Source: Holothuria leucospilota (Eukaryota). Taken from it: a DNA stretch of 64,000 nt. Positions 1 to 64,000 of this stretch are shown in pieces. A program made the translations under genes and the position numbers. The stretch spans positions 6,848,493 to 6,912,492 of the forward strand of contig CM055976.1 in assembly GCA_029531755.1 (NCBI GenBank). Direction: 5' to 3'. The notes under the pieces were generated by a model that had not been told where the DNA came from, did not search any database, and saw only the letters and a list, made by a program, of their open reading frames with translations. How positions within the stretch are numbered: the first letter of the stretch is position 1; each line of letters starts with the position of its first letter.

Positions 1-61
1 AAAGAAGAATGAATTTATGGCATGGATCTTGTTTTATTTAATTGTTAGGTTAATAAAGCAG

Positions 62-228
62 CAGTGACTCTTGCTCAAATTAAACGGATGTTGGTGGAGG
101 GAGGAGCCACTGAGAAACAGCTTGAGGACAAAAGCAAGCAGTTTTACAGTCAAATATGTCACAAAGGAACTAACCATGATGCAATTGACACAAAGCGTAA
201 GATAAATCAGATGCAAGAGCTATGCACG
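62..228 (+). CDS. PARP4: Internal exon of the PARP4-like gene (PARP helical/regulatory domain segment). Translation ...VTLAQIKRMLVEGGATEKQLEDKSKQFYSQICHKGTNHDAIDTKRKINQMQELCT. The gene continues upstream of the window. Alternative acceptor at 48/49.
   Basis: Open frame between acceptor aataaagcAG (59-61) and donor ACG|GTAAGA (229). The motif LEDKSKQFYSQICHKG aligns with the PARP1 regulatory-domain segment ILDLSNRFYTLIPHDFG. Phase 0 at the 3' end. Confidence 0.5.
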
Positions 229-656
229 GTAAGATCACTAGGAATACTTTCTTTGACTGTAATGGACTTAGCTTAAAACATTTTTTCATGAAAGAATAAT
301 TGTTTGAATGTTGGATTTTTTAACTTTTATATAAATTCAGCATTATACCATTATTAAAGTATGTTACAAATATCATAAACACCTCTTACACTTGATGCCA
401 AACGACTTATCAGCAGAGGCATCTACCAGTAACGTCTACAAGCCCTTGATAGCACTGTTATCCAGACTTTAATTGTGAATACAGTGACTTGAGAAAAAGT
501 ACACACGACCTGAGACAAAGTGCACAAGACCTAAGACATAGTTATCAACAAGACATAAACTCATGATGAGTTGTAGTTTGTTTGGTGTCATGTTTCAGCA
601 AGCATCTATTCAGTGTTCCTGATCACTTTCCAGTGTAAAATGTGTCTACCATTTTT

Positions 657-684
657 AGCTCAGCTGAAAGCTTTCAGCTGAGCT
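657..684. repeat. 28-bp perfect palindrome AGCTCAGCTGAAAGCTTTCAGCTGAGCT followed by ATTGCTGTCG. Its head is related to the family 2 elements (TTAGCTCA-hairpin-TGAGCTATTGC).
   Basis: Direct reading. It has the same framing sequence ttAGCTCA...TGAGCTATTGc as 28511 and 47549. Confidence 0.5.
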
Positions 685-2974
685 ATTGCTGTCGTGCACG
701 GCAAAACTTCTACGTCACGGCAAACGTCTGTCACCATAACATTTGCGTTTAAGTGCCTGACATTTCGCTGTTTTTCATTAGATTTGGCTGAAATTCAGTA
801 GAGATGTTAGCAAAAGTGGTATCTGTATGCTGCGACTCTTTTCGATTAATTTGGCTGCTATTTGACCTCGGGAGGGGGCTTTGTTTGAAAACGTAAAATT
901 CCCTACTTGTCTTTCAGTTTTGCACCAATCTTGATAATATGTTTCATATAGATAGTTCAATTTGTGCTGAACAAAAGTTAAATTTTTTTTTCGTTTCTGC
1001 AATCATTAAAGGCATGAAAACATCACTTTTTGAAACAAATTCTGGCGAAGTCCGCATGTTCCGGAATACGTCGAGAATCCCAGTTGTTATCATTTGAGAG
1101 ACTGCAACGAAACCAAGTACAAACGTATACTGAACATATATAAATGTACAGGACGTCTCGTGCTTAATCGTGTGGAAGTGTTTACGCAAAGTGCAGTGTA
1201 TCGACTTTTGAATACCGTACGTGGGCTACCCCACTATGTCAGACTATGTTTGCTCAGCTCTTTGCTTTCCAAACCAGGGATATGACATGAATAAGGAATA
1301 TACCGTACATCCTACTATGGAGGCGTTACGTCATGAACATGTGGTGCTGATCTCATTCAGGCGTTTTAATAATAGACTAGCTAAATTGGTTGGATCACGG
1401 TTAGGCCTACTCGAAAAGAAATACCGGACGTTTGCAAGTTATGCAAGTTCTTGCGAATATGTGGCCTTGTGCGAAACATAGGCTAGTGGTATAAGCTAGG
1501 TGGCAGAAACAAGTATTCAACTTAGCCTGATGTCTGAATGGTTTTAGGAGTTTGGCTTAAAGTTTAAAGAGAATATATCCAGTCGCCTCAAGTTTCAAGT
1601 TATTTGTAAACATTACCTTAATCTTTCAAATTTTCTTGTATCTGCTTTACAAACATTCTTCTTAACATTTCTGGACAAAAAATTTTTTAGTATGAAAGGT
1701 AAACAAATGACTTATCTTCCTTAATAGTAAATTAGTTTATATTTGTCGCATGACACTCGGGTACACTATTTCAAGTTACTAGGGTGAATGTTGTCTAGGA
1801 AATGTCGTACGAGGAAAGAGGAACCCACCCCTTTCTTTTAAACAAAGAACATGGCACGTTGATTGAAAATACAAAGCTTCATATGGTTTAAGCTTAACGG
1901 TTGTGCTAACATTCCAAAAACAATTTTCGGTTTGAAAAAGAAAACGTGCTTTTTGAAGGCCTGTGCCATAAGTCAGTCTCGGAGCCTGCAGGAATTGTGC
2001 AGCTCAGGCTTCTAGTCAAGCGGGCCAAGGGGGCGAATCCCTCTTTGAAATTTGTTCGCCCCCTAGCAAGTTTTCAAGTTGCCATTGGCTTAATGGCATT
2101 TGTACACATTTGGCCCCCTTAAAAATTTTTTAGCCCCTGGAAGCCATTTTGCCCCCATTCAGTACCTTGTCAAGCTACAAGCCTGGTGCAGTCACATGGG
2201 CATCGACACTGCAGGAACCGCCCCAGTCTTGTTTTCCGTTGCCGAAAGCCCCACCAAGTTGTTAAGGGGAAGCCATGGGGGATGATATTTCAATAGCCTT
2301 AGACTTAGTATAAGTGTGCATATTTTCCCAACGCTCTCTACGAACTGTAGTTACCCTCCGGCCTGTTGGGACACATTCACGGGTCCTAAAAGCGATCGAC
2401 GATTTATATACCTGGTAGATCCCAATCATAAAAATGTTATGCAGTAAAATAATGTTGTAGGGGAAAACGGGACTAAAGAGTACTCAGAATTCGAGGCGCG
2501 TAAAGAATTTAATTTGGAAATTATCCCTTTATATTGAGCAATTGAGCAGTTTTGGTTTTTCCAAATCATAGCCTGGCAACACTCATTGGAACTTCTGTCC
2601 CTGGACAAGTTCAAGGAATATCTCTGGGGCAAAATATCCCTTTTAAGACCTTTAACCATTTGTAAAATTTCTTTATCGGAAGTTACTATCTGGGTCTAAT
2701 TATGGAAAACAAATGAGGTCTACAAAGCAGCACACTCATAAATATTCATTATTTGTATACTAACATCTGTGCAGTATATAAAGTTAACTTTGTGTACCAG
2801 ATTTAGTCTTTCAGAGACTTCAGGAGTTCAATACATATTTCATTGCATTTATATTTATCTCTTTGTTTTCTAACGTACGTATGATCAACATGAGTTACAG
2901 TCCCATCCAAAATATTGACTGCAGACTTTTAGGTCAACAGGAAAAGCTGAGCTTCGGCAACATTGTTGCGCTTG

Positions 2975-5045
2975 TTTTGGTTACTATGAAAGAGAAACCT
3001 ATGCGTTCATGATGGTGTGTGTGTGTGTATTAAAGTATGTGTGTTTGTGACACTTTGCTTATTAACACAATATCTCAAGAAGGGAAAGTGTGACAGTTCT
3101 CAAAACTTGGTACATAGATGCTGAATATTAAGAGAAACAAACCTATTGTCTTTATGTAGGCCAAAGCACATCTGGGGTCAAACTCTGAAAAACTTGTTAA
3201 CACAATATCTCCAGGTAGAAAGCTTGGATAAATTTCATACGTAGTTTATGGATGCATTATGGTCTGAGGAAGAATCCTGTTGTTTTTGGTGGAAGTCAAG
3301 GTCATTTGAAGTCACAAGGGTCAAACCCTGAAAACCTTGTTAACATGATATCTCAAGGGAGGAAGCTTGGATAAATGTCATACTTAGGATGTAGATGCCT
3401 TATGGTGAACAGAAGACTCTGTTGTTTTTGTTGGATGTCAAAGGTCATCTGAGGTCACTGGGGTTAAGCTCTCAAATTGTTTTTTTTAACACAATATCTT
3501 GTGGTGGGAAGCTTGGATAAATTTCATACTTAGTATGTAGATGTGTTATGGTCAGGGGAAGAACCATATGGTTTTTTGGTGGAGGTCAAAGGTATAAGGT
3601 CCCTTGGGGGTCAAACTCTGAAAACCTTGTTAACATGATATCTCAAGGAAAGAAGTTTTACTAAATTTCATACTAGATGCCTTATGGTGAGAGCAAGAAC
3701 TTTTGTTACTTTTATACTTAGTATGTAGATGTGTTATGGAGGAAGAACCCTATTGTCTTTGGTAGTTGTCAAAGGTCATATAAGGTCACCAGGGCCAAAC
3801 CCTGACAAATTTTAACATGATATCACAAGGTAGGAAGCTTGGATAAATGTCATACTTAGGATGTAAGTGCCATGTGGTATGAGGGAGAATCCTGTCATTT
3901 TGGTGGAGGTCAAAGGTCATCTGGGGTCACCAGGGGTCAAACCCTGAAAACCTTGTTTAACATGATATGTCAAGATAGGAAGCTTGGCTGAATTTCATAC
4001 CTAATATGTAGATACCTTATGGTGAGAGGAAGAACACTTTGTTATTAGTGGGGGTCAAGGGTCATCTGGGGTCACCAAGTGTCAATCCCTGAAAAACCTT
4101 TTGAACATGATTTCTCAAGTAAGGCAGCTTGGATAAATTTCATACTTAGCATGTAGATGCTTTATGATAAAAGGAAAAACCCTGTTGTTTTTTGTGGAGG
4201 TCAAAGGTCATTTTGGGTCACTGGGATCAAACTCTGTAAACCTTGTTAACATGGTATCTCCAGATAAGAAGCTTGGATAAATTCATTATTTAGTATGTAG
4301 GCATGCTTTGGTGACATTTAAAACCCTATTGTTTTGATGGAGGTCAAAGGTCATCTGGGGTCAAAACCTGAAAACCATTTTAACAGCAAGGTAGGAAGCT
4401 TGGATAGATTTCGTATTTGGTATTTGGTTGCCTTATTGTCAGAGGAAAGACCCAGTTGTTTTGATGGGGGTCAGAAGTCATCTGGGTCACCAGTGGTCAA
4501 ACTCCTGAAAACTTTTTTAACACGATGTCTCAGGATAGGAAGCTTAACTAAATTCCATACTCTACATCTAGATGCCATATGGTTAGAGGGAAAACTCTAT
4601 TGTGTGATAGTGGAGATCAAAGGTCATCTGGGGTCACCAGATGTCACAAAGCAAAATTTCCCAAGAATTCCCAATATCGTTATCTGACTCACTGGAGGTC
4701 AAAAAGGAAAATTTCCCAAGGAATTCCCAAGATCTTTATCTGGGGTCATTGGAATTCAAAAAGCAAAATTTCCCAAGGATTCCCAAGATCATCATGTGGG
4801 GTCACCACAGGTCCAAAAGCAAAATTTATGAAGAGTTCCCAAGATTGTCATCTGGAGTCACCAGAAGTCAAAATGCAAATTTCCCAAGAATTCCCAACAT
4901 CAAATATGAACACAAAACTATTTTTCCACATGTTAAGATAGCATTTGACCAGTGACTGAAAGAAATGCGACAACATGACATTATTTGGAATAAAACATAT
5001 ATCATGGAAACCTCAATGCATTTTGCTATCTGGTTAGTGAAAAAA
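2975..5045 (+). mobile_element. Composite satellite-carrying element, family 1, copy A. It has a head (gaaagagaaacctrtgc...catgatg), a (TG)n tract, about 12 diverged units of a ~145-bp tandem repeat (core GGTCAAAGGTCATCTGGGGTCAC), a tail carrying ~60-bp subrepeats (aaagcaaaatttcccaagaattcccaagatc), and a conserved terminus (...gacaacatgacattatttggaataaaacatat...gcatt...ctggtt).
   Basis: The same head/array/tail architecture recurs at 35510-37770 and 50945-52890. The periodicity is visible from the recurring ggtcaaaggtcat / cttggataaatttcatacttagtatgtagatg motifs. Confidence 0.8.
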
Positions 5046-6218
5046 AGGGTTTCAGTGCAATTCAACATGTTAAAATTAAGGGTTGGAAGCCCTTTCTACT
5101 GTATTTTCATTTTGATAGGTTGGAATTTTGTAATGTATATTGGAGCATGCACCATTATCTACATCAATGCCCATTTGACCTGTCTGTGATGTCAAACTTT
5201 TTTCAGTGAATTGATGCAATCAGAGTTACATGAAAGTAATGTTCTAATAGACTGTAGAAGTGCTGTTTTTCTGTATGACATTTAGCCTGCTGTAATCAGG
5301 CTATTGTTGAGTTTTATCAGCTACGAGTACAATTCTTATTATTTGCTAACCTAATGTTAATGTACAGTACACAGACAAAGTTTAATACAATACAATAGCC
5401 TGCCAACTTTCTAGCCAATCTCATTTCCGAGACAAAAATAACTTCATGTTAATTAATACACACGTCATCAATGTTGCTAAGGGGTGGAGTCAACATGAGC
5501 GACCGGTTGCTCCGCTACAGCAGACAACTCTTTTCACTTGTATACACGTTATGCAGTGCAGCACGGCTATTACTGTATAGTTACTGGCTTAGCTGCTACT
5601 GTGTACATGTATACATATACAGCTAGCAAGGAACGTTGTCGTCTTGCGGCCATGCGAGGGCCTATAGACAGGCCAGTTTGTACAAACCGGCAAGATCTGG
5701 GACAAGATCCTCCGCCTAACGTTAGGCTTGACTTTTCACTGCAAGGATTAGCTCGATGTTTATCCCATACATGATTATTACGTACCATTTTAAGATGTCA
5801 CCGTATCTTCAGAGTATTCGTATGTGCGTCGTCGCAGGCCGTTGATAGGCATGAATAGTTAGTACCGTGAACACCATGTGACCTTCTTATGAATAATAAT
5901 TTATCCCGCATTTTGGGGATTCGTGTAAATGAAAACTGGACGAAGGTTTGCAGACTCTGTATAGAATATATATACAGGGTGTATTATGATTTCTGAGAGA
6001 GTGCCATTTTTTGGAATCTGCTACAGAGTCTGCTCCGCAGGCTATATGACATTTAGGTGGCATCTATTATAAAACGAAAAGTTCTCCCTATGACTTGATT
6101 GTACCAAAACAACAGGTGCTGAAGTTATTCAATGCCAAAGACAATTATTGAGGAATTGTTTAACAAACTTTTATTAAATGTTCCTGTAATGGTAAGTAGT
6201 TTCCTTCAATTATTGTAG

Positions 6219-6474
6219 TCTTGAATGTGGACAGGAATTCTTCTTTACTTAACACTATAGTGGTACTAGTTGATACAGAACACATTATTTCCTCTGCTGT
6301 CCCATTCTGTCAGCTTCTTCAAGATGTGATGAATGTACAAGAAGCATCTGACTGGAAGAAGAATGTGAACATCACCAACAAGTACCGTAGTTTGAGATGT
6401 AACATCCAGAGTGTTGACACATACAGTAGTCAGTATCAAACAGTCATGCGAATCATTGGAAAAGAAGCAGTGGA
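6219..6474 (+). CDS. PARP4: Exon at the boundary of the PARP regulatory and catalytic domains (...VLVDTEHIISSAVPFCQLLQDVMNVQEASDWKKNVNITNKYRSLRCNIQSVDTYSSQYQTVMRIIGKEAV|E). It starts in phase 1, so a small upstream exon appears to be missing from my model.
   Basis: Acceptor ttattgtAG at 6216-6218 and donor TGGA|GTGAGT at 6475. The frame is continuous into the next exon (ga+a=E). The segment NKYRSLRCNIQ...RIIGKE is compatible with the PARP1 region preceding the HGS motif. Confidence 0.55.
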
Positions 6475-7747
6475 GTGAGTTATTAGTTTGGTGTCTTTAT
6501 GAGTTTATTCTTTAAGGAAAAGATTATTCTTATTGGTTTTCTGGTAGCATGTAAGTATAGAGGAAAATAGCGAAACATTTTTGCAGTTTAATGAGTTGGA
6601 TGTGTCTCACATTTAACACTGGTAAGTTTGAGATGACAAAAGTCTTTCTTCATAGAGGCCTTTTTAGCCTATTGTTTTTAATCAAGATACTTTTTTGAAA
6701 GTTAGTTCAAAAGGTTCTTAAAAACAGAAGGCTGTCATGTTCAAATGTTTGAATGGTCAAACCAACATTCAGACATTTAAATGGCACCTTTTTTAACCAA
6801 ACGCTTTTAACAGCAGACTTACTCATTAAAGACAAAATAAATTCAGCATCATTTTTTGACCATGTTTTTGTTTTGATATCCTTTCATTCAAATGACGTTT
6901 ATTTGCCAAATTAATAAGTGAATAAAGCTGCAAATATATAACTGTCACAAATGGGTAAATTTTTATTCACAGCACACCTCCGGGCTACAGTACTTTATCG
7001 CCCATACAAAATAGGAAGCAGCCACCATATGCAGGCAGTTGTGGGCCCATGGATATAAATGATGTTAAAGTCATGTTTAACTGCACACTAAAATGCTCAG
7101 TTGAGAAAACCCATGCAGGACTGCTAAAATATTAAGTTACGCATTGTGTGTCAAAAACATCACAAGGTCATTACTGTGTACTAGCTTGTTGACAAGATTC
7201 TAGTCTGTCATTGGCTGAAACATTTTGGTCCATGAAAGTAATGAAGATGAAAAGTTGGCATTAATTAACCCAGATAGTTGTGTTTGCATTGCCGCAAATT
7301 TCAATCAGTTTTTACAGTTTCTTTAGTGAAAACATAGAAAACTTTTGTACATGAAGCTATATGCACCATTGTTTCGTATGTATGAAATTTTCATGATAGT
7401 CGGTCGATTGCCTGTGCCTGTGGGGGTAAGATTATATAACAGTTGCTTTGGGTATACAGGAGAACCACAGTGTACAAGTGAAATTGACACACAGGATAAC
7501 AAGAGTTGCAGAACTTGCCATACCTAGGCTATGCTGCACACTCTGCCACATGCATTGAGAATGCCAAAATTAGACACCTGAATTGGCATAAATATTGTTA
7601 CAAAAAGCCTCTTTCAGCATATACTTTGGTATAGAAAATGTGTATATTTTATGGCAGATTGTTTAAACATGATTGACTTAGATTTATAAAACAATAAAGT
7701 GTGTTATCTGTGGTTTTATCATTTGTAGGATCTTACAAATCATGCAC

Positions 7748-7790
7748 AGGGTGTGTGTGTGTGTGTGTGTGCATGTATGTGTGTCTAGGG
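7748..7790. repeat. (TG)n microsatellite in intron 2. Nearby at 8349-8392 lie a T25 homopolymer and a G-run.
   Basis: Direct reading. Confidence 0.9.
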
Positions 7791-8584
7791 AAGGGGGAAG
7801 AGTTAGTTATATATAAAGTGTGTATGCCCACAGTTGATCAAGTCTGACTGATTTTCAAAGGATGCTAGGAAGGGCAGAGGGGAGGGGGAGGCTTGAAAAA
7901 AAATGTGGTTTGATGTTTTGCACCCTTGTGAATACGATGAAACTTGGATAACTCTACATGGTATTCAGAAAACCTAACTTCTGTACATGTTAACTAGCTG
8001 TATAGTTGCACTTATTCTTAAAACGATATTTGGAGAGAATTGGGAGTTTTAGGCAGGTTTTATTTTGATCCTTTGCCAGGTAATAGGTGAGTGTTTCATT
8101 TTATAGCAGTCTGTGGTTTTCGCAAGTGGCCTAAACTGAAAAATATTCCAAACAGGAATTGAAACATTTAATTGGAAGCCGTTCAGTGTGAAGTTGCAAT
8201 AGATAAGCCATTGCAGTCTTCTCCCTCATTTATGGCTGCAGTATCATGGTAACATAGTCCCCTCAAGGCCTGACATATTGTACTGTATTCTTACTAGTTT
8301 TGGACTGCATGTTGTGGGTGAAAGTGTTTATCATCTTTATGTGTGTGGGTTTTTTTTTTTTTTTTTTTTTTTGGGGGGGGGTGGCCTTCTTAAGAGTCTT
8401 ATTGTTTATGCTCATTTGTTGTTGTTTGACACTTTGTCTAATTCTTTTGTCTGCTCTTTGTAGTTTTTACTTTGTATGGCTGTTCATTGTTTCTGTGTAT
8501 GTGTATGGGGGCCTTGTGGAAGATAAGCTTTGGTTTTAACACTGAGTTACTGTGGATTAAAAAACTTAAGTAACATAAAATAAT

Positions 8585-8835
8585 AGTCTGTGCTGTGGCC
8601 AAGTGGATAAGGGCAGTGGCATTTGAAGAGATGAAGCGTCATAACCGGAAGGTTCAAGTTTGGATACCTGGCCAGGGCAAAGGTAAGGTGGGTTTTCATC
8701 CAAAAGCAATTAATCTATGGTTTTCCCATTGGCCTTTAAAAAGAAACCAAATTTGATTTAAGTTGTTGACTCGATAAGCCACCCGACGTGAAGTTGTAAT
8801 TCATAAGCCATGTAGGCTTCTCTCACATTCGTGGT
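8585..8835 (+). mobile_element. tRNA-derived SINE-like element, forward orientation. Its head (GGCCAAGTGGATAAGGGCAGTGGCATTTGAAG...GGTTCAAGTTTGGATACCTGGCC) carries a T-arm-like box.
   Basis: The tRNA-like box-B remnant GGTTCAAGT is present. A ~75-80% identical copy lies in inverted orientation at 12600-12830, and a partial copy at 8100-8260. Confidence 0.6.
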
Positions 8836-8967
8836 CGCTTAGCGCTTTAAAACAACTGCCCTTAAAGGCCTGTATCATTTATTTTATTGAAATAAAATAC
8901 TTTGATATTTTTTATTTTATCCATTTTTAAAGGATGTGCTGATATCCTTGTTTTCAATCATTTACAG

Positions 8968-9105
8968 AAGTAGCAGAATACAAGTCACAAATGTTTATTC
9001 TCTGACAAGACCTTTGGAAGATAGCATCTTTGCACCTAAAGGGAGAAAAGTTACATCACTTGTGCATGCTACCAGGCCTACATCACTTCTTGGAATTCTG
9101 TCACG
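8968..9105 (+). CDS. PARP4: PARP catalytic domain exon (SSRIQVTNVYSLTRPLEDSIFAPKGRKVTSLVHATRPTSLLGILSr). It contains the His of the catalytic H-Y-E triad (HAT in place of the HGS motif).
   Basis: Acceptor catttacAG (8965-8967) and donor CACG|GTAAAT (9106). It aligns with PARP1 [29 protein letters not shown]. Phase is consistent with both neighbouring exons. Confidence 0.8.
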
Positions 9106-9803
9106 GTAAATTTTAGCCAAGGGAAAATATACCCTTGAAAATCTTAAGCTTTTTATTGCTGTAATGAATGTTTGTATTTTGGCTATGATGTTTTGGTAAA
9201 TTTGAAAATATTCACCAGTGCCTCTGGTCTTTAGGTTATGAGAGTGTAGTGGACCATTGGCTTTAAGGTGTTGGACTTGTGATCCCAGGATTGCCATTTT
9301 GACTGCTTGGGTCATTATGTCATATCCTTGGGTAAGATGCTTTCTCTCAATTGCATCTCCCCACCCAGGAGTTAAATGGTTAACTGTGAGGTGAATTGTC
9401 ATCAGGTACACTGTTTAGTCTGCTGCCACACTAGAGGGGTTACCTCTGGGAGGATTTACCATTGGGCAGGGGTAATATATATGAAGTCCTTTGAGGCTTA
9501 TCGACAGTGTAAAGTGCTATAAAAACAAATTATCTATTACAGTGATTATTTCAGTTCTTAGTAGGTTTAGTGCCTGTCTTGTTTGGGCATTTGCATGTGC
9601 AATGGATAAATTTACATCTCTCTTTGCCTTTCAGATGCAGTTACATATTACTGATTGAAGTGTGCAAAATATCTTTAATGTAAAAATGTTTCATTACATA
9701 TAGTCTGTAGCAAGTTGGGTACATTTTCTTGCGCAGCTGGTTGCGATGTTTTACTAAGTAGTAATGTGTAATGGTAAAACATGAAAGTATGATTTCATTT
9801 CAG

Positions 9804-9902
9804 AGGTCTTCTCCCACCAAAGATAGTTCAAGAGGATGTTGGTATCGAGAGAAGAGATTATGGCTTTTTGGGCCAAGGAATATATTTTGGTGATGACATA
9901 AG
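9804..9902 (+). CDS. PARP4: PARP catalytic domain exon ((R)GLLPPKIVQEDVGIERRDYGFLGQGIYFGDDIr). It contains the GxGIYF motif with the catalytic Tyr.
   Basis: Acceptor ttcatttcAG (9801-9803) and donor ATAAG|GTGAGT (9903). It aligns with PARP1 [27 protein letters not shown]. Confidence 0.85.
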
Positions 9903-10594
9903 GTGAGTAAGAAACCAAATGGACAACTGCTTTTATCAGATGTTGTTTTTGAATTTGCTGATATTAAACTCATGTTCATGACAGAGAAATTGAGGAGTGA
10001 TGACTTACGTTCCAGATTTGAAATAATTTATTTGATGCACTTAGTTGTCAGTTTATATCTGTTAGTGGTATCATGTGATATGTCTCAAAGTTTTGAGTTC
10101 CATTGGTACAGACTGATCACTCAAAATTACTGGAAAATATATATCTCATAGTAAATTTGTATGTTGGTATGGAGTTATAATGGTTAGAGTTGGTGATAAC
10201 CTTGTAACAATGGGTAGTAGGCTAGTGTATGAACTTGAGTAGTTACTATTTATGATGTATAGTATTATCATTATTGCAAATACCCAATCAATTGATAGTT
10301 TAAGTCAGAAAGGGATATGTGTGGTCTTTTAAAAAGTATTCAAATTAGGATTGTATACTATTACTTATTCCAAAACATCAGAGTACTCAAATCAAAGGAG
10401 CTGTAATGAATTTATTTATGAATGGTGTACTGTGTGACCTTTAAATGGTAAGTCATGATGATCTTTGGATCTCCTGAAGAATGCTGGGAAAGCTGTGAGA
10501 AGTAAGTGTCTATTCTTCCAGTCTATATCTTTCAAGACAGGAAGATTAAAAAAAGGGGGTCATAAGTCAAATCAATTGTTTCCCTCATTGGCAG

Positions 10595-10778
10595 ATCCAA
10601 CATGCACTTCACTGAACCAAACGGTTGCACTAAGACTCGTTTCCTCCTTACGTGTGAAGTCATTGTGGGGAAGCAGTATAAAACCTGCCAACACCAACCA
10701 GACTTGGTCAATCCTCCACCAGGATATGACAGTGTCCTAGGTGTAAAGAACTCTGATGGAAACCATTCAATGTTCAAG
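10595..10778 (+). CDS. PARP4: PARP catalytic domain exon ((R)SNMHFTEPNGCTKTRFLLTCEVIVGKQYKTCQHQPDLVNPPPGYDSVLGVKNSDGNHSMFK). It contains the catalytic Glu, in LLTCEVIVG.
   Basis: Acceptor cctcattggcAG (10593-94) and donor TTCAAG|GTATGT (10779). It aligns with PARP1 [56 protein letters not shown]. Confidence 0.85.
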
Positions 10779-11538
10779 GTATGTTTACTAGATTGTATAA
10801 TGGAATATATCTAGACATGTTACGTAGTAATGATTTTGAAAACAGCTGGGCTTTTAACTTGTACCACATTTATGATTCTGTGTCTTTTTTATAAAGCACT
10901 TTTCATACACCTGCTAGGTACAACTGTCAGTCTGTTAGCACTGAGATTATATGACTCTATCACTCAGTAGATGTTGAACCTAAGCTTTCACTTATCAGCA
11001 TTTATTACATTGTATTGTAGTCAGAAGTGCACTCCAACAGCCAACTCCACATTAAGTGTCATCAGCAGAGAGACTGTTCACCCCCAAGTCCTTTGGGGAA
11101 TTTTCCCATTCTTTTCCATTTTTTTCACCTGCCTTCAGTTGCTGACCACGCTGAAATCAGTCATCTTATTGATCCACTCCTCACCAGCTAGTCATGGTCG
11201 AACCTACAGAACTGCCTCATCTCAAGGGTAGACACTGCAGGGTTTCCATCTTCAGCCACTGTAAGCTGTCAGAGCTAATATGTTACTCTGGCTTCACACC
11301 AAAAATCTTCCTTAACATTTCATCTTCACTTCTCTCAAGTTGTAATGCATCATTTATTCCAGGAGGCCAACATTCACTGGTATAAAGCATGGCACACTTG
11401 ACACTGGTTTTGCAGACGGACGTGTACTACAAGTGTGAGATAATAGACATTTGCAGGTCAAAACATGTTTAAAATTAAGTTGGTAAGTCAACATTTTGGG
11501 TTTCCCCATTTTAGAGTAATCTTTCTTGGACATTACAG

Positions 11539-11692
11539 CACAATGAATACACCATCTATGATGTTGGTCAGCAGCGACTGAGCTACCTGATAGAGTTTGT
11601 CCAAGTGAATGAGACACCTGCCATTTACCAGCCAGAGTTCTCCACAGAAGATGTAGAAGAGCCCACTGTGGAAGAAAAGAATAAAGAGATAG
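11539..11692 (+). CDS. PARP4: C-terminal end of the PARP catalytic domain plus a linker (HNEYTIYDVGQQRLSYLIEFVQVNETPAIYQPEFSTEDVEEPTVEEKNKEIg).
   Basis: Acceptor ggacattacAG (11536-38) and donor GATAG|GTACAG (11693). It aligns with PARP1 [22 protein letters not shown]. The exon ends in phase 1, which is completed by the next exon (g+at=D). Confidence 0.8.
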
Positions 11693-12599
11693 GTACAGAC
11701 AGGCTTGTTTTATTGTATGTTTTATTTTTCTAAATAACCTACAAATATGGGACCTATTGAACAGATAAGCCAAGAAGTATTACTTCAAGCTGTACTGACA
11801 AATTGCATCCAACATTTCAGTGCAAAGAAAATATTAGTATAATGTTCTGCTAGTACAGATCAGTCCAAATACATCATTCTTTCCCAACATTTAATATTGT
11901 GGAAGTGGTACATACAGTATACTACATGTACGATGTAAGTGAAAAGCTATCGAGTTTGCCTGTAGCTACATCAAACTTGACAAGATCAGGGTCTGAAAGC
12001 CATATTCCCTCATCAGGTACTCTATATATATATTCCAGGTTGATCATGAATGCCTTAATGATGGTACATGTTTTTGAGCATGTGTGCACCTTTTTTTTTA
12101 ATATGCCATTATCTTTGTAGAAAAGATGGCACAAAGATTTGTTGAAATTTTTTAGTTCCCCTATTGTAGCAATGAGCCTGAATCATAGTTGTTGTAATGA
12201 ACTCATCAAAGTGTCACCACATTTCAAGTTGTGCATTCTGGTTTAAAAATAGGAGTGGCCAATTTTTTAAGTTTGTAATTTATTAAACTAGGTATTAAAT
12301 TCACAGTTTTGAAGCTTTTAGTGTTTTACATTGAGGTGTATGAGTGCAGAATGAATTACACCTGTTGCCAACCCTATGACATTATTCTTAACTTACATCA
12401 AGATAATCACCAGTTTTGTTGGATTGAGATTCATCTATTGGGGCAAACAAATAAGTATATTCCCAGGACAACAAGATTTGATATTGTTGATTACTTGTTT
12501 ACAATTTGCTGCTTTCATATGGATATACTGTTATACTTATAGTACTTGTTTGGCCTTGAAAGGCAGTTGTCTCAAGACACTAAGCAACCACAAATATGA

Positions 12600-12830
12600 A
12601 GGATGACTATGGCTTATAAATTACAACTTCATGTCAGGTGGGCTGCAGCCAACTCAACAATTTAGATCAAAGTTGGTGTCTGTTCAAAGGCTGGGTCAGA
12701 TGGGAGAACCATAGATTGCTCTTGGATTAAAACCCATCTTACTTTGAACCCTGCACCCCCTGGCTTCCTAACTTCATTGCTTCAAATGCCACTGTGTTTA
12801 TCCACTGGATCACAGCACTGGTTATTATTA
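12600..12830 (-). mobile_element. Inverted copy of the same SINE-like element.
   Basis: The reverse complement of 12780-12830 (ccagtgctgtgatccagtggataaacacagtggcatttgaag) matches 8590-8630. The downstream body is similar along its length. Confidence 0.6.
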
Positions 12831-13063
12831 TTACTGTATATATGAAGGCTTAGCTTCCCTTTAAATGTACAAATGCATATCATATGCATAGCTTAAACTG
12901 CAATGACATATGCCTGTAACACAATAGAATATTTTTCCTTAATAAGTCATAGTAGCAAAGGGTTATTGACACTTACATTGCCTACGGTATGATGTACCTG
13001 ATTAGTTTAAATAGCTTATTTTTTTTAAAATGTGTAAATGTCTCACACTGTGGTTCAATTTAG

Positions 13064-13194
13064 ATGTATCCGATGTGATGGATGTAAGTGACCCTCTTGA
13101 TAAGGTCACCCCAGGTTTGCAAACAAGTGGAGGTCAACCTGTCCTTCTTGAGAGGGTTTCAGTCAAGGCTAAGATGATGGACCTTGTAGCTCAG
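13064..13194 (+). CDS. PARP4: Exon at the start of the VIT domain ((D)VSDVMDVSDPLDKVTPGLQTSGGQPVLLERVSVKAKMMDLVAQ).
   Basis: Acceptor ttcaatttAG (13061-63) and donor CTCAG|GTGACC (13195). The pattern PL..V.V.A.V is typical of the N-terminal end of VIT domains in ITIH, VWA5A and PARP4 proteins. Confidence 0.7.
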
Positions 13195-14215
13195 GTGACC
13201 AGTTTTATTTATTACCCATTGTACTTTATCTATGACCAGTCTTTCTTATTGTCTGCTGTATTTTATATTCTTCTCGTTTTGTTTTAGACACTTTATGTGA
13301 AAAAAGAATTTTGATCTTTTTGAAAGCTTTCCATTATAGGTGTTTTCAGTATGCTGCCAAAGGAAGGATGACCATTTGTTTTCAAAATTATATTGAAAAT
13401 ATAATCCAAAATACCGAAACAGTACCATTGCACCTTACAACAGATACATTCTATTTCCATGATGAATACATTACACTGAATCTTAAAGAGAAGCTCCAGC
13501 CCAAAATTATTTTTGATAAATATCTGAAAAGAAGAATCAGCAATGTGGTGTAATTTGTGTTCGGTTGCTGTGTGCAGTGATTGAAATACTTAGTAGTCCA
13601 AGTAATTACGCCCTAAAAAAAAAGCTTCACTTAAAGTAAGAAGATTCTAGAGGGATGTCATAGCCCCATATAAGTTTTTATTTTTCAATTTTCTGGTATG
13701 TTCTTCTGGTATGTTTTTTATTTAGATTGCAAGGCTACTGAAATAGTCTGTAAAATTCTGATGTTTCATTCTTTCACATTACAAGTGCATGAGATTAAAA
13801 AACTTGATTGGTGAATATGTGAGACAAAGTTTAATGTCATCCATCAAGATAAAGCTATTACACTGCTACTTAGTTACACTGATTACTTACTGCACTTTAT
13901 GTGCAAAGTAGTAACTTCAATTGCTGACATCTCATATCAGCATACAGATTTGGATTTGTAATTTACTGGGATGCTAAGATTAACTTCCTTTTTCACATGT
14001 CCAAAAAAAAAAAAAAAACTTAAAAATTAACTTTGGCTTAGACCATGCAGTGGTAAAGTATGACTGGAACACAAGATAGAGAGGAACTTACTGACATGGA
14101 AATACATGAATAAACACAGAATGACTTTTTAGGAAGCAATATTTTTCACTTTAGTTTGGAATTACATTCTCAATGCAGTTCAATCTTCATACTCTTTTAT
14201 TTTCTTCATTATCAG

Positions 14216-14434
14216 GTCACTGTCTTTCAGAGGTATCGCAATACTAATACCAAACCCATTGAGGCCAAGTACGTCTTTCCATTGGATGATACTGCTGCAG
14301 TGTGTGGCTTTGAAGCTTTCATTGGAGATAAGCACATCGTGGGAGAAGTTAAGGAGAAGGAGACAGCTCACAAGGAGTATAGAGAGGCAGTTAGTCAGGG
14401 ACACGGTGCATACTTGATGGATGAAGAATCAGCG
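14216..14434 (+). CDS. PARP4: VIT domain core exon (VTVFQRYRNTNTKPIEAKYVFPLDDTAAVCGFEAFIGDKHIVGEVKEKETAHKEYREAVSQGHGAYLMDEESA).
   Basis: Acceptor cattatcAG (14213-15) and donor TCAGCG|GTACAC (14435). It carries the signature VIT motifs EA.Y.FPL...AAV.GF...I..K.I.G.VKEKE.A...Y..AV..G.GA.L. Confidence 0.85.
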
Positions 14435-15688
14435 GTACACAATATCAACATCTTTCATTTATTTTACAGGGTTTCAACACAGTGTGGAAAACTGGAAAAG
14501 TCTGGATACTTTGATAGTCTTCAGTGTCCTTGAATTTGGGGTTTTAGGTCTAGAAATATTGAAATATGGTTTTATGAACTGAAACCCCGACACTTGATTG
14601 TTTCATTTATCCACACAGTGTGTAGAACAAGTACAAGTTTTCTTCCAGACATATTTCATTAACCTTTGGTCCTAAAAGTGGCCTTTGTGGTCATAGAAGA
14701 AACCTTGAAAAGTCATGAACTTGAGCACCTCAAAAGTGTTGGAACCTGCTTTCATGATAAGTAATTAGGACTTGATTGTCTTTGAAAAAGTAGTTCAGTA
14801 GCTAGGAAAGTCTTTGCAAAGTCTGACAAGAATTTTTGATATTGGCAGTAAGGAGTTTTTTAACTTTAATGGCATATCAAGTGTTTGATATTATGTTTTT
14901 TTGTCAATCAGTGTCAAATGTTTGGATTGAAAAAAGACCTGTTGCTGTGATTATTGAGCGGTCTGTGCAAAGCAAGACTATAGTGCATAAATAAAGGGAA
15001 ATACTGCATTTATTTTACAGAAGATTTTCATATTAAACTAATATTAATAGATACAGAATGATTAACAATTCAAGAAAAAAGGCTCTCACAGAAAGTTAAT
15101 CCATTATTTGTTGCACAAAAGTAATATGTTCACCCAAACTTTCAAAAATTCAAACGATGCAACATCTATTACTCTTGTAATGCATAATATTTTGTGGAGA
15201 TTAAGCTGTCACTAGAATTTATTGGTGAGACAGAGTGGTTTAACAATGATTAAGGTATTTTCTTTGTATGCCATGTTGCCATGTATGCCATTTTAAATGC
15301 AATATTTCCTTTTAATAACTGGATTCTAAATTCACCATAAATTATTTCTAGAATTTTCTTTTTTGAGGTAAAGTTCATTTCCTTTAATGCAGTAATTTCT
15401 GTGTCTTTCACATTCATATTGTGTTTGTTTGTACTAATGATTTAAGTGTAATTGTTATCACTGGATATGCTTCAATACACTTCTTTGTACTTGAAGACAT
15501 TTTCCTGTGTCTGATGTGTAGGTTACACAAAACATTGAACAGATAATTAAAATGGTAAACCATTGTACCTGGAACCTTCCATTGAATTGGAAATCTTTTT
15601 CAAAGGTTGTGTGTAACTGTTTAGAAAACTTTAATACTGAAACAGTAATACCTTGCATATTGTTATAATCTTTGACCTTTCTTGGCAG

Positions 15689-15891
15689 GACGTCTTCACA
15701 GTTAGTGTTGGGAATCTACCGCCTTCTACAGAAGTAATAATCAAGATCATCTATGTGGTTGAATTAAGTTTGGATGATGATCATATAGTTTTTCATCTTC
15801 CTGGGAGTCTGGCATCATGGAGGAAGGAAGGAGCTTTGGCAGAAGAAACTCAAAATGTGACATCAACTGTTTCAACTGGAGATGAAAAGAT
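15689..15891 (+). CDS. PARP4: VIT domain exon (DVFTVSVGNLPPSTEVIIKIIYVVELSLDDDHIVFHLPGSLASWRKEGALAEETQNVTSTVSTGDEKi).
   Basis: Acceptor ctttcttggcAG (15686-88) and donor AAAGAT|GTAATT (15892). It carries the motifs F.V.VGNL.P...V.I...YV.EL that are characteristic of VIT domains. Confidence 0.8.
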
Positions 15892-16771
15892 GTAATTACA
15901 TATCAGCAATTTAGTTGTAAAGGACAAACAGTCCCTTCTAGGAACAATAACATGTAACTGTATTTTTTATCTAAAGAAAAATAAAGCCACTCTAAGGGAC
16001 TGTAAAATGATGTACAGTAATTACAATGTATCTTTCATTTAACTGAAAATACCCTCTCTACCTTCTTAATACAATTCAGTGTAGTCTACTCATTTGTTCT
16101 GCTCTTCTGTATATTTTTAATTACCTGTGGCTTTGATTTCCATGCTGACAATGACCAAAATATTCCAAACTCATGCACAGATCCAGAGGGGAAATTTTAC
16201 AGCCTCAGCCCCCCCCCCCCGCCCCTTTTTTTTTGCATCACTTTCTTTTTTGAGACTGTTCAAAAGCTGCACTTCAAATTTATATATTACTGAATATTAG
16301 TTTGATTGTTAGATGCCAGGAAATACCATTTAACAGTGTCTAATTTAAATTTTTCCCAGAAGCTCCCCCCCCAATCATTTGACTGTTTTAGCTTTGAACT
16401 TTGCCCTCATGGAATTAACCCACCCCCCCCCCTGTAAAATTTTTGATCTGCCCCTGTAACTGATATGTCAAACTTAATTTAAAGTCACTGGGTTCATTCT
16501 TTGAAGACCCACACATACAATTACATCCTGCTTTCGGTGTGCACTATGAAAATAAGTGATAAGCTTCTTTGTAAATGATGATTTCATGACCACGGGAAAA
16601 CTCCTTAGGTTGTCTTGCAGACTTGCAACATATGGTAATGTTCTTGTCTATGCATGAAGCACATTGGAGCACAGGGTGTGTGTTTTGATGGAACCTGTAT
16701 CCCAGTGCATTATAGTATCACTCTTTTCATTTGTCTATATTACCAAGTTGATTTTTTTTTAACTTTTACAG

Positions 16772-16853
16772 AAAGTTTGAGATGTCATTATCAATGGAGA
16801 TGCCATTTGATATCCAGACTATAAAGTGTTCCACTCATGATATCAAAATTAAA
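16772..16853 (+). CDS. PARP4: Short exon after the VIT core ((I)KFEMSLSMEMPFDIQTIKCSTHDIKIK).
   Basis: Acceptor aacttttacAG (16769-71) and donor TTAAA|GTAAGT (16854). Phase is compatible with both flanking exons and the frame is open. Confidence 0.55.
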
Positions 16854-17436
16854 GTAAGTCAATGCAGATGTCATAACATTTATTCATGAAAAGAAAAAGT
16901 AAGCAGCGGTGCCACCAGATTTCAAAAGTTGAAGGAGGGAGTAAGGCACATAGAAATTTAGGGGACATAACTTTATGGGTATTTGCATTAATCTTGTAGA
17001 CTATACACTTTTGTTACAAGTGTAGATGGGAGAGCAAGTGGGGGGTAACAGTCTTTGACAGGTGGTGGGGCAAATGGTTTTGCTGTGCTCCCCTCCCCCC
17101 TCCCACTGCCCCCGGTGCTAGTGAATATGAAGTAATAAAAAGTATGATAAGAGGAGTAAAATATTATTTCATGTCAATGACCATAACATAATTTTTATTT
17201 TATCATCTTAATAATATACATCACAGCTTTACATTTGTAATGAGCAGTGAAACTTAATGGTATATGGTCACTTGTTTAGTGGTCAGAGGAGAAAACTTAC
17301 TTTTCATGTGCCACATGCATTGAATGGAAAATTTTTTAAGATATTCTGTTTATAAAGTTTGGTAAACAACCCCCATATCCACCACCCTACCTTCACTAAG
17401 TGAAAACAACATCTGTGTGTATCTTTTGCATTTTAG

Positions 17437-17577
17437 AGGACTGCTGCGAAGGCATGCATTACTTTGGCAGAGGGGGAAGATTGTCTCAAGGAAGGCTTTC
17501 ATCTTTCTGTGAAACTCCATAAAATTCACCAACCACACATGTGGGTTGAGCAGAACCCTAATGACAAGGACAGTCAG
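17437..17577 (+). CDS. PARP4: Inter-domain exon (RTAAKACITLAEGEDCLKEGFHLSVKLHKIHQPHMWVEQNPNDKDSQ).
   Basis: Acceptor ttgcattttAG (17434-36) and donor GTCAG|GTACTT (17578). The exon runs phase 0 to phase 0. The segment P.MWVE..P resembles the linker of VIT-vWA proteins. Confidence 0.65.
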
Positions 17578-18126
17578 GTACTTCGACTTATTTTCACATA
17601 TTATCAAACAAAGTTTTGCTGAATGAATTATATGTAAGCTTTTTGTTTCTTGAATGATTTACTCTTGTAGTTAATCTATAGTGATCTCTACAAAAAATTC
17701 CCTAGCATTGCAAGTGTTCAGTGTCAGACACACAAGACTATGGTAAACTAACTTTTCCATTCTCCAGGCACATTATAACACTGACAGTGGCAAAGATGAG
17801 AACAATTGACCCATCTGTCACTCATGTAGACTTTTGGTTTCTCAGCTGCAGATTTCTCAATTTTTAGCAAGCCTTTCTTAGATACCTTTGTATTTCCCCA
17901 GTGTTTTTACAATTTGAATCACTTTACAACATATGACAAGATAATTATCATGTGTGCTTTAATTTTGCTTGAAGTTTTTTTTCAGTTTCCTTTTCAGTTT
18001 CTAAAATCCTGTGCAACCAGTGCTTTTCATGATGGTTTAGTCTTTTCTGTTTATATTATGGTGTTGTACAAGTTAGTTGATAAGGTGAGCAGATTATTGT
18101 ATTCACTGTTACTTTTTTCTCATCAG

Positions 18127-18313
18127 GCTTGCATGCTGACCTTTTATCCAGAATTTGAAGTCCCTCAACTCAAGAAACCAGATGTCACTGTGATATTGGA
18201 CTGTTCCAATTCTATGAAGGGGGAAAGCTTTGAGCATGCAAAGAAAGTTTGTTACATGATTGCCTCTCTAATGCCAAAAAACTACAGGTTTAATCTAGTT
18301 AAGTTTGGTACAA
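18127..18313 (+). CDS. PARP4: N-terminal vWA domain exon (ACMLTFYPEFEVPQLKKPDVTVILDCSNSMKGESFEHAKKVCYMIASLMPKNYRFNLVKFGTn). Its MIDAS-like motif is DCSNS, not the canonical DxSxS.
   Basis: Acceptor ttctcatcAG (18124-26) and donor ACAA|GTAAGT (18314). It carries the vWA hallmarks V..DCSNSM.G and FN...FG. Confidence 0.8.
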
Positions 18314-19122
18314 GTAAGTCAAAGGGTCTTTTACTCTCAGAAATATTCTTGTGGCAATTTAAGAGGATTGTAAATGAAAGAATATTCTTTCATCACATAC
18401 CCTTTAAACCTGTGCATCGATTGCATTGTCAGTGCGGCTTAACATTTTGTTAGAATAAAGGTTATGACTCTAAAAGCTACCTGCATACTTCATTTAAGTA
18501 TTTCAAGATTACAAAACTACAAAAGATGTTCAATTAGTTTGCCTGTATGACATCACTGATTTCCCATAATGCAGTTCATTGTTGTGAAGTGAATATTTTA
18601 TTTGAAACTGTGTAACTTTCAAATGCAACATGCTATTGAGATGGGATTTACACCAGTAAAGATTGAAGAAGATACCTGATCTTTTGAAATTCTTGCATTT
18701 TGTCTCTGGAATATCGGTTTAAACTGCAAATTTGTAGGCCTTCAGGCAGAATTTGTTTGAAAAGGGTGTTCTCCTGTTTCCAGCATATAAACCTGCTATT
18801 CAGTTGCTTTGAATGGTCTTTCAGGGTTCCAACAGCCTGCAAAAGTGAGAGTTATGTTTTAACTTTCCATGCCTGGCAAAGACCTGGAATTTTGTAAAAT
18901 GAAAGAAATCATGGGTTTTTGAAGAATTTCACTTTTTTCTTTACTTTTTCTTCTTTGAACTATGTGCAGATTTTAAGAGTTTTCAGTTTGGTTTAGATGC
19001 ATGGACAAGATCATGGAGTTCTTTTTGTTTTGTCATGAAAAGGTCGTAGAACTTTGCAAGTTGTGGAAAAGTCTTCTTTGTTCCAATCTAAAAAAAATTC
19101 TTCATGCTTAATTCGTTTGCAG

Positions 19123-19381
19123 ATTTCAAAGAGTTCTACCCTGCCTCTCGTCTGTCCTCCAAGATTGATTTTGATGAGCTAAAAGACTTTTTAGCTGGTG
19201 CATCTCCTGCAGAGGGCAACACTGATGTTTGGCGCCCGCTTCATTCACACTACCTTCTTGAGGGTGAAAATTTGCGCAATGTGTTTATCATCTCTGATGG
19301 GCATATCAATAATGAGACAGAAACTTTGAAGAGCATAGCAAAAAATTCTTCTCACACTCGAATTTTTACTTTTGGAGTGAG
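19123..19381 (+). CDS. PARP4: vWA domain exon ((N)FKEFYPASRLSSKIDFDELKDFLAGASPAEGNTDVWRPLHSHYLLEGENLRNVFIISDGHINNETETLKSIAKNSSHTRIFTFGVs).
   Basis: Acceptor cgtttgcAG (19120-22). The donor is assigned to GTGAG|GTTAGA (19382), because only this phase keeps the next exon open. The motifs GGT, IF..SDG and R.FTFG match the vWA domain. Confidence 0.75.
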
Positions 19382-19699
19382 GTTAGAGAAGCTTACGTTT
19401 TCATGGAGAGGTGCAATATATTTGCAGCCCTGGGGGGCATGAGATGGGAAGTGGTGTGATTGGGGGATAACTAACTTAGTGCATTCATATGCAGCATTCA
19501 CATCATAATATTGTATGAAAAACAATCAGAAAACCAAGTTTGAATTTCTTTTTTGTCTCATTGCTGAAGACCAAAAAGTTTTGAAATCTTCCTGCTTTGA
19601 ATGTTAAGTGTGTGACATTAGAGACTGACAAAATGGTTGTCATACTGTAAATAATTTGTTCTTAGCATTCTTAGCATTCTTTTGTTTTGTATTTCCTAG

Positions 19700-19799
19700 C
19701 ACAACTTGCAACAAACATATGTTGAAAATAATGGCTCGCAGTGGTGCAGGATCCTTTGAATTCTTTGACGGAAAAACAAAGTCAGCCTGGCAAAGAAAA
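19700..19799 (+). CDS. PARP4: C-terminal vWA domain exon ((S)TTCNKHMLKIMARSGAGSFEFFDGKTKSAWQRK).
   Basis: Acceptor tatttcctAG (19697-99) and donor AGAAAA|GTAAGT (19800). It resembles the VWA5A segment SLIKGIARASGGTSEFI. Confidence 0.7.
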
Positions 19800-20064
19800 G
19801 TAAGTAAAGTCATCATTGAGCCCCTTGCAGGGATTTTATCATTTATCTTGCATGCTTTTCTATGAGTTAATGCTTTTGAAACCTGTTGGGAATCAGTGAA
19901 TAGACTGTACTTGTCTAGTAACTTGCACTTGTAGCAGTGTTACATATTAAAACTGTGTCTGTATAATTTGGGACAGAAAAAATGGCTTAATTTATTATGC
20001 AACTATTCTTATTATGATATAGCTACAGTCTTCATTAAATAGTTAAATTATTCCTTTACTATAG

Positions 20065-20235
20065 GTGAAGAATCAACTACGGCGAGCAGGACAGCCATCG
20101 GTGAACTCTTTGAGTGTAAAGTGGCACCAGTTTGACAATTATGCTCCCAAGCCCCGTCAGGCCCCTCGTCACTTGGGAGCTCTTTTCAGTGGATCACGTC
20201 TGGTAGTGTTTGGTATTGTGCCCTATTGTACATCG
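20065..20235 (+). CDS. PARP4: Post-vWA exon (VKNQLRRAGQPSVNSLSVKWHQFDNYAPKPRQAPRHLGALFSGSRLVVFGIVPYCTS).
   Basis: Acceptor cctttactatAG (20062-64) and donor CATCG|GTACGT (20236). The exon runs phase 0 to phase 0. It resembles the VWA5A region ...SLSW.LP....L.P......RGQRL..Y. Confidence 0.7.
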
Positions 20236-20705
20236 GTACGTTACCCCTATATTCCTGTTTAGTACTATTAGACTAGGTCTATAGTATTGGCAATAAGCAA
20301 ACAGTAAACATTTTTTGTCAGCAAATCCAAATCAGTAATAAAATTTGGCTATATTGGTCTGCTCACCAAGTTGGAAAGTGTTTGGTAACTTTGTTTACTG
20401 ATAATCCTATCTTTTGTAAGTTTGCAATTGATTTTTAGGGCTCAAAATTCTTTGAATGATGGCCTGTTTGTGCACAAAGTATCATTTTTATAAGGCTTTT
20501 TGTAGAGCTCTTTGTGAATTGTAAGGACTGTTTTTCTTTTCACAGTATTTTTAATTGAAATTTTAAGGAATGAACTTCATAATTTCATACTTGTCTAGTA
20601 GTTAATATGCTTGATAGGTCAGTTGAAAGACTGTGGCAGATTCCATATTGTATTTTATAGAGATCACAACAAGTCACAAGAGACAGTTTCATTTTCTCTT
20701 CCCAG

Positions 20706-20786
20706 GCAACTTTAACAGCTGTTATTGACGGTCAAGAGATATCAACTGTTGTGTCCACTAGTGACTTATGTATCACAAAAGGACTG
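20706..20786 (+). CDS. PARP4: Short in-frame exon (ATLTAVIDGQEISTVVSTSDLCITKGL).
   Basis: Acceptor ttctcttcccAG (20703-05) and donor GGACTG|GTAAGG (20787). 81 bp, phase 0. Confidence 0.5.
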
Positions 20787-22609
20787 GTAAGGGAATGTGA
20801 AGTGGAGTAGATTTTAAATGTCAATAATATATTAAGTATGGGTCTATGCAGTTCTTTGACCTTAAATAATACTGATTAGAGCTTATCAGAAAATTATGTT
20901 ACATCAGAATGTGGAAGAAGTGTATGTATCCGCTGTATAAAGTACTTGCTGTCATTGAAATGTATTTAACAGCGTAAAGGGCTAAACGAATTAAATTTTG
21001 GTCTGTTTATTATGTTTATTATCAGAGGAAGAAGTGTTATGGCTTTTAGCAGTTTGAATGCATTTATGTGTCACAGTGGGCTAAGCTTAGTGTGAATGCA
21101 GATTATTGTAATTTAAAACGAGGAATTTACAGTACATAGCACAGAGGTTCTCAAGTGTTTTTGGCAGTGGGCAACCACTGGAGAACCTAGAATGTAGCAG
21201 TTCTATTCAGAAATAAACTTGATAAGGTGAGGTAAGACATGCTAATAATTAATGAAACCAGTTCTCATTCATTCAACTGGGCAACTGTAGTCACATCTCT
21301 TGAAGAAAGATTATAACTTATCCTTGCACTAAGTGGGTAAAGGTAGATGGACTCACAGTAGTTAAGTTAAGCATTAATTAAACATAAATCTGTGACAAAA
21401 TGCAGATCTGAAGCTCTTTTAGGAGGTGACCACATTGCAGATATCAGGTCGTACGAGATATCGCCTTTTGTGGTACTAAAACTGACAACATCTTAAAACC
21501 ATGATGTAAATGAATTCTTAATTCAAAATAAAGTGGCTCGGTCAACACTATTTTCATGAAGTGAGGTTCTTGCAGAAGAGGTTGACTGCTTTGACCCTGT
21601 CCATAATATTTGGAAACTGCCCAAAAGTTCAGTGTGAAATTGCATTTGGAAGCCAGCATTAAATAAAAACCCAATTAAAACAGATAAAATAGCATTCTGG
21701 CTCCTATATGTACCAGACAATAATTTCAGAAAAGTTCAGGGCTGCAGGTATTGTAACGTGATCAGGTAGAGAAGACACAGGCATCAGGTGTTGAGATTAC
21801 ATGAGTAAAAGACTTCATTTGGCCAGAGCAGACCAAGAAGTCAAGTCACTCAGCAACCTGTAGGAGGAGCACTGTACTCCTCCAACCATACTACAAGCAA
21901 AGGTTGACCAGAAACTATATATTTGCCAAACATTCACACAAGCAGTAATGGAGGGAATTCTTGGTCTAAAAACATGGGATTTACTAATATTTATACAGCA
22001 TTAATCTGGGTAAAGATAGGTGACAAAATGTAATGCAACAGCATGTAAATGAATTATCAGGACCAGTAAACTTCCAATAAATACCAATTTGGCCTGAACA
22101 AAAGAACGTAATATTCATGACATTCCAGAGTGATACTAGGACAGTGTTTTAAAGGGTGCTTTCCATTTCAGTATAATACAGAGATATTGATCCAGGAGAT
22201 GGTCACTTGTGGGTGGAAATTGTCAAAAAGGCATATTTTGGCCATTTAGAGAACCCCTGACTTGACAAAACTACATTAGAATGGGTTCATATTAAAGCTA
22301 TCTGTAAGATAGTCCCATTATGTTTATACCATTACAAGCTGGTGGGATACATATGTGTTGAAAACTAGGACCTCGAAATTGACAAAAACACCAAAATGAC
22401 ATTTTGCAGTTTATTTGTGGGATTTTAAAAAATATCAAATTAGTCAAAATTCAGCAGTCAACAGTTTGTCTAAATTTCTGGGTTTCATTTTTCATGATGT
22501 TTGACTCATACAAATATTATGGGAATTTGTGGAGTTGGTGGAGCAATAAGTTTCTTCCAGTTTGGGAGATTTGGCATAGAATGACCCTTTCCTTAATTAT
22601 TTTGAGCAG

Positions 22610-22792
22610 ACATTACATCGTCTGACAGCTCGGGCTCTTATTCGGGACTGGGAAGATGGCATGCTAGATATGGACCGCATAGAGGAAGAGATAGCTAAGG
22701 AGAAAGAGAAGCAAGCAATTATTTCTCTGAGCAGACAATACAGCATTGTTACTAGTCTTACAAGCTTTGTTGCAATCGAAAAGAGAGAAAAG
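22610..22792 (+). CDS. PARP4: Exon encoding TLHRLTARALIRDWEDGMLDMDRIEEEIAKEKEKQAIISLSRQYSIVTSLTSFVAIEKREK, which is the conserved C-terminal block of the ITIH/VWA5A/PARP4 family.
   Basis: Acceptor tattttgagcAG (22607-09) and donor GAAAAG|GTATGT (22793). The motifs LHRLAA..LI and S..TSFVA.E are conserved in VIT-vWA proteins. Confidence 0.7.
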
Positions 22793-23716
22793 GTATGTGT
22801 CAAGTCCATTGTTTTGAAAAATGAGGCTATATGTGACAATACATTTATGACAGTATTGAAGTTGATACTATTTTAAAAGGGAGCTTCACTTTTCAAAGGA
22901 CTAGCTGTAAGAACTCTTCATGAATGAACAACACTAATTATGCCCATTGTAATATGTTCTCATACAGGGACGTAATTGTAAGAAAAAGAAATCAGATATA
23001 CTTTCCCGTGGTAGGTTTCTTTTCTATGCTCTCCTCTCAATGTTGTGATCAGTAGCAAATGCTTATTAATGAATGAGGGTAAAGGCAAAATTCCTTAAGA
23101 GAAGAGTCATTCTCTCTCTCTCTGAAAGTTATTTCTTTATTATTCATTGTGCTAGTTGATGGCCAGTGAATTTACAATGTGTATCAGAGTACAGGAAATA
23201 GTATTCTGAAAATGTTAGGGAACACAATTCTTCTGTGTTCTGCAAGAATTAAATTAATCCTGTAACTGTATTGAGGAATCATGTCATCATCCTGAAATTT
23301 ATTCCTTCAGGATGACAACATTTGGGCTGGAATTAAATGAAGGATGGCCTTCTTATTTTGGACAATGGCCTTGGTGCCTTCAAAATGGCATACCTTTCAA
23401 TGCCACGTTAAGGCCCTTCCTAACAAAATACAACCAAATTTAGTGTCAGATAATACAAAATATCTTGTTTGATCTTGGTGCTCTTTAAGATAAATTTGGC
23501 CTAAAAAGGGATATGAAAATGGCCTTGCACTCATAATTTCTTATATCCAGCCCGAGACATGATATGTTTATTTGTATATAGTTTGTGATCTTGTTGTTAA
23601 TATTTCATTATCAGAGAGAGAATGATATTTATCAGATGACTTGCAGAAAGAATAAGTGATATCTACATGCTGTTAAAGGTTTTACCAGTTTCATTTGTAT
23701 TGATCACTCATGACAG

Positions 23717-23854
23717 CATGAAGTACAGAGGAAGTCCAACATGGAAGAGAAATTGAAGGAATTACTTCAGATGGAAGACGTTGATGTTTTACCTTACATG
23801 GATTGGCAACTCAGGCAGGAAATGACCATTGACTTTAATGATAAAGACAAATGG
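23717..23854 (+). CDS. Candidate exon (HEVQRKSNMEEKLKELLQMEDVDVLPYMDWQLRQEMTIDFNDKDKW). It has an open frame but a weak GTTTGT donor.
   Basis: Acceptor cactcatgacAG (23714-16). It is open in the phase predicted from the previous exon. The donor AATGG|GTTTGT is non-consensus. There is no homology support. Confidence 0.35.
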
Positions 23855-24707
23855 GTTTGTAAATGTTTAGAAAAAATTTAAAGTTTAGAAAAATTTCAAA
23901 TTTTAGAAAATTTTTAATTCTCAAGATGTAAAATCCTTTTCCATTTCTTGTTAGAGAAATGTAGATGAAAGCAAATACAAACAATAGCACTCAGTGATTA
24001 TTGAGACTTGTGAAGTATTTTAGTGAAGTATATAAATTAGGCTTATCAAACCTAATTGAGGGCTGCCATTTTTTTCTTTTTTTTTCTGTTTTCATGATTA
24101 TAGCATGATGGTGCAATGTTAGCTATTAAGTATTTATCTCAGGCATCTACTCTGCACATGGTACCCTGGTTTCGTCTGGTTTCCCCTCCCTCCCCCCCCC
24201 CTTGTTATTGGTCAATTATTTACAGCACATTACTGTTGGTCAGTCAGGACCCTCGATCCCTATCCCATGTTAGTAACATAATACTTCATTGCAGAGTGAA
24301 GAGAATACACAAGTAACATGTAGGCTGTGATTGGTACACTGTCTCTTGGCCTTTAATCAAATGGGTTGAAATGGCAAATTTGTAGCAAGATTTTGATGGT
24401 ATTTACTTGTTTAAGTAAGTAATTTATCATTAATCTGTATATTTTAGAGAATCTTCTAGTTTTCGTGATTTGAAACAATGGCCACGTGTTTTACTAGACA
24501 GAGTTGCTGTCAGTCCAAGGCACAGGTATTGGCTCAGTGTATTATGGCTTGAAATGAACAGGAACTGATGTTTAGCACAAAATTCAGATTGTGTGCCTTG
24601 AGGTAACTTTCAGTTTCAGGTAGTACTGTGTTACAAAGACATGGTTCTGTGGTCAGAAGATTTCAGGCGTAATAGTTCTGTGGTAACAATTATTTTTCTT
24701 TGTGTAG

Positions 24708-24782
24708 GATAAAGAGGCTAGAAAATATGAAGATGGCATGCATGATGATGAACCAAGCTCTAGTGATGAGGAGAGTATAGAG
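24708..24782 (+). CDS. Candidate acidic exon (DKEARKYEDGMHDDEPSSSDEESIE). Its 3' end, together with the adjoining intron start, is the progenitor of the downstream 67-bp tandem array.
   Basis: Acceptor ttctttgtgtAG (24705-07) and consensus donor ATAGAG|GTAAGG (24783). Phase 0 to phase 0. Confidence 0.4.
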
Positions 24783-26880
24783 GTAAGGACTGCAGTAACT
24801 ATATACAATTGTGATTGAAACCAGCTGTAGTGATGAGGGCTGCATAGAGGTAAGGACTGCAGTAACTATATACAATTGTAATTGAAACCAGCTGTAGTGA
24901 TGAGGGCTGCATAGAGGTAAGGACTGCAGTAACTATATACAATTGTGATTGAAACCAGCTGTAGTGATGAAGGCTGCATAGAGGTAAGGACTGCAGTAAC
25001 TATATACAATTGTGATTGAAACCAGGTGTAGCGATGAGGGCTGCATAGAGGTAAGGACTGCAGTAACTATATACAATTGTGATTGAAACCAGCTGTAGTG
25101 ATGAGGGCTGCATAGAGGTAAGGACTGCAGTAACTATATACAATTGTGAATGAAACCAGCTGTAGTAATGAGGGCTACATAGAGGTAAGGACTGCAGTAA
25201 CTATATACAATTGTGATTGAAACCAGCTGTAGTGATGAGGGCTGCATAGAGGTAAGGACTGCAGTAACTATATACAATTGTAATTGAAACCAGCTGTAGT
25301 GATGAGGGCTGCATAGAGGTAAGGACTGCAGTAACTATATACAATTGTGATTGAAACCAGCTGTAGTGATGAGGGCTGCATAGAGGTAAGGACTGCAGTA
25401 ACTATATACAATTGTGATTGAAACCAGCTGTAGTGATGAGGGCTGCATAGAGGTAAGGACTGCAGTAACTATATACAGTTGTAATTGAAACCAGCTGTAG
25501 TGATGAGGGCTGCATAGAGGTAAGGACTGCAGTAACTATATACAATTGTAATTGAAACCAGCTGTAGTGATGAGGGCTGCATAGAGGTAAGGACTGCAGT
25601 AACTATATACAATTGTAATTGAAACCAGCTGTAGTGATGAGGGCTGCATAGAGGTAAGGACTGCTGTAACTATATACAGTTGTAATTGAAACCAGCTGTA
25701 GTGATGAGGGCTGCATAGAGGTAAGGACTGCAGTAACTATATACAATTGTGATTGAAACCAGCTGTAGTGATGAGGGCTGCATAGAGGTAAGGACTGCTG
25801 TAACTATATACAGTTGTGATTGAAACCAGCTGTAGTGATGAGGGCTGCATAGAGGTAAGGACTGCAGTAACTATGTACAATTGTGATTGAAACCAGCTGT
25901 AGATGAGGGCTGCATAGAGGTAAGGACTGCAGTAACTATATACAATTGTAATTGAAACCAGCTGTAGTGATGAGGGCTGCATAGAGGTAAGGACTGCAGC
26001 AACTATATACAATTGTAATTGAAACCAGCTGTAGTGATGAGGGCTGCATAGAGGTAAGGACTGCAGTAACTATATACAATTGTGATTGAAACCAGCTGTA
26101 GTGATGAGGGCTGCATAGAGGTAAGGACTGCTGTAACTATATACAGTTGTGATTGAAACCAGCTCTAGTGATGAGGGCTGCATAGAGGTAAGGACTGCAG
26201 TAACTATGTACAATTGTGATTGAAACCAGCTGTAGTGATGAGGGCTGCATAGAGGTAAGGACTGCTGTAACTATATACAATTGTGATTGAAACCAGCTGT
26301 AGTAATGAGGGCTGCATAGAGGTAAGGACTGCAGTAACTATATATAATTGTGATTAAAACCAGCTCTAGTGATGAAGGTAGTATAGAGGGTTTTCACGAT
26401 GTCACGTGATTATGCATCTCTCTGGTATTGAAGGGCAAGATCGTGCGTCTCTTTGATTTTGACTGTCACGGGTCCATTGTGTTACAGAAGTATCTATGGT
26501 TATGCGTGTGCGTGTGCAGTAAATACGCTTACTGCGTGTGTGTTTTGCCCTTCAATGCCTGGGATTCCCATGCATGTGACATCACATGAAATCCCTCTGT
26601 AGAGGAAGGGATTGCACTTACTATATACAATTGTGATTAAAACCAGCTCTAGTGATGAGGGCTGCATAGAGGTAAGGACTGCAGTAACTGTATATAATTG
26701 TGATTAAAACCAGCTGTAGTGATGAGGGCTGCATAGAGGTAAGGACTGCAGTAACTATATGCAGTTGTGAGTGAAACTAGCTCTAGTGATGAGGGCAGTA
26801 TAGAGGTAAGGACTTCAGTAACTTTATGCAGTTGTGAGTGAAACTAGCTCTAGTGATGAGGGCTGTAGTTATTTAGTTAT
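24783..26880 (+). repeat. Tandem array of about 31 copies of a 67-bp unit (GTAAGGACTGCAGTAACTATATACAATTGTGATTGAAACCAGCTGTAGTGATGAGGGCTGCATAGAG). It starts exactly at the splice donor of the exon 24708-24782. The unit is the last 27 nt of that exon plus the first 40 nt of the intron.
   Basis: Direct reading shows copies >90% identical, each containing a GTAAGG donor consensus. The exon 3' end agctctagtgatgaggagagtatagag matches the unit 3' part agctgtagtgatgagggctgcatagag at 23 of 27 positions. Confidence 0.9.
26389..26597. mobile_element. Small (~210 bp) hairpin-forming insertion that interrupts the 67-bp array. It is MITE-like.
   Basis: It breaks the array periodicity. Internal inverted repeats ggtattgaagggcaa / ttgcccttcaatgcc and cacgatgtcacgtgat / catgtgacatcacatg are present. 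Confidence 0.5.
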
Positions 26881-27478
26881 CATCTCAGATTGGTCTCTAC
26901 TGTCATAGATACATGAAGGAATCCTGCAATTTTAGTGATGAAAGTTTTCAAAATATCAGTGGAAAACAAGCCTGAGTTTTTACAGTTTACATGGATCTAA
27001 GAAATCACTGGAATGTTGTGAAGGATGTAAGTGAAATATGATTGTACTGACTTTCTATGTATGGAGAGAGCTACATTTTGTCATCAAACCATGCTCCTAA
27101 GTGGCTCCTATTTATCCCACTTTCTCTGTCTTTTGAACTTCCTCCTATTTCTTCTACTTTTTGCCTTCAAATTCTGCATCATCCTACTTTTCCTTCTTTA
27201 TCCCACTTGTTTGTATTTAAAAGAGATGTGTACCGTAGGATGTTAACGTTGTTGAAAAAAATCTCTTTAGAGTCACTATTCTGCCACTATTCCTGAGTAT
27301 GGATGAATAAACGCTTGCAAAAACCTGGCTTTTGTCCTACTTTTGGTCCTTAAAATCCTTCTGATATCCTGTTTTATGGAGAATTCGGATCTTATTTTAA
27401 TCCATTTTCTTTGCCTGAATTCACTTAAAAGCCTGTCATACATAGCTAAAGCGTAAATGTTTTTGTGTATTTTTCCAG

Positions 27479-27604
27479 AATTTGCCCTCTGCTGATCATG
27501 AAATAATGGATTATGCAGAAGAAGTTATCAGACACTTTGATGGGGAGGATTCTACTTCATCAGAAAGTGACTCTTCCTCAAGTGTGTGTTGTTATTCTGA
27601 TAAA
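27479..27604 (+). CDS. Candidate acidic, Ser-rich exon (NLPSADHEIMDYAEEVIRHFDGEDSTSSESDSSSSVCCYSDK).
   Basis: Acceptor gtatttttccAG (27476-78) and donor GATAAA|GTGAGT (27605). Phase 0 to phase 0. Confidence 0.4.
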
Positions 27605-28504
27605 GTGAGTGAACTCTTGAGCCATAGGTCATGTCTGAAGGTTCAAAAGACTGGAATATACAAGGTCTGTAAATATTGATCGTATCATTAAGATATTACA
27701 TGACACAGGAATCAAGCCTTTGAAACATTATTAGTTGTCACTAACCAGAAGTCTCATTATTTCCTAACTTTTATGTGTCTTCCTGTCTTATTACAAACAA
27801 AAGGGAAGTTACGAGTAACTGTGCATTGCATTTTAAAATTAATTTAGAAGAATTAACAAAGCTGTTCAAAATTAATTTAAGAGAAATAAAACCCAAGTTT
27901 TGAGTTAAACATGTGATAGTACCCAGATATCATCGAGTTAAGTCCATTTCATGAGTTCTGACTTCGCATTTCAGATAACTTGCAATCACTGTTTCCCCAA
28001 CTTTGGTATACTTTCATTTTCAAATGTCCTTTCAACTGGATGTTGAAGGGCAAAACAAAGCAAAACCTTTCCCCATGAAGGGGCCCCACTCCCCAAAAGA
28101 GCTTTGTCTTCAGAAGGGACACCATAATGCATGCAACTTTGTTAGTTCTTTTGATAATTATCCCTGACTAAAAGCAGCTTTACTCAAGTGTCACATGACC
28201 AGACTTGCATAATTGTCTGTCTACAAAGAGCTGTAATGAGACTGCAATGACTTAGACTGGACTGATCAACCTCTCAACCTTCAAACCAGGTCTGTCACGC
28301 GTAAATCTGTTCTGACTGAACAGAATTGATACTATAAAAGACCTTAGCCAAAGGGATGAGAAACCCATCATAATTTGTGTCCACAAAGAACTATGATGAA
28401 AATGTACACATAATGTTAGATGAGCATTTTATTTCTCTGGCACTGCAAGGCTAAAGCTGCCAGTTGCCTATAATTTATTACAGTGTAATCAAACCAATAG
28501 GATG

Positions 28505-29060
28505 TATATTTATTAGCTCAACCAGTTGAGCTATTGCCATGGCAGTGTATCTGTCTGTCTGTCTGTAGGTCAAAGGTCATTTGGGATCATGAGAGGTCAA
28601 AGAGTGATATCATGCAAAAGCCTTCAACTCCTGGTACTTACATCTCAATCTTTTCAAATGTAATGGGAGTGTTCAGTAAATGATGGATCTTCAAATTTTC
28701 TACTTTTGAAATAGATTAAAGGTCATTTGGGGGTCAAAGAAAGGTCAAACAAAAGGTCAAACAGTGTAATCCTGCAAAAACCTTCGTCTCCTAGACATTG
28801 TGTCTGAATTTTAGTAGATTTTGTAAGAGTGTTTAGTAGATAATAGTCATCAAAGTTGTACTTTTGAAGTTGGTCAAAGGTCATTTGGGTTCAAAGAGAG
28901 GTCAACAGTGAAATCACTCAAAAACTTTCACCCCCTAAGGGGTTGTATCCAAATTTTATCAAAGTTGGCCAAAGTGCTTAGTAGATGACAGGTCATCAAA
29001 TTTTTGAAGTTCAAAGGTCATGTGGGGTCATAAAATGGTTGAACAATGGAATCATGCAAT
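28505..29060 (+). mobile_element. Family 2 composite element. It has a hairpin head (TTATTAGCTCAACCAGTTGAGCTATTGCCATGGCA), a (GTCT)n microsatellite and about 3.5 units of a ~150-155-bp satellite (GGTCAAAGGTCATTTGGG...AGCCTTCAACTCC...).
   Basis: Perfect palindrome AGCTCAAC-c-AGTTGAGCT at 28514-28530, then (gtct)4, then tandem units. A second copy with the same head lies at 47535. Confidence 0.75.
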
Positions 29061-32000
29061 AACCTTTAACTCCACTGGAAAACTACCTAAGATCTAAAAG
29101 AAATACAGAGTAAAGTTAAGTGCTATTTAAAATATATCAAGGTGGGAAAACTTGTAAAGAATAATTGTAACAAGTCTAGAATGGTATCACACTATCACAT
29201 ATATGCTGGAAGTTTCTCCACTTCAATAGACCTTAATATGCACTGACAGCGTGACGTCAGTTTGGAGGAAAACAGTGAAGTACAAGTGCACAAATGGAGA
29301 TCTCGCATGCATGTGTAGTAGACTTACGCGCGTATACCATTGGTTGACAAATCAGCTGTCTGGCATTTGTTGGTGTAACTTGCAATGATACGCCATTTTC
29401 CTCCAAATAAGGGAGCACTTTCTGCTCTGTGACATCATATGCATAAGGTCTATTCATCATTTCGTCCATTACCAAACCGTAACATAATGGACCAGCCAAT
29501 CATTTTTAAAATGTTTTTGCATTCACAAAAAGTAAAATAGAGAATATAGACAAGAGTATCAATGATGCTGCAGCTCAACTTTGAGTTTCTCACACAAAGT
29601 TACTGTTATGTTGTTTCGTTAGGGATTCAAACCAAGGAGTCATGGACAGTAATATTACTTGGATGTATGTTCAGGGACAAGTGATATTACTGGGAAGTAT
29701 GGTCAGGGACGAATAATATTACTGGAAAGTTTAGTCAGGGATGAGTAATATTCCTGGAAAGCATGGTCAGGGGCGAGTAATATTACTGCACATGACATAA
29801 CTCAGATAAGACTGCAGTCAACAGGTAGCTGGTTCTAAGTTCTGCTGGTCTGGTCTCTTGGTTTAACCACACCTTCAATATTGTTGAACTTTGTGCAAAA
29901 ATGAAACGTGCATATAACTTTGCGGTTTGGAAATGCTTTCAACACCTTGGAGCTTTGTAATTTGCTTTTCAGGGACCCTTTTCCTCCCTTGATGATTTGT
30001 TGTGGAATGCAAAAGGAATCTTAGTGGTGTTTTTTTATGTATGGGTCTGTGTATGTGGATGTGCATGTGTGATGCATAGCATCTACACACAGGGTAGCCA
30101 GAGAGGATACATGGGTTCTTAATACGTGAGTTCTTACATAGCTGGTGCATGTATGGGTCATATTTAAAGTTAGAACCCTACTGTTTGGTGGTGGTCAAAT
30201 GTGACTTGATTTCAGCAGAGGAAAAGAACGCTATTCTTTTCAATGAAGGTCACGACGCTAGAAAAGAATACCAAGTTTTAGCCATCCCTAGTTACCACTT
30301 TTAATCCACAATCTGTCAGTGAACTTCCTGTGCAGCTATCCTGAGATCAATAAAGTTAAAGGGGTTTGGTGTTGTATTGAAATGAGGCACAGATGTAAAT
30401 GATAAATTTCATCACTTTGTAACAGCTCTTAACAAAGGTATGGCTTGAACCCTTTAGAGACTGTTTGCTCAAGAGAGCAAGTTGTTTACAAAAGGGTAAT
30501 ATTAACTGCTGCAAGTGATGAGATAAGGTTCACCTAGGAAAAGGCATTTTGGGGGGTGATTTTGGCTAAAATCTCCTAGTCAATTCTAGCAGCATGTCTT
30601 AGCTTATTTTAGGTCATCAGGAGTAACGGTTTCAGTGGTTGCTGAAACCCTTGATGTAAAAACGATATCACCAAGAGGGAACATCCAGGCATGAGCTTTT
30701 TCCGCGAATTCGCGGATTTCCGTGATTTTTTTCCAACTTCCGCTATTTCGCATTTTCATTTCCGCGAAAAAATGTGAAGTTGAAAATGGGAACAGCACGT
30801 GATTTATCATAAGATGTCAGTGAAACAGCATAGTGTCTTCAGTAAAATGTGTATTTCCACATATTTTGTTTACGTTTCACTGCAGCTGGAAATGCATAGT
30901 CGACATGTTTAATTATGATACCCTTTTTCCTTGTCATATCATAGCTCCTAGGTCATACTGTGTATGTGCTGCTTGAAAGTGGAAAGTAAAAGTGGAAGCA
31001 AATAGTCATGTCCACGCCATATACTTAGTACATACAGTATTATAGCGCTCTGATTTAGTGCAAGTTTTGTATACATGTACGTACGTCCATTGGCCCTACA
31101 TGTATCTGTACATGCAAGTGTGTACTGCACCATGCTTGCTACTAGAGTTACTGTATACTACAACGTAACTTGGTGGGCACTGAACAGAACGATCGTCTGC
31201 AAGTTAATCAAAGCTTGTATATTCACAGGGAATGTGCAAAATAATCAACTGAGCCCTTTCCTACATCTTTATAAGGTTTAAGGCAGGTTGCATATTCTGT
31301 TCATACATCTGTCACTAACTTAGAGGCATTGCCATTAATTAGGCCTAGGCTACCTGCTTACACTATCCTAACATAGGTTATATATGTGCACTGCTATTGA
31401 GCCTAGCCCATACTCGCACAGGCTGACAGGTCTCTGGCTGGGTCTGAAGAAGGCAGCCATTCAGGGATTTGGCATGAAGTTTGTAACAGACTGGTACCAA
31501 TTTTCACCAAAAGAGCTAGAAATTGGTGCCTTAAATTAGACTTTACCTAACAAGGCTAGGCCTAGGCCTAATGTTTGGCCTTTGAAGTTTTGGCCTAGCC
31601 TATGCAAGGCATGGCTCATAAATGTGCTTTACTTTACAGAGCACAGCCAAGGCACTTTCCTTAGCCAAATGTTCTGATGTACAAAAAGGGCTAATATTTA
31701 CTAGTAGGTAGGCCCTCTACTTTAAAGCCTAGGCCTATAGGCAAAAGGCCTCTAAAATGTGCTGCAAGTTGAATGGTGTTAAAACTTAATAGTGAGCCAC
31801 AAAATAATGTTGGACACTGGATCAAAGAAATCAAGAAGCCAGTTGGTATGAACTAGGTTTTGGGAAAGACAAGGTATTAATGTTGACCCAACTTAGTGAA
31901 CCTTAACACATAGGTTATACAGTATGTTACGCTTAGGTTGTTTTTGTAATTTGTTTCAACAAAATATGATAAACAGTTAGCCCATTTGGGCCTTATGAAA

Positions 32001-33961
32001 TCTTAAAAGGCCAGGAGCTTCCGGGGGCACTGCCCCCTGACCCCGCCAGGGCATTGCCTGTGGACCTGACCAGGGGCCCTAAGGCAGGCCCCTGGACCCC
32101 ACCCGTAAGAGTTCGCACTTCGCGCTCAGACTGACGCCTTGGGCGTCAGTATGCTACGTACCCAAAAGTTCAGTGATTTTTTTTGTATGTCAGGCTCATC
32201 CCTGAACATCACAGATGAGAAGAGAAATTTTCAGTTTTGGTGAAGATCAAAGTTCACTTTAGGTCACCAAAGGTCATGCAGTTATGAAAATTTTGTAGAC
32301 AGCTTGTAAATGGGATAGGTCAAGAATGGGTTACCACATCTTAGAGTTGGCATGTGTACGTTCCATGCTGAGCACAAAGGCTGGTGGAGGTCATTTGAAT
32401 TCAAAGGAGGCTAACTATGAAAAAATTAAAGGATCATGACATCACAAGAAGGGAAATTTTGATCTTTCTTATCCTTGGTAGGTAGGTACATGGTATAGTA
32501 GATTTTAATGGTTGCAATGCATAATGGGAACTGGGAGTATAAACAACAGGCGCTATATGCTGAATGGAGTACTAGTCACACTACAGGGCTGAAATTTAGC
32601 ACTCGTCCGATCGTCCGTGACGGGTAAAACTTGCATCGGACAACCACTTTCTGGCTTTGAACTTGTCCGATGGACGAGTAGATTTTATTTGTAACTGAAT
32701 AGTTCCCTACATCAGAAGGAAAGTATGTCATAAAAATCCCCTTAAGAAGTGGCATTGAGACAATGGTATTGACTACCATTCATCATTGAACCATGCCAAT
32801 AAATATGGAAAAATGCAGAATTTAAAGTAAATGTTTGTTTTCTATGGCAGAGACAGGAACAGAATTGTTCATCTCTTGTTCGTCACTTTCATTCAGACAA
32901 CCAAAAACTATTTCTCGGACAACCTAAATTTAGCTTCAGGTTGTCCGATGGGCAACCTGAAAATTTCCTTAAAAATCAGGCCTGCACTACTGTATTGTTT
33001 TAGTCCTAGTTAGTTTAGTTAGTTTAGTTCTTGGTTCCTGCTCCTTTTGTATGCATGATGTAATCATTAAGTCTGCTATTGAGTAGAAGAATTCTCACTT
33101 TGGTGGATTTTAAAGGTCATTTAAGGTCACCAGAGATCAAACTGGAAATTTTGTGAATATGTTATCATAAGAAGGGTAACCATGAGGATGCTCTTACTTT
33201 TAGCATGTTGATAAGTCATATTTTGAGTACAAGAGGGTAATATTGATTTAGCTAGGTCAAAGGTCATTTGCATTCCATTATGGTGAAACTGAATACTTGG
33301 AAAACAACATCTCCAAAAATGAAAGATTGACAAATCCCTAACTTACAATGAATAGGCTCATGTTGATTTTAAGAAACATTTTGTTAATACGTAAGGTCTA
33401 AGGTCATGAGAAATTATCAGGGGTGAAACTGTAAACTTGTAAACACAAAATGTCATCAATGGACACTTTGATGGATCTCATATTTGGCAGGTGGTTCCAA
33501 ACTTAGTGTGATGGAGGTCAAAGGGCTTATGAGTCCACAAGGTCAAACTTGATCCACATGAAAACATAATTTTCCCAGAAGGGGATGAACCCATAACATT
33601 TTGAAACCACATCATTTCTTCTCTGCAAAAAATCAAGGAGAAGAAGTTCTGATTTTGGTTTCAATTAAATAGTCTCATTTATGTTCATGAGAGTGATGCC
33701 AGTGGTAGCAATATTGAAGAAGGCAGTCACAGTAATATGGTAAGAAAAGCTGATACATTGCGGAGACACAAAAACATCAGTATCTAAAGCTGTGTTTCAA
33801 AACAGTAAAAAGAGTATCAAAGGCTATGCAACATTAAAACAGTAACAGAAGTATGAAGGGTGTGAAAAACTGAGACAGTTTTATGAAACTTCATGAAATG
33901 TGATGATCAATAAGATTATTAGATGTCAGAGTTACATTAGTATATTTTCTTTCTACTGTAG

Positions 33962-34055
33962 TTGGGCGGGAAACTCAAGGAAGTGGAAACTAGTGATGAT
34001 GAGGAAGAAGATACCATGTCATTTGATCTGGGTCTGGCTGAAGAACTATATGATG
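33962..34055 (+). CDS. Candidate exon encoding the acidic module, from the degenerate zeroth copy of the 4-kb unit (LGGKLKEVETSDDEEEDTMSFDLGLAEELYDg).
   Basis: Acceptor ttctactgtAG (33959-61) and donor TGATG|GTAATT (34056). Phase 0 to phase 1, matching the phase-1 start of the SSELEE exons downstream. Confidence 0.25.
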
Positions 34056-35509
34056 GTAATTCATTAAAATATGTGGTAGTGTTGTCAAAATAGCTTACCG
34101 AACAGATTAAATCCAAATGCAGTTTAAAACCGGAACTGCATTTGCTTGCAAATACGCAAAATTGTAGTGCATGGGGGAGTTTAGGCAAGTCCATGCAGTT
34201 TGAATTAAGGCAGTTTTGATGTGGATTTGGTATGGCATTTATTTAGTCCTGAGTTCACTGACACCAAATATTTTCACTACCTTCAGAAAGGTTTGCAAAA
34301 ATCTTTGTTTTTGAAAGGCTTTAGTTCATATTCAACCAAACCATTGACCTGCATAGTCACATTGTACTTGTCTTGCGATCAGTTCTGTGTAACTACATGT
34401 ACACATTGTGGCAACTATATTCATCATATATGGCACTTGTACAGTTCAGTCCAGATTGCTGTTGTGTTATGTACAGCCCTCTAGCTCCTAACTCTGTTCA
34501 TATTCAACCAAAGCATTGACCTGCATAGTCACATTGTCATTCTGTAGGCACTCAAGTCATGTTGTGATCAACTCTGTGTGACTACATACACATTGTGGCC
34601 ACTATATTCATCATACGGCACTTGTACAGTTCCATTCAGATTGCTTTTGTGTTATGTACAGCTCTCTGTCCTCACCATTTAACTAAAATGTGAGAGGAAT
34701 GCAGCACAACTCTCTCAGTCCAGTGCAATGAAGCCAATTGGCATTCAAGCAGTACATGGTATCTGTCTTGTTGCATGCCAACTAAGAAGCAGGGATTGCT
34801 GTAATTGAAATATACTCCAGGCTTTATACCTCCGTGGTAAAAGGCCGAATCACATTTCATCGGGTTTTCTAAGAATTTATCCACAGAGCCCTTTCGTATA
34901 GTTAACTTGTTAACCTTTCTTGTAGTTAGGGTATTTGCTTTTGTTACATGGGTTTTCATTTAATGATGACCACAGATTGACTTACTGCTGTTGTTAGAAG
35001 GTCAAGCATGGATATTTGTACGAACTAACTTAGGTACGAGCAGCATGGAGCTAGGAAGGCGGTTATAAGCCATACAAGGCTTAACAAAGGAATTCAGAAG
35101 TTGGCCAGTAATGCCAATTACACACTACAGTAATTACCTTATGCATAATCTGTCATTTGTAATTGTGATGCTAGTAACAAACAGGATATTTTAAGACAGG
35201 AATGATGGATACTTCCGTTGTGATGTTGGTGGAGGTCAAGGTCATTTGAGTCACTTTGGGGGAACTACAAAACCCTTGTAAACTGCTTGTAAATATGATA
35301 TCTTAAGAAGAGTAACATGAAGAGATCTTGCTTATAGCATATGGATGCCCTATCTTGAGAAGAATGATATTGCTTTCTCTGGAGGTGGAATTTCATACTA
35401 TCACCAAGGGTCAATTTGAGAAAACCTCGTAAACATGATATCTCAAGAAGGGTAACGGTCAGGGATCTCTCGTGTAACAAGTATCTGCTCTACATCGAGT
35501 TCAAGAGAG

Positions 35510-37770
35510 CTGTTTTTGGTTTCGATGAAAGAGAAACCTGTGCAGTCATGATGGCGTATGTGTGTATGTATGTGTGTGTGTTTGGGTGTGTGGGTGTGTA
35601 TGTGTGTGTGTGTTTGTGACGCTTAGCTTGTGTGCACGATATCTCAAGAAGAGAAACTCCGACAGTTTTCTAACTTGGTACATAAATGCCCCATATTACA
35701 AGAAAGAACCCTATCGTTTTTGGTGGGGGTCAAAGGTCATCTGGGGTCACCGGGGGTCAAAACCTGAAAACCTTGTGTGCACGATATCTCAAGTTAGGAA
35801 GCTTGGATGAATTTCATACTTAGTGTGTAGATGTGTTATGGTAAGAGGAAGAACCCTATTGTTTTTGGTAGAGGTCAAAGGTCATCTGGGGTCACTGGGG
35901 GTAAAACCCTGAAAACCTTGTGTGCACGATATCTCAAGGTAGGAAGCTTGGATGAATTTCATACGTAGTGTGTAGATGTGTTATGGTAAGAGGAAGAACC
36001 TTATTGTTTTTGGTGGAGGTCAAAGGTCATCTGGGGTCACTGGGGGTCAAAACCTGAAAACCTTGTGTGCACGATATCTCAAGTTAGGAAGCTTGGATGA
36101 ATTTCATACTTAGTGTGTAGATGTGTTATGATAAGAGGAAGAATCCTATCTTTTTTGGTGGAGGTCAAAGGTCATCTGGGGTCACCGGGGGTCAAAACCT
36201 GAAAACCTTGTGTGCACGATATCTCAAGGTAGGAAGCTTGGATGAATTTCATACTTAGTGTGTAGATGTGTTATGTTAAGAGGAAGAACCCTATTATTTT
36301 TGGTGGAGTTCAAAGGTCATTTGGGGTCACTGGGGGTCAAACTCTGAAAACCTTGTGTGCACGATATCTCAAGGTAGGAAGCTTGGATAAATTTCATACT
36401 TAGTATGTAGATGCATTATGATAAGAGGAAGAACCCTATTTTTTTTTGGTGGCGGTCAAAGGTCATGTGGGGTCACCGGAGGTCAAACTCTGAAACCTTG
36501 TTAACACAATATCTCAAGAAAGGAAGCGTGGATAAATTTCATACTTAGTATGTAGATGCGTTATGGTAAGCGGAAGAGCCCTATTATTTTTGGTGGAGTT
36601 CAAAGGTCATTTGGGGTCACTGGGGGTCAAACTCTGAAAACCATGTTAACACAATATCTCAAGGTAGGAAGCTTGGATAAATTTCATACTTAGTATGTAG
36701 ATGCGTTATGATAAGAGGAAGAACCCTATTTTTTTTTTGGTGGCGGTCAAAGGTCATGTGGGGTCACCGGAGGTCAAACTCTGAAACCTTGTTAACACAA
36801 TATCTCAAGGTAGGAAGCTTGGATAAATTTCATACGTAGTATGTAGATGCGTTATGGTAAGCAGAAGAGCCCTATTGTTTTGGGTGGACATCAAAGGTCA
36901 TCTGGGGTCACCAGGGGTCGAATGCTGAAAACCTTGTTAACACAATATCTCAAGGTAGGAAGCTTCGATGAATTTCATACTTAGTGTGTAGATGTGTTAT
37001 GGTAAGAGGAAGAACCCTATTGTTTTGGGTGGAGGTCAAAGGTCATCTGGGGTCGCCAGGGGTCGAATGCTGAAAACCTTGTTAACACGATATCTCAAGT
37101 TAGGAAGCTCGGATAAATTTCATACTTAGTGTGTAGATGTGTTATGGTAAGAGGAAGAACCCAATCATTTTTGGTGGCGGTCAAAGGTCATCTGGGGTCA
37201 CCGGAGGTCAAACTCTGAAAACCATGTTGACACAATATCTCAAGATAGGAAGCTTGGATAGATTTCATAGGTATTATGTGGATGTGTTATGGTGGGAAGA
37301 TGAATGCTATCATGTTTGGTGGAGGTCAAAGGTCATGTAGGGTCACCGGGGGTCAAACACTGAAAATGTTTTTAACATGATATCTCAAAATGGGAAGCTC
37401 GAATAAATTTCATGCGTAGTATGTACATGCATTATGGTAAGAGGAAGAACCCTATCGTTTTTGATGGAGGTCAAAGGTCATCTGGGGTCAAAAAGCAAAA
37501 TTTTAAGAATTTCCAAGATCGTCTCATGAGTTCACCAGAAGGCAAAAAGCAAATTTTCCCAAGAATTCCCAAGATCATCATCTTGAGTCATCAGATGTCA
37601 AAATGCAAAATTTCCCAGGAATTCCGAAGATCAAATATGAACCTAAAATTATTTTTCCAACATGTTAAGATAGCACTTGACCAGTGACTGAAAGACATGG
37701 GACATCATGGCATTATTTGGAATAGAACATATATCATCAAAACCTCAATGCATTTTTGCATTCTGGTTGA
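35510..37770 (+). mobile_element. Family 1 satellite-carrying element, copy B. It is the least diverged copy, with about 13 units of 145 bp. Its (TG)n-rich head lies at 35555-35625. It is inserted into, and replaces part of, the 4-kb duplicated unit.
   Basis: Unit period measured as 145 bp (ggtcaaaggtcat at 35728, 35873, 36018...). Tail subrepeats lie at 37480-37630, and the terminus at 37640-37770 matches 4900-5040 and 52760-52890. Confidence 0.85.
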
Positions 37771-38773
37771 AATTAATAAAGGAACATATTAAAGATGCTG
37801 TGAGGGTAGAGAGGTGTTTTGAACATAGAATCATGAATGTGCACCTTGCATGTCTCTTGTTGAGATCATCTGTGTGGCATTAAATTGGAATTTTGTGGAG
37901 ATGTATTGGCTTGGTCAGCAAATCAGCAAAAGTGTCCATAGGGTTAAGTGCTGAGAGGTTTCAACTGATACAGTAATTCATTGGTGCCATGAAGGAATTT
38001 ATAGTTCAGATCTTTGTGAAGGGGTAAAGTGCCAGTCAGTAAGTGTGAACTACCCCTTTACAGTCTGTGGAAAAGTAGCTGAAGACTGGGGCTACATTCT
38101 CTTACAGTTGGAGGGCATTTTAAACCCCTGGTTTAGCATCTAGAGTTTTAGTGTAGATACCTGCCACATCTTGACTCTGAAAGATTCAATTCTGCCAGTG
38201 AAAATATTTTGAGCCTACAATTACAATTAATGGGGAGCATTGGACAAAAATGTCCACTTAGTATAGATCTGTCCTATATCATTTGGTTGTGAAGTGCATT
38301 TTTAGATGAATGTAAGGTTGATAGTGTCATTTATTAAATCAACAATAGAACATGAAGTAAATTAAAGCACTGACCACCAACTATTATGAAAGTCATTAAA
38401 GTATGGAATCCACAGTGTAAAGCAGGATTGGGCACTTAAGGACCTGAAAGATGCACTTGGGGTCATCAATGTAAGTTGTGTTAACTACTTAATTATGTGC
38501 TGGTATGTTACAGTAAATATGATTTTATGCAGAAGTGTAGAATCTCACCACTTTCTGCACATTTTTGGTAAATGACTGTGTAGGTAGTACCATCACTAGT
38601 GTAGTACTGCACTCCACAGTATGGAGAATTGCATTATGTGTTGTATTGCATAAACCAGGTGCAGAAGTAGTTGGCTTTAACTTACCTTGGCAGGTTCTAT
38701 TATAAAAACACACCCTGTGAGTTAAATCATTACATACTAATGAATGAATAGTTTCATTGCTGGTTGTTTTCAG

Positions 38774-38832
38774 ATATTCTTTATAGTGCAGCAGTACTAC
38801 GCACAGATTCTTTTTCTTCAGAACTCGAAGAG
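38774..38832 (+). CDS. Candidate 59-bp exon ((D)ILYSAAVLRTDSFSSELEE) in copy 1 of the 4-kb tandem unit.
   Basis: Acceptor ggttgttttcAG (38771-73) and consensus donor GAAGAG|GTAAGG (38833). Phase 1 to phase 0. It is duplicated with intact splice sites at 42882 and 47022. Confidence 0.25.
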
Positions 38833-39476
38833 GTAAGGGTTTTTAAGGTTTTAATTCTCACAAGTTATTAGTCCAACCAGACTTGAAAATACAGACAGGG
38901 GATCACATAACCAAAAATTGATACAACTGTTTGGACAAATTTAGGCCTACAAGTATGGCTACTGATGTTGGCATAAATGTGATGATGAAAGTGCATTATT
39001 TCAGACAAAATACACCCAGAGTATAAAAGAGATGTGAAAAGTTTTCATACCAATTGTTGATTTTTACCAAGCCTTGCATATTTTCAAAAGTTTCCCAAGT
39101 TTCATGTGTCAACTGTTGCATATTTGTGTATGATGGATTCCTTGAGTAAGTCCAAACTTAACACAAAAGACATATACCAGCAGACCAGCAGCCATATTGG
39201 TGGACGCGATGTTGCAGGAGGCAGTCACAGTAATATAGTAAGAAAGCTGATACATTGTGGAGACACAAAAATATCAGTATCTAGAGCTGTGTTTCATATG
39301 AAAACAGTTGAAACAGTGAAAACAGTATCTAGGGCTATGCAACATTAAAACAGTAACAGCAGTATGAAGGGTGTGAAAAACTGAAACAGTTTAGATGAAA
39401 GCTTCATAAAAAATGATGATCAGTGAGGTTGTTAGATGTCAAAGTTACATTAGTATTTTTTTTCCATCTACTGTAG

Positions 39477-39573
39477 TTGGGCACAAACCTCAAGGAAGTG
39501 GACACTAGTGATGATGAGAAAGAATATACCATGTCATTTGATCTGGGTCCATCTTAAGAAGTTCCACCTGCTG
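39477..39573 (+). pseudogene. Copy of the LKEVETSDDE-module exon carrying an in-frame TAA (LGTNLKEVDTSDDEKEYTMSFDLGPS*). It is probably a dead or skipped exon copy.
   Basis: It has the same splice-site architecture as 43551-43647 and 33962-34055. An in-frame stop lies at ~39555-39557. Confidence 0.3.
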
Positions 39574-42500
39574 GTAATTCATTATAATTTGTGACAGTGT
39601 TGTCAAAAATACCTTACTGAACAGAAGATAAAATCCAAATCGAATTAAAAACTACTCCATGCATAATCTGTGCATTTGTGTTTGTGATGCTAGTTGCAAA
39701 GAGGATATCTTAGGACAGGAATGATGGATACTCACATATTGTTGTTGGTGGAGGTCAGGGTCATTTGTAGGGTCATTTGAGGTCACTAGGGGAAACTACA
39801 GAATCCTTGTAAACTGCTTGTAAACGTGATATCTTAAGAAGAGTAACATGAACTTCAAGGGATCTTGTATGTGACATGTGGATGCCCTATCTTGAAAAGA
39901 AGAATGCTATTAAGTAAGGTTTCATATAGTGTCACCATGGGTCAAATTGAGAAAAGCTCATAAACATGATATATCAAGAAGGGTAACTGTCAGGTATCGC
40001 TCATGTAACAAGTATCTGCTCAAAATTGAGTTCAAGAAGGCTGTTTTTATTAGTGAAATTCAAAGGTTATGTTAGGCCACCAGATATTAAACTGTGAAAA
40101 TCTGATATACAAAAATGTCTCAAGAAGGGAAGCTGTGATGATTCTCATACTTTTTTTATTTGTTTTATCACATTCTCGAGAAGTACAGTAAGATAAAAAT
40201 ATTTACATTATGCATTACATGAATGTATACTTAGCAAGAAGAAGCCAAAGCTTATAGTGAGTAGAAGAAACATTTTGATTTTGGTTGAGGTCAGAGGTCA
40301 TTTTGGATCAAGCGAGATCAATCTGATAGTCTTGTATGTTTAATATGCCTTTTGTATTATTAATGGTACATGTCAGGGTCTTCTAGTCTGCTATCACCTG
40401 GCAATGCTGGGCAGACTGAAAGAATTTGGCTTTTGCTACTTTCTTTCAGCGAGAAATGATGGAATGGAAATCAGGAAGATTGCCTCTTATGTATATATCG
40501 CCTCTCATCTATTCATTGTCATGGTACCGAGAGCAGAAGATGTATGGGTTTTCATACAATGCTTGATTTGTGAATTATGTTTCAATTTCCTCAGGAGAGG
40601 CTTTGACAAGTGAATGTACAGGAAATAGATTTTTTGAACTGAACAGTATTGATAAGCAATATCAATATTCATGACTTACAGTGCAGACTGCAAAGTTCAC
40701 TGTACAGGGAATAATGTACAGTAGTGTTCAAGATTTGCATAGCAAGTTTGAGGTTTCTGGGCTTCTCTTTCACAAAATCATTTAAAACCCTGTTGTTGTG
40801 TGTACATGTTCTACACAATTTTGCAATTGTGTAGCAATTCGCCCATCCTGTGTAGCAAAATGCGATGCGATACGGGAGAAATTATTCCCTGGTGTACCAT
40901 CAGTTGGGAGCTTTTTTACATTCAAATGGAAGCTAGGAGTAACTTTTTTTCTTACTTTAAGTTTCTAGAATAATCTTTTTACTCCAAGTTTGAGATATTT
41001 GTAGTTAATGTAGGATACTATTTTCTTGAAGGACTATTGCTTTACCCAGTGAATGATTTCAAAAACCTTGATTTTAGCAAGAAGATTGTTTTTGCTAATA
41101 CAAAATACCGCAGCACGTCTCTGTACTTGGGACAGCAAAAGGACAATCCTTCCTGGCAAATATTGTAATCCTGTAATGTCAAACTGGCTTATTCAGTTAT
41201 AGTTACCTAAGATAAATTGACAGAATATCTTATGTGTTTTAGCTCAAGAAACTTAAAGGCATTGTCTGGTGGCATTTTGTAGGGGTCTTATATAAAAGTT
41301 ACTACATGTCATCCAAACCCCATACCAAAACTCCAATCCTAACTCAAGATATCCCTTCCCAAAGATTAGTTACTTTTGACAAGAAACACCTCCAGATTTC
41401 CTCTAGGTCACAGAAGGTGAAGCCAAGTGGGCAAATTGTCTCAGGTCCTTTTGTTATTCTTTGTAATTTTATACCTTGTTTGTCCTTGAAATTTGATACT
41501 GTTGGAATGTTTAGATGCTCTTCCGTGTAGATATAGTGTAAAACTGCTCCATACCTATATGGAACAGCAAATAAAGTTATGAAATAATCAATTTAATGAT
41601 ATCAACATTAAAAAGAAATACAAAAGCTACATCTAATCAATTTGCCCAGATGACATCACAGATTTCCCATAATGTACTGGCAGAACCTGAAAATGTAGCA
41701 TCTCTTCAAAAATTCATATCTTCCAGATGCAAGATGGTATTGAGATGGGGTTTTCACTGCCTAACATAGAAAAGTTTTCTGCTTTTTTTGAAAACATCAA
41801 ATTTGGTCACCAGAACATGCTTTTAACTGTTTTGTAAAGGTGAAATAAGAAGATAGGTGTTGAAACCTGAATGAATGGCTTTTAAGAAGTTGAAATCATT
41901 TTTGAAATTAATAAAGGAACATATTAAAGATGTTGTGAGGGTAGAGAGGTGTTTTGAACATAGAATCATGAATGTGCACCATGCATGTCTCTTGTAGAGA
42001 TCATCTGTGTGGCATTAAATTGGAATTTTTTGAAGATGTATTTGCTTGGTCAGCAAATCAGCAAAAGTGTCCATAGGGTTAAGTGCTGAGAGGTTTCAAC
42101 TGATACAGTAATTCATTGGTGCCATGAAGGAATTTATAGTTCAGATCTTTGTGAAGGGGTAAAGTGCCAGTCAGTAAGTGTGAACTACCCCTTTACAGTC
42201 TGTGGAAAAGTAGCTGAAGACTGGGGCTACATTCTCTTACAGTTGGAGGGCATTTTAAACCCCTGGTTTAGCATCTAGAGTTTTAGTGTAGATACCTGCC
42301 ACATCTTGACTCTGAAAGATTCAATTCTGCCAGTGAAAATATTTTGAGCCTACAATTACAATTAATGGGGAGCATTGGACAAAAATGTCCACTTAGTATA
42401 GATCTGTCCTATATCATTTGGTTGTGAAGTGCATTTTTAGATGAATGTAAAGTTGATAGTGACATTTATTAAATCAACTATAGCACATGAAGTAAATTAA

Positions 42501-42881
42501 AGCTCTGACCAACAACTATTATGCAAGTCATTAAAGTATACAATCCACAGTGTAAAGCAGGATTGGGCACCTAAGGACCTGAAAGATACATTTGGGGGTC
42601 AACAATGTAAGTTGTGTTATCTATTATGTACTGATATGTTACAGTAAATACCATTTTATGCAGAAGTGTAGAATCTCACCATTTTCTGGTCATTTTTGGT
42701 AAATAGCTGTGTAGTACCATGACTAGTGTAGTACTGCACTCCACAGTATGAAGAGCATAAACTAGGTGCAGAAATAGTTGGCTTTAACTTACCTTGGCAG
42801 GTTCTAATATAAAAACACACCCTGTGAGTAAAATCATTACATACTAATGAATGAATAGTTGTCATTGCTGGTTCTTTTCAG

Positions 42882-42940
42882 ATATTCTTTATAGTGCAGC
42901 AGTACTACGCACAGATTCTTTTTCTTCAGAACTCGAAGAG
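42882..42940 (+). CDS. Candidate exon ((D)ILYSAAVLRTDSFSSELEE), copy 2 of the SSELEE exon.
   Basis: Identical to 38774-38832. Acceptor cAG at 42879-81 and donor GTAAGG at 42941. Confidence 0.25.
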
Positions 42941-43550
42941 GTAAGGGTTTTTAAGGTTTTAATTCTCACAAGTTATTAGTCCAACCAGACTTGAAAGTAT
43001 AGGCAGGGGATCACAAAACCAAAAATTGATTCAACTGTTTGGACACATTTAGGCCTGCCAGTATGGCTGTCAGAACTACTGATGTTTGCATAAATGTGGT
43101 GATGAAACTGCGTTATTTCAGACAAAATACAGACAGAGTATAAAAGAGATATGAAAATTTTTTGTACCAATTGCTGATTTTTTCCAAGCCTTGTATTTTT
43201 TCCAAAGTTTCATGTGTCAACTGTTACATATTTGTGTATGATTGACTACTTGAGTAAGTCCAAACTTAACACAAACAGCATACACTAGCAGACCAGCAGC
43301 CATAGTGGTGGTAGCGATGTTGAAGGAGACAGTCACAGTAATATGGTAAGAAAAGCTGATACATTGTGTAGACACAACAACATCAGTATCTAAAGCTGTG
43401 TTTCATATAAAAACAGTTGAAACAGTAAAAACAGTATCTAAGGGTGTGAAAAACTGAGACAGTTTAGATGAAAGCTTCATGAAAAATGATGATCAATGAG
43501 GTTTATTAGATGACAAAGTTACATTAGTATTTTTTTTCCTTCTACTGTAG

Positions 43551-43647
43551 TTGGGCACAGAACTCAAGGAAGTGGAAACTAGTGATGATGAGAAAGAATA
43601 TGCCATGTCATATGATCTGCCTCCGTCTGAAGAAGTTCCAACTGCTG
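43551..43647 (+). CDS. Candidate exon encoding the acidic module, copy 2 (LGTELKEVETSDDEKEYAMSYDLPPSEEVPTAg). The frame is intact.
   Basis: Acceptor tctactgtAG (43548-50) and donor CTGCTG|GTAATT (43648). Phase 0 to phase 1. Confidence 0.25.
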
Positions 43648-46600
43648 GTAATTCGTAATAATTTGTGACAGTGTTATCAAAAATACCTTACTAAACAGAA
43701 GATAAAATCCAAATCCAATTAAAAACTACTCCATGCATAATCTGTGCATTTGTGTTTGTGATGCTAGTTGCAAACAGGATATTTTAAGACAGGAATGATG
43801 GATACTTCCATACTGATGTTGGTGGAGGTCAGGGTCATTTGAGGTCACTAGGGGAAACTACAAAATCCTTGTAAACTGCTTGTAAACGTGATATCTTAAG
43901 ACGAGTAACAAGAACTTCAAGGAATCTTGTATGTGACATGTGGATGCCCCATCTTGAGAAGAAGAATGCTATTAAGTAAGGTTTCATATAGTGTCACCAT
44001 GGGTCAAATTGAGAAAAGCTCATAAACATGATATATCAAGAAGGGTAACTGTCAGGTATCGCTCATGTAACAAGTATCTGCTCAAAATTGAGTTCAAGAA
44101 GGCTGTTTTTATTAGTGAAATTCAAAGGTTATGTTAGGCCACCAGATATTAAACTGTGAAAATCTGATATACAAAAATGTCTCAAGAAGGGAAGCTGTGA
44201 TGATTCTCATACTTCTTTTATTTGCTTTATCACATTCTTGAGAAGTACAATAAGGTAAAAATATTTACATTATGCGTTACATGAATGTATACTTAGCAAG
44301 TAGGAGCCAAAGCTTATAGTGAGTAGAAGAAACGTTTTGATTTTGGTTAAGGTCAGAGGTCATTTTGGATCGAGAGATGTCAATCTGATAGTCTTGTATG
44401 TTTAATATGCCTTTTGTATTATTAATATTACATGTAAGGGTCTTCGATTCTGCTATCGCCTGGCAATGCTGGGCAGAGTGAAAGAATTTGCCTTGTGCTA
44501 TTTTCTTTCAGCAAGAAATCATGGAATGGAAATCAGGAAGATTGCCTCTCATGTATATGTTACCTCTTATCTATTCATTGTCATGGTACCGAGAGCAGAA
44601 GATGTATGGTTTTGCATGCAATGCTTGATTTGTGAATTATGTTTCAATTTCATCAGGAGAGGCTTTGACAAGTGAATGTACAGGAAATAGAATTTTTGAA
44701 CTGAACAGTATTGATAAGCAATATGAATATTCATGACTTACAGTGCAGACCGCAAAGTTCACTGTACAGGGAATAATGTACAGTAGTGTTCAAGATTTGC
44801 ATAGCAAGTTTGAGGTTTCTGGGCTTCTCTTTCACAAAATCATTTAAAACCCTGTTGTTGTGTGTACATGTTCTACACAATTTTGCAATTGTGTAGCAAT
44901 TCGCCCATCCTGTGTAGCAAAATGCGATGCGATACGGGAGAAATTATTCCCTGGTGTACCATCAGTTGGGAGCTTTTTTACATTCAAATGGAAGCTAGGA
45001 GTAACTTTTTTTCTTACTTTAAGTTTCTAGAATAATCTTTTTACTCCAAGTTTGAGATATTTGTAGTTAATGTAGGATACTATTTTCTTGAAGGACTATT
45101 GCTTTACCCAGTGAATGATTTCAGAAACCTTGATTTTAGCAAGAAGATTGTTTTTGCTAATACAAAATACTGCAGCACGTCTCTGTACTTGGGACAGCAA
45201 AAGGACAATCCTTCCTGGCAAATATTGTAATCCTGTAATGTCAAACTGGCGTATTCAGTTATAGTTACCTAAGATAAATTGACAGAATATCTTATGTATT
45301 TTAGCTCAAGAAACTTAAAGGCATTGTCTGGTGGCATTTTGTAGGGGTCTTATATAAAAGTTACTACATGTCATCCAAACCCCATACCAAAACTCCAATC
45401 CTAACTCAAGATATCCCTTCCCAAAGAATAGTTACTTTTGACAAGAAACACCTCCAGATTTCCTCTAGGTCACAGAACGTGAAGCCAAGTGGGCTAATTG
45501 TCTCAGGTCCTTTTGTTATTCTTTATAATTTTATACCTTGTTTGTCCTTGAAATTTGATACTGTTGGAATGTTTAGATGCTCTTCCTTGTAGATATAGTG
45601 TAAAACTGCTCCGTACCAATATGGAACAGCAAATAAAGTTATGAAATAATCAATTTAATGATATCAACATTATAAAGAAATACAAAAGCTACATCTAATC
45701 AATTTGCCCAGATGACATCACAGATTTCCCATAATGTACTGGCAGAACCTGAAAATGTAGCATCTCTTCAAAAATTCATATCTTCCAGATGCAAGATGGT
45801 ATTGAGATGGGGTTTTCACTGCCTAACATAGAAAAGTTTTCTGCTTTTTTTGAAAACATCAAATTTGGTCACCAGAACATGCTTTCAACTGTTTTGTAAA
45901 GGTGAAATAAGAAGATAGGTGTTGAAACCTGAATGAATGGCTTTTTAGAAGTTGAAATCATTTTTGAAATTAATAAAGGAACATGTTAAAAATGTTGTGA
46001 GGGTAGAGAGGTGTTTTGAACATAGAATCATGAATGTGCACCATGCATGTCTCTTGTAGAGATCATCTGTGTGGCATTAAATTGGAATTTTTTGGAGATG
46101 TATTGGCTTGGTCAGCAAAAGTGTCCATAGTGTTATGTGCTGAGAGGTTCCAACTGGTAATTCATTGGTGCCATGAAGGAATTTTGTAGTTCAGATCTTT
46201 GTTAAGGGGTAAAGTGCCATTCAGCTAGTGTGAACTACCTCTTTACAGTCTGTGAAAAAGTAGCTGAAGACTGGGGCTACATTCTCTTACAGTTGGAGGG
46301 GATTTTAAACACCTGGTTTAGCATCTAGAGTGTTAGTGTAGATACCTGCCACATCTTGACTTTGAAAGATTCAATTCTGCCAGTGAAAATATTTTGAGCC
46401 TACAGTTACAATTAAGGAGTATTGGACAAAAAATGTCCACTTAGTATAGATCTGTCCTATATCATTTGGTTGTGCAGTGCATTTTAGATGAATGTAAAGT
46501 TGATAGTGTCATTTATTAAATCAACTATAGAACATGAAGTAAATTACAGCACTGACCACCAACTATTATGCAAGTTCTTAAAGTATGGAATCCACATGCA

Positions 46601-47021
46601 GTGTAAAGTAGGATTGGGCACCTAAGGACCTGAAAGATATACACTTGGGGTCAACAATGTAAGTTTTGTTATCTACTTAATTCTGTGCTGGTATGTTACA
46701 GTAAATATGGTTTTATGCAGAAGTGTAGAATCTCTAGCCATGTGTTCAAAAAATAATAAATTGTTAGCTCACTAATTATCCTGCTCACCACTTTCCGGAC
46801 ATTTTTGGTAAATGACTGTGTAGGTAGTACCATCACTAGTGTAGTACTGCACTCCACAGTATGGAGAATTGCATTATGTGTTGTATTCAATGCATAAACT
46901 AGGTGCAGAAATAGTTGGCTTTAACTTACCTTGGCAGTGTTCTAATATAAAAACACCCCCTGTGAGTTAAATCATTACATACCGTAATGAATGAATAGTT
47001 TTCATTGCTGGTTATGTTCAG

Positions 47022-47080
47022 ATACTCTTTATGGAGCAGCAGTACCAGCCACAGCATCTTTTTCTTTGGAACTCGAAGAG
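47022..47080 (+). CDS. Candidate exon, diverged copy 3 of the SSELEE exon ((D)TLYGAAVPATASFSLELEE).
   Basis: Acceptor gttatgttcAG (47019-21) and donor GAAGAG|GTAAGT (47081). Splice sites and frame are conserved despite 12 substitutions. Confidence 0.2.
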
Positions 47081-47534
47081 GTAAGTGTTTTCAAGACTTT
47101 GCCACAAGTTATCAGTCTATAGCAGACTTGAAAATATAGACAGGGGATCACATAACCAAAAATTGATTCAACTCTTTGGACAAATTAAGGCTTACCAGTA
47201 TGGCTGCCTGAACTATTGTTGTTTGCATAAATGTGATGATGAAACTGCATTATTTCAGACAAAGTACAACCAGAGTATAAAAGAGATATGAAAAATTTTC
47301 ATATCAATTGCTGATTTTTACCAAGCCTTAATGTGTTTTTTCAAAAGTTTCCAAAGTTTCATGTGTCAACTGTTGCATATTTGTGTATGATGGACTACTT
47401 GAGTAAGGCCGTACTTTACACAAATGACATAGGCCAGCAGCCATATCGGCAGGCATAATTGTGCATGTACGCTGATGACACTCTACTGTAAATCATTTTG
47501 GTGCAGTGTGCTCTGTCAGTGTTTATCACAAGTG

Positions 47535-48870
47535 GTTGTTTATTATTAGCTCAACAAGTTGAGCTATTGTCATGGCAATGCGTCTGTCTGTCTGTCTGTC
47601 TGTCCGTCTGTCTGTCCGTCAACATTGGAAAAAAGGCTGCTGCCTGCAGGTGCTTTGACCGTTCCTTCTCAAAGTTGGTGTGGGTATAACACATATCAAG
47701 GGCTTGATAATTATGGTAACAGGAAGTAGGTCAAAGGTCATTGGGGGTCGTGAGAGGTCAAAGAGTGAAATCACGCAAAAGCCTTCAACTCCTTGTGGTT
47801 TTGTTGGAATCTTTTCAAATTTGACAGGAATATTCAGAAAATGATTGGTCATCAAAGTTGTTCTTTTGAAGTAGATCAAAGGTCATTTGGGGTCAAAGAG
47901 AGGTCAAGCAAAAGGAGGTCAAACAGTGTAATCACGCAAAAGCCTTCAACTCCTATGGGTTATGTCTGAATTTTATCAAATTTGGCAAGAGTGTTAAGAA
48001 GATAATGGGTCATCAATGTTCTACTTTTGAAGTAGGTCAAAGGTCATTTGGGGTCATGCAGGGGTCAAACAGTGAAACCACTCAAAAGCCTTCAACTCCT
48101 AGGGGTTTATATCCATATGTTATCATAATTGGTCAGGGTGTTTAGTAGATAACAGGTCATCAAAGTTGTACTTTTAAAGTTGGTCAAAGGTCATCTGGGG
48201 TCAAGCAGGGGTCAAACAGTGAAATCAATCAAAAGCCTTCAACTCCTAAGGGTTATATCCAAATCTTATCAAAGTTAGCCAGAGTGTTCAGTAGATGACA
48301 AGCTGTCAAAGTTGTACTTTTGAAGTAGGTCAAAGGTCATTTGGGGTCAAAGAAAGGTCAAAAAGTGAAATGTTGTAAATGTCTTCAATTCTTAAGGGTT
48401 ATATCCAAATCTTATCAACGTTAGCCAGAGGGTTCAATTGATGATAGGTCATCAGAGTTGTACTTATGAAGTAGGTCAAAGGTCATCTGGGGTCAGAGAG
48501 GTCAAACCGTGAAATCACTCAAAACCCTTCAGCCACTAGGGGTTATATCCAAACCTTATCAAAGTTGGCCAGAGTGTACAGTAGATGACAGGTCTTCAAA
48601 GTTGTACTTTTGAAGAAGGTCAAAGGTCATTTGGGGTCAAGGAGAGGTCAAACACTGGAATTGTGCAAATGCCTTCAGCTCCTAGGGGTTGTGTCTGACT
48701 TTTATCAAAGTTGACAAGAGTATGCAGTAGATGAATTGATGGGTCATCAGAGTTTTACTTTTGAAGAAGTTTAAAGTTGTTTGGGGTCAAAGAGCTAGGG
48801 CAAACAGTAGAATCAAGCAAAAGCCTTGAAATACTCATGGTTGTGTCGGAATCTTATCAAAGTTGGCCAG
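47535..48870 (+). mobile_element. Family 2 composite element, copy 2, with the same hairpin head, (GTCT/GTCC)n and about 8 satellite units of ~150 bp. It truncates copy 3 of the 4-kb tandem unit.
   Basis: Head ttattagctcaacaagttgagctattgtcatggcaatgcgtctgtctgtctgtc at 47547-47600. The satellite units recur about every 140-160 bp from 47736 to ~48860. Confidence 0.75.
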
Positions 48871-48904
48871 AGTGTGCAGTGGATGATGCATAGGTGTACT
48901 TTGT

Positions 48905-49290
48905 GTTGATGTTAATTAGTGTTTGCACTGGGTACCCGGGTACCCGACCGATGATGTCAGGACCCTGTTCTCAAATTGCTAGCTGGATCCAAAGTTTCAC
49001 TAACATAGATTGCATGTGTGACAGAACACCTAACATGTTACTTTTTCCCTGGCAAAATTTATCACGGACACGCCTAAGAACACTTGTCATGCCTTTACGT
49101 AAGATACGTTGGTGTTATATTATATCAACTTGCAAAGCAAAATTTCTCATTATGACTTTTATGACTTTAGAACAAACTTGTAGCCTAACATAAGTTATAT
49201 TTTCGGGTACCCGGGTACCCGACCGACCATCGAGTTCGGGGAACCTGGTTCCGAGTTTTGGACCCTGTGCAAACACTAATGTTAATTGCC
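48905..49290. mobile_element. MITE (~380 bp) with TTAA-initiated terminal inverted repeats (TTAATTAGTGTTTGCAC / GTGCAAACACTAATGTTAA) and an internal direct repeat GGGTACCCGGGTACCCGACCGA.
   Basis: The TIRs were read directly at 48907-48923 and 49267-49285. The TTAA at both termini is suggestive of the piggyBac superfamily. Confidence 0.6.
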
Positions 49291-50944
49291 ATTTGGGGTC
49301 ACAAAACATCATATGGTGAAATGCATGCTAGTGCTTCTCCATAAGGGTTTATGTTTTGTATGATGTATACTATAGGAATCATTTTTTGACAGACCTGACG
49401 AATTGGGGTATAAGTAGCCTAATTTTTGTCAGCAGAATTACCTACAGTACTGTGCCCACAAACACTTAACAAAAAGTCGCAAGCCGGACAACTCTAGCAG
49501 ATATACCACTGCTGTGACCATTTACATCTATAGCACTGAAGTTCCTAGATCATGACAGTCTACGACTCCTTGATTTGGATCCCTAGTGAAACTATATAAC
49601 ATAAACTGTGTGAGAGAAATTTTAGTTGAGCTACAGCATCATTGATGCTCTTGTAGTATTTTGTTTCTTTGGTATTATCATTGTTCTAGTTCATACCAGG
49701 AGATGCAGTTTGAATGAAAGATTTGTTTGCAAATGTTTTGAAGCCTTATCAGATCTTTCTATGCATGTCTATGGTGTAGTAAAAAAACAATTATCTTCCA
49801 TTATCAGGATAAACAGATTTAGGAAAAAGAAAATGGGAAAAAATTTTTCTCCCTAGTGTACAGCAATTTCAATGCAGAAAGGGTATTGATGTATTCAAAG
49901 TGTCAAAAGTAAGGACTAAATTTGTTAAATGTTTGCTGTAAATAGGTACATGTATCCCAGAGTGGCATAAAATCATAAAATATGGATAAAAATGGGCTTT
50001 AGCATAAAAAAGTCACAAAATGATGGGAAAAAGGATGCAGTAACTACATGGAGATGTGCACTGAACTACATAGACATGTACATGGCATAGAGTGATTACT
50101 GTGGGTGGGGTGTGAAGGCTTTGGCCACACAATTTCACAACTATGGGCCATAAGTGTGCTGGACCACTTCTAACTTGGGGGTCTGCAGCACTTCTGCCTG
50201 AAATTTTAATGCATATTGCCCAAAAGTGGCATATATTTCACAACAAAATGACAAATTTTCTGCTCAAATGGGGCACTCTCCCATCTCATACTCCTATGGC
50301 TATGGTAATCTCATACTCTTATGGCTATGGTAGATCAATTTCTGTTTTGCATAGATGTTTCCATGTTCCCCACACTTGGCAAAGTTATGATTCTTGCTAC
50401 TGTTATACTGTATTTTGAATATAAAAATGTATATTTTTTTTTTATTTGTATATAAAAATCTTTTTTAGAAATATGAACACATGAAGGATTAGTGTCCCAT
50501 GGAGGTTTGATCCATTTGGGATGCAGGACAGTTGACCAAAATTTGGGATGATTCCCATCAAAAAGAGGATGCCTGGTCATCCTGTCAATGATTGTTATCT
50601 CAATATTTAGCACTCTGCAGCTGTATTTTACAGCAGCCTAGGGCATAGGTCAATAATTTTGTGCTGAGTAAACTTGTAATGATGACACTATGGCAAGAAA
50701 TATATCTACAGTATTTTTTAGTGAGAGTAGACTGAGATAATCATTGCATAGTATTTGCTAGACCCATCCTAGTTTCCCAGTAAAAAAAACTACAGCCACA
50801 AAGTTTTAAGAAAAATCTATTCCAGCTATGCAGTGAGCATAAATGAATATTAAAATGCCCCTGACTTTACAGAAAGTGTAATGTTTGTGGTTCATATTAA
50901 AATGTTAGAAAGATAATCTCTGTGTGGTATCTTATAAAATTTGT

Positions 50945-52890
50945 TTTTGGTTTCGATGATAAGAGAAACCTGTGCATTCATGATGACATGTGTATGTATG
51001 TGTGTATATCCACGTCTGTAATGGGCGCCTATTGGGGACACACACCGGTCCTTGAGACGTGAACTGGGGACATGATGAAAATCGGGGATATCCCCGATTT
51101 TAGTATCACTTCAAATGTGCCTTTGGGAGTCAAAGTAGTACGCCCTCTGCTTATCATACAGTTTCAAGCAAGTTCCACAGTTCACCTGCTCACCACACGT
51201 TCATGTGTAAAATCTGTGTAATTTTAGCTTTGATTAAATGCCATACACTCTCTTGTGAAATTATCCCCGGTTTCTGTGTGTGGAAAACACGCCCCTTTTT
51301 CACACACGACCATGCGCTGAGCAGGTGAACTGGGGATATTTCAATAGAGAGTAATTATCCCCGGTTCCCTAACTTTCGCAGTGTGTGAAATATGCTCCCC
51401 ATTTCCATAGCTGGCAGTCCAAGTAGATAGAAACATAAGTTGAGTTATTTCAACACGGGATATCTACAGCTATGACGTAGCCGTTGTAATTCCAATGACG
51501 TTTTGGCTCTAGCGCCCCCAGAAAGTGTATCCCCACTTCACGTCTCAAAATCCAGTATCCCCAGTAGGCGCCCTGAACGGGTAAGTGTGTTTTTGTGTGT
51601 GTATGTGCTTGTGATTGTGACACTTATCTCATTAACACGATATCTCATGAAGGGAAACTGACAGTTCTCAAACTTGGTGCATAGATGCCCCATGGTGAGA
51701 GGAAGAACTCTATTGTTTTTGGTGGAGGTCAAAGGTCATCTGGGGTCACCGGGGTCAAAACCAAAAACATTAACACAATGTCTCAAGATTGAAAGCTTGG
51801 ATAAATTGATGCCTTAAGGTGAGAGGAAGCACCCTATTTTTTGGTGGGGGTCAAAGGTCATGTGGCATCACCAGTGTCAAAACCTGAAAATGTTAACATG
51901 ATATCTCAAGATATGAAGCTTGGATAAATTTCATACGTAGTATGTAGGTGCCTTATGGTGAGAGGAAGAATGCTATTGTTTTTGGTGGGGTCAAAGGTCA
52001 CCTGAGGTCACCGGGGGTCAAACTCTGAAAACCTTGTGTACACGATATCTCCAGATGGGAAGCTTGGATAAATTTCATACTTAGTGTGTAGATACCATAT
52101 GGTGAGAGGAAGAACCCTATTGTTTTTAATGGGGGTTAAGGGTCACCTAAAGTCACCAGGGTCAAATTCTGAAAACCTTTTTAACATGATATCTGAAAGT
52201 AGGAAGCTTGGATGAATTTTTTACTTAGTATGTGGATGTGTTATGGTGAGACAAAGGATCCTATTTTTATAGGGCAGGTCAAAGGTCATTTTGGGTCACC
52301 AGGGGTGGTCAAACCCTGACAACCTTGTTAAGATGATAGCTCAAGGTAGGAAGCTTGGATAATTTCATACTTAGTATGTGGATGCCTTATGGTAAGAGAA
52401 AAAACCGTATTGTTTTGGTAGGGGGTTAAAGTTCATCCGGGGTCCCCAGGGGTCAAACTCTAAAAACCTTTTTAACACGATATCTCAAGTTAGAAAGCTT
52501 GAATAAATTTCATACTTAATATTATGTAGATGCCTTACGGTAAGAGGAAGAACCCTATTGTTTTATAGTGGAGGTCAGAGGTCATCTTTATCTGGGTCAC
52601 CAGAGGTTAAAAAATAAAATTTCCCAGGATTCCCAAGATCGTCATTTGGGGTAACCACAGGTCAAAGTAAAATTCCCCTAGAATTCCCAAGATCATCATC
52701 TGGGGTTTTCAGAGGTCAAAATGCAAAATTTCCAAAGAATTCCCAAGATCAGATATGAACACAAAACTATTTTTCCAACATGTTAAGATAGCATTTGAAC
52801 AGTGACTGAAAGAAATGGGACAACATGGCATTATTTGGAATAAAACAAAAACCGTCAAAACCTCAGTGCATTTTTGCATTCTGGTTGTAA
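50945..52890 (+). mobile_element. Family 1 satellite-carrying element, copy C, with about 7 units. Its head is interrupted by a nested TIR MITE at 51023-51573.
   Basis: The head ggtttcgatgataagagaaacctgtgcattcatgatg lies at 50950. It resumes after the MITE with gtgtgtttttgtgtgtgtatgtgcttgtgattgtgacacttatctcattaacacgatatctc, which matches the heads of copies A and B. The tail is at 52600-52890. Confidence 0.8.
51023..51573. mobile_element. Non-autonomous TIR element (MITE, ~550 bp) nested inside the head of family 1 copy C.
   Basis: Terminal inverted repeats GGGCGCCTATTGGGGACA...CCTTGAGACGTGAACTGGGGA at the left end and their reverse complement TCCCCACTTCACGTCTCAAA...TCCCCAGTAGGCGCCC at the right end. 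Insertion into a known repeat gives clean empty-site evidence, because copies A and B lack it. Confidence 0.75.
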
Positions 52891-53125
52891 ACCGTTGGCA
52901 AGAATGAGCTTTCTTCTCTTAAATGCTCAGTCTTGACCAAGTATCTTTCCGTCTGTTTTGTTTTGTGTCATTGTTTCTAATGAATAAACTTGCTGGGTGG
53001 AATGAAAATGCTTAGCTGAAAAATAAGGTAATGAGTTGCTGTCTGTTGTGTTCTTCTTGGATCATATCTCAACTGAGTATTTTTTCTTTTGGACTTCATT
53101 GTCATAAATTTTTCTTTTATCCTAG

Positions 53126-53188
53126 GAGAGCTTTTCACCACAGACACTTGAATCTGAAAGTTTTATAGCAGTGGAAATGGGTGATAAA
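53126..53188 (+). CDS. Candidate small exon (ESFSPQTLESESFIAVEMGDK).
   Basis: Acceptor tttatcctAG (53123-25) and donor GATAAA|GTAAGT (53189). 63 bp, phase 0. Confidence 0.25.
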
Positions 53189-54828
53189 GTAAGTATGTGC
53201 AGGTTATTGATTTCACAGTATCCGAGACAGTCCTGTTGTAGGTGAGGTTGTGGGTCCCTCCCACGTAGGTCTACAGTAGTTTGCAGGTTACCTGGGGAAA
53301 TAGAAGGAAGTATGGAATTTTGTTGAATACTTTAATCCCATCTACACTATCATTCATTTGTTCAAGACTTCATCATACATGTGGGTGTTACAATGTCCAT
53401 GAACTCAGGTATGATTGTAGACGGGCCTCCCAAAAAAGTTGAACAAATTCCAACATATGAAATTGTTCAAATTTTTAGCTGTGTGTTTCATCTTTGCAGA
53501 AAATGTTCAAAACTTTTGAAAAAGTTGGGTTCAGTTCTTATCATTTGCTCATAAAGTATGGTCTTGGTACAAGAAATCATCGCCTAAACTTACATATTAC
53601 TCGATTACAGAGCTGCCAACCATTCCCATTTTGTTGTAATTTTTCTGTATTTTTAGAGATAAATAGGGCAGTATGCTTTTTTCATGTAAAATGCACATTA
53701 GAGGGAATGTCCATTAGCCAGGATTGAGAAAAACTCAAACCACAACTAATCCTCTTAGCAAATAAACTGAAGTGAAGTTCATGTATGTATAAAGATGTAG
53801 CTAGTGTTTAATGGTCCCACTAGGTTTGATCAAGTAATGGTTTCTAGCCTATTACTGTTCATGCATTTCTCATGAAAGGTAATACCCAGTGTGCATGCTG
53901 ATATAACTGGAAGTGTATTGTACTTTCCTGCCTGGACACTCACGGCATCCAACAACTGGAATGGCTGTGGTGTCATTAATGTTTCAACTCAGGCAACAAA
54001 CTGCAGCACATCATTATCTCAGTACACAAGGAGTCCATATATATATATGGGAATTTCAGGTCTACAGTCAAATTATCAGATCTCTTGAGCAATATGACTT
54101 TAAAGGGAATTAGAATACTTGAAACTTTACCTTGGTTTTAGAAGACAAACTGTGAAATAAAGGTAGCTTTCACTACATTATCCCAACTTATACACTTCTT
54201 AGTGTTAAGGAGTGTGAAGGTTTTGTTGGTGTATATTTAAAGCTTTATGGAGTAAATATTACCTTTGTGGCTAAAACTTGTTAAATAATTGTTACAACTC
54301 AACACCACCTCGCCACAAGTATTTCTAAGACACTTATTTAATACCTTACATATTTTCTGTCACAGTGTGGTTTTGAGGAGTGAGAAACAACTGCACTTAT
54401 GCAGGTTGACCATGTATGTGCTTCATTTGTCATTATGATAATTTTGAGGGGTTCCATACTTGCCTGAATAGGAGGACCAAAAGCCTATCATTTCTCATGA
54501 TGTCCAAAAGTTACTTGGCATAACCAGCTAAGCAGGGTTCAAATAAGCACAATTTTTTGTGTAGCCAGGTCTTTTTCATTGTAGGTGGTTACCTCATTGT
54601 TTTTAATTTTTTTTTATATATCTTTTTGGCAATTGCATCAAAATTTTATGCTACATATTTGGAATATGGCATTTTATTTACGCAAAAGTTTTGCCACATT
54701 TTGCTATACAATAAGAGGGTATTTCAAACGCTGAGCAGAGATCAAGTAAAATATTACAAGAATAGTGACAGAGCTATGTGTCATTTCAGGACAGCCTGCA
54801 TTTCCCTGTTCCTCAATTTTCTCTTTAG

Positions 54829-55065
54829 GAGGAAAGACTTCTTGAGGTTGCCATGACATCCACTCTGGGCATGCATGATAAAGATGAAGATGACCTCTCC
54901 AGGAGGAGTCATCAGAAGAAAAAGAAGAAGAAGAAGGGTAAGGAAGATCCCTTGGACCAGCCTGCAAAATGGGACAAGCCACGGAAGAGACAGTCTAGAT
55001 CCCGATCAAGGGACAGAGAGTCTGAAGTATCAGAAAGCATTATGGAGGAGAAAGAGACAGAGGAG
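54829..55065 (+). CDS. Candidate exon encoding a highly charged, K/E/S/R-rich segment (EERLLEVAMTSTLGMHDKDEDDLSRRSHQKKKKKKKGKEDPLDQPAKWDKPRKRQSRSRSRDRESEVSESIMEEKETEE). It may be the C-terminal tail of the same gene or a separate gene.
   Basis: It is the longest uninterrupted + strand ORF in an otherwise stop-dense region. Acceptor ttctctttAG (54826-28) and consensus donor GAGGAG|GTAAGG (55066). 237 bp, phase 0. Confidence 0.3.
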
Positions 55066-56649
55066 GTAAGGAGACTCTAGGACTAAATGCCTTCCATGTC
55101 CTTTTGAGCCTGCATACACTTTCCATAGGTATATGAAATTTTGATATGGCATGATCTGTTAGTGTTGCTCTTTGTTAGCTTCTGCAGTAATCTCGCGTTT
55201 ACTGTTCTATTAATATTGTGATACTAATCAGTCTCTCCGTCCGCCCATGTGTCCATCTTCCCTCCGATTGTCTATCTGTCCATTCACATGTTCCGATGTA
55301 TGCACACTTACATACTTTTGCAAAGAGTGCTTAAGTTATTATCTGAAAATTTCCTGTGTATGGGTCAGGATCAGAGTTCAGTTGCATCAAGTCTACTGGG
55401 TGTTTTATTTCAAAGAGGGAAAGGGGTGGACCTTAAATGATCAGATCAGGCTAAAAAGAATTTTCAAAGTTAATGAAGATAAATCAACTTTATTAATCCA
55501 TGAGGGAAACAACATTTCTGCAGTAAAATACAATTTTTACATAAATGAAGGAAACAGTAAAAATATAAAGTGTAAAAAACAAAGTAATAAAGGGAATTTA
55601 AAGACCTGTGCTGATTGCATATGACCTTTAAACTCGACCAAAAGTGAATAAGAAAAAAATGAAAAGCAGAGATGTCTTCGGAGGGATTGGTACCCAGACC
55701 ATCTGCATGAGAAACCCAGCTCTAATCCACTACCCCATCAAAGAACTCGTTCAGCATATGGTATTTCTAATCATGCTGTAGTCCAAGCATCCTTTTAACA
55801 TATTAATAATTAGGTAATTTAAATTGGTATTATTACTGTAACAGTTATGCTTGTGAAAAAATAAATGTTATTCTCTATAACTTTATCTAATGGTGAAAAA
55901 ATTCAGCCCAGCTTTTTGTTGGTCAGGAAACACTGGACATGATTTGGAGGTACCACCACTGTCTATTCAGTTACAAGGTTTCAGTAATTGTACATCTGAT
56001 GACCTTCAACCTTCCAACAAACGCTTACAGTTCCATCTCTCTTAAAGTAACACATCTATATGCCAAGTATGAGAAGGATTCATCATCCCTGTCTTTGAAT
56101 ATTGTTCTTTCAAGGTTTTTGGCTTTTGACTTCTGACAACCTTAATGACCTCTCACCTCTACTGAATACAATCAGGTTCTTTCTTCAGTGGGATCAAGTT
56201 ACATACCAAGTATGAAGATTGTCCATCATTGCTGTCTTGAGATACCGTGTTTAAAAGCAGTTTTTAAGAATTTCATATTTTCACCCCGGTGACCTCATAT
56301 AACCTTTGACCTTTACCAAAATCAATAGGGCTTATCTTTCGATTATAGCAAATCCTCATGCCAATTATAAAAAGCATCCATCCTTCCAATGTAGAGATTT
56401 CATGTTTACAGGATCTTCAGTTTTTTACCTCTGGTGACCTCACATGACCATTGACGTGCACCAAAAACAATAGGGGTCTTCCTCTTAATATAATAGTTCT
56501 ATATCACAAGTATGAAAATTATCCATCATTACCATTATGAGATATGTCTACAAGGCAAACATCACAAACACACATACATACACACACTGGCCCACACGAT
56601 GCATAGATTCCTTTTGCCTTCAGCAAGCCAAAAAGTCCACTCTAATTCC

Positions 56650-57140
56650 AGGGTCACACAAAATTAGTGTTCACTTCAGCTAACACTCCATAGGTATCTA
56701 TAGATGGGGACAAATTGCATTTCCAGGATAAAATGTCCATCAGCTAGCACTCAGTAGGTACATATAGATGAGGACCCATTTTAATACCAGGATAGAATAA
56801 CACAGTTGAGTGTCCATTTCTGCTAGCACTCAGTAGGTACCTATAGATGGGGACCCATTGCAGTACCAGGATAGAATACCACAGGTTAGTGTTCAGCTGG
56901 CACTCTATACATGTCTATAGATGATGACACATTACAATACCAGGATAGAATACCACAGTTTTGTTTCAATTTCAGGTTCAGTAATACTCCACAAGGATCC
57001 ATAGATGGAGACAATACAATCATGGCAATACCAGGATAAAATACAACAGTTTAGTTGTCCATTTCAGGTAGCACTTTATAGGTATCTGTAGATGTGGACA
57101 CATTGTTATACCAGGATAGAATACCTTAGTTAAGTTTTCA
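56650..57140 (+). repeat. Minisatellite, about 6 units of ~78 bp (...CCAGGATAGAATACCACAGTT...AGCACTCAGTAGGTACCTATAGATGGGGAC...).
   Basis: Recurrent motifs accaggatagaata and tatagatg appear at ~78-bp spacing. Confidence 0.7.
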
Positions 57141-59292
57141 TCAGGGTTGTAGCTAGACCAATTTTAGTGGTGGGCTCCAAGTGAACAGTCCCACCCGGAG
57201 TGTTCCACGTACTACATAAGGGCACAACTAGATGATTGTGAAGAATTATTTTAAGGACTGTTGTCAACAGTGAATGTGACTGTGTGCAACCATGTGAGAA
57301 ATCATGTATTTGTCTACCTTTCTAGAAGGGCAAGTGAAAAATGCCAGGACAAGTGAATTTCAATGTTTGGTTTCCCAACTTAGCAAGTGAGCATAAAGGT
57401 AAGTGTAGAGCCCATTGAATGATCAATTCCTTTTCTGAGTCAGAAAATCTGTGTTTGCGCAGGGATGGTTGTGAATGCCAAAAAACTCCTTTCAAGTGTA
57501 TTGTGCTGAGGGGCATTTTTACTTGAGTTTGTACCTTTACTGGCCAGAAACTGTACCAGAGAAGTATTGCAGTAACAATCTGGGTTCCTCAAATCTGAGG
57601 CTGGTCATCTCAATGCATTTCACAGACAGCAATGGCAAGCACACCTGAAATTAGGGAAGCTAGGCTATAAATAGCCCTCAATCAGCACCTAGTACACTAC
57701 AATCCATTAGACTACTCTCCAGATACAAGGCCTTTTTTCTCTGCATAAACATTTCCAGTAAACAGGATGATAGTGATACATCACAGATTTCTTGTATCTT
57801 GTAATCACTTAAAGACACCAACGAGCACAATTAAAATTACATTCAGTTCCTTTTATGCCTTAATTCCCTTTTTGGTAACTTGAAGAGCGTCGTTTGATTA
57901 TGGTGCATGAAATTTTCACAAAGATTGGTCGTAATTTCACGTGTGACATGAAGCCTACACTCTTCTGCAGATGAAATTACTGTTTATCCCTTGATCCTCC
58001 TCAGCATTCCCCTCGACAACCATACTTGACTGTGTATGGGAAGGATCTTCATATGGTATGCTGCAAAGTTTCATACCAGAAGGATTGCCTACACCCATTA
58101 ACGCAGATGGTATCCCCATGATCCTACTCAGCATTTCGCTTGACAACCATAGTCGACTGCGCATGCGAAGGATCTTTATATCGTATGATGCAGGTAGTCA
58201 GGCCAGTGACTCTTCATGGTCAAAGGTCACAGTGGGGAGCTGTAAGCATGACTCAAAGCAGACGACTTCTTGAAGGTGGATAGGAGTGGGATTTAAGTCA
58301 TTTTTTCGTAAAAGTTATCAATGATTTCACTCATAGAAGGTGTAATAGTGTTCTTATTGTTGTCCACTTAAATTGGTGACAGTTTGGTGAGTAAACAAGT
58401 AGTTGTGAGAGCTTAAAGTTTTTGTCACAATGCTGCATGTTGTGACTAAATCCTGATTTGTCAACATATGGCCTAAGGACCTATTACATGGAGCAAAGTG
58501 CCAATGGAGCATAGTGTATAGGGCCTGAAGGAGGGCTGTAGGCTATAAAGTGACTAACTTCTGCACAGTTCTGTTCATTTGTGAAAGCACTTTGGCTTCA
58601 CCAACATTTTGTCAAACTTCATTCCTAGTAACAAAGAAGTTTTGTTGTCCTGAGTGCTCTTTCTGTGTTACCCAAAAAGGGATTGAATTGCAAAGTTGGT
58701 CATTTGTACAGTGGACCATGCACACACTGCAAAGGTTGAGCACCATGTAGTACATGCTGTGAGTACATTCGACTGTTACATTTCTGTCTTATGGCGTGGA
58801 CTCATATGGAGAGTAGTACTTGAATTTATGGTTCAAGTGGGGTCTTGATAAAGTCCTTGAATTTTTTTCTAGGATATGCTATGCAGGTCTCACAGTGAAA
58901 CCTATAAAACCTATATTTCATCTTAGGAGCCTGTATATATTCCAAAATAACTAGAATCTATAAAAGCCTATATTTTTTATTTGTCTGATAACTTAAAAAA
59001 TAAGACTGTAGGGATGATGTTTATTTCCCCCTACTAGGGACAGACAACATCAGCTGACCAAGTTTCCCATATGATGTTACTTAATTTGTTTGTTCAGTTA
59101 TGACCATCTGTTGGGGAAACTAAAAATTCTGATTTAAATAGTTACTTTTAAACCCTAAACAAGTAAGTAAAACTGGTTTTAGTAGACTTAACATGCATCA
59201 ATTAAAAGGGGCAGGGGGTAGCATTATCTGATACTATGTAGGCAGTCTCTTGTGTTAAGCATTTTTCGAAACAAGTATTCTCAACAGACATT

Positions 59293-60491
59293 GCAGGGGT
59301 CGAAATTCCCGCTGTTCCGCTGTTCCGAGAACAGTGCTTTTAGTGCCGGAACAGTAACTTTTCAAACAACACTTTTCCGTGGAACAGTATTTTTCCACAA
59401 GAAGCAAAGTGCATATACAAATATATGCACATGCTAATTTCTGATGAAGTAATCACGCCGTGGATATCAAAAATCCCCATAAAGTTTGGCCTAAGTATGA
59501 AATGCAGTCTCATTCCAACCGTTATCAATTAAAGTCGGTTAGACTTGCACATGTTATTTCCCTATGCTGCATGGTACACATCTATTGTGTAAACTCACAC
59601 ACACACGTACTGAAGCTTTACTATCAAACGCAGACAAACTTTTTAGTAGAGTATGCCATTATTGCCCTGCAAGCAAAAGTCATCTTACATCACCCCAGCT
59701 TGTCTTGCATGGTATGTTCCAAATGATCACTAACTATTCATTGATATTCCCTCCACTCTGTTGTGTTTTTAGGGGGTTTTGTATTAATATTCCCCCTAAG
59801 CTAGCAACTAAGCACTGAAACTTGAAACGACTGAAAGCAAGTCTGACTGCTGATATCTCGCGACCCAAGTCAGGGGGCCTTAAGTGTTTTTTTTTCTTGC
59901 TTAAAATGCAAGATCTTTCCATTGACTTACTGTGTGGGAATGACAGTTAAAGCAATGTTGTGGCAAAGGATACGACTATTTGTTGTGAGAAAATAACATA
60001 AGTATGTGCATTCATAGGTTGAAGAACCCTCTCATTGCTTAGCTAAAGTAACCACAATACAAAGGACGAATCAAGCAAAAATATTCCTTTACGGTGTAAC
60101 TTTTTTGCTGTCACTCAAATCCCACTTGCCTTACTTGCCATGCCCTCTGCATCAGTTTTGAGCGTATTTCAGCCTAGGTCTTGGGACACTGAATGCAAGG
60201 TTATATGCTGGCAATAAAGTTATGCTTAAAACAAAAGATAAAAAAGGAAATCAGGATATCCCTCTGGGTAATCTCCCCTGCAGGATAAAATTCAACCTAC
60301 GTTAGGTCCAGCCGAGCAATTATACAACTCGAATACAATAGACAGCAATTTGTACCTTTGCACGTGTGCACAAATCATAGGTATGCCGAGGTACTGTACT
60401 TTGGAACAGTAAATTCTGATCCGGAACAGTAATATTGGAAAAAGCTCTGTTCCGTGGAACAGCAGCAAATAAATTAAATTTCAACCCCTGC
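59293..60491. mobile_element. Non-autonomous DNA transposon (~1.2 kb) with ~15-bp TIRs GCAGGGGTYGAAATT and subterminal GTTCCG / CGGAAC repeats.
   Basis: Left end gcaggggtcgaaattcccgctgttccgctgttccg. Right end cggaacagagc...aatttcaacccctgc. ATT flanks both ends and may be a TSD. There is no intact ORF inside. Confidence 0.55.
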
Positions 60492-60589
60492 ATTGTGTCT
60501 TTTTAGTAGCCCAGTAGCATCTGTGTGCTGTTGGATTGGGTTAATGATGGCAGATAATTTGTATTTCTACTATTTTAGGTTTTATCAAC

Positions 60590-61670
60590 CTTTAACTAGA
60601 CATGTTTCTGCTCTTGGATTTAGATATTTAGCTTCCCCTAGAGTGGGACTTTTAGTACTGTAGGTTTGACCTGGTCTTCATTCAAAGTAGGGGAAAAAAA
60701 CTCTTTTTGAGCACCTCGATAAGAGCATCGACATGGCAATCTTCTCCAACCTTGTGAGTTGCTACCAGTTCACCATTACTTTCAAGTCTAAATTTAACCA
60801 TACTACTGTGATTTAACTAGGTAAACTGAGAGTTCCTGAGAGACCTTTTCTTAGAATGGTTAGCTCAGAACTCAGAGTCCTGAGGTAAATATTCTAAGAG
60901 AAGGTCTCTCTGGAACTCCCATAGAAATCACAAACAGCACTCTTGAAAGAGTAAATTTAGTCAACATAAAACTTATTTAGAAGTTTCTACAACTGTCCTG
61001 TTCAACTTGCTAAAAGCATCACCTGCTGTAGGCTCAAAATGGCAAAGCAGGATCATGAATTAAAATCCTTTCTTCCACAAAAAGTAGGGTAGTTTTCCAG
61101 AACCCTGAAAAGGAAGAAACTTCGTGCAAGCTTCTCATGGTTTCCAAAGGAAGTTAACAGACATAAAAGACAGAATTTAAACTGTCAGAAATAGTCTGAA
61201 GGCGGAATAAACCAAATACTTTATTTAAAACCCCTCTGATAGCTAGACTTGCTGGACGTAGAGAAAGTATAGCTCTTGGTAGGGTTTTAAAGTTTATAGC
61301 TACCCCCACTAAACCAACCAGAATATGAATCCTCAGAGCCCTAAAAGAATCAATTATAACCATTAGGATAGGATGTACTCTGCACAGACATTGGCATCCA
61401 AAATCTGTGTCAAGAACCACGATTCCTAGCCTATGAAAAGATGCCCAAGCAAAACTGTTACCTAGTTAAATTTATACTCAAAAGTGATGGTGAACTGGAA
61501 ATAACCCCCAAGGTTGAAGAAGATAGCTAATGAGGTGCTCTAAAAAAGCTTATTTCTCTGCTATGAAATAAGACCAGGTCAAACAACTAAAAAGTCCCAC
61601 TACTGATGAAGATCAAAATCTAAAACCATGAGCAGAAACATGTCTATGGTAGTTAAAGGTAGAAAACTAA
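60590..61670. repeat. Large foldback structure with ~300-bp inverted arms (60590-60850 versus 61400-61670), enclosing a central ~90-bp perfect hairpin (60830-60920) and unique sequence.
   Basis: Reverse-complement matches: ctagacatgtttctgctcttggatttagat versus atctaaaaccatgagcagaaacatgtctatgg; gtgggacttttagtactgtaggtttgacctggtcttcattc versus its reverse complement at 61560-61610; ggtaaactgagagttcc versus gttacctagttaaattt at 61460. Confidence 0.6.
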
Positions 61671-64000
61671 CATAGCAGCACTACAAAGTATCTGCAGTCA
61701 TTTACCCAATCCAACAGCACAAAGATGCTATTGTCTACCTAAGAGACACAAAGTCTGTTGAAGGTCTGGTGATATGCAAATTACATAGGCCTATTTGATG
61801 TAAAAGCGTTAAAAATCCAGAAAGTATCTGCAATTCCGATCAAAATCCATCAAATTTTGACCATTTTACAGACTAATTTCTGTTTCACACTTGTACTATG
61901 AATAAACATGAACTATAGATGCAAATTTGTGATGTCAAAAGAGGTACCGTACATACCATATATGGCTAATATTAGTCTTTGTTTTTGCAACCTTCATTTC
62001 AAGGATACCTGTAGCATTGGTATCCCCTGAGGGATTTATCATGGAAGTTAAACTTGTGTCCTGGAAAATATTGACATTACTCACCAAACTGTAAACTATT
62101 TGATCAGTAATTAAGAGATGATTTATATAGGGTTAACAAAAGAAATCTTAACACTGTGCAACATTCCACATCATTTTTGCATAGGCATTGAGTCACTTTG
62201 GAAATCATTTAACTGTGAGGAGGTTTAGATCTTGAGAACGATGAAAGATATTGAAATAATTCCAGCTGATCTTTCATTGGGGGATATTATTCTTTAACTG
62301 CCAAGTGAAAACAGCTCTTTTTGGTAGCATGTGCCCATAAACTTGAAGAACACTTGTTTTGAAAAATGCTTAACACTGGACTACCTATGTGGTATCAGAT
62401 AATGCTACTGCCTACCACTATTACTTAATGCATTTATCTGGAAACCAAATCTTATAAACCTATTAAAACCTATATTTTGGCCCTTGAAAACCTTTAAGAA
62501 CCTTTATTTTCATTTTTAAAACCTATAATAAAACCTATATTTCAGAGAAGAGATGCTGTGAGGCCTGGCTATGAACCCTCTTCAGTCAAGGTAACCCTAC
62601 ACAAGGATGTTTTCTCTTAGTCTCCATACTTACCCCGTATTCAGCCAGGGGTGACACTAATCCCTAAGGTTTATAGTCTATATCATTGCGGGTAACTTGT
62701 GAAGATTATCCACAAGTGTACAATATTAAGCAGAGCTTGATGCCTCTGTTGATTATGCACATGTATACCACAGTTTTACAATTGGTTGTATTCTCAGCTG
62801 TATACATGTGTGCAATATCTTGGCAGTACTAATAAATTTCATGTTTCTTATTGAAATCTCAACCACCTTCATTGTGAAAGGAAAACACAGTGCATGATGT
62901 GCTCCCTTATGTCTAACTTAAGGTTAGGTGAAGGGACCACAAGATAGCACCCCCATCATGACAGAGTTACCCAGCCTATAATTAATGACCCCCATCTTGA
63001 AATTCAGTTTGCCTGTCACAACTGGGTCATGAAGTTATTTCTTCATGAAATATTTGTTGTAGATGAAAATAGAATTTTGGATTAAATAGATGGTCATACC
63101 TGCCATGGCGAGGCATTTGAAGTGATTTTAAAGGGCAGTTTTGACCAAAAGTGGCAGCCACCTTGAAATTCAACGTGGCCACTATTTATGCTCGATGGCA
63201 ATATCAGTGGGTTTGTTGGTATGGAAAACATGGGGTAAGCCATAACAATTATACTTACAGCTTCAAGAATAAGGAAGTTATGGCTATTTTTCTGTGAGAA
63301 ATTGAGGCTAATTTGAAATTCAAAATGGTTGCCATGATAATGTCAGGAAAAGTGGAACCCTACACTTTTTGGATCCAGCATACCCAAAACATCAAGAAAA
63401 TGCAAAACAAAACAAAAAAATGAAACTAGACAGCCCTATCTCAAAAAATTACACCAGAATCCTGACTATAGTAATCCTTAACTCTTTTTACAATAGATGA
63501 TCGTTTAATATTGCATACATGTGTCAGATGACTGTTAATAGATACACTCCTCTCACAGTAGGATTAGTCTTAGTCCTCCCAGAGCTTGCTCCTCCACCAT
63601 GTCAGATAACCAGAGCCTGAGACTCTAGCATTTCAGGTGTTGTTAGGGGCCAATGGCTCCTGCAAGGCTTGGGGATGTACCTTGGTACTGTATGAGACTC
63701 AAAAAAAATAGCAGAGATGAGAGAATTTCTATTAATTGTCGTGGATTTATTCTGGTGATTATTCCTTTCTCATATTACACAAGTGATTTGCGATGATGAA
63801 TTATTAAAGATCATGATGCTGGAATCATGTTGGCTGGCCTTAAAAATGAAAATGAGTTAGAGCCACATGCTCTTTGACATGGTATATACCATACTTCCTA
63901 CATGTACTAAATCATTGAGGTCTGCAACACAAGTGTCTCTTACCTGCTGCCTCCATCTTTCTACAGGAAGTAACTGATATGGGATAGGTTTGTGACTGGC

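Follow-up and report, generated by a model that had tools for sequence, protein, structure and literature searches.

A single gene that very probably encodes holothurian PARP4 carries a remodelled loop in its predicted NAD+ pocket

A stretch of 64,000 nucleotides from Holothuria leucospilota, here called the window, encodes a PARP catalytic domain, a VIT domain and a vWA domain in succession, which raises the questions of whether these parts belong to one gene and whether its product would still act as an enzyme. The preliminary description of this DNA had proposed a multi-exon PARP4 homolog with PARP, VIT and vWA domains in one frame. This proposal is borne out by our reconstruction of the spliced product, by Pfam profiles and by the PARP4-type database matches listed. 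We conclude that the plus strand from position 49 to at least 23854 is very probably the central portion of one protein-coding gene, the orthologue of PARP4 in holothurians. PARP4 is a well-known animal ADP-ribosyltransferase, and the version in the window is an ordinary gene of this known family, whose sole unusual feature is a mildly interesting remodelled loop in the NAD+ pocket.

The rebuilt model comprises 18 exons between positions 49 and 23854 (all features given here lie on the plus strand), which together make up 2811 nucleotides and 937 amino acids, uninterrupted by stops or frameshifts. Each of the 35 splice sites flanking the 18 exons is canonical (AG acceptors, GT donors), and the junctions are phase-consistent. 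The homology-supported exons are separated by 17 introns of 265 to 6085 bp, and not by the 'at least 13' of 0.4 to 5.7 kb that had been counted before; GC content is 42.3% in exons versus 35.8% in introns. Read from its beginning, the frame specifies the last part of the helical domain (HD) of PARP, then the ART, VIT and vWA domains, and finally a conserved post-vWA region. Exons for BRCT, WGR and the beginning of the HD would precede base 1 of the window, and the upstream gene model at the orthologous locus of Apostichopus japonicus carries BRCT.

Within the window, exon 1 (49-228; VNKAAVTLAQIKRML...ELCT) encodes HD or PARP_reg sequence between the acceptor ttaattgttag, followed by GTT, and the donor gtaaga, preceded by ACG. 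Its alignment to human PARP4 starts at residue 296, and a collinear block exists in A. japonicus (L001, ~6470-6658). Exon 2 (6314-6474; LLQDVMNVQEASDW...GKEAV), with phase-consistent junctions, holds the HD end and the beginning of ART, and is matched in tblastn searches by PARP4 of Amphiura, Saccoglossus, Ptychodera and Branchiostoma and by A. japonicus (L001 8018-8182) at 54%. The ART domain continues through exons 3 (8968-9105), 4 (9804-9902) and 5 (10595-10778) into exon 6 (11539-11692), which encodes the ART end with the catalytic Glu and an acidic linker towards VIT. Exon 6 is the physical link between the PARP and VIT/vWA parts, and exons 5 and 7 are in phase with it without a stop.

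The VIT domain starts in exon 7 (13064-13194; ~75% identity to A. japonicus), has its core in exon 8 (14216-14434; KYVFPLDDTAAVCGFEAF...; 88% identity to A. japonicus by tblastx) and ends in exon 9 (15689-15891), which also encodes the beta-rich region after it. Exons 10 (16772-16853) and 11 (17437-17577) cover the region linking VIT to vWA, and the vWA domain runs from exon 12 (18127-18313) through exon 13 (19123-19381) to its end in exon 14 (19700-19799). Exons 15 (20065-20235), 16 (20706-20786) and 17 (22610-22792; LTARALIRDWEDG...SLTSFVAIEKREK) encode the conserved post-vWA region, and exon 17 retains 60-67% identity even to PARP4 of amphioxus and hemichordates. Exon 18 (23717-23854; ...EDVDVLPYMDWQ...) is the last exon supported by homology, and its frame, if unspliced, would stop at 23879-23881. 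Seven of the nine peptides quoted in the preliminary description occur verbatim on this strand: HATRP (9065-9079), GQGIYFGD (9871-9894), LLTCEVIVGK (10644-10673), a 50-residue VIT string (14267-14416), DVTVILDCSNSMKG (18181-18222), FNLVKFGT (18289-18312) and RIFTFGV (19359-19379). LLGILSRGL is real and spans the junction of exons 3 and 4 (9086..9810), whereas 'IFIISDG' differs by one letter from the actual VFIISDG (19281-19301).

Pfam profiles were run against the 18-exon model extended by the last exon of the preliminary description, and every match lies inside the 18-exon part. As had been suggested as a check, VIT (1.9e-38, full profile 1-111), PARP (3.2e-17, profile positions 1-197 of 199), VWA_3 (2.1e-15) and VWA (1.4e-11) are significant; the VIT, PARP and VWA scores are far beyond chance. 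PARP_reg (8e-6, 26.4 bits) falls just below its cut-off of 26.8 because the window start cuts this domain, leaving only profile positions 45-119 inside. Rfam and tRNA scans over the whole window found no non-coding RNAs, and the ART region, used as a query, matched no protein derived from transcripts of H. leucospilota.

When the spliced product was used as a database query, all 120 matches listed were of PARP4 type, nearly all named PARP4, PARP4-like or poly(ADP-ribose) polymerase. The best match is from A. japonicus (~70% identity), and among the matches listed are hemichordate, brittle-star, mollusc and amphioxus proteins in which a single polypeptide covers 100% of the query. The best solved structure is human PARP4 (8sx1; E 1.5e-43), versus 8e-13 for PARP1, 5e-10 for PARP3 and 7e-9 for PARP2. 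Human PARP4, or vault PARP (8SX1, 8SWY; vault complex 9BW6), shares the order HD, ART, VIT, vWA with the window, and its catalytic region aligns over ~270-290 residues with ~40% identity. The window thus holds a PARP/ART fold with a helical domain directly N-terminal of it, a VIT domain, a vWA domain and an H-Y-E triad, as expected for PARP4 / vPARP (PARP clade 5A of Citarelli et al. 2010, PMC2964712). Invertebrate 'PARP4-like' proteins (Amphiura filiformis, Anneissia, Saccoglossus, Ptychodera, Branchiostoma, molluscs, corals) have the order BRCT-HD-ART-VIT-vWA and 43-49% identity over the whole query.

The closest comparison is the PARP4 locus of A. japonicus (MRZV01000344.1; protein P0001 plus an upstream 629-aa model), which is orthologous, as evident by 18 of 18 collinear exons with the same intron positions. 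The spliced product is 71% identical to the annotated A. japonicus protein over 707 aa, with small gaps, none of them at conserved-domain junctions. The window's introns are ~1.5 times longer, and the two loci have the same HAT, SN..FT and HNE variants of the ART domain.

By analogy with the family (PMC10711553), the ART domain would bind NAD+ and transfer single ADP-ribose units, the triad His and Tyr holding NAD+ and the Glu catalysing the transfer, and VIT-vWA would serve as a metal-dependent protein-interaction module. Loss of metal coordination had been suspected on the ground that the MIDAS reads 'DCSNS, not DxSxS', which is a plain error. DCSNS (18199-18213) fits DxSxS perfectly, and with the downstream Thr (GNTD, 19221-19223) and Asp (SDG, 19296-19298) in exon 13 the MIDAS is complete, so nothing suggests metal loss; human PARP4 matches at all of these positions (DCS.S, Thr, Asp), and the motif is identical to LDCSNSM of Xenopus and python PARP4. 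VWA5A and the inter-alpha-trypsin inhibitor heavy chains (ITIH) likewise have VIT followed by vWA with a MIDAS, but they have no ART domain. A gene of VWA5A/ITIH type is ruled out by the ART domain encoded upstream in the same frame, and no VWA5A/ITIH protein is among the 120 matches listed.

The active site retains His, Tyr and Glu, as had been claimed, at 9065-9067 (within HAT, 9065-9073), 9883-9885 (within GIYF) and 11545-11547 (within HNEYTIYD), aligned with H438, Y477 and E547, the triad named for human PARP4 (PMC10711553). The triad Glu had been placed in LLTCEVIVGK, but that residue (10656-10658, exon 5) corresponds to human D504, in a column that varies between orthologues (E/R/K/D/L/Q), and is not catalytic; the true one is encoded by exon 6. 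Nor is HAT in place of the HGS of human PARP4 a peculiarity, given that non-mammalian PARP4 usually has HA(S/T): HAS or HSS prevails outside the mammals, including in the invertebrate PARP4-like proteins, and HGS occurs only in mammals among the aligned sequences.

Two other changes set the window apart from human PARP4 and from the invertebrate PARP4-like proteins listed above, which retain STSxKYS and DDE. The donor loop STSxKYS (STSIKYS in human), whose T, S and Y are conserved in 18-19 of 19 orthologues from coral to mammal, reads RSNMHFT in the window (Asn at 10599-10601, Phe at 10608-10610), and the altered residues include the equivalents of PARP1 K903, S904 and Y907. This loop is a conserved family trait without the status of a formal PARP4 criterion. 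In addition, the DDE that contains the catalytic Glu reads HNE, with changes at the equivalents of human PARP4 D545 and D546; an acidic residue of DDE has been linked to the block on chain elongation in the human structure paper (PMC10711553). Divergence extends beyond these sites, since near-invariant columns are kept at 39 of 55 positions in ART compared with 61 of 63 in VIT (97%), 31 of 36 in vWA and 50 of 56 after vWA, and the Pfam PARP score is 63 bits compared with 107-133 bits for four other PARP4s (three invertebrate, one mammalian) in the same scan. The ART domain of the window is unusually divergent. Its triad had been taken to predict catalytic competence; the triad is present, but the prediction is weaker than stated because of the changed donor loop, and ART activity cannot be assumed from H-Y-E alone.

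Such divergence might indicate a PARP4 orthologue whose ART domain is a pseudo-enzyme or catalytically changed, kept for its VIT-vWA scaffold, with H-Y-E as a relic or serving a modified reaction. We consider this unlikely, although it would fit the column counts, the low PARP score, the replacement of the loop and of DDE, and two frameshifts in the same exon of the A. japonicus assembly. The triad is intact, the replacements of Ser by Asn and of Tyr by Phe are conservative, and the variant loop with its flanking core is common to three holothurian sequences: SNMHFTEP in the window, SNIRFT·EP in A. japonicus and SNIHFTEP in a TARA metagenome scaffold, with exon 5 and both its splice sites conserved in all three. 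HNE is found in both sequences that reach exon 6, the window and A. japonicus (the TARA scaffold ends before it). This conservation points to purifying selection on the pocket, and it argues for a modified NAD+ pocket that is constrained and still used in holothurian PARP4 rather than for decay. The A. japonicus frameshifts, two 1-bp deletions in exon 5 that are absent from the window and from the TARA scaffold, are probably assembly errors, as expected from the conservation of the downstream sequence in the shifted frames. If the deletions were real, a relative would have lost its ART domain.

A second possibility is that the locus is a decaying, non-functional PARP4 copy, for which one could cite the divergence of ART, introns rich in satellites and a 3' end that was not located in the window. 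This seems very improbable and is rejected, given the open frame of 2811 nucleotides, the canonical splice sites (35 of 35), the retention of 97% of invariant VIT columns and the 71% identity to an A. japonicus orthologue of the same exon structure. A reading as two adjacent genes, BRCT-PARP followed by a separate VIT-vWA gene of VWA5A/ITIH type, as in the A. japonicus annotation with its proteins of 629 aa (BRCT + PARP) and 1229 aa (VIT + vWA), is scarcely credible and is likewise rejected, because exon 6 provides an in-frame join, full-length PARP4 of other phyla spans the whole query, and the A. japonicus split falls exactly at the indel-bearing exon 5. The single-gene PARP4 model matters mostly as annotation: it is an intact model for a holothurian PARP4 that appears as two genes in the published A. 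japonicus annotation, where the break falls at an exon with two probable assembly indels.

The range 49-27604 had originally been given for the gene, of which 49-23854 is supported by homology. No homology-supported exon was found after 23854 when the window was searched by tblastn with the C-terminal 540 aa of A. japonicus, or with its small C-terminal exons one by one under very lax settings, and the annotated C-terminal 500 aa of that protein have no detectable counterpart in the window. A tblastx comparison of 23855-64000 with the A. japonicus downstream region, made without sum statistics, matched only a shared satellite. Likewise, phmmer searches of six-frame open segments of the window with the tails of 106 PARP4 homologues, vertebrates included, matched exon 18 only and nothing beyond it. 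Two candidate exons have coding-like codon usage. The first (24708-24782; DKEARKYEDGMHDDEPSSSDEESIE, phase 0-0) has an acceptor with a pyrimidine tract (ttatttttctttgtgtag), a consensus donor (GAG, then gtaagg) and the top codon-usage score, above 255 of 255 intron controls. It begins 854 bp past exon 18, at the place of an acidic 24-aa exon in A. japonicus, but its DNA similarity to this positionally equivalent exon is not above that of shuffled controls. The second, the last exon of the preliminary description (27479-27604; NLPSADHEIMDYAEEV...SSSVCCYSDK, phase 0-0), has good splice signals (acceptor tttttccag; donor AAA, then gtgagt) and a codon score in the top 2.4% of intron controls, and no homology support was found for it.

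This 3' region bears on the vault question. MINT is the C-terminal MVP-interaction domain that docks PARP4 inside the vault, and conservation of the PARP4-binding residues of MVP is confined to vertebrates (PMC12280208). Human PARP4 carries this domain, whereas the searches of the window found nothing resembling MINT, so that an association of the product with vaults would be putative; the 3' end of the gene may lie outside the window or be too diverged to recognise. No PDB chain, human MINT among them, resembles the A. japonicus tail, and a database search with its C-terminal domain returned matches from A. japonicus only. Several invertebrate PARP4-like proteins have 14-3-3-like, actin-N-terminal-like or ubiquitin segments in their tails, none of which was found in the window.

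For the poorly understood PARP4, two modest leads emerge: an alteration, specific to holothurians, of an active-site loop that is invariant elsewhere, and the lack of a recognisable MVP-binding domain. Both bear on whether invertebrate PARP4 relates to vaults, and neither is surprising enough to alter current views of PARP4. As a tentative proposal, to which we assign a low probability, holothurian PARP4 may have undergone a lineage-specific, selectively maintained remodelling of its donor and acceptor sites (STSxKYS to (R/G)SNx(H/R)FT, and DDE to HNE with loss of the elongation-block acidic residue), would differ in catalysis from every other PARP4, and would have no recognisable vault-docking domain. 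If true, the remodelled site would give it a catalytic behaviour unlike that of all other PARP4s.

Satellite-bearing transposons had been described in several introns, but within the range given for the gene satellites occur only in intron 1 and in the intron after exon 18. The latter holds a 67-bp satellite (24751-26865), with 24.5 copies at 95% identity (24751-26389) and 4 further copies (26600-26865), which starts inside the first candidate exon. Intron 1 contains a composite dispersed repeat (3014-5035) made up of (TG)n, a 143-145-bp satellite (3174-4363), a 56-bp satellite (4623-4901) and a conserved right flank. No terminal inverted repeats and no long protein-like ORF were found in this repeat, so the label 'transposon' is not established. 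Further copies lie at 35585-37772 and 51594-52891, and the 143-145-bp satellite also occurs at the A. japonicus PARP4 locus, in a downstream intron.

The PARP4 homolog comprises 18 exons on the forward strand within positions 49-23854, each with an AG acceptor and a GT donor, and its spliced product (2811 nt, 937 amino acids) is free of stop codons. Each exon boundary was set by hand from its AG or GT site, the reading phase and the match to homologues. The 17 introns that separate these homology-supported exons range from 265 to 6085 bp, and GC content is 42.3% in the exons versus 35.8% in the introns. Even before boundaries were placed, a rough join of open segments matched the Pfam PARP, VIT and VWA families. 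The final query consisted of the 18-exon product plus the last exon proposed in the preliminary description, and all matches fall inside the 18-exon part: VIT (E 1.9e-38, full profile), PARP (E 3.2e-17, profile positions 1-197 of 199), VWA_3 (E 2.1e-15) and VWA (E 1.4e-11) are significant, and PARP_reg, a domain truncated by the window start, scores 26.4 bits (E 8e-6), slightly below the cut-off of 26.8. Chance cannot account for these matches. The window begins in an intron of PARP4, and the exons for the BRCT domain, the WGR domain and the first half of the helical domain (HD) must lie upstream. Seven of the nine peptides quoted earlier are found verbatim, in forward-strand frames and at the places indicated; LLGILSRGL is real sequence interrupted by a splice junction, and the quoted IFIISDG differs by one letter from the actual VFIISDG.

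The identification as a PARP4 with PARP, VIT and vWA domains is borne out by these Pfam matches, by a protein search and by a ranking of solved structures. In a search of 5.8 billion proteins, the 120 matches listed are of the PARP4 type, almost all of them labelled PARP4, PARP4-like or poly(ADP-ribose) polymerase. Among those listed, the closest is from Apostichopus japonicus (69% identity), followed by brittle star, hemichordate, mollusc, amphioxus and coral sequences (43-49%), many of which span the entire query as a single polypeptide, and vertebrate proteins at about 40%. This ranking places the window in a holothurian other than A. japonicus. Human PARP4 (8sx1) is by far the best solved structure (E 1.5e-43), ahead of PARP1 (8e-13), PARP3 (5e-10) and PARP2 (7e-9). 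The product also shares the order that defines PARP clade 5 (vPARP), a mid-protein catalytic domain followed by VIT and vWA (Citarelli et al. 2010, PMC2964712). All 18 exons are collinear with the A. japonicus locus (MRZV01000344.1), and the spliced product is 71% identical to the annotated A. japonicus protein over 707 amino acids, with only small gaps and none where conserved domains join. Junctions 5 to 18 are thereby supported independently. The gene is an ordinary, conserved animal gene, and a correctly identified new member of a known family.

The A. japonicus annotation divides this locus into two genes, encoding proteins of 629 amino acids (BRCT, PARP) and 1229 amino acids (VIT, vWA). 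The division coincides exactly with exon 5 (9896-10112 of the A. japonicus locus), which carries two 1-bp deletions relative to the window. Both deletions are absent from a 950-bp ocean metagenome scaffold (TARA_SAMEA6005720) that contains, at about 585-770, exon 5 of PARP4 from a third holothurian-like genome, with 73% protein identity to the window and the same splice sites. Because the A. japonicus exon 5 sequence remains conserved in the shifted frames, the deletions are most likely assembly errors, and the window carries the intact version of this region. Furthermore, exon 6 of the window codes for both the last strand of the catalytic (ART) domain and the VIT linker, and is in phase with both of its neighbours.

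Triad residues were matched in the HMMER alignment and numbered according to Frigon and Pascal (PMC10711553), who give H438, Y477 and E547 for human PARP4. The window His (9065-9067, in HATRP), Tyr (9883-9885, in GIYF) and Glu (11545-11547, in HNEYTIYD of exon 6), all on the forward strand, align with these residues, and so the H-Y-E triad is retained as proposed. However, the preliminary description contained three residue-level misreadings. The Glu that it chose, in LLTCEVIVGK, aligns with human D504, a position at which orthologues differ freely. HAT was regarded as a deviation from HGS, yet the non-mammals aligned (echinoderms, hemichordates, molluscs, cnidarians, fish, frog and snake) as a rule carry HAS or HSS, and HGS is confined to mammals among these sequences. 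Finally, the vWA MIDAS motif DCSNS was said to depart from DxSxS, which it matches exactly; it is identical to the motif of Xenopus and python PARP4, and the remaining MIDAS residues, Thr (GNTD) and Asp (SDG), are present. The MIDAS residues thus give no sign of lost metal binding.

The catalytic domain is divergent. Near-invariant columns were taken as those in which 17 or more of 19 orthologues agree. Of these, the window keeps 61 of 63 in VIT, 31 of 36 in vWA and 50 of 56 in the post-vWA region, versus 39 of 55 in ART. Likewise, its Pfam PARP score is 63 bits, versus 107-133 bits in the same scan for four other PARP4 proteins (three invertebrate, one mammalian). The ART changes are concentrated in the loop that follows the Tyr of the triad, which reads RSNMHFT in place of STSxKYS. 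By position, we take the next Ser and the Tyr of the STSxKYS loop, those following the equivalent of PARP1 K903, as counterparts of PARP1 S904 and Y907, two residues of the nicotinamide-pocket lining. The K903 equivalent in human PARP4 is T484 (PMC10711553). In addition, the window has His-Asn (HNE) in place of the two Asp residues that precede the catalytic Glu; D545 of human PARP4 has been implicated in acceptor-site block (PMC10711553). The loop variant is common to the holothurian sequences, reading SNIRFT in A. japonicus and SNIHFTEP in the metagenome scaffold, and HNE also occurs in A. japonicus (the gene call on the scaffold stops short of exon 6). Since the variant is shared, the pocket is altered yet conserved within holothurians, and we read it as a probably constrained, modified site rather than the product of decay. 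Catalytic competence is not inferable from H-Y-E alone. This active-site change is one modest lineage-specific feature worth noting.

Several homology searches found no homology-supported exon after exon 18 in the window, and the frame of exon 18, if unspliced, stops at 23879-23881. Two forward-strand candidates have phase 0-0 and good splice sites: 24708-24782, whose codon-usage score is the best and exceeds all 255 intron controls, and 27479-27604, the last exon of the preliminary description, whose codon usage is in the top 2.4% of intron controls and for which the homology searches gave no support. In an ab initio scan, an acidic mini-exon candidate (LG.ELKEVETSDDE...) appeared three times: the copies at ~33.93 kb and 43551-43647 are intact, and the one at ~39.45 kb has an in-frame stop. 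These copies recall the duplicated acidic 22-amino-acid exons that the A. japonicus gene model places in a ~2.9-kb tandem duplication. The top ab initio score in the window belongs to 54829-55065 on the forward strand. This 79-codon candidate has AG and GT signals and abounds in Lys, Arg, Ser and Glu (…SRRSHQKKKKKKKGKEDPLDQPAKWDKPRKRQSRSRSRDRESE…); it may represent a late exon of PARP4 or belong to another gene. GC skew in 2-kb bins across 1-64000 is positive in nearly every bin to ~56 kb, which would fit a transcription unit extending to this point, and between 56 and 64 kb it falls to zero or below. The flip may mark the end of the forward-strand unit and the presence of an adjacent gene on the opposite strand; in A. 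japonicus, PARP4 is followed by a gene on the minus strand.

The mini-exon copies are carried by a tandem duplication with a ~4.06-kb unit (37767-41900, 41902-45960 and 45964-47443; about 2.4 copies, 92-95% identity) and a related shorter segment at 33702-34130. In the intron after exon 18, a 67-bp satellite occupies 24751-26389 (24.5 copies, 95% identity), with four more copies at 26600-26865. It begins inside candidate exon 24708-24782, and each unit joins the final ~30 nt of that candidate to the first ~35 nt of the intron. Because the unit spans this edge, a consensus 5′ splice site (AGAG|GTAAGG) recurs in every copy, so that about 28 donor sites lie in tandem; the A. japonicus locus lacks this satellite. 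Intron 1 contains a composite repeat (3014-5035) of (TG)n, a 143-146-bp satellite, a 56-bp satellite and a conserved ~135-bp right flank, with further copies at 35585-37772 and 51594-52891, always in forward orientation, and related satellite arrays at 28565-29073 and 47723-48886. The same satellite repeat is present at 30272-30640 and 33330-33590 of the A. japonicus locus. Satellites do reside in two of the introns, as described in part earlier, but the label 'transposon' is unproven, since neither terminal inverted repeats nor a long protein-like ORF was seen in the composite repeat.

Vertebrate PARP4 is docked inside the vault by MINT, a C-terminal MVP-binding domain. No MINT-like sequence was found in the window, and the MVP residues that contact PARP4 are conserved in vertebrates only (PMC12280208); vault association of this protein is therefore not to be assumed. 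The A. japonicus PARP4 tail likewise has no similarity to human MINT. Where vertebrates have MINT, the invertebrate PARP4-like homologues carry varied C-terminal add-ons: a 14-3-3-like segment in brittle star, hemichordates and amphioxus, a segment resembling the actin N terminus in brittle star, Ptychodera and oyster, and ubiquitin in gastropods. These additions are either real fusions or gene-model chimeras.

Follow-up and report, generated by a model that had tools for sequence, protein, structure and literature searches.

A family of very probable non-autonomous Helentrons carrying 145-bp satellite-like arrays within and downstream of the conserved part of a PARP4 gene

The 64-kb stretch of DNA analyzed here (the window) contains three elements of one repeat family, family 1, all on the + strand (2973-5035, 35511-37768 and 50942-52886; copies 1, 2 and 3), and we conclude that they are very probably three insertions of a single HINE (non-autonomous Helentron) family, a class defined in PMC4067079 and PMC7492417. 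All three follow the same order: a 44-bp head (TGTTTTTGGTTTCGATGAAAGAGAAACCTGTGCAGTCATGATGG) leads into a (TG)n microsatellite and a first monomer that is truncated, after which come 6-12 monomers of 145 bp, then 3-5 subrepeats of 56 bp and finally a 136-bp tail. A preliminary description, made from the sequence, had placed three copies close to these positions and had given them a shared head, an array of ~145-bp units, subrepeats and a conserved terminus, and both the copies and these modules were recovered with TRF and nhmmer. Its count of 7-13 units per array is replaced here by ~10, 12 and 6 monomers for copies 1, 2 and 3, respectively. The head is shared as described; it starts ~18 nt further upstream (TGTTTTTGGTTTCGAT...), and in copy 3 a nested insertion of ~575 bp interrupts it. 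The features are as follows:

2973..5035, + strand: copy 1, the oldest full element, 2063 bp, non-coding (three-way alignments at both ends)
2979..2989, + strand: copy 1, 5' subterminal inverted repeat (subTIR) GGTTACTATGA, decayed (9/11 identical to the subTIR of copies 2 and 3)
3015..3046, + strand: copy 1, (TG)n microsatellite
3047..3138, + strand: copy 1, LFb, truncated and diverged first monomer (profile match to monomers)
3139..4646, + strand: copy 1, array of ~10 monomers of 145 bp, mean pairwise identity 75%
4623..4901, + strand: copy 1, subrepeat array, 56 bp, 5 copies (TRF, profile)
4902..5035, + strand: copy 1, unique tail (RF) (profile, alignment)
5002-5012, + strand: copy 1, 3' subTIR TCATGGAAACC, in the tail
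5015-5035, + strand: copy 1, decayed hairpin, in the tail
35511..37768, + strand: copy 2, the most intact and youngest element, 2258 bp (alignment; absent from paralogous units)
35518..35528, + strand: copy 2, 5' subTIR GGTTTCGATGA (10/11 complementary to 37734-37744)
35533..35538, + strand: copy 2, inverted repeat (IR) GAAACC, pairing with GGTTTC within the 5' subTIR, 9-nt loop
35556..35613, + strand: copy 2, (TG)n microsatellite
35614..35703, + strand: copy 2, LFb, truncated first monomer (profile)
35704..37490, + strand: copy 2, array of 12.3 monomers of 145 bp (TRF, 89% matches)
37489..37633, + strand: copy 2, 56-bp subrepeats, 2.6 copies (TRF, profile)
37634..37768, + strand: copy 2, unique tail (RF) (nhmmer E = 4.5e-48)
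37734..37744, + strand: copy 2, 3' subTIR TCATCAAAACC (pairs with GGTTTCGATGA, 10/11)
37741..37768, + strand: copy 2, terminal 3' hairpin AACCTCAATGCA-tttt-TGCATTCTGGTT (12-nt arms, 83% complementary)
50942..52886, + strand: copy 3, 1945 bp including the nested insertion (alignment)
50949..50959, + strand: copy 3, 5' subTIR GGTTTCGATGA
50965-50970, + strand: copy 3, IR GAAACC, pairing with GGTTTC (loop 9-10 nt in copies 2 and 3)
51008..51585, + strand: nested foreign element of ~575 bp with terminal inverted repeats, within the (TG)n of copy 3, outside family 1
51616..51703, + strand: copy 3, LFb, truncated first monomer (profile)
51704..52613, + strand: copy 3, array of ~6 monomers, mean identity 79%
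52588..52750, + strand: copy 3, subrepeats of 54-56 bp, 3 copies (TRF, profile)
52751..52886, + strand: copy 3, unique tail (RF) (profile, alignment)
52852-52862, + strand: copy 3, 3' subTIR, degenerate, in the tail
52859-52886, + strand: copy 3, hairpin, weaker than in copy 2, in the tail
56039..56640, - strand: degraded related copy with (TG)n, an LFb-like segment and 3 monomers (64-70% identity)

The ends of the elements were set by three-way alignments of the copies, the check that the preliminary description had proposed, and these alignments defined both termini: the heads are 80-96% and the tails 86-90% identical between copies (80-82% and 86% for copy 1 vs the others), while within 300 bp outside each end identity falls to ~40-49%, which is background, so that the three insertions have unrelated surroundings. 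With profiles built on the head (LFa) and on the 136-bp tail, nhmmer finds exactly 3 matches for either in the window (E = 3e-17 to 4e-16 and 3e-48 to 3e-45, respectively). Between these ends, TRF places arrays of 143-145 bp at 3174-4363, 35704-37490 (12.3 copies, 89% matches) and 51694-52587, and subrepeats of 54-56 bp at 4623-4901, 37489-37633 and 52590-52751. The monomers lie head-to-tail in a fixed orientation, and a 22-nt monomer core occurs 14 times in the window vs 0 expected from shuffles. The other repeated modules are related to the monomer: the first 25-27 nt of the 56-bp subrepeat are the monomer core, and the LFb profile matches monomers across profile positions 18-97, identifying LFb as a truncated, diverged first monomer.

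Sharp boundaries of this kind bear on the reading of the three copies as ordinary local satellite arrays or as segmental duplicates of one locus, immobile in either case, which we consider extremely unlikely. Tandem and segmental duplications are abundant in the window (a 4.1-kb triplication lies beside copy 2), and full copies are known from this window only, as such a reading would have it; yet the element ends are 80-96% identical between unrelated flanks, the duplicated 4.1-kb units do not contain copy 2, and monomers, together with one head-to-monomer junction, occur in genes on 3 other H. leucospilota contigs. A classical satellite would also look different from arrays of 6-12 monomers that always stand between the same head and tail. 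The earlier proposal of a mobile element that disperses a satellite-like array therefore holds, borne out by the boundaries, the unrelated flanks, the paralogous units without copy 2 and the HINE signature described below.

Several further repeats lie in the same window. The element nested in copy 3 carries terminal inverted repeats at 51023-51041 / 51555-51573 (89%) and 51052-51070 / 51530-51548 (95%), and no second copy of it was found in the 64-kb window. For the degraded copy on the - strand (56039-56640), the tail profile detected no tail; older relics related to the family are also present on the + strand. A second family, family 2, is represented at 28506-~29100 and 47520-48890. It resembles family 1 in architecture and orientation and in having 146-bp monomers with a common core (GGTCAAAGGTCATYTGGGGTCA...GGTCAAAC), but differs in its palindromic head (AGCTCAAC..GTTGAGCT), in its canonical (GTCT)n microsatellite and in a monomer that is unrelated outside the shared core.

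Copy 2 provides the one case in which an insertion site could be compared with paralogues. Since two paralogous 4.1-kb units (39200-43307 and 43308-47440) lack it, copy 2 is an insertion; the neighbouring 4.1-kb repeat unit has no coding capacity. At the 5' junction, homology to the paralogues ends inside ...GCTGTTTTT/ (the slash marks the junction), and at the 3' junction it resumes at TT/GAAATTAATAAAGG; each of the two falls in an oligo-T run, with no target-site duplication (TSD). Between the positions of these junctions, the paralogues contain 1.85 kb that is missing from the filled copy, and the empty sites are not clean; an insertion plus a deletion therefore has to be assumed. Because the junctions sit in two separate oligo-T runs, the Ts at the ends of copy 2 are target sequence and not a duplication. 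Copies 1 and 3 start with T(T)GTTTT and finish with GGTT, without a flanking direct repeat; given the T at both ends, a TT duplication may formally have arisen.

These termini are relevant to a cut-and-paste origin, in which the elements would be MITEs with subterminal inverted repeats and a 2-bp TT (AA) TSD, moved by a DDE transposase. We consider this improbable, even though short, non-coding elements with an 11-nt inverted repeat near each end and Ts at either boundary would suit it, and even though DTC84 and pearl were originally read in this way, with AA as the putative TSD (PMC3879986). The inverted repeats lie inside the ends and at unequal distances from them (7 nt at the 5' end vs 24 nt at the 3' end, where the hairpin abuts the terminus), TGTTTTTGG... 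and ...CTGGTT, the termini proper, do not match as inverted copies, and the 2 oligo-T runs that hold the junctions of copy 2 are separate sites, with 1.85 kb between them in the paralogues. Moreover, the fold-back IR at the 5' end and the hairpin at the 3' terminus are Helentron features, and the architecture as a whole was reclassified as HINE once autonomous Helentron partners became known (PMC4067079, PMC7492417).

The assignment to the HINE class rests on a combination of structures that is most complete in copy 2. Here, a complementary subterminal repeat pair, for which ~11-15 nt is expected in HINEs, is present with 11 nt (10/11 complementary), and a hairpin with the core AATGCA-TTTT-TGCATT, extending to 12-nt arms, closes the 3' terminus (DNA fold -7.0 kcal/mol, z = -2.9). 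The IR that pairs with the 5' subTIR (GGTTTC/GAAACC) is found in copies 2 and 3, with a 5' fold-back of -4.1 kcal/mol in copy 2 (DNA fold, z = -2.0 vs shuffles) and z = -3.0 in copy 3 (DNA fold). In copy 1, the 3' subTIR is still 10/11 complementary to the 5' subTIR of copies 2 and 3; its 5' IR stem is weakened by one substitution and its 3' hairpin is lost. The consensus of the 3' subTIR in the right-end module is TCATCRAAACC; these repeats are only 11 nt long and are decayed at the 5' end of copy 1 and the 3' end of copy 3, and in mite HINEs the positions of subTIR and hairpin are somewhat different from those seen here. A microsatellite followed by tandem repeats in fixed orientation is present in 3/3 copies, the motif being the dinucleotide (TG)n where a tetranucleotide is usual. 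In line with a non-autonomous element, the longest ORFs are 93-129 aa and all lie inside repeats; they gave no Pfam match at the curated cut-off, with 2 weak hits (E 0.016 and 0.055) far below it, and no Rep/helicase ORF was found in the 64-kb window. Scans of the elements for tRNA and Rfam families found none. A SINE or tRNA-derived head was considered and rejected on these grounds (no tRNA, no Rfam family) and on the lack of an A-rich tail.

The preliminary description had likened the organisation to Helitron/Helentron-type and pearl-like elements, and had suggested looking for Helitron-type ends. The likeness to Helentrons and to pearl stands. A non-autonomous canonical Helitron (5' TC, 3' CTRR, hairpin ~11 nt from the 3' end, A^T insertion) is a very improbable alternative: CTGG, which fits CTRR, does stand 2 nt from the 3' boundary after the hairpin in 3/3 copies, and there is no TSD, but the 5' end is TG/TT (TGTTTT) and not TC, and the hairpin stem takes in the terminal GGTT where a canonical Helitron would have it ~11 nt upstream. 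The A^T target is likewise absent, considering that the base preceding copies 1, 2 and 3 is T/C/T and the base following them A/G/G. The family also has subTIRs, an IR and a microsatellite, which canonical Helitrons lack (PMC4067079).

As a non-autonomous Helentron, family 1 groups in kind with DINE-1 of Drosophila and with the bivalve elements pearl, DTC84 and Cg_HINE. With Cg_HINE (PMC7492417, 2020) it has in common a left flank in which an 11-12 nt 5' subTIR stands 1-12 nt from a complementary IR and a microsatellite is also present; a spacer of variable length followed by 140-180-bp tandem repeats in fixed orientation; a right flank with a 3' subTIR and then a palindrome; and T-rich (TT) insertion sites without TSD, often in non-coding regions of genes. 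Two consecutive arrays, as in family 1, are present in Cg_HINE 10_13 and 11_12. Cg_HINE differs in its microsatellite (mostly tetranucleotide GTCY vs (TG)n), in its mean of 3-5 monomers vs 6-12, in its right flank of ~60 bp vs 136 bp and in its host, that of family 1 being apparently an echinoderm. The family-1 monomer, which the preliminary description had proposed comparing with bivalve satellites, had no match in the part of the oyster data compared, nor in the available parts of the supplements of the C. gigas HINE, C. gigas satellitome and Limnoperna papers. One unrelated C. gigas repeat contains TGACCTTTGACC, and a full-text literature search for GGTCAAAGGTCA returned nuclear-receptor DR1 papers only. 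The DINE-1/HINE elements of Drosophila, mites and mosquitoes (Thomas et al. 2014, PMC4067079) share with family 1 the subTIRs (~13 nt), the 5' one having an IR 3-22 nt away, as well as a microsatellite, repeats in the centre and a short stem-loop towards the 3' end. They too lack coding sequence and insert at TT or oligo-T sites, the terminal Ts being variable; they have no sequence similarity to family 1, their autonomous partner is known, and their hairpin lies 8-35 bp from the 3' end, whereas that of family 1 closes it. Pearl (CvA/CvE/CvG, Crassostrea virginica), DTC84 (Donax trunculus) and MgE (Mytilus) show the same succession of flank, core repeats, microsatellite and flank, with core repeats of ~156-160 bp, up to ~5 in number, a regularly truncated first core repeat, variable array length and a link to satellite DNA (PMC3879986). 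They differ in their tetranucleotide microsatellites (ACGG and similar) and were first read as MITEs with an AA TSD; DTC84 in addition has ordered monomer variants, none of which were seen in family 1. In PMC4067079 and PMC3879986, the sole echinoderm listed as DINE-1-like or pearl-like is represented by a family from a 1985 paper, and we found no description of sea cucumber elements of the HINE kind in the searchable literature.

Within-array identity differs between the copies (75%, 88% and 79% for copies 1, 2 and 3). The monomers of copy 2 are closest to each other (94-97%), and a 290-bp dimer is duplicated among them: this array has undergone recent local amplification. The monomers of copies 1 and 3 are each nearest to consensus-like monomers of copy 2 and not to their neighbours, which shows in part that these two arrays have only decayed, monomer by monomer and independently. 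For mobilization, we envisage that the Rep/helicase(/endonuclease) of an autonomous Helentron at another genomic site would recognize the subTIRs and the 3' hairpin, and that the element would be copied or transferred by a rolling-circle-type reaction and joined into oligo-T sites without target duplication. As no autonomous Helentron with matching ends was found, we infer this mobilization in trans from the known biology of such families. The array travels with the element and changes in length after insertion by unequal exchange or replication slippage, dynamics that the arrays themselves partly show, and in this way the family seeds satellite-like arrays at dispersed, largely genic sites.

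The three copies are spread over the conserved part of a PARP4 gene and the region downstream of it. The exons of this gene are only 50-53% identical to oyster, ark-clam and snail proteins (all matched proteins being shorter than 1000 aa and non-echinoderm). Of the copies, which had all been called intronic, copy 1 alone is demonstrably so; it stands between the PARP_reg exon at 49-273 and the PARP4 exon at 6266-6475. All three do have the orientation of the gene, as had been noted, but this is expected by chance in 1 case in 4 and is not significant in itself; moreover, one of the related relics has the reverse orientation.

Outside the window, peptides encoded by the monomer occur in 3 H. 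leucospilota gene models on 3 different chromosome-scale contigs and in no other species, and one H. leucospilota gene model includes the head-to-monomer junction. Matches derived from the repeat are all from Holothuria; given these and the modest identity of the PARP4 exons to mollusc proteins, we favour a Holothuria sea cucumber over a bivalve as the most likely host, and the bivalve likeness drawn in the preliminary description stands as an analogy only. The head pattern AAGAGAAACCTRTGCNNTCATGATG had no match in metagenome contigs, and the family-specific monomer block AAGCTTGGATRAATTTCATAC had none in prokaryotic genome contigs or viral contigs. The core shared with family 2, GGTCAAAGGTCATYTGGGGTCA, matched 2 eukaryotic contigs in metagenomes; these were rejected as family-1 copies, having only a core of 23-33 nt or a (GTCT)n microsatellite in common.

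The same gene models point to exon-like properties of the monomer. Read in sense, the consensus monomer contains ...TTAGTGTGTAG/ATG, 108 nt without a stop and then CTCAAG/GTAGGAAG, and these cassette-exon features are intact in 5/12 monomers of copy 2. The resulting 36-codon unit is exact and in-frame in the 3 H. leucospilota gene models, in one of which it interrupts a conserved AASS domain at an exon junction. Furthermore, the monomer core is a run of 4 direct nuclear-receptor half-sites including a perfect DR1 (AGGTCAAAGGTCA). Published H. leucospilota qPCR primers for 3 LPS-responsive "unigenes" fall in the monomer; that is, monomer-containing RNAs have been reported, unrecognized as repeats, among the strongly LPS-responsive "genes" of H. 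leucospilota coelomocytes. Judged from these motifs, the consensus monomer might be a ready-made cassette exon, with the HINE family supplying host genes with exons or regulatory modules, a reading that we regard as rather unlikely. Gene-prediction artefacts and carry-over of intronic RNA are at least as likely an explanation, and the decay of the exon-like features in the old copies 1 and 3 argues against selection at these loci. Should the cassette-exon reading be true, the family would not be inert, and new exons or stress-responsive, receptor-bound modules would be fed into genes like PARP4. Gene predictors do see the monomer as an exon, and RNAs copied from it have been counted as immune-responsive "genes"; for gene annotation and expression work on these animals it is thus important to mask the family.

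The locus thus offers a clean, dissected example of how Helentron-type non-autonomous transposons bring satellite-like arrays into genes and of the growth of such arrays there, with copy 2 caught after local amplification of its array and its insertion associated with the loss of 1.85 kb between oligo-T sites. If the host is a holothurian, the HINE pattern of bivalves and insects extends to sea cucumbers.

The three copies of the satellite-carrying element, all on the + strand and here called c1, c2 and c3, share one modular layout. Their boundaries and those of related repeats are as follows.

Elements and associated repeats in the window
2973-5035, + strand: c1 (three-way alignment including flanks)
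4623-4901: 54-56-bp subrepeats of c1, 5 copies (Tandem Repeats Finder)
35511-37768, + strand: c2 (three-way alignment including flanks)
37489-37633: 54-56-bp subrepeats of c2, 2.6 copies (Tandem Repeats Finder)
50942-52886, + strand: c3 (three-way alignment including flanks)
52590-52751: 54-56-bp subrepeats of c3, 3 copies (Tandem Repeats Finder)
56039-56640, minus strand: degraded related copy (monomer search)
~33.1, 35.2, 39.7 and 43.8 kb: old relics of the family (monomer search)
28506-~29100 and 47520-48890: family 2, HINE-like, with palindromic head AGCTCAAC..GTTGAGCT, canonical (GTCT)n and 146-bp monomers
33702-39199; 39200-43307; 43308-47440: 4.1-kb repeat units (self-comparison)

The preliminary description had reported three copies with ~145-bp arrays and subrepeats, which was borne out by direct reading and by Tandem Repeats Finder: a period of 143-145 bp was found at 3174-4363, 35704-37490 (12.3 copies, 89% matches) and 51694-52587, and the subrepeats follow each array. 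By monomer search, the arrays hold ~10 (c1), 12 (c2) and 6 (c3) units, and the window has 14 instances of the 22-nt core GGTCAAAGGTCATYTGGGGTCA, versus 0 in shuffled sequence. From 5' to 3', each element consists of a unique 44-bp head (LFa), a (TG)n microsatellite of 30-60 bp, a segment of ~90 bp (LFb), the 145-bp array, the 56-bp array and a unique 136-bp tail (RF). The LFb profile aligns to monomers over positions 18-97, which marks LFb as a first monomer that is truncated and has diverged. The 56-bp unit likewise opens with 25-27 nt of monomer core, GTCATCTGGGGTCACC.G.GGTCAAA, while the remainder, AGCAAAATTTCCCAAGAATTCCCAAGATC, is new. Head and tail profiles made from the three copies gave exactly three matches each when run over the 64 kb with nhmmer (E 3e-17 to 4e-16 for the head before the microsatellite, 3e-48 to 3e-45 for the tail). 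Compared pairwise, the copies are 80-96% identical over the head, 78-84% over the segment after the microsatellite and 86-90% over the tail; for the 300 bp beyond either end the figure is ~40-49%, the alignment background. The head motif quoted earlier is present, but the true start lies ~18 nt further upstream, at TGTTTTTGGTTTCGATGAAAGAGAAACC..., because identity drops to background there. The elements have no coding capacity: no Pfam match reached any curated cut-off, and no tRNA or Rfam family was found in them. The c3 head is interrupted within (TG)n by a foreign element of ~575 bp (51008-51585) with inverted repeats of at least 19 nt (GGGCGCCTATTGGGGACAC / GTATCCCCAGTAGGCGCCC) and, in its interior, numerous TATCCCC/GGGGATA repeats; the window holds no second copy of this element.

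Each of the structural features that define HINEs (non-autonomous Helentrons) was tested and found in the family, the full set being present in c2. In c2, the best-preserved copy, GGTTTCGATGA at 35518-35528 is complementary to TCATCAAAACC at 37734-37744 at 10/11 positions. GAAACC at 35533-35538 pairs, over a loop of 9 nt, with GGTTTC in the 5' repeat, and a 3' hairpin, AACCTCAATGCA-tttt-TGCATTCTGGTT (37741-37768), closes the very end. As single-stranded DNA, both structures are stabler than shuffles (-4.1 kcal/mol, z = -2.0 at the 5' end; -7.0 kcal/mol, z = -2.9 at the 3' end). The 5' structure is kept in c3 (z = -3.0), where the 3' hairpin is weaker; both are gone from c1 through substitutions, although 10/11 positions of its 3' repeat TCATGGAAACC remain complementary to the 5' repeat of c2 and c3. 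No direct repeats flank c1, c2 or c3 at the aligned boundaries, the bordering bases being T/C/T upstream and A/G/G downstream. The Helitron-type 5' TC end, a check named beforehand, is absent: the elements have T(T)GTTTT(T)GG at the start and CTGGTT at the end. A canonical Helitron was thus rejected on its 5' end and target features, the 3' end being ambiguous, with CTGG 2 nt from the boundary; a cut-and-paste MITE fails on terminal symmetry and on target-site duplication. The elements are a new family of HINEs, a well-described class including DINE-1, pearl, DTC84 and Cg_HINE. They differ from described HINEs in minor respects: the microsatellite is a dinucleotide, the right flank (136 bp) and the arrays are long, a second array is derived from the first, and the hairpin closes the terminus.

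The insertion of c2 can be read against paralogues. Self-comparison revealed a threefold tandem repeat of a non-coding 4.1-kb unit at 33700-47440, whose open reading frames contain no Pfam domain at the curated cut-off. Units two and three are 91% identical over 5.6 kb; c2 is present in the first unit alone, where it replaces 1.85 kb, and a further 1-kb insertion lies at 34131-35140. The sequence across the 5' junction is ...GTTCAAGAAGGCTGTTTTT|ATTAGTGAAATT in the paralogues and ...GTTCAAGAGAGCTGTTTTT|GGTTTCGATGA in the filled copy; across the 3' junction it is ...AATCATTTTT|GAAATTAATAAAGG and ...CATTCTGGTT|GAAATTAATAAAGG, respectively. Both c2 joints therefore lie within oligo-T runs, with no duplication. 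The paralogue site is not cleanly empty, as the 1.85 kb between the T-runs (equivalent to 40049-41901) is absent where c2 is present: the element may have linked two T-runs as it inserted, with loss of the sequence between them, or the deletion may have come later. The insertion hit a monomer belonging to a related, older element, since the paralogous sequence runs on in monomer register. Together with the modules and termini, this insertion into oligo-T bears out the earlier reading of a mobile, satellite-carrying element of Helitron/Helentron or pearl-like type, which was right in kind.

The host gene is PARP4 (+ strand): a query of concatenated open frames returned PARP4 proteins (best identity 53%, E = 7e-168; all of them <1000 residues and none from an echinoderm), and by tblastn the conserved exons lie between 6266 and 23965. 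Upstream, the frame at 49-273 resembles the PARP regulatory domain (25.4 bits, slightly below the Pfam cut-off of 26.8 bits; E = 1.6e-5), so that c1, between this frame and the exons from 6266, is intronic. All three copies had been called intronic; for c2 and c3, which lie past the last conserved exon in an unconserved part of PARP4, this is plausible. All three are indeed in the gene's sense, though three of three is not significant. Family 2 shares only the core GGTCAAAGGTCATYTGGGGTCA...GGTCAAAC with family 1, the family of c1-c3. A MITE-like element of ~375 bp (48912-49288; TTAATTAGTGTTTGCAC... / ...GTGCAAACACTAATGTTAATT, with GGGTACCCGGGTACCCGACCG repeats) directly follows, or interrupts, a family-2 array. 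Also downstream of the last conserved exon, and unrelated to the HINE monomers, is a 67-bp tandem repeat at 24751-26389 (24.5 copies, 95%) and 26600-26865 (4 copies, 89%).

Monomers of one array share, on average, 75% pairwise identity in c1, 88% in c2 and 79% in c3. The nearest relatives of c1 and c3 monomers are consensus-like c2 monomers, not neighbours in their own array, which is the pattern expected if a ready-formed array inserted and each unit decayed on its own thereafter. Among the c2 monomers, 1-4 are mutually 94-97% identical, 5 with 7 and 6 with 8 form pairs at 95-97% as a duplicated 290-bp dimer, and 9/10 pair at 94%. Given a divergence of 10% between the tails of c2 and c3, these near-identical blocks are younger than the insertion; in other words, the c2 array expanded at its present site. 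Conservation along the monomer is lowest at the CpG sites CACCGGGG and ACACGATA, where the old copies c1 and c3 have TG or CA, and such decay in genic repeats suggests germ-line methylation. The best-conserved segment is the core (0.95 vs ~0.85 overall), which in all HINE arrays consists of four direct nuclear-receptor half-site sequences (AGGTCA-A-AGGTCA-TCTG-GGGTCA-CCGG-GGGTCA, e.g. 35725-35760). All 18 perfect DR1 sequences (AGGTCAAAGGTCA) in the window are on the + strand, 17 of them within catalogued family-1 and family-2 arrays.

Beyond the locus, a translated query of the c2 array and tail gave only three protein matches among 5.8 billion clusters, the H. leucospilota gene models PP4R3, SPICE1 and AASS on different chromosome-scale contigs, with monomer-encoded stretches of 27-110 residues that are 80-96% identical to c2. 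The SPICE1 model also holds the head-to-first-monomer junction peptide (32/37 identical), and in AASS 36 monomer residues are inserted, within a conserved domain, between two residues adjacent in human AASS. A full-text search for the monomer core retrieved an H. leucospilota coelomocyte transcriptome study (PMC7161275), in whose Table 6 three LPS-responsive "differentially expressed unigenes" (Unigene6841, 1366 and 1518) are listed with qPCR primers that fall within the monomer. One primer has 12 exact matches in the window and others match at 4-18 sites each with at most 2-3 mismatches; the Unigene1518 forward primer has no window match within 3 mismatches, its likeness to a minus-strand relic monomer being by eye only. 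For four control primers taken from that table, the window contains no match. These unigenes are repeat transcripts rather than single genes. With the gene models they make a Holothuria sea cucumber the most likely source of the window, one in which the monomer is dispersed and transcribed; the PARP4 matches are compatible with this origin.

Two resemblances outside the window were also noted. A 33-nt stretch of metagenome contig Ga0256838_1019043 (753-785), 94% identical to the monomer core, forms most of a ~50-nt GT...AG intron in a eukaryotic SKI2-like helicase gene. At its end, the eukaryotic contig JAAUXW010004109.1 (4060-4275) carries (GTCT)n, GTGAC, a spacer and a repeat rich in GGTCA, in that order; this is the module order of the window heads, with no significant similarity beyond the microsatellite.

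The sense consensus monomer resembles an exon, with AG|ATG, 108 stop-free nt and then CAAG|GTAGGAAG. The same 36 codons are in-frame in the AASS, SPICE1 and PP4R3 models, and the exon-like monomer could account for these models, as real cassette exons or predictor artefacts; we regard this as a lead, not a finding. All these features are kept in 5/12 c2 monomers (35831-37244) and lost in c1 and c3, and their decay in old copies argues against selection; with six frames available, an open frame of 108 nt could well arise by chance.

By extension from Helentron biology (PMC4067079; PMC7492417), a Rep/helicase(/endonuclease) protein would mobilise the element in trans by recognising its subterminal inverted repeats, with the 3' hairpin serving as its terminator; transfer would be of the rolling-circle type, and array length may shift through unequal exchange or slippage. 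While the overall significance of the finding is modest, the host taxon is probably one in which HINEs lack prior characterisation, c2 provides a useful example of insertion plus deletion, and the monomer family carries a practical caveat for genome annotation.

Follow-up and report, generated by a model that had tools for sequence, protein, structure and literature searches.

On the + strand of the window (the whole stretch of DNA analysed, 64 kb) lies a PARP4 (vault PARP)-like gene that includes PARP catalytic, VIT and VWA exons; its closest relative was found to be P0121 from Apostichopus japonicus (assembly GCA_002754855.1). Three consecutive exons, designated B, C and D, surround a tandem repeat that begins in exon C and runs into the following intron (2.7 kb); these features are listed in Table 1. 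Homology in exon B continued through the VDxLPYMDW motif in both tblastn and BLASTP, and a phase-0 donor was assigned to this exon because no other donor fits the downstream exons. The donor region of exon B was conserved in a 1,039-bp Tara scaffold (L002), the only closer relative found, which showed 83% DNA identity in exon B and stops short of the position of exon C. In the PARP4 proteins of many animals, an acidic/Ser-rich stretch follows the VDxLPYMDW motif, and the composition of exon D agrees with this linker of the orthologues.

Table 1. Exons, donor site, repeat blocks and insertion at the PARP4-like locus (positions in the window; a slash marks an exon-intron boundary)
Feature	Positions	Strand	Description
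Upstream exon B (HEVQRK...VDVLPYMDWQ...DKDKW)	23717-23854	+	Inferred donor TGG/GTTTGT, phase 0
Exon C DKEARKYEDGMHDDEPSSSDEESIE	24708-24782	+	75 nt, phase 0/0, acidic; last 32 nt form the 5' part of unit 1
Authentic, most upstream 5' splice site GAG/GTAAGG	24783-24788	+	7/9 match to CAG/GTAAGT, contiguous from -2 to +5
Proximal homogenised block	24751-26389	+	Units 1-24 and the 5' 32 nt of unit 25; 24 intact GAG/GTAAGG sites including the authentic one
Left copy of flanking direct duplication TATAGAGG	26382-26389	+	Read from the sequence
Insertion with terminal inverted repeats, MITE-like, non-coding	26390-26597		208 bp, inside unit 25
Right copy of flanking duplication TGTAGAGG	26598-26605	+	Read from the sequence
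Distal, more diverged block	26598-26865	+	3' part of unit 25, units 26-28 (3 intact donors) and the 24-nt partial unit 29
Downstream exon D NLPSADHEIMDYAEEVIRHFDGEDSTSSESDSSSSVCCYSDK	27479-27604	+	126 nt, phase 0/0, open frame; acceptor tttttccag/, donor AAA/GTGAGT

Exon C is open in one frame only, with a TAG directly upstream, and exons B and D have phases that agree with this frame alone. The 15 nt preceding the AG of its acceptor are 80% pyrimidine, and its donor at 24783 is the joint best (7/9, tied with exon A) among the inferred donors of the gene in the window. In the P0121 gene model, the positional counterpart of exon C (L001 23660-23731) is an acidic, serine-rich exon of 72 nt, phase 0/0, with the donor GAG/GTAAGA. 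The likeness between the two exons is positional and compositional, the region being of low complexity and giving no BLASTP alignment. Frame and phase, splice signals and the A. japonicus counterpart together support exon C as a genuine exon, which is presumably expressed. According to a different reading, 24708-24782 would not be a used exon, and the array would be an intronic repeat with a chance donor-like motif. A 25-codon open frame alone is not significant, exon B must use a weak donor to stay in frame, and the missing BLASTP alignment of the segment to orthologues points the same way. Against this reading stand the good acceptor and strong donor, the fact that the open frame is the sole one fitting exons B and D, and the equivalent exon in A. 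japonicus together with the acidic/Ser linker of PARP4 orthologues; it is therefore regarded as unlikely.

The structure of the array was determined with Tandem Repeats Finder and a table of the individual units. The 67-bp period was detected at 24751-26389 (24.5 copies, 95% matches, score 2982) and again at 26600-26865 (4.0 copies, 89% matches). According to the unit table, the array comprises 28.4 head-to-tail units in total (24751-26389 plus 26598-26865): units 1-24 and 26-28 are intact, unit 25 is split by an insertion, and unit 29 is a 24-nt partial copy ending at about 26865. Unit 1 (24751-24818) consists of the final 32 nt of exon C and the initial 36 nt of the intron, so that the left end of the array lies inside the exon and not at a transposon terminus; the 5' 43 nt of the exon and its acceptor are outside the array. 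A preliminary description of this DNA had proposed that the exon-intron junction was tandemly amplified as a 67-bp array, and both analyses bear this out; its figure of about 31 units and reiterated donors was an overestimate.

The motif GTAAGG occurs 27 times in 24700-26900, once as the authentic donor at 24783 and 26 times as copies, and a 29-nt motif around the donor gave 27 matches in the window against 0 expected (100 shuffles). All 27 are intact GAG/GTAAGG sites spaced by 67 nt. The array starts with the real junction as its first unit, and for this reason the authentic donor recurs, unchanged, 26 more times; in unit 25 the donor is destroyed (GAG/GAAGGG). The intron part of unit 1 is identical to the array consensus, and six positions of the exon part deviate from the consensus (6 versus 0, Fisher P = 0.007). 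This asymmetry is not claimed as coding selection: in a unit at the edge of an array, the mechanics of unequal exchange leave the outer flank untouched, so that the difference is not discriminating.

Variation among the units is structured and non-random, with 21 variable columns and one unit carrying a 2-nt deletion. Units 15-17 and 20-22 have one variant pattern in common; this three-unit block is present twice, which indicates internal unequal exchange. The distal units show 3-11 differences each from the consensus and carry several exon-like states (C at agctCtag, and AGTATAGAG), which fit an ancestral exon-like founder unit. The longest run of invariant columns in 26 units is 15 columns long and centred on the donor (P about 0.03-0.04 with the variable columns placed at random, a post hoc and weak statistic). 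Short-read assemblers have difficulty with 2-kb arrays in which the 67-bp units are 95-100% identical, and the array or its length might be an artefact in which a short repeat was wrongly expanded or collapsed. Such an artefact would not produce the internal structure seen here, namely the 21 structured variable columns, the diverged distal block, the unit with the 2-nt deletion and the unique transposon insertion, and this explanation is considered very improbable.

The insertion in unit 25, already recognised in the preliminary description as a hairpin-forming interruption of the array, is confirmed here. Its inverted arms (26382-26438 and 26545-26601, 57-59 nt) show 73% identity, and as single-stranded DNA it is predicted to form a hairpin of -39.2 kcal/mol (z = -5.2). 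Excision of the insertion with one copy of the flanking duplication restores a 67-nt unit. The sequence T(A/G)TAGAGG is present on both flanks as a putative target-site duplication; its GAGG is also complementary to the CCTC at the 3' end of the inverted repeat, which leaves the exact termini and the length of the duplication (6-8 bp) ambiguous. Like miniature inverted-repeat transposable elements (MITEs), the insertion is short and non-coding and has long imperfect terminal inverted repeats and hairpin potential, with the putative short direct duplication at its flanks. MITEs are expected in multiple dispersed copies across a genome; the 64-kb window and the 60-kb A. japonicus locus yielded no further copy of the insertion, a weak negative for so limited a stretch, and the insertion is a candidate MITE.

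The orthologous locus of A. japonicus was compared, as the preliminary description had suggested for related species, and the exon and donor were present there and the array absent. The 67-bp unit had no match in the 60-kb A. japonicus locus, and the corresponding intron holds an unrelated minisatellite of 21 bp x 34 without donors. Homology between the 67-bp and 21-bp units was not significant (P = 0.16); a 10-mer, CTGCAGTAAC, is common to the introns of both species near their start (weakly significant, P = 0.025). The exon and its donor exist in A. japonicus without the array, and therefore the junction predates the array. As judged from these two loci, the array is derived from the junction and is lineage-specific. 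The same PARP4 intron has become a minisatellite on two independent occasions, each time from a different unit and in a different sea-cucumber lineage, which points to local repeat-proneness rather than function.

The opposite direction was also weighed, in which the first unit of an existing intronic minisatellite was exonised and gave the exon its 3' end and donor. The likeness between exon and unit may reach a few bases further upstream (gatgatgaa versus gtgattgaa), and the edges of an array are always the most diverged, so that sequence alone does not orient the process. This direction is nevertheless highly improbable, because the A. japonicus exon ends in GAG/GTAAGA without any 67-bp array and because the 5' 43 nt and acceptor of exon C lie beyond the repeat. 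A dispersed repeat or transposon-borne satellite was rejected, since no other copy of the unit was found in the window or the A. japonicus locus and the left end is within an exon. Searches elsewhere gave 0 exact matches to the array pattern in JGI metagenome contigs, no record in exact look-ups of the minus-strand array ORF and the VIT-exon ORF, and 0 matches in an Rfam gathering search over the whole window.

The coding and splicing potential of the units was considered as well. Stops are present in all three + frames of the unit (8 per 3 units), in agreement with the earlier view that the repeat is non-coding; an expanded coding repeat is ruled out by these stops and by a unit length that is not divisible by 3. 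On the minus strand, the array contains only ORFs of 47-91 aa without exact or homologous matches in protein collections. Read-through from exon C meets a TGA at codon 37, 12 codons past the exon and 34-36 nt into the intron, for any downstream donor. Given this TGA and a 67-nt period that is not a multiple of 3, use of a pseudo-site would truncate the protein. The pyrimidine content upstream of any AG in the unit is at most 47%, versus 60-87% at the inferred acceptors of the gene, and only 33% of the nucleotides preceding the AG before GTAAGG are pyrimidines, which rules out recursive splice sites. Pseudo-exons are likewise unlikely because the units are without a pyrimidine-rich acceptor, and the acceptor of exon D would be the required partner of all 27 donors. 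The donors are strong, with 7 contiguous U1 base pairs, and masking by RNA structure was not supported (predicted unpaired probability 0.6-0.7). With donors that are strong and predicted to be accessible, some cryptic donor use is plausible.

These properties bear on a functional interpretation, in which the 26 extra 5' splice sites would recruit U1 snRNP and strengthen the definition of the 75-nt exon, tune its inclusion as a decoy or sink, or serve regulation by sending some of the transcripts to nonsense-mediated decay; decoy, U1 snRNP sink and an influence on exon definition had been put forward as possibilities in the preliminary description. Such a role is compatible with strong donors for which a mostly unpaired state is predicted, and with the 0/0 phase of exon C, which makes it a potential cassette exon. 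Moreover, the derived units keep the donor and differ from the purine-rich GAGGAGAG of the exon (GAGGGCTGC), a change that may represent the loss of an enhancer-like sequence; the 15-nt invariant block is the sole hint for a decoy or U1 sink. The array is, however, absent in the A. japonicus orthologue, where the intron has its unrelated donor-free minisatellite, the reiterated donors of the studied cases are silent or marginal (PMC1557585), the invariance statistic is post hoc and weak, and homogenisation alone yields identical copies. A functional ladder of donors is thus rather unlikely. The more specific proposal that selection has kept the ladder as a U1 platform controlling the inclusion of exon C, or the fraction of transcripts bound for decay, is more doubtful still. 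If it were true, copy number would be a heritable dial on vault-PARP expression, and the derived units would have retained the donor and dropped the purine-rich enhancer-like sequence of the exon.

The array is probably a lineage-specific intronic minisatellite that arose by tandem duplication of the exon-intron junction of a PARP4-like gene and whose copies are mostly silent. A 67-bp segment across the junction of the small acidic exon and its intron would have been tandemly duplicated and then expanded by replication slippage or unequal exchange; a small inverted-repeat transposon would later have inserted into unit 25, and the units upstream of the insertion would have been homogenised since. 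By analogy with the studied human arrays, the spliceosome would pick the most upstream, authentic donor, leaving the copies silent or in trace use, and a transcript spliced from a copy donor would be non-productive. That precedent was obtained on a weak donor in mammalian cells, and the donors here are strong. On this view the array would be a by-product of repeat instability, neutral or slightly deleterious, and not a device. As an ordinary product of repeat instability, it leaves knowledge of splicing or of PARP4 unchanged; it offers a clean natural example, in a genome of echinoderm type, of what had until now been described for a few human genes. Work on F7 led to the proposed rule that the most upstream donor wins (PMC1557585), and 26 strong, evenly spaced donors, use of any of which would be non-productive, provide a stringent test of this rule, also outside mammals.

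Minisatellites that have an exon-intron boundary inside their first monomer form a class already described in human genes, with F7 IVS7, IFI6/6-16, CBS, LMNB2 and PDGFA as members (PMC1557585), and the present array is a further member. It has a head-to-tail unit within the 10-100-bp range, the junction (with the exon defined by annotation and comparison) in its first unit, and a donor reiterated unchanged. In F7, it was shown experimentally that of several identical donors only the most upstream is used (PMC1557585). The reiterated donors of F7, LMNB2 and PDGFA are functional but silent, with the authentic donor alone used in LMNB2 and PDGFA, and in IFI6 and CBS use is limited to the first two donors (PMC1557585).

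One of the closest parallels is the 37-bp VNTR in intron 7 of human F7, in which the first unit is likewise the real exon 7/IVS7 junction, the array is non-coding, and evenly spaced pseudo-donors identical to the authentic donor come after it in the same intron (PMC1557585). F7 has 5-9 units with 4 exonic nt each and a weak donor (UGG/gugggu) (PMC1557585), versus about 28 units with 31-32 exonic nt and the strong GAG/GUAAGG here. F7 is also a mammalian case in which polymorphism and donor choice were established experimentally (PMC1557585), whereas the holothurian-type array is known from the sequence of one haplotype. The arrays in CBS intron 13 (15-20 repeats), LMNB2 (100 bp x 10-15) and PDGFA intron 4 (81 bp x 16-18) are comparable in unit length and copy number and also reiterate the donor (PMC1557585); they belong to other genes and taxa, and the present array is in addition split by a transposon into a homogenised and a diverged block. 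Human IFI6 (6-16) intron 2 resembles the present array in the number of pseudo-sites after the authentic donor (25 versus 26 here) and in starting at an exon-intron boundary (PMC1557585), and the present array differs from it in a period that is not a multiple of 3 and in the early intronic TGA.

The host gene of the array was located by six-frame ORFs combined with homology searches, and on this basis it is a + strand gene with a PARP4 (vault PARP)-like predicted product. An exhaustive profile search identified a much closer relative, a gene-model protein of 1229 aa (P0121) with 69% identity across exons A-B, and its coding locus (L001) was found on contig MRZV01000344.1 of assembly GCA_002754855.1, the Apostichopus japonicus genome assembly (PMC6586643). 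This places the window in a related sea cucumber other than A. japonicus. Exon B is also carried, with 83% DNA identity, by a 1,039-bp Tara Oceans scaffold that ends short of the array position. In the A. japonicus annotation, BRCT plus PARP catalytic (L001 1-9732) and VIT/VWA (10001-50356) are called as separate, neighbouring genes with a common orientation; given that the PARP catalytic and VIT exons of the window are contiguous on the + strand, this suggests a single PARP4 gene split by annotation.

The segment 24708-24782 (exon C, 75 nt) is indirectly supported as an exon by its frame, its splice signals and the A. japonicus gene model. It has a single open frame (phase 0/0), encodes DKEARKYEDGMHDDEPSSSDEESIE and terminates with GAG/GTAAGG. 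Its phase fits the only in-frame donor of exon B (TGG/GTTTGT, conserved in the Tara scaffold), and it is also compatible with exon D (27479-27604), the following open exon, which begins in phase 0. Pyrimidines make up 80% of the 15 nt before the acceptor, and the donor matches 7 of 9 consensus positions, contiguously from -2 to +5. In the A. japonicus model, exon B is followed by a phase-0/0 exon of 72 nt (L001 23660-23731) that codes for SASREQEDDEDSSDSDGSDWSFLE and terminates with GAG/GTAAGA; it agrees with exon C in where it lies, in phase and size, and in composition and donor. In PARP4 proteins of many animals, too, the VDxLPYMDW motif was found to be followed immediately by a stretch rich in acidic residues and Ser. 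The orthology of exon C is positional rather than residue by residue, because composition-corrected BLASTP did not align its low-complexity segment to relatives.

Further acidic exons were observed downstream. Diverged copies of the exon LGGKLKEVETSDDEEEDTMSFDLGL... lie at 33962-34055, 39477-39548 and 43551-43637 (65-79% aa identity), and each copy of a ~4.1 kb tandem duplication (37767-43291 versus 41902-47440 within 37767-47440, 91% identity) bears a diverged version of it. Comparable repeats in the A. japonicus model are EIVEEDDESETEYELLPVVNEK at L001 32178 and 35098, and GMVEEDEP... at 30208 and 33155. Since acidic exons are repeated in both loci, the PARP4 C-terminal acidic region seems to evolve via tandem duplication of exon-bearing segments.

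The preliminary description had placed a non-coding 67-bp minisatellite of about 31 units at the junction of exon C with its intron. The array was confirmed by Tandem Repeats Finder, which reported a 67-bp period at 24751-26389 (24.5 copies, 95% matches, score 2982) and a second block at 26600-26865 (4.0 copies, 89% matches), and by cutting the region into units; the copy number first given was too high, since 28.4 units were obtained, with 26 donor copies besides the authentic one (GTAAGG, n = 27 within 24700-26900, including the donor at 24783). An expanded coding repeat was ruled out by stops in all three + frames of the unit, as stated earlier, and by a length not divisible by 3. A 29-nt donor-centred motif gave 27 matches in the window and none across 100 shuffles, and the 67-bp unit had no further occurrence within the 64-kb window outside the array.

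Features of the host gene and of the 67-bp array (window positions)
Feature	Position	Strand	Description
PARP catalytic exons	~10.6-11.6 kb	+	homology
VIT exons	13.0-15.9 kb	+	homology
VWA exons	18.1-19.4 kb	+	homology
Exon A	22610-22792	+	last of further exons after VWA, before exon B
Exon B	23717-23854	+	contains conserved VDVLPYMDW motif
Unit 1	24751-24818	+	last 32 nt of open frame 24708-24782 plus next 36 nt
Units 2-24	proximal block	+	intact; a single one with 2-nt deletion
Unit 25	split by insertion	+	donor destroyed, adjoins insertion
Insertion	26390-26597		208 bp; interrupts unit 25; imperfect terminal inverted repeats
Units 26-28	3' of insertion	+	followed by 24-nt partial unit to ~26865

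Compared with the array consensus, unit 1 is identical in its downstream 36 nt and has six differences in its exonic part (Fisher P = 0.007); this excess can be explained by coding selection or by an edge flank never replaced by unequal exchange, and favours neither. About 2% of positions deviate from consensus in units 2-24, versus 3-11 differences per unit in units 25-28, so that a homogenised proximal block and a diverged distal block lie either side of the insertion. States resembling the exon (agctCtag; ...AGTATAGAG) persist in the distal units, derived ones (agctGtag; ...GCTGCATAGAG) characterise the central consensus, and a three-unit variant pattern is common to units 15-17 and 20-22; together, these features point to array growth and homogenisation that would have proceeded via unequal exchange. 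The C-to-G change creates the palindrome CAGCTG (E-box/PvuII site) in derived units at 24819-26357 (e.g. 24822-24827); it is present in most central units, and CAGCTC stands in its place in the exon and in the majority of distal units.

The interruption, previously put at ~210 bp and hairpin-forming, was corroborated: its inverted-repeat arms (57-59 nt) are 73% identical, and as single-stranded DNA it folds at -39.2 kcal/mol (z = -5.2; shuffled sequences, -22.2 +/- 3.3). To its left lies TATAGAGG (26382-26389) and to its right TGTAGAGG (26598-26605), and the 67-nt unit is restored once the insertion and one flanking copy are taken out. The exact termini are ambiguous because part of the flanking duplication pairs with the opposite inverted-repeat end. 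The insertion looks like a MITE and is at most a putative family member; no second copy was found in the window or in the A. japonicus locus.

The window is generally rich in tandem repeats, including short arrays at 29639-29788, 35559-35618, 47581-47620 and 56676-56960 (32 bp x 4.7, (TG)n, (GTCT)n, 64-79 bp x 2-3). A composite repeat family was also observed at 3014-5035, 35585-37768 and 51585-52890, with related copies at 47723-48886 and ~28500-29000. Its copies (74-79% mutual identity) contain satellite-like arrays of ~145-bp units (core GGTCAAAGGTCATCTGGGGTCACC) and then 54-56-bp units, and single 145-bp-unit homologues (~72%) occur at L001 30481-30641 and 33428-33588; it is probably a transposon family common to sea cucumbers.

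The corresponding A. japonicus intron (L001 23732 to ~24769) was compared. The 67-bp unit had no match in the A. japonicus PARP4 locus, and 69% of this intron is filled by a different minisatellite, unrelated to it (21 bp x 34, L001 23833-24550, unit TGCAGCCAGACTGCATGATGC), that starts ~100 nt past the donor and has no donor motif inside. Similarity between the two units was not significant (P = 0.16). The two introns have a 10-mer, CTGCAGTAAC, in common close to their 5' ends (+8 in the window; at the start of the 21-bp minisatellite in A. japonicus), a match of marginal significance (P = 0.025). These results suggest that this intron acquired minisatellites independently in each of the two lineages. 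Because A. japonicus has the exon and donor and lacks the 67-bp unit, exon C and its GAG/GTAAG donor are older than the array, which is specific to the lineage of the window; the proposed derivation from the exon-intron junction is thus supported, and the reverse, an exon end born from a pre-existing repeat, is unlikely.

All 27 sites carry an identical 9-mer, and folding of exon C together with four units predicts donors that are largely unpaired (probability 0.6-0.7). It had been proposed that they serve as a decoy or U1 sink. Their strength and predicted accessibility are in keeping with such a role, as are the longest invariant run (15 columns, 26-40, over 26 units), which is centred on the donor (P = 0.026 that the 9-mer has no variable column, P = 0.04 for run length, both post hoc), and the loss of the exon's purine-rich GAGGAGAG from derived units. 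However, the nearest available orthologue lacks the array and has a donor-less minisatellite in its place, and tested members of the known class act as silent copies; on this precedent, the decoy, U1-sink and related functional proposals are unlikely, with perhaps a slight chance of being right. Pseudo-exons or recursive splicing are also unlikely: no AG in the units has a pyrimidine tract (at most 47% pyrimidine upstream versus 60-87% at the gene's inferred acceptors). Read-through past exon C would give VRTAVTIYNCD and then TGA. Since use of any downstream donor, in any frame, would bring a stop 12 codons past the exon, the ladder, as read, can neither supply a backup donor that is productive nor yield isoforms that stay in frame.

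The arrangement is already known, and the array is a large, tidy echinoderm-type example of it. Minisatellites reiterating a donor have been described in F7 intron 7 (37 bp x 5-9), IFI6/6-16 intron 2 (25 pseudo-sites), CBS intron 13 (15-20 repeats), LMNB2 (100 bp x 10-15) and PDGFA intron 4 (81 bp x 16-18) (Borensztajn et al., PMC1557585). The authentic donor alone is used in F7, LMNB2 and PDGFA, and the first two copies are used as well in IFI6 and CBS (PMC1557585). In human duplicated genes, a genome-wide study found that internal tandem repeats at exon-intron boundaries modify splicing (PMC2812944). The array would be useful chiefly for testing, in a natural setting, how one 5' splice site is chosen when many are identical. 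Judged by structure, it belongs with the F7, IFI6, CBS, LMNB2 and PDGFA repeats, and it differs from them in taxon, in donors that are strong where theirs are weak, in the 31-32 nt of exon carried by each unit, in pseudo-site use that would be non-productive, and in the MITE-like insertion that interrupts it.

Follow-up and report, generated by a model that had tools for sequence, protein, structure and literature searches.

Two satellite-carrying repeats on the + strand of the 64-kb window (the whole stretch of DNA that was analysed), here called E1 and E2, are very probably copies of a single HINE family, i.e., non-autonomous Helentrons of the pearl / DTC84 / Cg_HINE / DINE-1 type. Assignment to the HINEs by structure is well supported; the likeness to pearl is one of architecture, the published sequences being known by description. 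The family, referred to below as family 2, has two heads and two tails in the window, distributed over one complete element (E2), one 3'-truncated copy (E1), and one tail fragment on the minus strand (E3). E2 spans ~47543 to ~49660 and measures ~2.1 kb, or ~1.75 kb when a nested MITE is left out. The original prediction of a pearl-like mobile element with a microsatellite and a satellite array is supported, and strengthened by the 3' subTIR and palindrome now found; the layout is as published.

Both elements open with a left flank (E1, 28510..28549; E2, 47543..47581; both + strand) that contains a hairpin. The 5' subTIR TAGCTCAAC (28514-28522 in E1; 47547-47555 in E2) is paired with the inverted repeat GTTGAGCTA (28525-28533 and 47558-47566, respectively), and a small palindrome, TGCCATGGCA, is located at 28535-28544 in E1. 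The two arms form a perfect 9+9 hairpin, 2 nt apart and alike in E1 and E2; a perfect palindrome had been recognized here before, with arms given as 8+8, slightly too short. Folded as single-stranded DNA, the heads reach -7.0 to -7.1 kcal/mol (z -2.8 to -3.2 vs. shuffles). The hairpin head TTAGCTCAACnAGTTGAGCTATTG has exactly two matches in the 64-kb window (28513 and 47546; 0 expected). In the window scan the head pattern TTAGCTCAACNAGTTGAGCTATTG was recovered at 28513-28536 and 47546-47569, both on the + strand and with 0 mismatches; no third match was present in the window, even with 3 mismatches allowed (0.00 expected in shuffles). Within the window, the observation of two elements with a common hairpin head is confirmed. 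Among JGI metagenome contigs and IMG/VR viral contigs the head pattern had no exact match. Search strings for family 2 are TTATTAGCTCAACNAGTTGAGCTATTG for the head and GTTGAGCTRCAGCATCATTGATRCT for the tail.

Left flank and microsatellite of E1 and E2 are 91% identical over 57 bp (BLAST). Similarity detected by BLAST begins at 28510 and 47543, and the subTIR of E2 starts 4 nt inside this point; the flanks further upstream have no BLAST-detectable similarity. A weak resemblance between E1 and E2 is seen over the ~16 nt upstream of the BLAST start, which places the true 5' end of E1 somewhere in 28494-28510.

The left flank is followed by a tetranucleotide microsatellite, in E2 at 47582..47620 (+ strand; (GTCT/GTCC) x 9.8) and in E1 at 28550..28566 (+ strand; ~4 units of TCTG/GTCT, read directly and too short for the TRF score threshold), so the (GTCT)n tract expected after the head is found in both copies. 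In E2, but not in E1, a 102-bp spacer (47621..47722, + strand) separates the first full monomer from the microsatellite. The possibility that this spacer is a decayed, truncated monomer was considered; its score was only ~2 sd above shuffles, and the reading is not claimed.

The central array of E2 holds monomers 1-8 at 47723..48916 (+ strand; ~146 bp each), for which TRF reported 7.8 copies of a 146-bp unit (47723-48886; 78% matches). Past the nested MITE the array resumes with a ninth, decayed monomer (49279..49420, + strand), which is 52-61% identical to the other monomers and keeps the GGGGTCA register. The central array of E1 (28567..29076, + strand) consists of 3.5 monomers of ~146 bp and is broken off inside monomer 4; the right flank and tail motif are absent downstream on the + strand. 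The arrays described at the outset are thus real, with 3.5 and 9 monomers of ~146 bp instead of 3-8 units of ~150 bp, and for E1, placed at 28505-29060, head, tract, and array all stand, the array end being at ~29076 inside monomer 4 and a 3' flank being absent.

Monomer by monomer, the E1 array lines up with the start of the E2 array over 3.5 units, the in-register BLAST match being 79.5% vs. at most 75% in other registers. Pairwise, E1_m1 and E2_m1 are 81% identical; E1_m2 and E2_m2 are 84% identical and have in common a 14-16 bp insertion found in no other monomer; E1_m3 is 80-84% identical to E2_m3/4/6. Because the monomers correspond by position, head and array were copied as one unit; the two arrays did not arise independently at their present sites.

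The 3' part of E2 begins with a unique stretch (49421..49551, + strand) between the array and the conserved right flank, at which the similarity to E3 stops. In the right flank (49552..49660, + strand), the 3' subTIR GTTGAGCTA at 49625-49633 is the exact complement of the head repeat and is followed one base later by a palindrome with a 7-bp stem (AGCATCA-t-TGATGCT, 49635-49649). The match between 5' and 3' subTIR is perfect over 9/9 positions and reaches 10/12 when extended. This tail repeat is located ~2.1 kb downstream of the E2 head, just past the array. The whole window has just three + strand copies of GTTGAGCTA, namely those of the two heads and of the E2 tail (0.24 chance occurrences expected in the window), and only 65 hairpins whose stem reaches 7 bp or more, one of which adjoins the E2 tail repeat. 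As both the repeat and such hairpins are rare, their juxtaposition in the tail is not a matter of chance.

The 3' end of E2 was placed in a T-rich run 10-13 nt past the palindrome, and the 3' subTIR is ~28-36 nt from the element end. E2 starts with TTATTAG and finishes with ...CTCTTGTAGTATTT, both termini being uncertain, the 5' one by ~15 nt and the 3' one by ~4 nt. T-rich DNA is found at both E2 junctions and at the 5' junction of E1. In the original prediction E2 ended at 48870; its actual end at ~49660 makes it ~800 bp longer, the tail having been missed.

The MITE nested in E2 (48917..49278, no strand assigned) is hAT-like and 362 bp long; it is a later insertion in the array and not part of the element. 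Its inverted ends (19-nt arms, 95% complementary) begin with TAGTGTTTGCAC, with TAGTG as in hAT elements, and an exact 8-bp target duplication, ATGTTAAT, is present at 48909-48916 and 49279-49286. With the MITE taken out, the monomer register of E2 runs on into the ninth monomer. The sequence GGGTACCCGGGTACCC at 48930 was considered as a terminal palindrome of E2 and rejected, since it is part of the nested MITE, with a second copy at 49205.

The third representative, E3, is a right flank on the minus strand (29545..29653) that belongs to the same family and is 81% identical to the right flank of E2 (81% over 104 bp for 49552-49654 against the reverse strand of 29550-29653). The subTIR of E3 is GTTGAGCTG; its palindrome has lost one base pair and no longer folds. 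Similarity between E2 and E3 ends a few bases past ...CTCTTGT(n)nTATT, from which the distance between palindrome and 3' terminus given above was derived. Internally, E3 carries tandem repeats of a 32-bp unit (29639..29788, minus strand; 4.7 copies) that are unrelated to the 146-bp monomers; no left flank or head was found upstream of these 32-bp repeats. An origin of E3 as an inverted piece of E1 was ruled out by this different interior. The tail is modular, being common to E2 and E3 despite unrelated central repeats.

The order of these parts is that of the HINEs, a layout defined for DINE-1 and mite HINEs by Thomas et al. 2014 (PMC4067079). In the Pacific oyster it recurs in eleven Cg_HINE families, and the microsatellite is of GTCY type in several of these (Vojvoda Zeljko et al. 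2020; PMC7492417); the HINEs, which have no target duplication, include pearl, DTC84, and MgE as well as Cg_HINE (PMC7492417). Subterminal inverted repeats are present in family 2, their perfect part of 9 nt being shorter than the typical 11-15 nt. The inverted repeat that forms a hairpin beside the 5' subTIR and the microsatellite past the left flank are present in both E1 and E2; the central repeats have a fixed orientation, with equal monomer order in E1 and E2; and the palindrome after the 3' subTIR near the 3' end is present in E2, has one pair broken in E3, and is absent from E1 together with the whole tail. In published HINEs the inverted repeat lies 1-22 nt from the 5' subTIR and the palindrome 8-35 nt from the 3' end. 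The pearl layout (flank, tetranucleotide microsatellite, ~160-bp core repeats, flank, asymmetric inverted repeats) is likewise that of the element described here.

The same termini bear on the reading of family 2 as cut-and-paste MITEs, moved by a DDE transposase and having inverted ends and an AA/TT target duplication. Pearl and DTC84 were originally classified in this way (PMC3879986), and inverted repeats near both ends, with T-rich DNA at both junctions, would fit such elements. This reading is nevertheless highly unlikely, because the 3' repeat lies ~28-36 nt inside the end whereas the 5' repeat is almost terminal, and because the 5' repeat forms a hairpin with the inverted repeat beside it whereas a separate palindrome is found past the 3' repeat, an asymmetry that is the signature of HINEs (PMC4067079). 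Pearl and DTC84 have since been reclassified by the field as Helentron derivatives without target duplication (PMC7492417), and no target duplication is evident in E2, whereas the true MITE nested within it has terminal inverted repeats and a clear 8-bp duplication.

Very improbable, too, is an immobile local satellite with flanks acquired by chance or recombination and spread by segmental duplication. The window is indeed rich in tandem and segmental duplications (e.g., a 4.1-kb unit at 37767-47440), and family 2 has only two or three copies, all within 21 kb. The similarity between E1 and E2, however, starts at the head, stops at features of the element, and is not continued into the surrounding DNA; E3 is inverted and has only the tail in common; the combination of head, tail, and palindrome is too specific for chance; and the same build recurs with unrelated sequences in a second family of the window (family 1, see below) and in an unrelated eukaryotic contig, L006. 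A canonical Helitron derivative (Helitron-N, the Repbase label for equivalent oyster elements, with a 3' hairpin near the end) or a SINE-like retroposon is extremely unlikely, as the 5' end of E2 is TTATTAG and not TC, a CTRR 3' terminus is seen in neither E2 nor E3, the subterminal inverted repeats present here are lacking in canonical Helitrons (PMC4067079), and there is no tRNA/pol III-type head, the 3' end being a palindrome and a T-run without a poly-A or simple-repeat tail.

Contig L006 is one of two eukaryotic contigs retrieved in a metagenome scan with the satellite core, the other (L005) having a single monomer-like fragment. In L006 a (TCTG)7 tract leads into a GGTCA-rich start, without similarity to the head; this lends support to the build being general and adds no member to family 2. 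No match to head or core was found among published sequence strings and two satellitome supplements, and the scallop CvA primer had no match in the window.

Family 2 elements contain no ORF of note. ARAGORN detected 0 tRNA genes and Rfam gave 0 matches; a protein search with the three-frame translation of the consensus monomer against 5.8 billion proteins returned no match. No Rep/helicase ORF of an autonomous Helentron is present in the 64-kb window, in which the ORFs of at least 110 aa show only VIT/VWA exons; autonomous partners were not found for the Cg_HINEs either (PMC7492417). Nearest relatives of the PARP4-like VIT/VWA exons of the window, with 82-83% nucleotide identity, are in a Logan run and on a TARA scaffold. 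Two loci (L002 and L003) align to the window at exons only and have no related element there.

As HINEs, the family 2 elements are most likely mobilised in trans by the Rep/helicase of a Helentron. Having no coding capacity of their own, they would be recognised at their terminal structures by the Rep/helicase(/endonuclease) of an autonomous Helentron located elsewhere in the genome, which would nick the 5' end, displace one strand, and come to a halt at the 3' repeat and palindrome. Insertion of the single-stranded copy at a T-rich (TT) site would follow, without target-site duplication, and the tandem repeats would be carried along as cargo, their number changing by slippage or unequal exchange, and such elements would in this way scatter short satellite arrays through the genome. 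Mobilisation in trans and a rolling-circle-type intermediate are established for Helitrons and Helentrons, and these steps are taken from there. The copies of family 2 are 80-90% alike; this 10-20% divergence and the nested MITE point to old insertions, and nothing suggests that the family is currently active.

A further structure resembling the heads is a perfect palindrome of 30 nt at 656..685 (+ strand). It has the same TTAGCTCA...TGAGCTATTGC frame as the heads of E1 and E2, folds with -14.5 kcal/mol (z -4.9), is preceded by a T-run, begins with TTAGCTCA, and, like both heads, is followed by GAGCTATTGC. The 9-mer GAGCTATTG is found 3' of this palindrome and of both heads, and in only those three places in the window. 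Of the microsatellite only a GTCTGTC remnant is left on the 3' side, and no microsatellite run, tandem repeat, or tail is present within 2 kb past the palindrome. It had been described as a 28-bp palindrome at 657-684 in the same frame and without an array, which is accurate as to frame and array and short by one base at either end. The palindrome probably represents the left flank of another, related family; it may be the head of an array-less element, or a fragment.

Family 1 is present in the window as three large arrays (~2950-5035, ~35510-37767, and ~51580-52890). Its parts are, in order, a 5' hairpin (GGTTTC...GAAACC), a (TG)n tract, an array of 145-bp units, an array of 56-bp units, and a ~175-bp tail that contains GAAACCT and, after it, the palindrome AATGCAtttttGCATT. 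Family 1 is thus HINE-built too, with sequences other than those of family 2, and the occurrence of two HINE-built families in one window suggests that HINEs are a major repeat class in this genome.

The satellite core GGTCAAAGGTCAT occurs 40 times in the window vs. 0.14 expected. That it is common to both families was correctly noted at the outset; the shared part extends over ~43 bp and not only 13 bp, the consensus monomers of families 1 and 2 being identical at 36/43 positions over their first 43 nt. Over the remainder of the monomers identity is 0.52 vs. 0.47 ± 0.03 for shuffled sequences (~2 sd). With similarity limited to ~43 bp, the families share a box and not a whole satellite. Of the proposal that a common satellite library was taken up by different backbones, the sharing of the 43-bp box holds; the rest of the monomers is near the shuffled level, and both backbones are of HINE type.

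Every monomer opens with this 43-bp box, and in both families no other segment is as well conserved. The box consists of four direct RGGTCA half-sites (AGGTCA-a-AGGTCA, 4 nt, GGGTCA, 4-5 nt, RGGTCA), and all exact RGGTCAnRGGTCA (DR1) sites of the window (25/25; 0.04 expected) lie in these monomers. The half-sites are look-alikes of nuclear-receptor response elements (DR1, DR4, and DR4/DR5). A role of the box as a functional protein-binding module, as opposed to neutral cargo, is unlikely. If it were under selection, the box could serve a host nuclear receptor, in which case HINEs would be spreading hormone-response-like sites near genes; it could instead serve a factor in transposition or array maintenance, which would explain the 'conserved boxes' of bivalve satellites. 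The conserved RGGTCA box is the single point that might repay follow-up.

Satellite-carrying non-autonomous Helentrons have already been well described, and family 2 is probably just another member. Among bivalves and insects such elements make up a well-documented major repeat class; what was found here is real, if ordinary. The locus is of use as a worked example, in which a complete element, a truncated sibling with the same monomer order, a tail shared with different repeats, and a second HINE family are found together. For annotation, the arrays should be masked as transposon-borne, with the nested MITE in E2 taken into account.

Compared with DINE-1/HINE elements of insects and mites (PMC4067079), family 2 has in common the subTIRs, the nested 5' inverted repeat, the microsatellite, the central repeats, the 3' stem-loop, and T-rich DNA at the junctions. 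It differs in its central repeats and flanks and is without the conserved 'core' block of DINE-1; its 3' subTIR, ~36 nt from the end, lies just short of the 38-60 nt given for DINE-1/HINE (PMC4067079).

Pearl (CvA, CvE, CvG; Crassostrea virginica) and DTC84 (Donax trunculus) consist of two flanks enclosing an array of 1-6 core repeats (~160 bp each), which is bordered on one side by a tetranucleotide microsatellite (Gaffney et al. 2003; PMC3879986). With both of them family 2 shares an inverted motif that is terminal beside the microsatellite and subterminal in the other flank (PMC3879986), as well as one monomer segment with reduced variability; with DTC84 it shares an ordered series of core-repeat variants (PMC3879986). 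The microsatellite is GTCT here (AGAC/ACAG family), in contrast to ACGG in DTC84/CvG and ACTG in CvE, and E2 has 9 monomers, whereas the usual maximum in pearl/DTC84 is 6.

The Cg_HINEs of Crassostrea gigas (PMC7492417) have the same module order as family 2, with an inverted repeat 1-12 nt away, a 4-nt microsatellite (GTCY/GTCC/GTCK), a variable spacer of 10-500 bp, fixed-orientation monomers of 140-180 bp, a 3' subTIR, and a palindrome. The perfect subTIR is 9 nt here vs. 11-12 nt in Cg_HINE, as judged from the published descriptions, and the monomer is 146 bp, a length as short as this being found among the Cg_HINEs only in CL6. Related flanks with unrelated repeats, as in E2 and E3, are known from Cg_HINE group 2; two consecutive arrays, as in family 1, from Cg_HINE 10_13 and 11_12; and boxes shared by unrelated monomers, as in families 1 and 2, from CL4 vs. 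CL1/2/10/13, so that the box of the present two families recalls the conserved boxes between dissimilar Cg_HINE monomers and in BIV160.

Family 1 shares with family 2 the build of a HINE (non-autonomous Helentron). Its main copies lie at 2950-5035, 35510-37767 and 51580-52890, and fragments are found at 29960-30200, 33100-33560 and 56039-56587 (minus strand). The 5' part consists of a hairpin (GGTTTC..GAAACC) followed by a (TG)n tract; the centre of an array of 145-bp units and then an array of 56-bp units; the tail, of about 175 bp, terminates in GAAACCT and the palindrome AATGCAtttttGCATT. Roughly one-seventh of the window is derived from HINEs.

Every HINE monomer starts with four direct RGGTCA half-sites (e.g., 47728-47770 and 35872-35912), and their spacing resembles that of DR1, DR4 and DR4/5 sites of the nuclear-receptor type. 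The window has 25 exact DR1 matches (0.04 expected), every one of them on the plus strand and within a HINE monomer.

The array of the complete family 2 copy, E2, carries an inserted hAT-like MITE of 362 bp (48917-49278), with inverted ends TAGTGTTTGCAC..., an 8-bp target duplication (ATGTTAAT) and two subterminal motifs (GGGTACCCGGGTACCCGACCGA). Upstream of E2, a tandem block with a unit of about 4.1 kb (37767-47440; about 2.3 copies, 87-91% identity) begins at 37767, the base at which the conserved tail of a family 1 element stops, and ends some 90-100 bp short of the head of E2.

Other repeats are also present. A homogeneous 67-bp satellite (24751-26389; 24.5 copies, 95% identity), with four further copies 200 bp downstream of the main array (26600-26865), has no relation to the HINE monomers. 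An interspersed repeat at 33702-34130 and 35141-35517 is 79-83% identical to stretches at 39200-40048 and 43308-44110; the copy at 33702-35517 is interrupted by about 1 kb of additional DNA and adjoins the head of a family 1 element at about 35510. Tandem repeats with a unit of 64-79 bp (56676-56960; 2-3 copies, 77-80%) adjoin the minus-strand family 1 remnant.

A PARP4-like gene, with VIT and VWA domains, has exons on the plus strand at 14156-14533, 17914-18453 and 19104-19442. Their nearest public relatives are contigs with 82-83% nucleotide identity, from a Logan run and a TARA scaffold; the collections searched therefore contain hardly any sequence from the source species or a close relative.

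Outside the window, the unrelated eukaryotic contig L006 (JAAUXW010004109.1) has at 4000-4240 a flank followed by a (TCTG)7 tract and the GGTCA-rich beginning of a repeat; a P-type ATPase exon lies upstream of this region. The build is that of the window elements, but without similarity to their heads.

Follow-up and report, generated by a model that had tools for sequence, protein, structure and literature searches.

Downstream of the vWA exons of a gene in Holothuria leucospilota, several kilobases of DNA are repeated head to tail, and the locus raises the question of whether coding exons were multiplied with them and by what route. We analysed the window around this block, a stretch of 64,000 nucleotides (assembly GCA_029531755.1, contig CM055976.1, positions 6,848,493 to 6,912,492 of the forward strand). 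The reading that we favour, with moderate confidence, is a young intragenic tandem triplication in a PARP4-like gene, which would have arisen in two steps and whose units carry a probable exon cassette.

The host gene is PARP4-like

Database hits mapped by tblastn support a series of exons on the + strand (Table 1), and the best matches are named PARP4. Pfam analysis of the concatenated exons returned VIT (9.8e-37), VWA_3 (6.2e-14), VWA (8e-10) and PARP (4.1e-6; 26.9 bits against a cut-off of 26.7), while PARP_reg (2.6e-4) fell under its cut-off because the exons are incomplete. The VIT and vWA exons are collinear at 13-23.8 kb on the + strand, C-terminal to the catalytic domain, and the first recognisable exon (49-228) already lies within the regulatory domain, the 5' end of the gene, where an N-terminal BRCT domain would be encoded, being upstream of the window. 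These results indicate that the host is a PARP4-like (vault PARP) gene. Its homology ends at 23.85 kb, the last supported exons being 22607-22792 and 23717-23854, and the repeated block lies downstream of the PARP, VIT and vWA exons on the + strand, in agreement with the initial annotation, which had placed it after a vWA domain.

GC skew is positive to ~55 kb and changes sign at ~55-56 kb, and AATAAA signals are present at 55586 and 55860. The positive skew, a strong phase-0 stop-bearing candidate exon and the poly(A) signals (54.8-55.9 kb) together suggest transcription through the block and beyond it. The candidate last exons gave no homologue in the databases, and the ten longest ORFs (both strands, 49.6-63.3 kb) gave no Pfam match. 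The MVP-interacting domain expected at the C terminus is poorly conserved and would be split over small exons, so that this negative carries no information about it.

Table 1 Features of the triplicated block and its surroundings. Positions are those of the window. E0, candidate exon at the left breakpoint; E0', fragment of E0 at a unit junction; * in a translation, stop codon. Top percentages refer to codon scores of null segments.
Feature	Position	Strand	Remarks
Homology-supported PARP4-like exons	6219-23854	+	tblastn mapping of database hits
Candidate acidic linker exon	24708-24782	+	DKEARKYEDGMHDDEPSSSDEESIE; phase 0-to-0; top 0.2%
Candidate acidic, Ser-rich linker exon	27479-27604	+	NLPSADHEIMDYAEEVIRHFDGEDSTSSESDSSSSVCCYSDK; phase 0-to-0
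Candidate exon E0	33692-33739	+	SDASGSNIEEGSHSNM; phase 0-to-0
Unit 1	33702-39199	+	oldest copy; broken up by 1-kb insert and HINE transposon
97-nt-class segment, unit 1	33962-34055	+	94 nt; LGGKLKEVETSDDEEEDTMSFDLGLAEELYD; phase 0-to-1; exon scan flagged; top 0.9%
1-kb insert	34131-35140	no strand	unit 1 only; internal ~172-bp tandem duplication (34324-34482 / 34496-34667)
Transposon 1	35518-37766	+	HINE-type (non-autonomous Helentron), within unit 1
59-nt segment, unit 1	38774-38832	+	(D)ILYSAAVLRTDSFSSELEE; phase 1-to-0; exon scan flagged
E0' at unit 1/unit 2 junction	39184-39237	+	3' ~37 nt of E0 plus donor, joined to unit 1 end; frame open; acceptor context poor and purine-rich
Unit 2	39200-43307	+	90.9% identity to unit 3 over 4203 columns
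97-nt segment, unit 2	39477-39573	+	LGTNLKEVDTSDDEKEYTMSFDLGPS*EVPPA; in-frame TAA at 39555-39557
Segment C, copy 1	40049-41901	no strand	1853 bp; missing from unit 1
59-nt segment, unit 2	42882-42940	+	exon scan flagged; identical to unit 1 copy
E0' at unit 2/unit 3 junction	43292-43345	+	TSSHSGGSDVEGDSHSNM; breakpoint same as in 39184-39237
Unit 3	43308-47440	+	homology stops at ~47440-47443
97-nt segment, unit 3	43551-43647	+	LGTELKEVETSDDEKEYAMSYDLPPSEEVPTA; exon scan flagged; top 0.4%
Segment C, copy 2	44111-45963	no strand	counterpart of 40049-41901
59-nt segment, unit 3	47022-47080	+	(D)TLYGAAVPATASFSLELEE; exon scan flagged
Transposon 2	47534-48886 (right end approximate)	+	HINE-like; (GTCT)n microsatellite, then 146-bp satellite
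Candidate downstream exon	53126-53188	+	ESFSPQTLESESFIAVEMGDK; phase 0-to-0
Candidate last coding exon	54829-55080	+	Lys/Arg/Ser/Glu-rich; codon score 27.7-30; donor at 55065, or read-through to stop 55078-55080

Three head-to-tail units with a common junction

Gapped BLASTN self-alignment matched 37767-43291 to 41902-47440 at 91.2% identity over 5647 columns with an offset of 4135, and the segmental duplication proposed in the initial annotation is thus real. The block is most cleanly framed as three complete units of ~4.1 kb each, which span 33702-47440 on the + strand, adjacent and in the same orientation, with offsets of 4108-4135 bp and one junction type common to both internal boundaries. 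Unit 3 ends (~47440) at the exact point where a further unit would start. Each unit consists of an A part (A0, A1 and A2 in units 1, 2 and 3), then segment C in units 2 and 3 only, then a B part. What had been called a degenerate zeroth copy is also real, with BLASTN identities of 79-83% to units 2 and 3, and forms the A part of unit 1: 33702-34130 matches 39200-39652 and 43308-43726 at 80-82%, and 35141-35517 matches 39659-40048 and 43733-44110 at 79-83%. The 1-kb insert between them had no BLASTN counterpart in units 2 or 3.

Divergence between the copies is graded. In global alignments with gap columns left out, A0 was 84-86% identical to A1 and A2, and A1 and A2 shared 94.4%. The B part of unit 1 (37767-39199) was 95.1% identical to that of unit 2 and 92.6% to that of unit 3, the unit 3 B part standing at 91-93% to the other two, and the two copies of segment C showed 97.2% identity with zero indels. 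Younger parts of the block are accordingly 94-97% identical and older parts 84-93%. Over a 300-bp stretch the B parts of units 1 and 2 do not differ at all, and in adjoining stretches that of unit 1 is nearer to unit 3, a mosaic pattern which points to gene conversion between units. ORFs of segment C gave no Pfam match; the segment is possibly another insertion into the oligo-T site used by transposon 1, which in unit 1 sits at the exact site of segment C in units 2 and 3.

The left breakpoint (33702) falls within E0, so that the three-unit alignment begins inside this candidate exon, in unique exon sequence. E0 has the splice context ttcatgag/AGTGAT...AATATG/gtaaga (slashes mark the boundaries) and a codon log-likelihood score of 3.8, which 4% of null segments reach. 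Both junctions (39184-39200 and 43292-43308) have the identical breakpoint with ~1 bp microhomology and contain no transposon sequence. Such microhomology points to end-joining or template switching during replication, and away from recombination between repeats.

A candidate exon cassette in each unit

Each unit carries a 97-nt segment (94 nt in unit 1) of phase 0-to-1 and, after it, a 59-nt segment of phase 1-to-0, together 156 nt or 52 codons. The initial annotation had rightly described a reiterated, phase-compatible, acidic and Ser/Thr-rich pair with these phases, but had the order within the unit reversed. All six segments keep an AG acceptor after a pyrimidine tract and a GT donor, and the frame is open in five of them. 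A single in-frame 3-bp indel separates the unit 1 copy of the longer segment from the others, and the 59-nt copy of unit 3 retains its frame and splice signals, as annotated, with 10 substitutions against the other two copies rather than the 12 first counted. The segments are most likely true exons, and the cassette most likely encodes a 52-residue acidic, Ser/Thr-rich module of a disordered linker after the VIT-vWA region.

The cassette length of 156 nt is divisible by three, so that an mRNA could take in one, two or three of the cassettes and stay in frame. The in-frame TAA annotated in the middle unit is present and, if included, would cause a premature stop. Skipping the stop-bearing 97-nt segment by itself, as had been supposed, joins incompatible phases; the whole 156-nt pair must go, so that a productive mRNA would hold at most two cassettes (104 residues).

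Evidence on coding status

We used a crude, home-made exon scan trained only on the homology-supported exons (742 codons). Across the window it gave 27 clusters on the + strand and 3 on the - strand. A few of the + strand clusters are probably false (e.g. 51513, within a transposon). Within 33.6-47.5 kb it picked only the five stop-free cassette segments. Their codon scores are reached by 0.4-2.8% of random open segments, and their codon usage resembles that of the gene's own exons. The strong candidate exons between 22.6 and 55 kb are all mutually phase-compatible, the cassette phases being continuous with six other candidate exons, and neighbouring candidates are equally acidic and Ser-rich (30% Asp+Glu, 21% Ser+Thr).

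The copies were then compared with their flanks. Substitutions occurred at 35/250 sites of the cassette segments versus 173/2391 of the flanking sequence (Fisher p = 3e-4; against local flanks p = 0.0025), about twice the flank rate and mostly amino-acid-changing, the 35 changes being pooled from three contrasts between paralogues. Between cassette copies pN/pS was 1.35-4.0, and the only indel was the in-frame one of 3 bp. Faster-than-flank, amino-acid-altering change is hard to account for in untranslated DNA and favours coding. The copy comparisons gave no sign of purifying selection, and any individual copy may be decaying neutrally through disuse.

Module queries against protein databases and a metagenome contig scan gave no match, and no transcript, EST or orthologous protein carrying this module was found. 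These negatives are weak, since the searched collections do not contain this species; the top VIT match in them reaches 72% identity, and a single near relative is present, a metagenome contig of 1 kb.

Alternative explanations

The duplication could be real and the segments never spliced, that is, plain intronic or intergenic DNA with chance open AG...GT segments. Short segments of this kind are individually common, one copy is stop-bearing, the copies lack purifying selection, and neither transcript nor homologue was found. We nevertheless hold this to be unlikely, though worth serious weight, given a scan specific enough to pick only cassette segments in 14 kb with 1-3 antisense clusters, the phase continuity, the gene-like codon usage, and a two-fold, mostly non-synonymous excess over the flanks in which frameshifting indels are absent. 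The cassettes may also lie outside the PARP4-like gene, as real exons of a separate acidic + strand gene downstream of PARP4, ending at the Lys/Arg/Ser-rich exon at 54.8 kb. The end of PARP4 homology at 23.85 kb, the failure to recognise an MVP-interacting domain and the lack of a PARP4 homologue in databases for the 54.8-kb exon would fit such a gene. Yet an unbroken phase-0 chain leads from 22607-22792 and 23717-23854 through 24708 and 27479 to E0, neither a candidate first exon nor a terminal signal appeared at 24-33.7 kb, GC skew stays positive throughout the region, and lack of conservation is a known property of the PARP4 linker, all of which makes a separate gene improbable.

Heterozygosity is high in marine invertebrates, and their genome assemblies are known to contain false duplications. 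The tandem copies might thus be haplotypes placed end to end, or reads joined wrongly, and the 97.2% identical, indel-free copies of segment C would agree with this. An assembly artefact is nonetheless very unlikely here: three units with graded divergence (84-97% identity) exceed what two haplotypes give; a 2.2-kb transposon, a 1-kb insert and the 1.85-kb segment C distinguish the units from one another; their mosaic identity indicates gene conversion; the two internal junctions are both there and differ in sequence; and the window contains no N or gap. Still less credible is the suggestion of the initial annotation that satellite-carrying transposons, thought to lie exactly at the boundaries, mediated the rearrangement by recombination between their copies. 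HINE-type elements do lie inside unit 1 and ~90 bp past unit 3, with further copies at 3-5 kb and 51-53 kb, but transposon 1 interrupts a unit and does not bound one, the flanking elements are of two different families, the exon sequence in which the left breakpoint falls is unique, and the unit junctions show microhomology of ~1 bp and no transposon. Both elements are later, secondary insertions and bystanders to the duplication.

Proposed history of the block

Under the intragenic triplication that we favour, ~2.3 kb, from within E0 to ~360 bp beyond the 59-nt segment, would have been duplicated head to tail in step 1. Segment C would have entered the second unit before step 2, in which unequal crossing-over between the two paralogous units would have produced the third. 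Gene conversion may afterwards have turned the copies into a mosaic, and a HINE-type transposon would have inserted into unit 1 while another landed just downstream of the block.

Comparison with known systems

Tandem duplication of exons is known from other genes and is an ordinary route for the growth of disordered linkers. The triplicated exon block of nebulin is an example of intragenic segmental exon-block duplication, and the general phenomenon was reportedly described by Kondrashov and Koonin in 2001 and by Letunic, Copley and Bork in 2002. The present locus resembles such cases in its head-to-tail copies with whole putative exons that together measure a multiple of three, in the repeated modules or alternative cassettes that a protein can gain, and in homogenisation by unequal crossing-over and gene conversion. 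Unlike typical cases, it has three units only, one of them already disabled, and one of its breakpoints lies within a candidate exon, leaving a donor-only fragment at each junction.

If the cassettes are spliced in, the block would be a snapshot of a growing disordered linker: an exon pair duplicated by way of microhomology, multiplied by unequal crossing-over and partly homogenised by gene conversion, its copies then diverging rapidly in amino-acid sequence and one of them being lost early. The site would be the one PARP4 region already known for unusually fast evolution in vertebrates. There, the linker (exon 30 in human) connects the ITIH-like region to the MVP-interacting domain; disorder is predicted for it, neither its sequence nor its length is conserved, and its dN/dS exceeds 1, with positive selection recurrent in mammals and birds (PMC4038475; PMC10450202). 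The cassettes would occupy the same place in the architecture, directly after VIT-vWA, and their pN/pS is likewise >1, a value taken from 35 paralogue substitutions and not from an orthologue series. The vertebrate linker is one large exon that changes by point substitutions and indels, whereas here it would be many small, mostly symmetric-phase exons growing by cassette duplication, and the MVP-interacting domain was not found in the window. That the cassette is translated and its copies diverge under diversifying selection, an invertebrate PARP4 thus remodelling the same linker through cassette duplication, is a tentative and rather doubtful proposal. If true, the host-pathogen conflict proposed for the vault PARP linker would reach an invertebrate, and a natural series of linker variants with one, two or three cassettes would be on offer. 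If the cassettes stay out of the mRNA, the block amounts to ordinary genome structure in an invertebrate rich in repeats. Gene models of this region may wrongly take in the stop-bearing copy or collapse the repeats.

HINE-type transposons

Transposon 1 contains a 145-bp satellite (12.3 copies) and a 56-bp repeat. At its two ends the sequence is ..gctgttttt/GGTTTCGATGAAAGAGAAACC... and ...TCATCAAAACCTCAATGCATTTTTGCATTCTGG/ttgaaatt; the target is oligo-T and was not duplicated on insertion, and paralogues lie at 2975-5035 and 50942-52890. The left end of transposon 2 is homologous to 28500-28566. HINE elements with satellite-like arrays are known in bivalves, e.g. Cg_HINE of Crassostrea gigas (PMC7492417). 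The elements here share with it a 5' subterminal repeat whose complement lies close by (GGTTTC...GAAACC), a left-flank microsatellite, here (TG)n or (GTCT)n, an array of ~145 bp in the centre, a palindrome (AATGCATTTTTGCATT) behind the 3' subterminal repeat, and the oligo-T target without target-site duplication, a likeness judged on the ends of three paralogous copies by the published description rather than by a match to a consensus sequence.

Three tandem units with a two-segment cassette

Of the interpretation in the initial annotation, the duplication and the exon-like cassette proved real, at refined coordinates, whereas mediation by transposons was contradicted and the proposed skipping of a single exon was unworkable. 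BLASTN self-alignment showed tandem copies with 91.2% identity over 5647 columns (37767-43291 against 41902-47440). The degenerate older copy was also recovered, 33702-34130 aligning with 39200-39652 and 35141-35517 with 39659-40048. The third copy ends at about 47440, the exact point where the sequence that starts at 33702, 39200 and 43308 would begin again, and three complete units (U1 to U3) are therefore the simplest description. Each unit was subdivided into a part A with the 97-nt segment, a part B with the 59-nt segment and, only in U2 and U3, a segment C of 1853 bp.

All six exon-like segments are present as first described, with AG/GT signals and the phases listed in the table. Together, a 97-nt and a 59-nt segment make 156 nt, or 52 codons. 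The order within the unit differs from the earlier description, which put the 59-nt segment first; genomically, the 97-nt segment leads each unit. The in-frame stop reported for one copy was found as TAA at 39555-39557, in the 97-nt segment of U2. Skipping this segment alone fails, as two 59-nt segments would be joined phase 0 to phase 1 and the frame would be shifted; a pair of segments must therefore be skipped. Because the 59-nt copies of U1 and U2 are identical, the same protein results whichever pair is skipped. The predicted protein would contain at most two cassettes.

Coordinates of the tandem units, cassette segments, candidate exons and compared regions (window positions)
Feature	Coordinates	Strand	Phase	Remarks
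Unit U1	33702-39199
Unit U2	39200-43307
Unit U3	43308-47440
97-nt class segments	33962-34055 (94 nt), 39477-39573, 43551-43647		0-to-1	...ttttttccttctactgtag/TTGGGC...CTGCTG/gtaatt
59-nt class segments	38774-38832, 42882-42940, 47022-47080		1-to-0	...ctggttcttttcag/ATATTC...GAAGAG/gtaagg
Shared insertion site, left edges (U1 / U2 / U3)	35518 / 40049 / 44111
Shared insertion site, right edges (U1 / U2 / U3)	37766 / 41901 / 45963
Other strong untrained candidate exons	24708-24782, 27479-27604, 53126-53188, 54829-55065	+	0-to-0
Candidate last coding exon	54829-55080	+		Lys/Arg/Ser/Glu-rich (...KKKKKKKGKEDPL...RSRSRSRDRESE...); stop at 55078
Regions compared, cassette and VIT	38774-38832 + 43551-43647 (59-nt then 97-nt order) vs 14288-14428 and 15689-15740
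Contig L001 (ENA ERZ28654831, TARA_SAMEA6005720 scaffold_135364)	219-408 vs window 23682-23871			Only near relative found

Origin of the duplication

Pairwise identities, computed without gap columns, were 97.2% between the two C segments (no indel), 94.4% between the A parts of U2 and U3, and 84-86% between the A part of U1 and either of these. For the B parts they were 95.1% (U1 and U2), 92.6% (U1 and U3) and 91.3% (U2 and U3). A three-way sliding comparison revealed that the B parts are mosaic: those of U1 and U2 are equal over 300 bp, elsewhere that of U1 is nearer to U3, and in further stretches that of U2 is nearer to U3. Such a mosaic is what gene conversion between copies leaves behind. 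An assembly artefact as the source of the tandem copies is unlikely, given three units of graded divergence, insertions specific to single units and a window without gaps. The 1-kb sequence found only in U1 has an internal tandem duplication of about 172 bp with 80% identity (34324-34482 / 34496-34667).

The four sequences running from the left flank into U1, across both inter-unit junctions and from U3 into the right flank were then compared. At both inter-unit junctions the sequence is ...CCATATTGG/TGGTAGC... (variants occur) and the breakpoint is shared; the parental sequences have only about 1 bp in common there. The first duplication thus probably arose by end-joining or a replication template switch. 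Because the same junction was inherited, the third unit would have arisen by unequal crossing-over between two paralogous units; we infer this order of events. The claim that satellite-carrying transposons sit exactly at the boundaries and may have mediated the rearrangement did not hold, as one element lies inside U1, the other about 90 bp beyond U3 and neither at a unit junction. The inter-unit junctions are without transposon sequence, and on this ground transposon-mediated recombination was rejected. The left breakpoint, 33702, lies within the small candidate exon E0 (33692-33739, encoding SDASGSNIEEGSHSNM, with gtaaga directly 3'), and the last 37 nt of E0 and its donor therefore recur at 39200-39237 and 43308-43345. 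In these fragments the frame is open, but the acceptor context is purine-rich and poor, and we regard them as likely donor-only relics.

The element inside U1 (35518-37766) inserted in an oligo-T run with no target-site duplication. Its 5' end has a GGTTTC...GAAACC inverted pair and a (TG)n microsatellite, followed by arrays of a 145-bp unit (12.3 copies) and a 56-bp unit (2.6 copies); at its 3' end a TCATCAAAACC repeat precedes the palindrome AATGCATTTTTGCATT. These features match the published description of HINEs in the oyster genome, which are non-autonomous Helentrons with satellite-like arrays (PMC7492417). With its paralogues at 2975-5035 and 50942-52890, the satellite-bearing family has three copies in the same orientation. 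The second element contains a (GTCT)n microsatellite plus a 146-bp array and is of another family, of which two traces were seen (28500-28566 and 47534-48886). All five copies or traces are in + orientation and within introns of one PARP4-like gene. At one and the same nucleotide site, between gctgttttt and ttgaaattaat, U1 has the HINE and both U2 and U3 have segment C, which is unrelated to it. Either segment C is an independent insertion that targeted the oligo-T run, or it was lost when the HINE arrived. Pfam gave no ORF at cut-off in segment C, in the other ORFs of the units (including the 1-kb insert) or in the ORFs downstream of the block.

The host gene and its extent

The window DNA is eukaryotic (GC about 0.37, intron-bearing genes, 0 N) and carries a single large gene on the + strand. 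When the open segments at 14-23 kb were concatenated and used as a protein query, matches named poly(ADP-ribose) polymerase 4 by their sources were obtained. The best had 72% identity over the VIT domain and others came from Solemya velum (69%) and Crassostrea gigas (55%); all PARP4 matches returned were fragments of <660 residues. Mapping them back onto the window with tblastn placed exons at 6.2 to 23.85 kb, and Pfam on the concatenated exons identified VIT (9.8e-37), VWA_3 (6.2e-14), VWA and PARP (4.1e-6), with PARP_reg below its cut-off. PARP, VIT and VWA together are the architecture of PARP4 (vault PARP), and the gene first noted for its vWA domain is therefore PARP4-like. The duplicated block does lie downstream of it, 10-24 kb from its last conserved exon.

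GC skew remains positive as far as about 55 kb, changing sign at about 55-56 kb. The candidate last coding exon at 54.8 kb ends in a stop and has two AATAAA signals 3' of it (55586 and 55860). The skew, stop and AATAAA signals fit a single + strand transcription unit across the block. When the downstream candidate exons were searched against protein databases, the 54.8-kb exon had no homologue, and neither this search nor Pfam on the ten longest ORFs at 49.6-63.3 kb (both strands) found an MVP-interacting domain in the window. If the 54.8-kb exon is the PARP4 terminus, the protein would be without a recognisable vault-binding domain. The best database relative (P0007) is of no use for a linker comparison, its gene being intronless and its organism distant. 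On a 1.2-Mb ENA contig of a distant organism (L002, 10001-14445), the PARP, VIT and vWA regions are intronless ORFs with an actin-domain ORF <3 kb downstream, and in the database fragment P0093 a PARP4-like sequence continues directly into actin sequence.

Evidence for coding within the window

A codon-usage log-likelihood, for which 742 codons of homology-supported exons were contrasted with the remaining window sequence in training, ranked the cassette segments within the top 0.4-2.8% of length-matched random open segments. An exon scan accepted only segments in open frame that had a positive codon score, an AG preceded by a pyrimidine-rich tract and a reasonable GT donor. It recovered 11 of the 14 training exons and two untrained PARP exons, and its output was 27 + strand clusters against 3 on the - strand. 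From 33.6 to 47.5 kb, only the five stop-free cassette segments were flagged. The last conserved exons, 22607-22792 and 23717-23854, are of phase 0-to-0, as is E0, and the cassette runs 0-to-1 and then 1-to-0; the other strong untrained candidates are phase-compatible with all of these. The candidate exons are acidic and Ser-rich, with 30% Asp+Glu, 5% Lys+Arg and 21% Ser+Thr over 186 residues, which include 11 S/T-x-x-D/E sites.

Purifying selection on the copies was looked for and none was found. Conservation is lower in the cassette segments than in the flanks, with substitutions at 35/250 sites versus 173/2391 (Fisher p = 3e-4, or p = 0.0025 when only flanks within 300 bp are counted). Of the 35 changes, about 30 alter the amino acid (pN/pS 1.35-4.0), and the only cassette indel is an in-frame one of 3 bp, indels being frequent in the flanks. 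Untranslated DNA is expected to diverge like its flanks. Because amino-acid-altering change outpaces the flanks, these results, from small numbers and crude pooling, suggest that the cassette segments are translated and diversifying. On the sequence evidence, at least one unit is probably coding.

Comparison with known systems

That tandem duplication of exons or exon blocks can give rise to repeated protein modules and alternative cassettes is long established, and the cassette triplication is a new example of this, not a new kind. The more interesting point is its location. In vertebrate PARP4, a disordered segment of >300 residues lies between the ITIH-like (VIT-vWA) region and the MVP-interacting domain (PMC4038475; domain map PMC10450202). 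Both the sequence and the length of this segment vary greatly, and it is under recurrent positive selection, with a human-rhesus dN/dS of 1.75 for the linker exon versus 0.63 for the whole gene (PMC4038475). The cassette has the equivalent position and the same qualitative pattern, here between paralogous copies. That the linker is orthologous, and even that the cassette is part of the PARP4 transcript, is what we infer, because the window yielded no MVP-interacting domain.

The peptide module encoded by the cassette had no match when searched alone in a word-indexed protein collection, or with neighbouring candidate exons when 1.84 billion representatives were searched exhaustively with HMMER; with this species and its close relatives absent from the collections, such negatives are weak. 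The sole HMMER match was P0097, a 60-residue ORF on the 1-kb marine metagenome contig L001, which matches the 23.7-kb exon only (79% amino-acid and 82.6% nucleotide identity; the flanking introns cannot be aligned). That marine sample therefore contains a related species. Scanning metagenome contigs with back-translated peptides gave 163 pattern matches, 0 of them confirmed. Rfam had no match over 23-56 kb, and thus no known RNA accounts for the intron stretch from E0 to the 97-nt segment, which is well conserved.

Weak collinear similarity was seen between the cassette and the VIT region (AAV..F / G.E.KE.ET..KEY / (D/N)LPPS.EV), with a Smith-Waterman score of 43 and a shuffle p of 0.003. Derivation of the cassette from a VIT exon was rejected and the likeness judged probably compositional chance, the tblastn E value being 0.29 within this window alone and the intron positions being different.

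A 67-bp minisatellite (24.5 + 4 copies, 95% matches) occupies 24751-26389 and 26600-26865. Its units derive from the 3' end of candidate exon 24708-24782 and its splice donor, and as a result 27 donor-like AG/GTAAGG sites follow this exon, spaced 67 bp apart. Stop codons occur in the exon-derived part of the units, and the minisatellite forms a striking array of decoy donors within a PARP4 intron.
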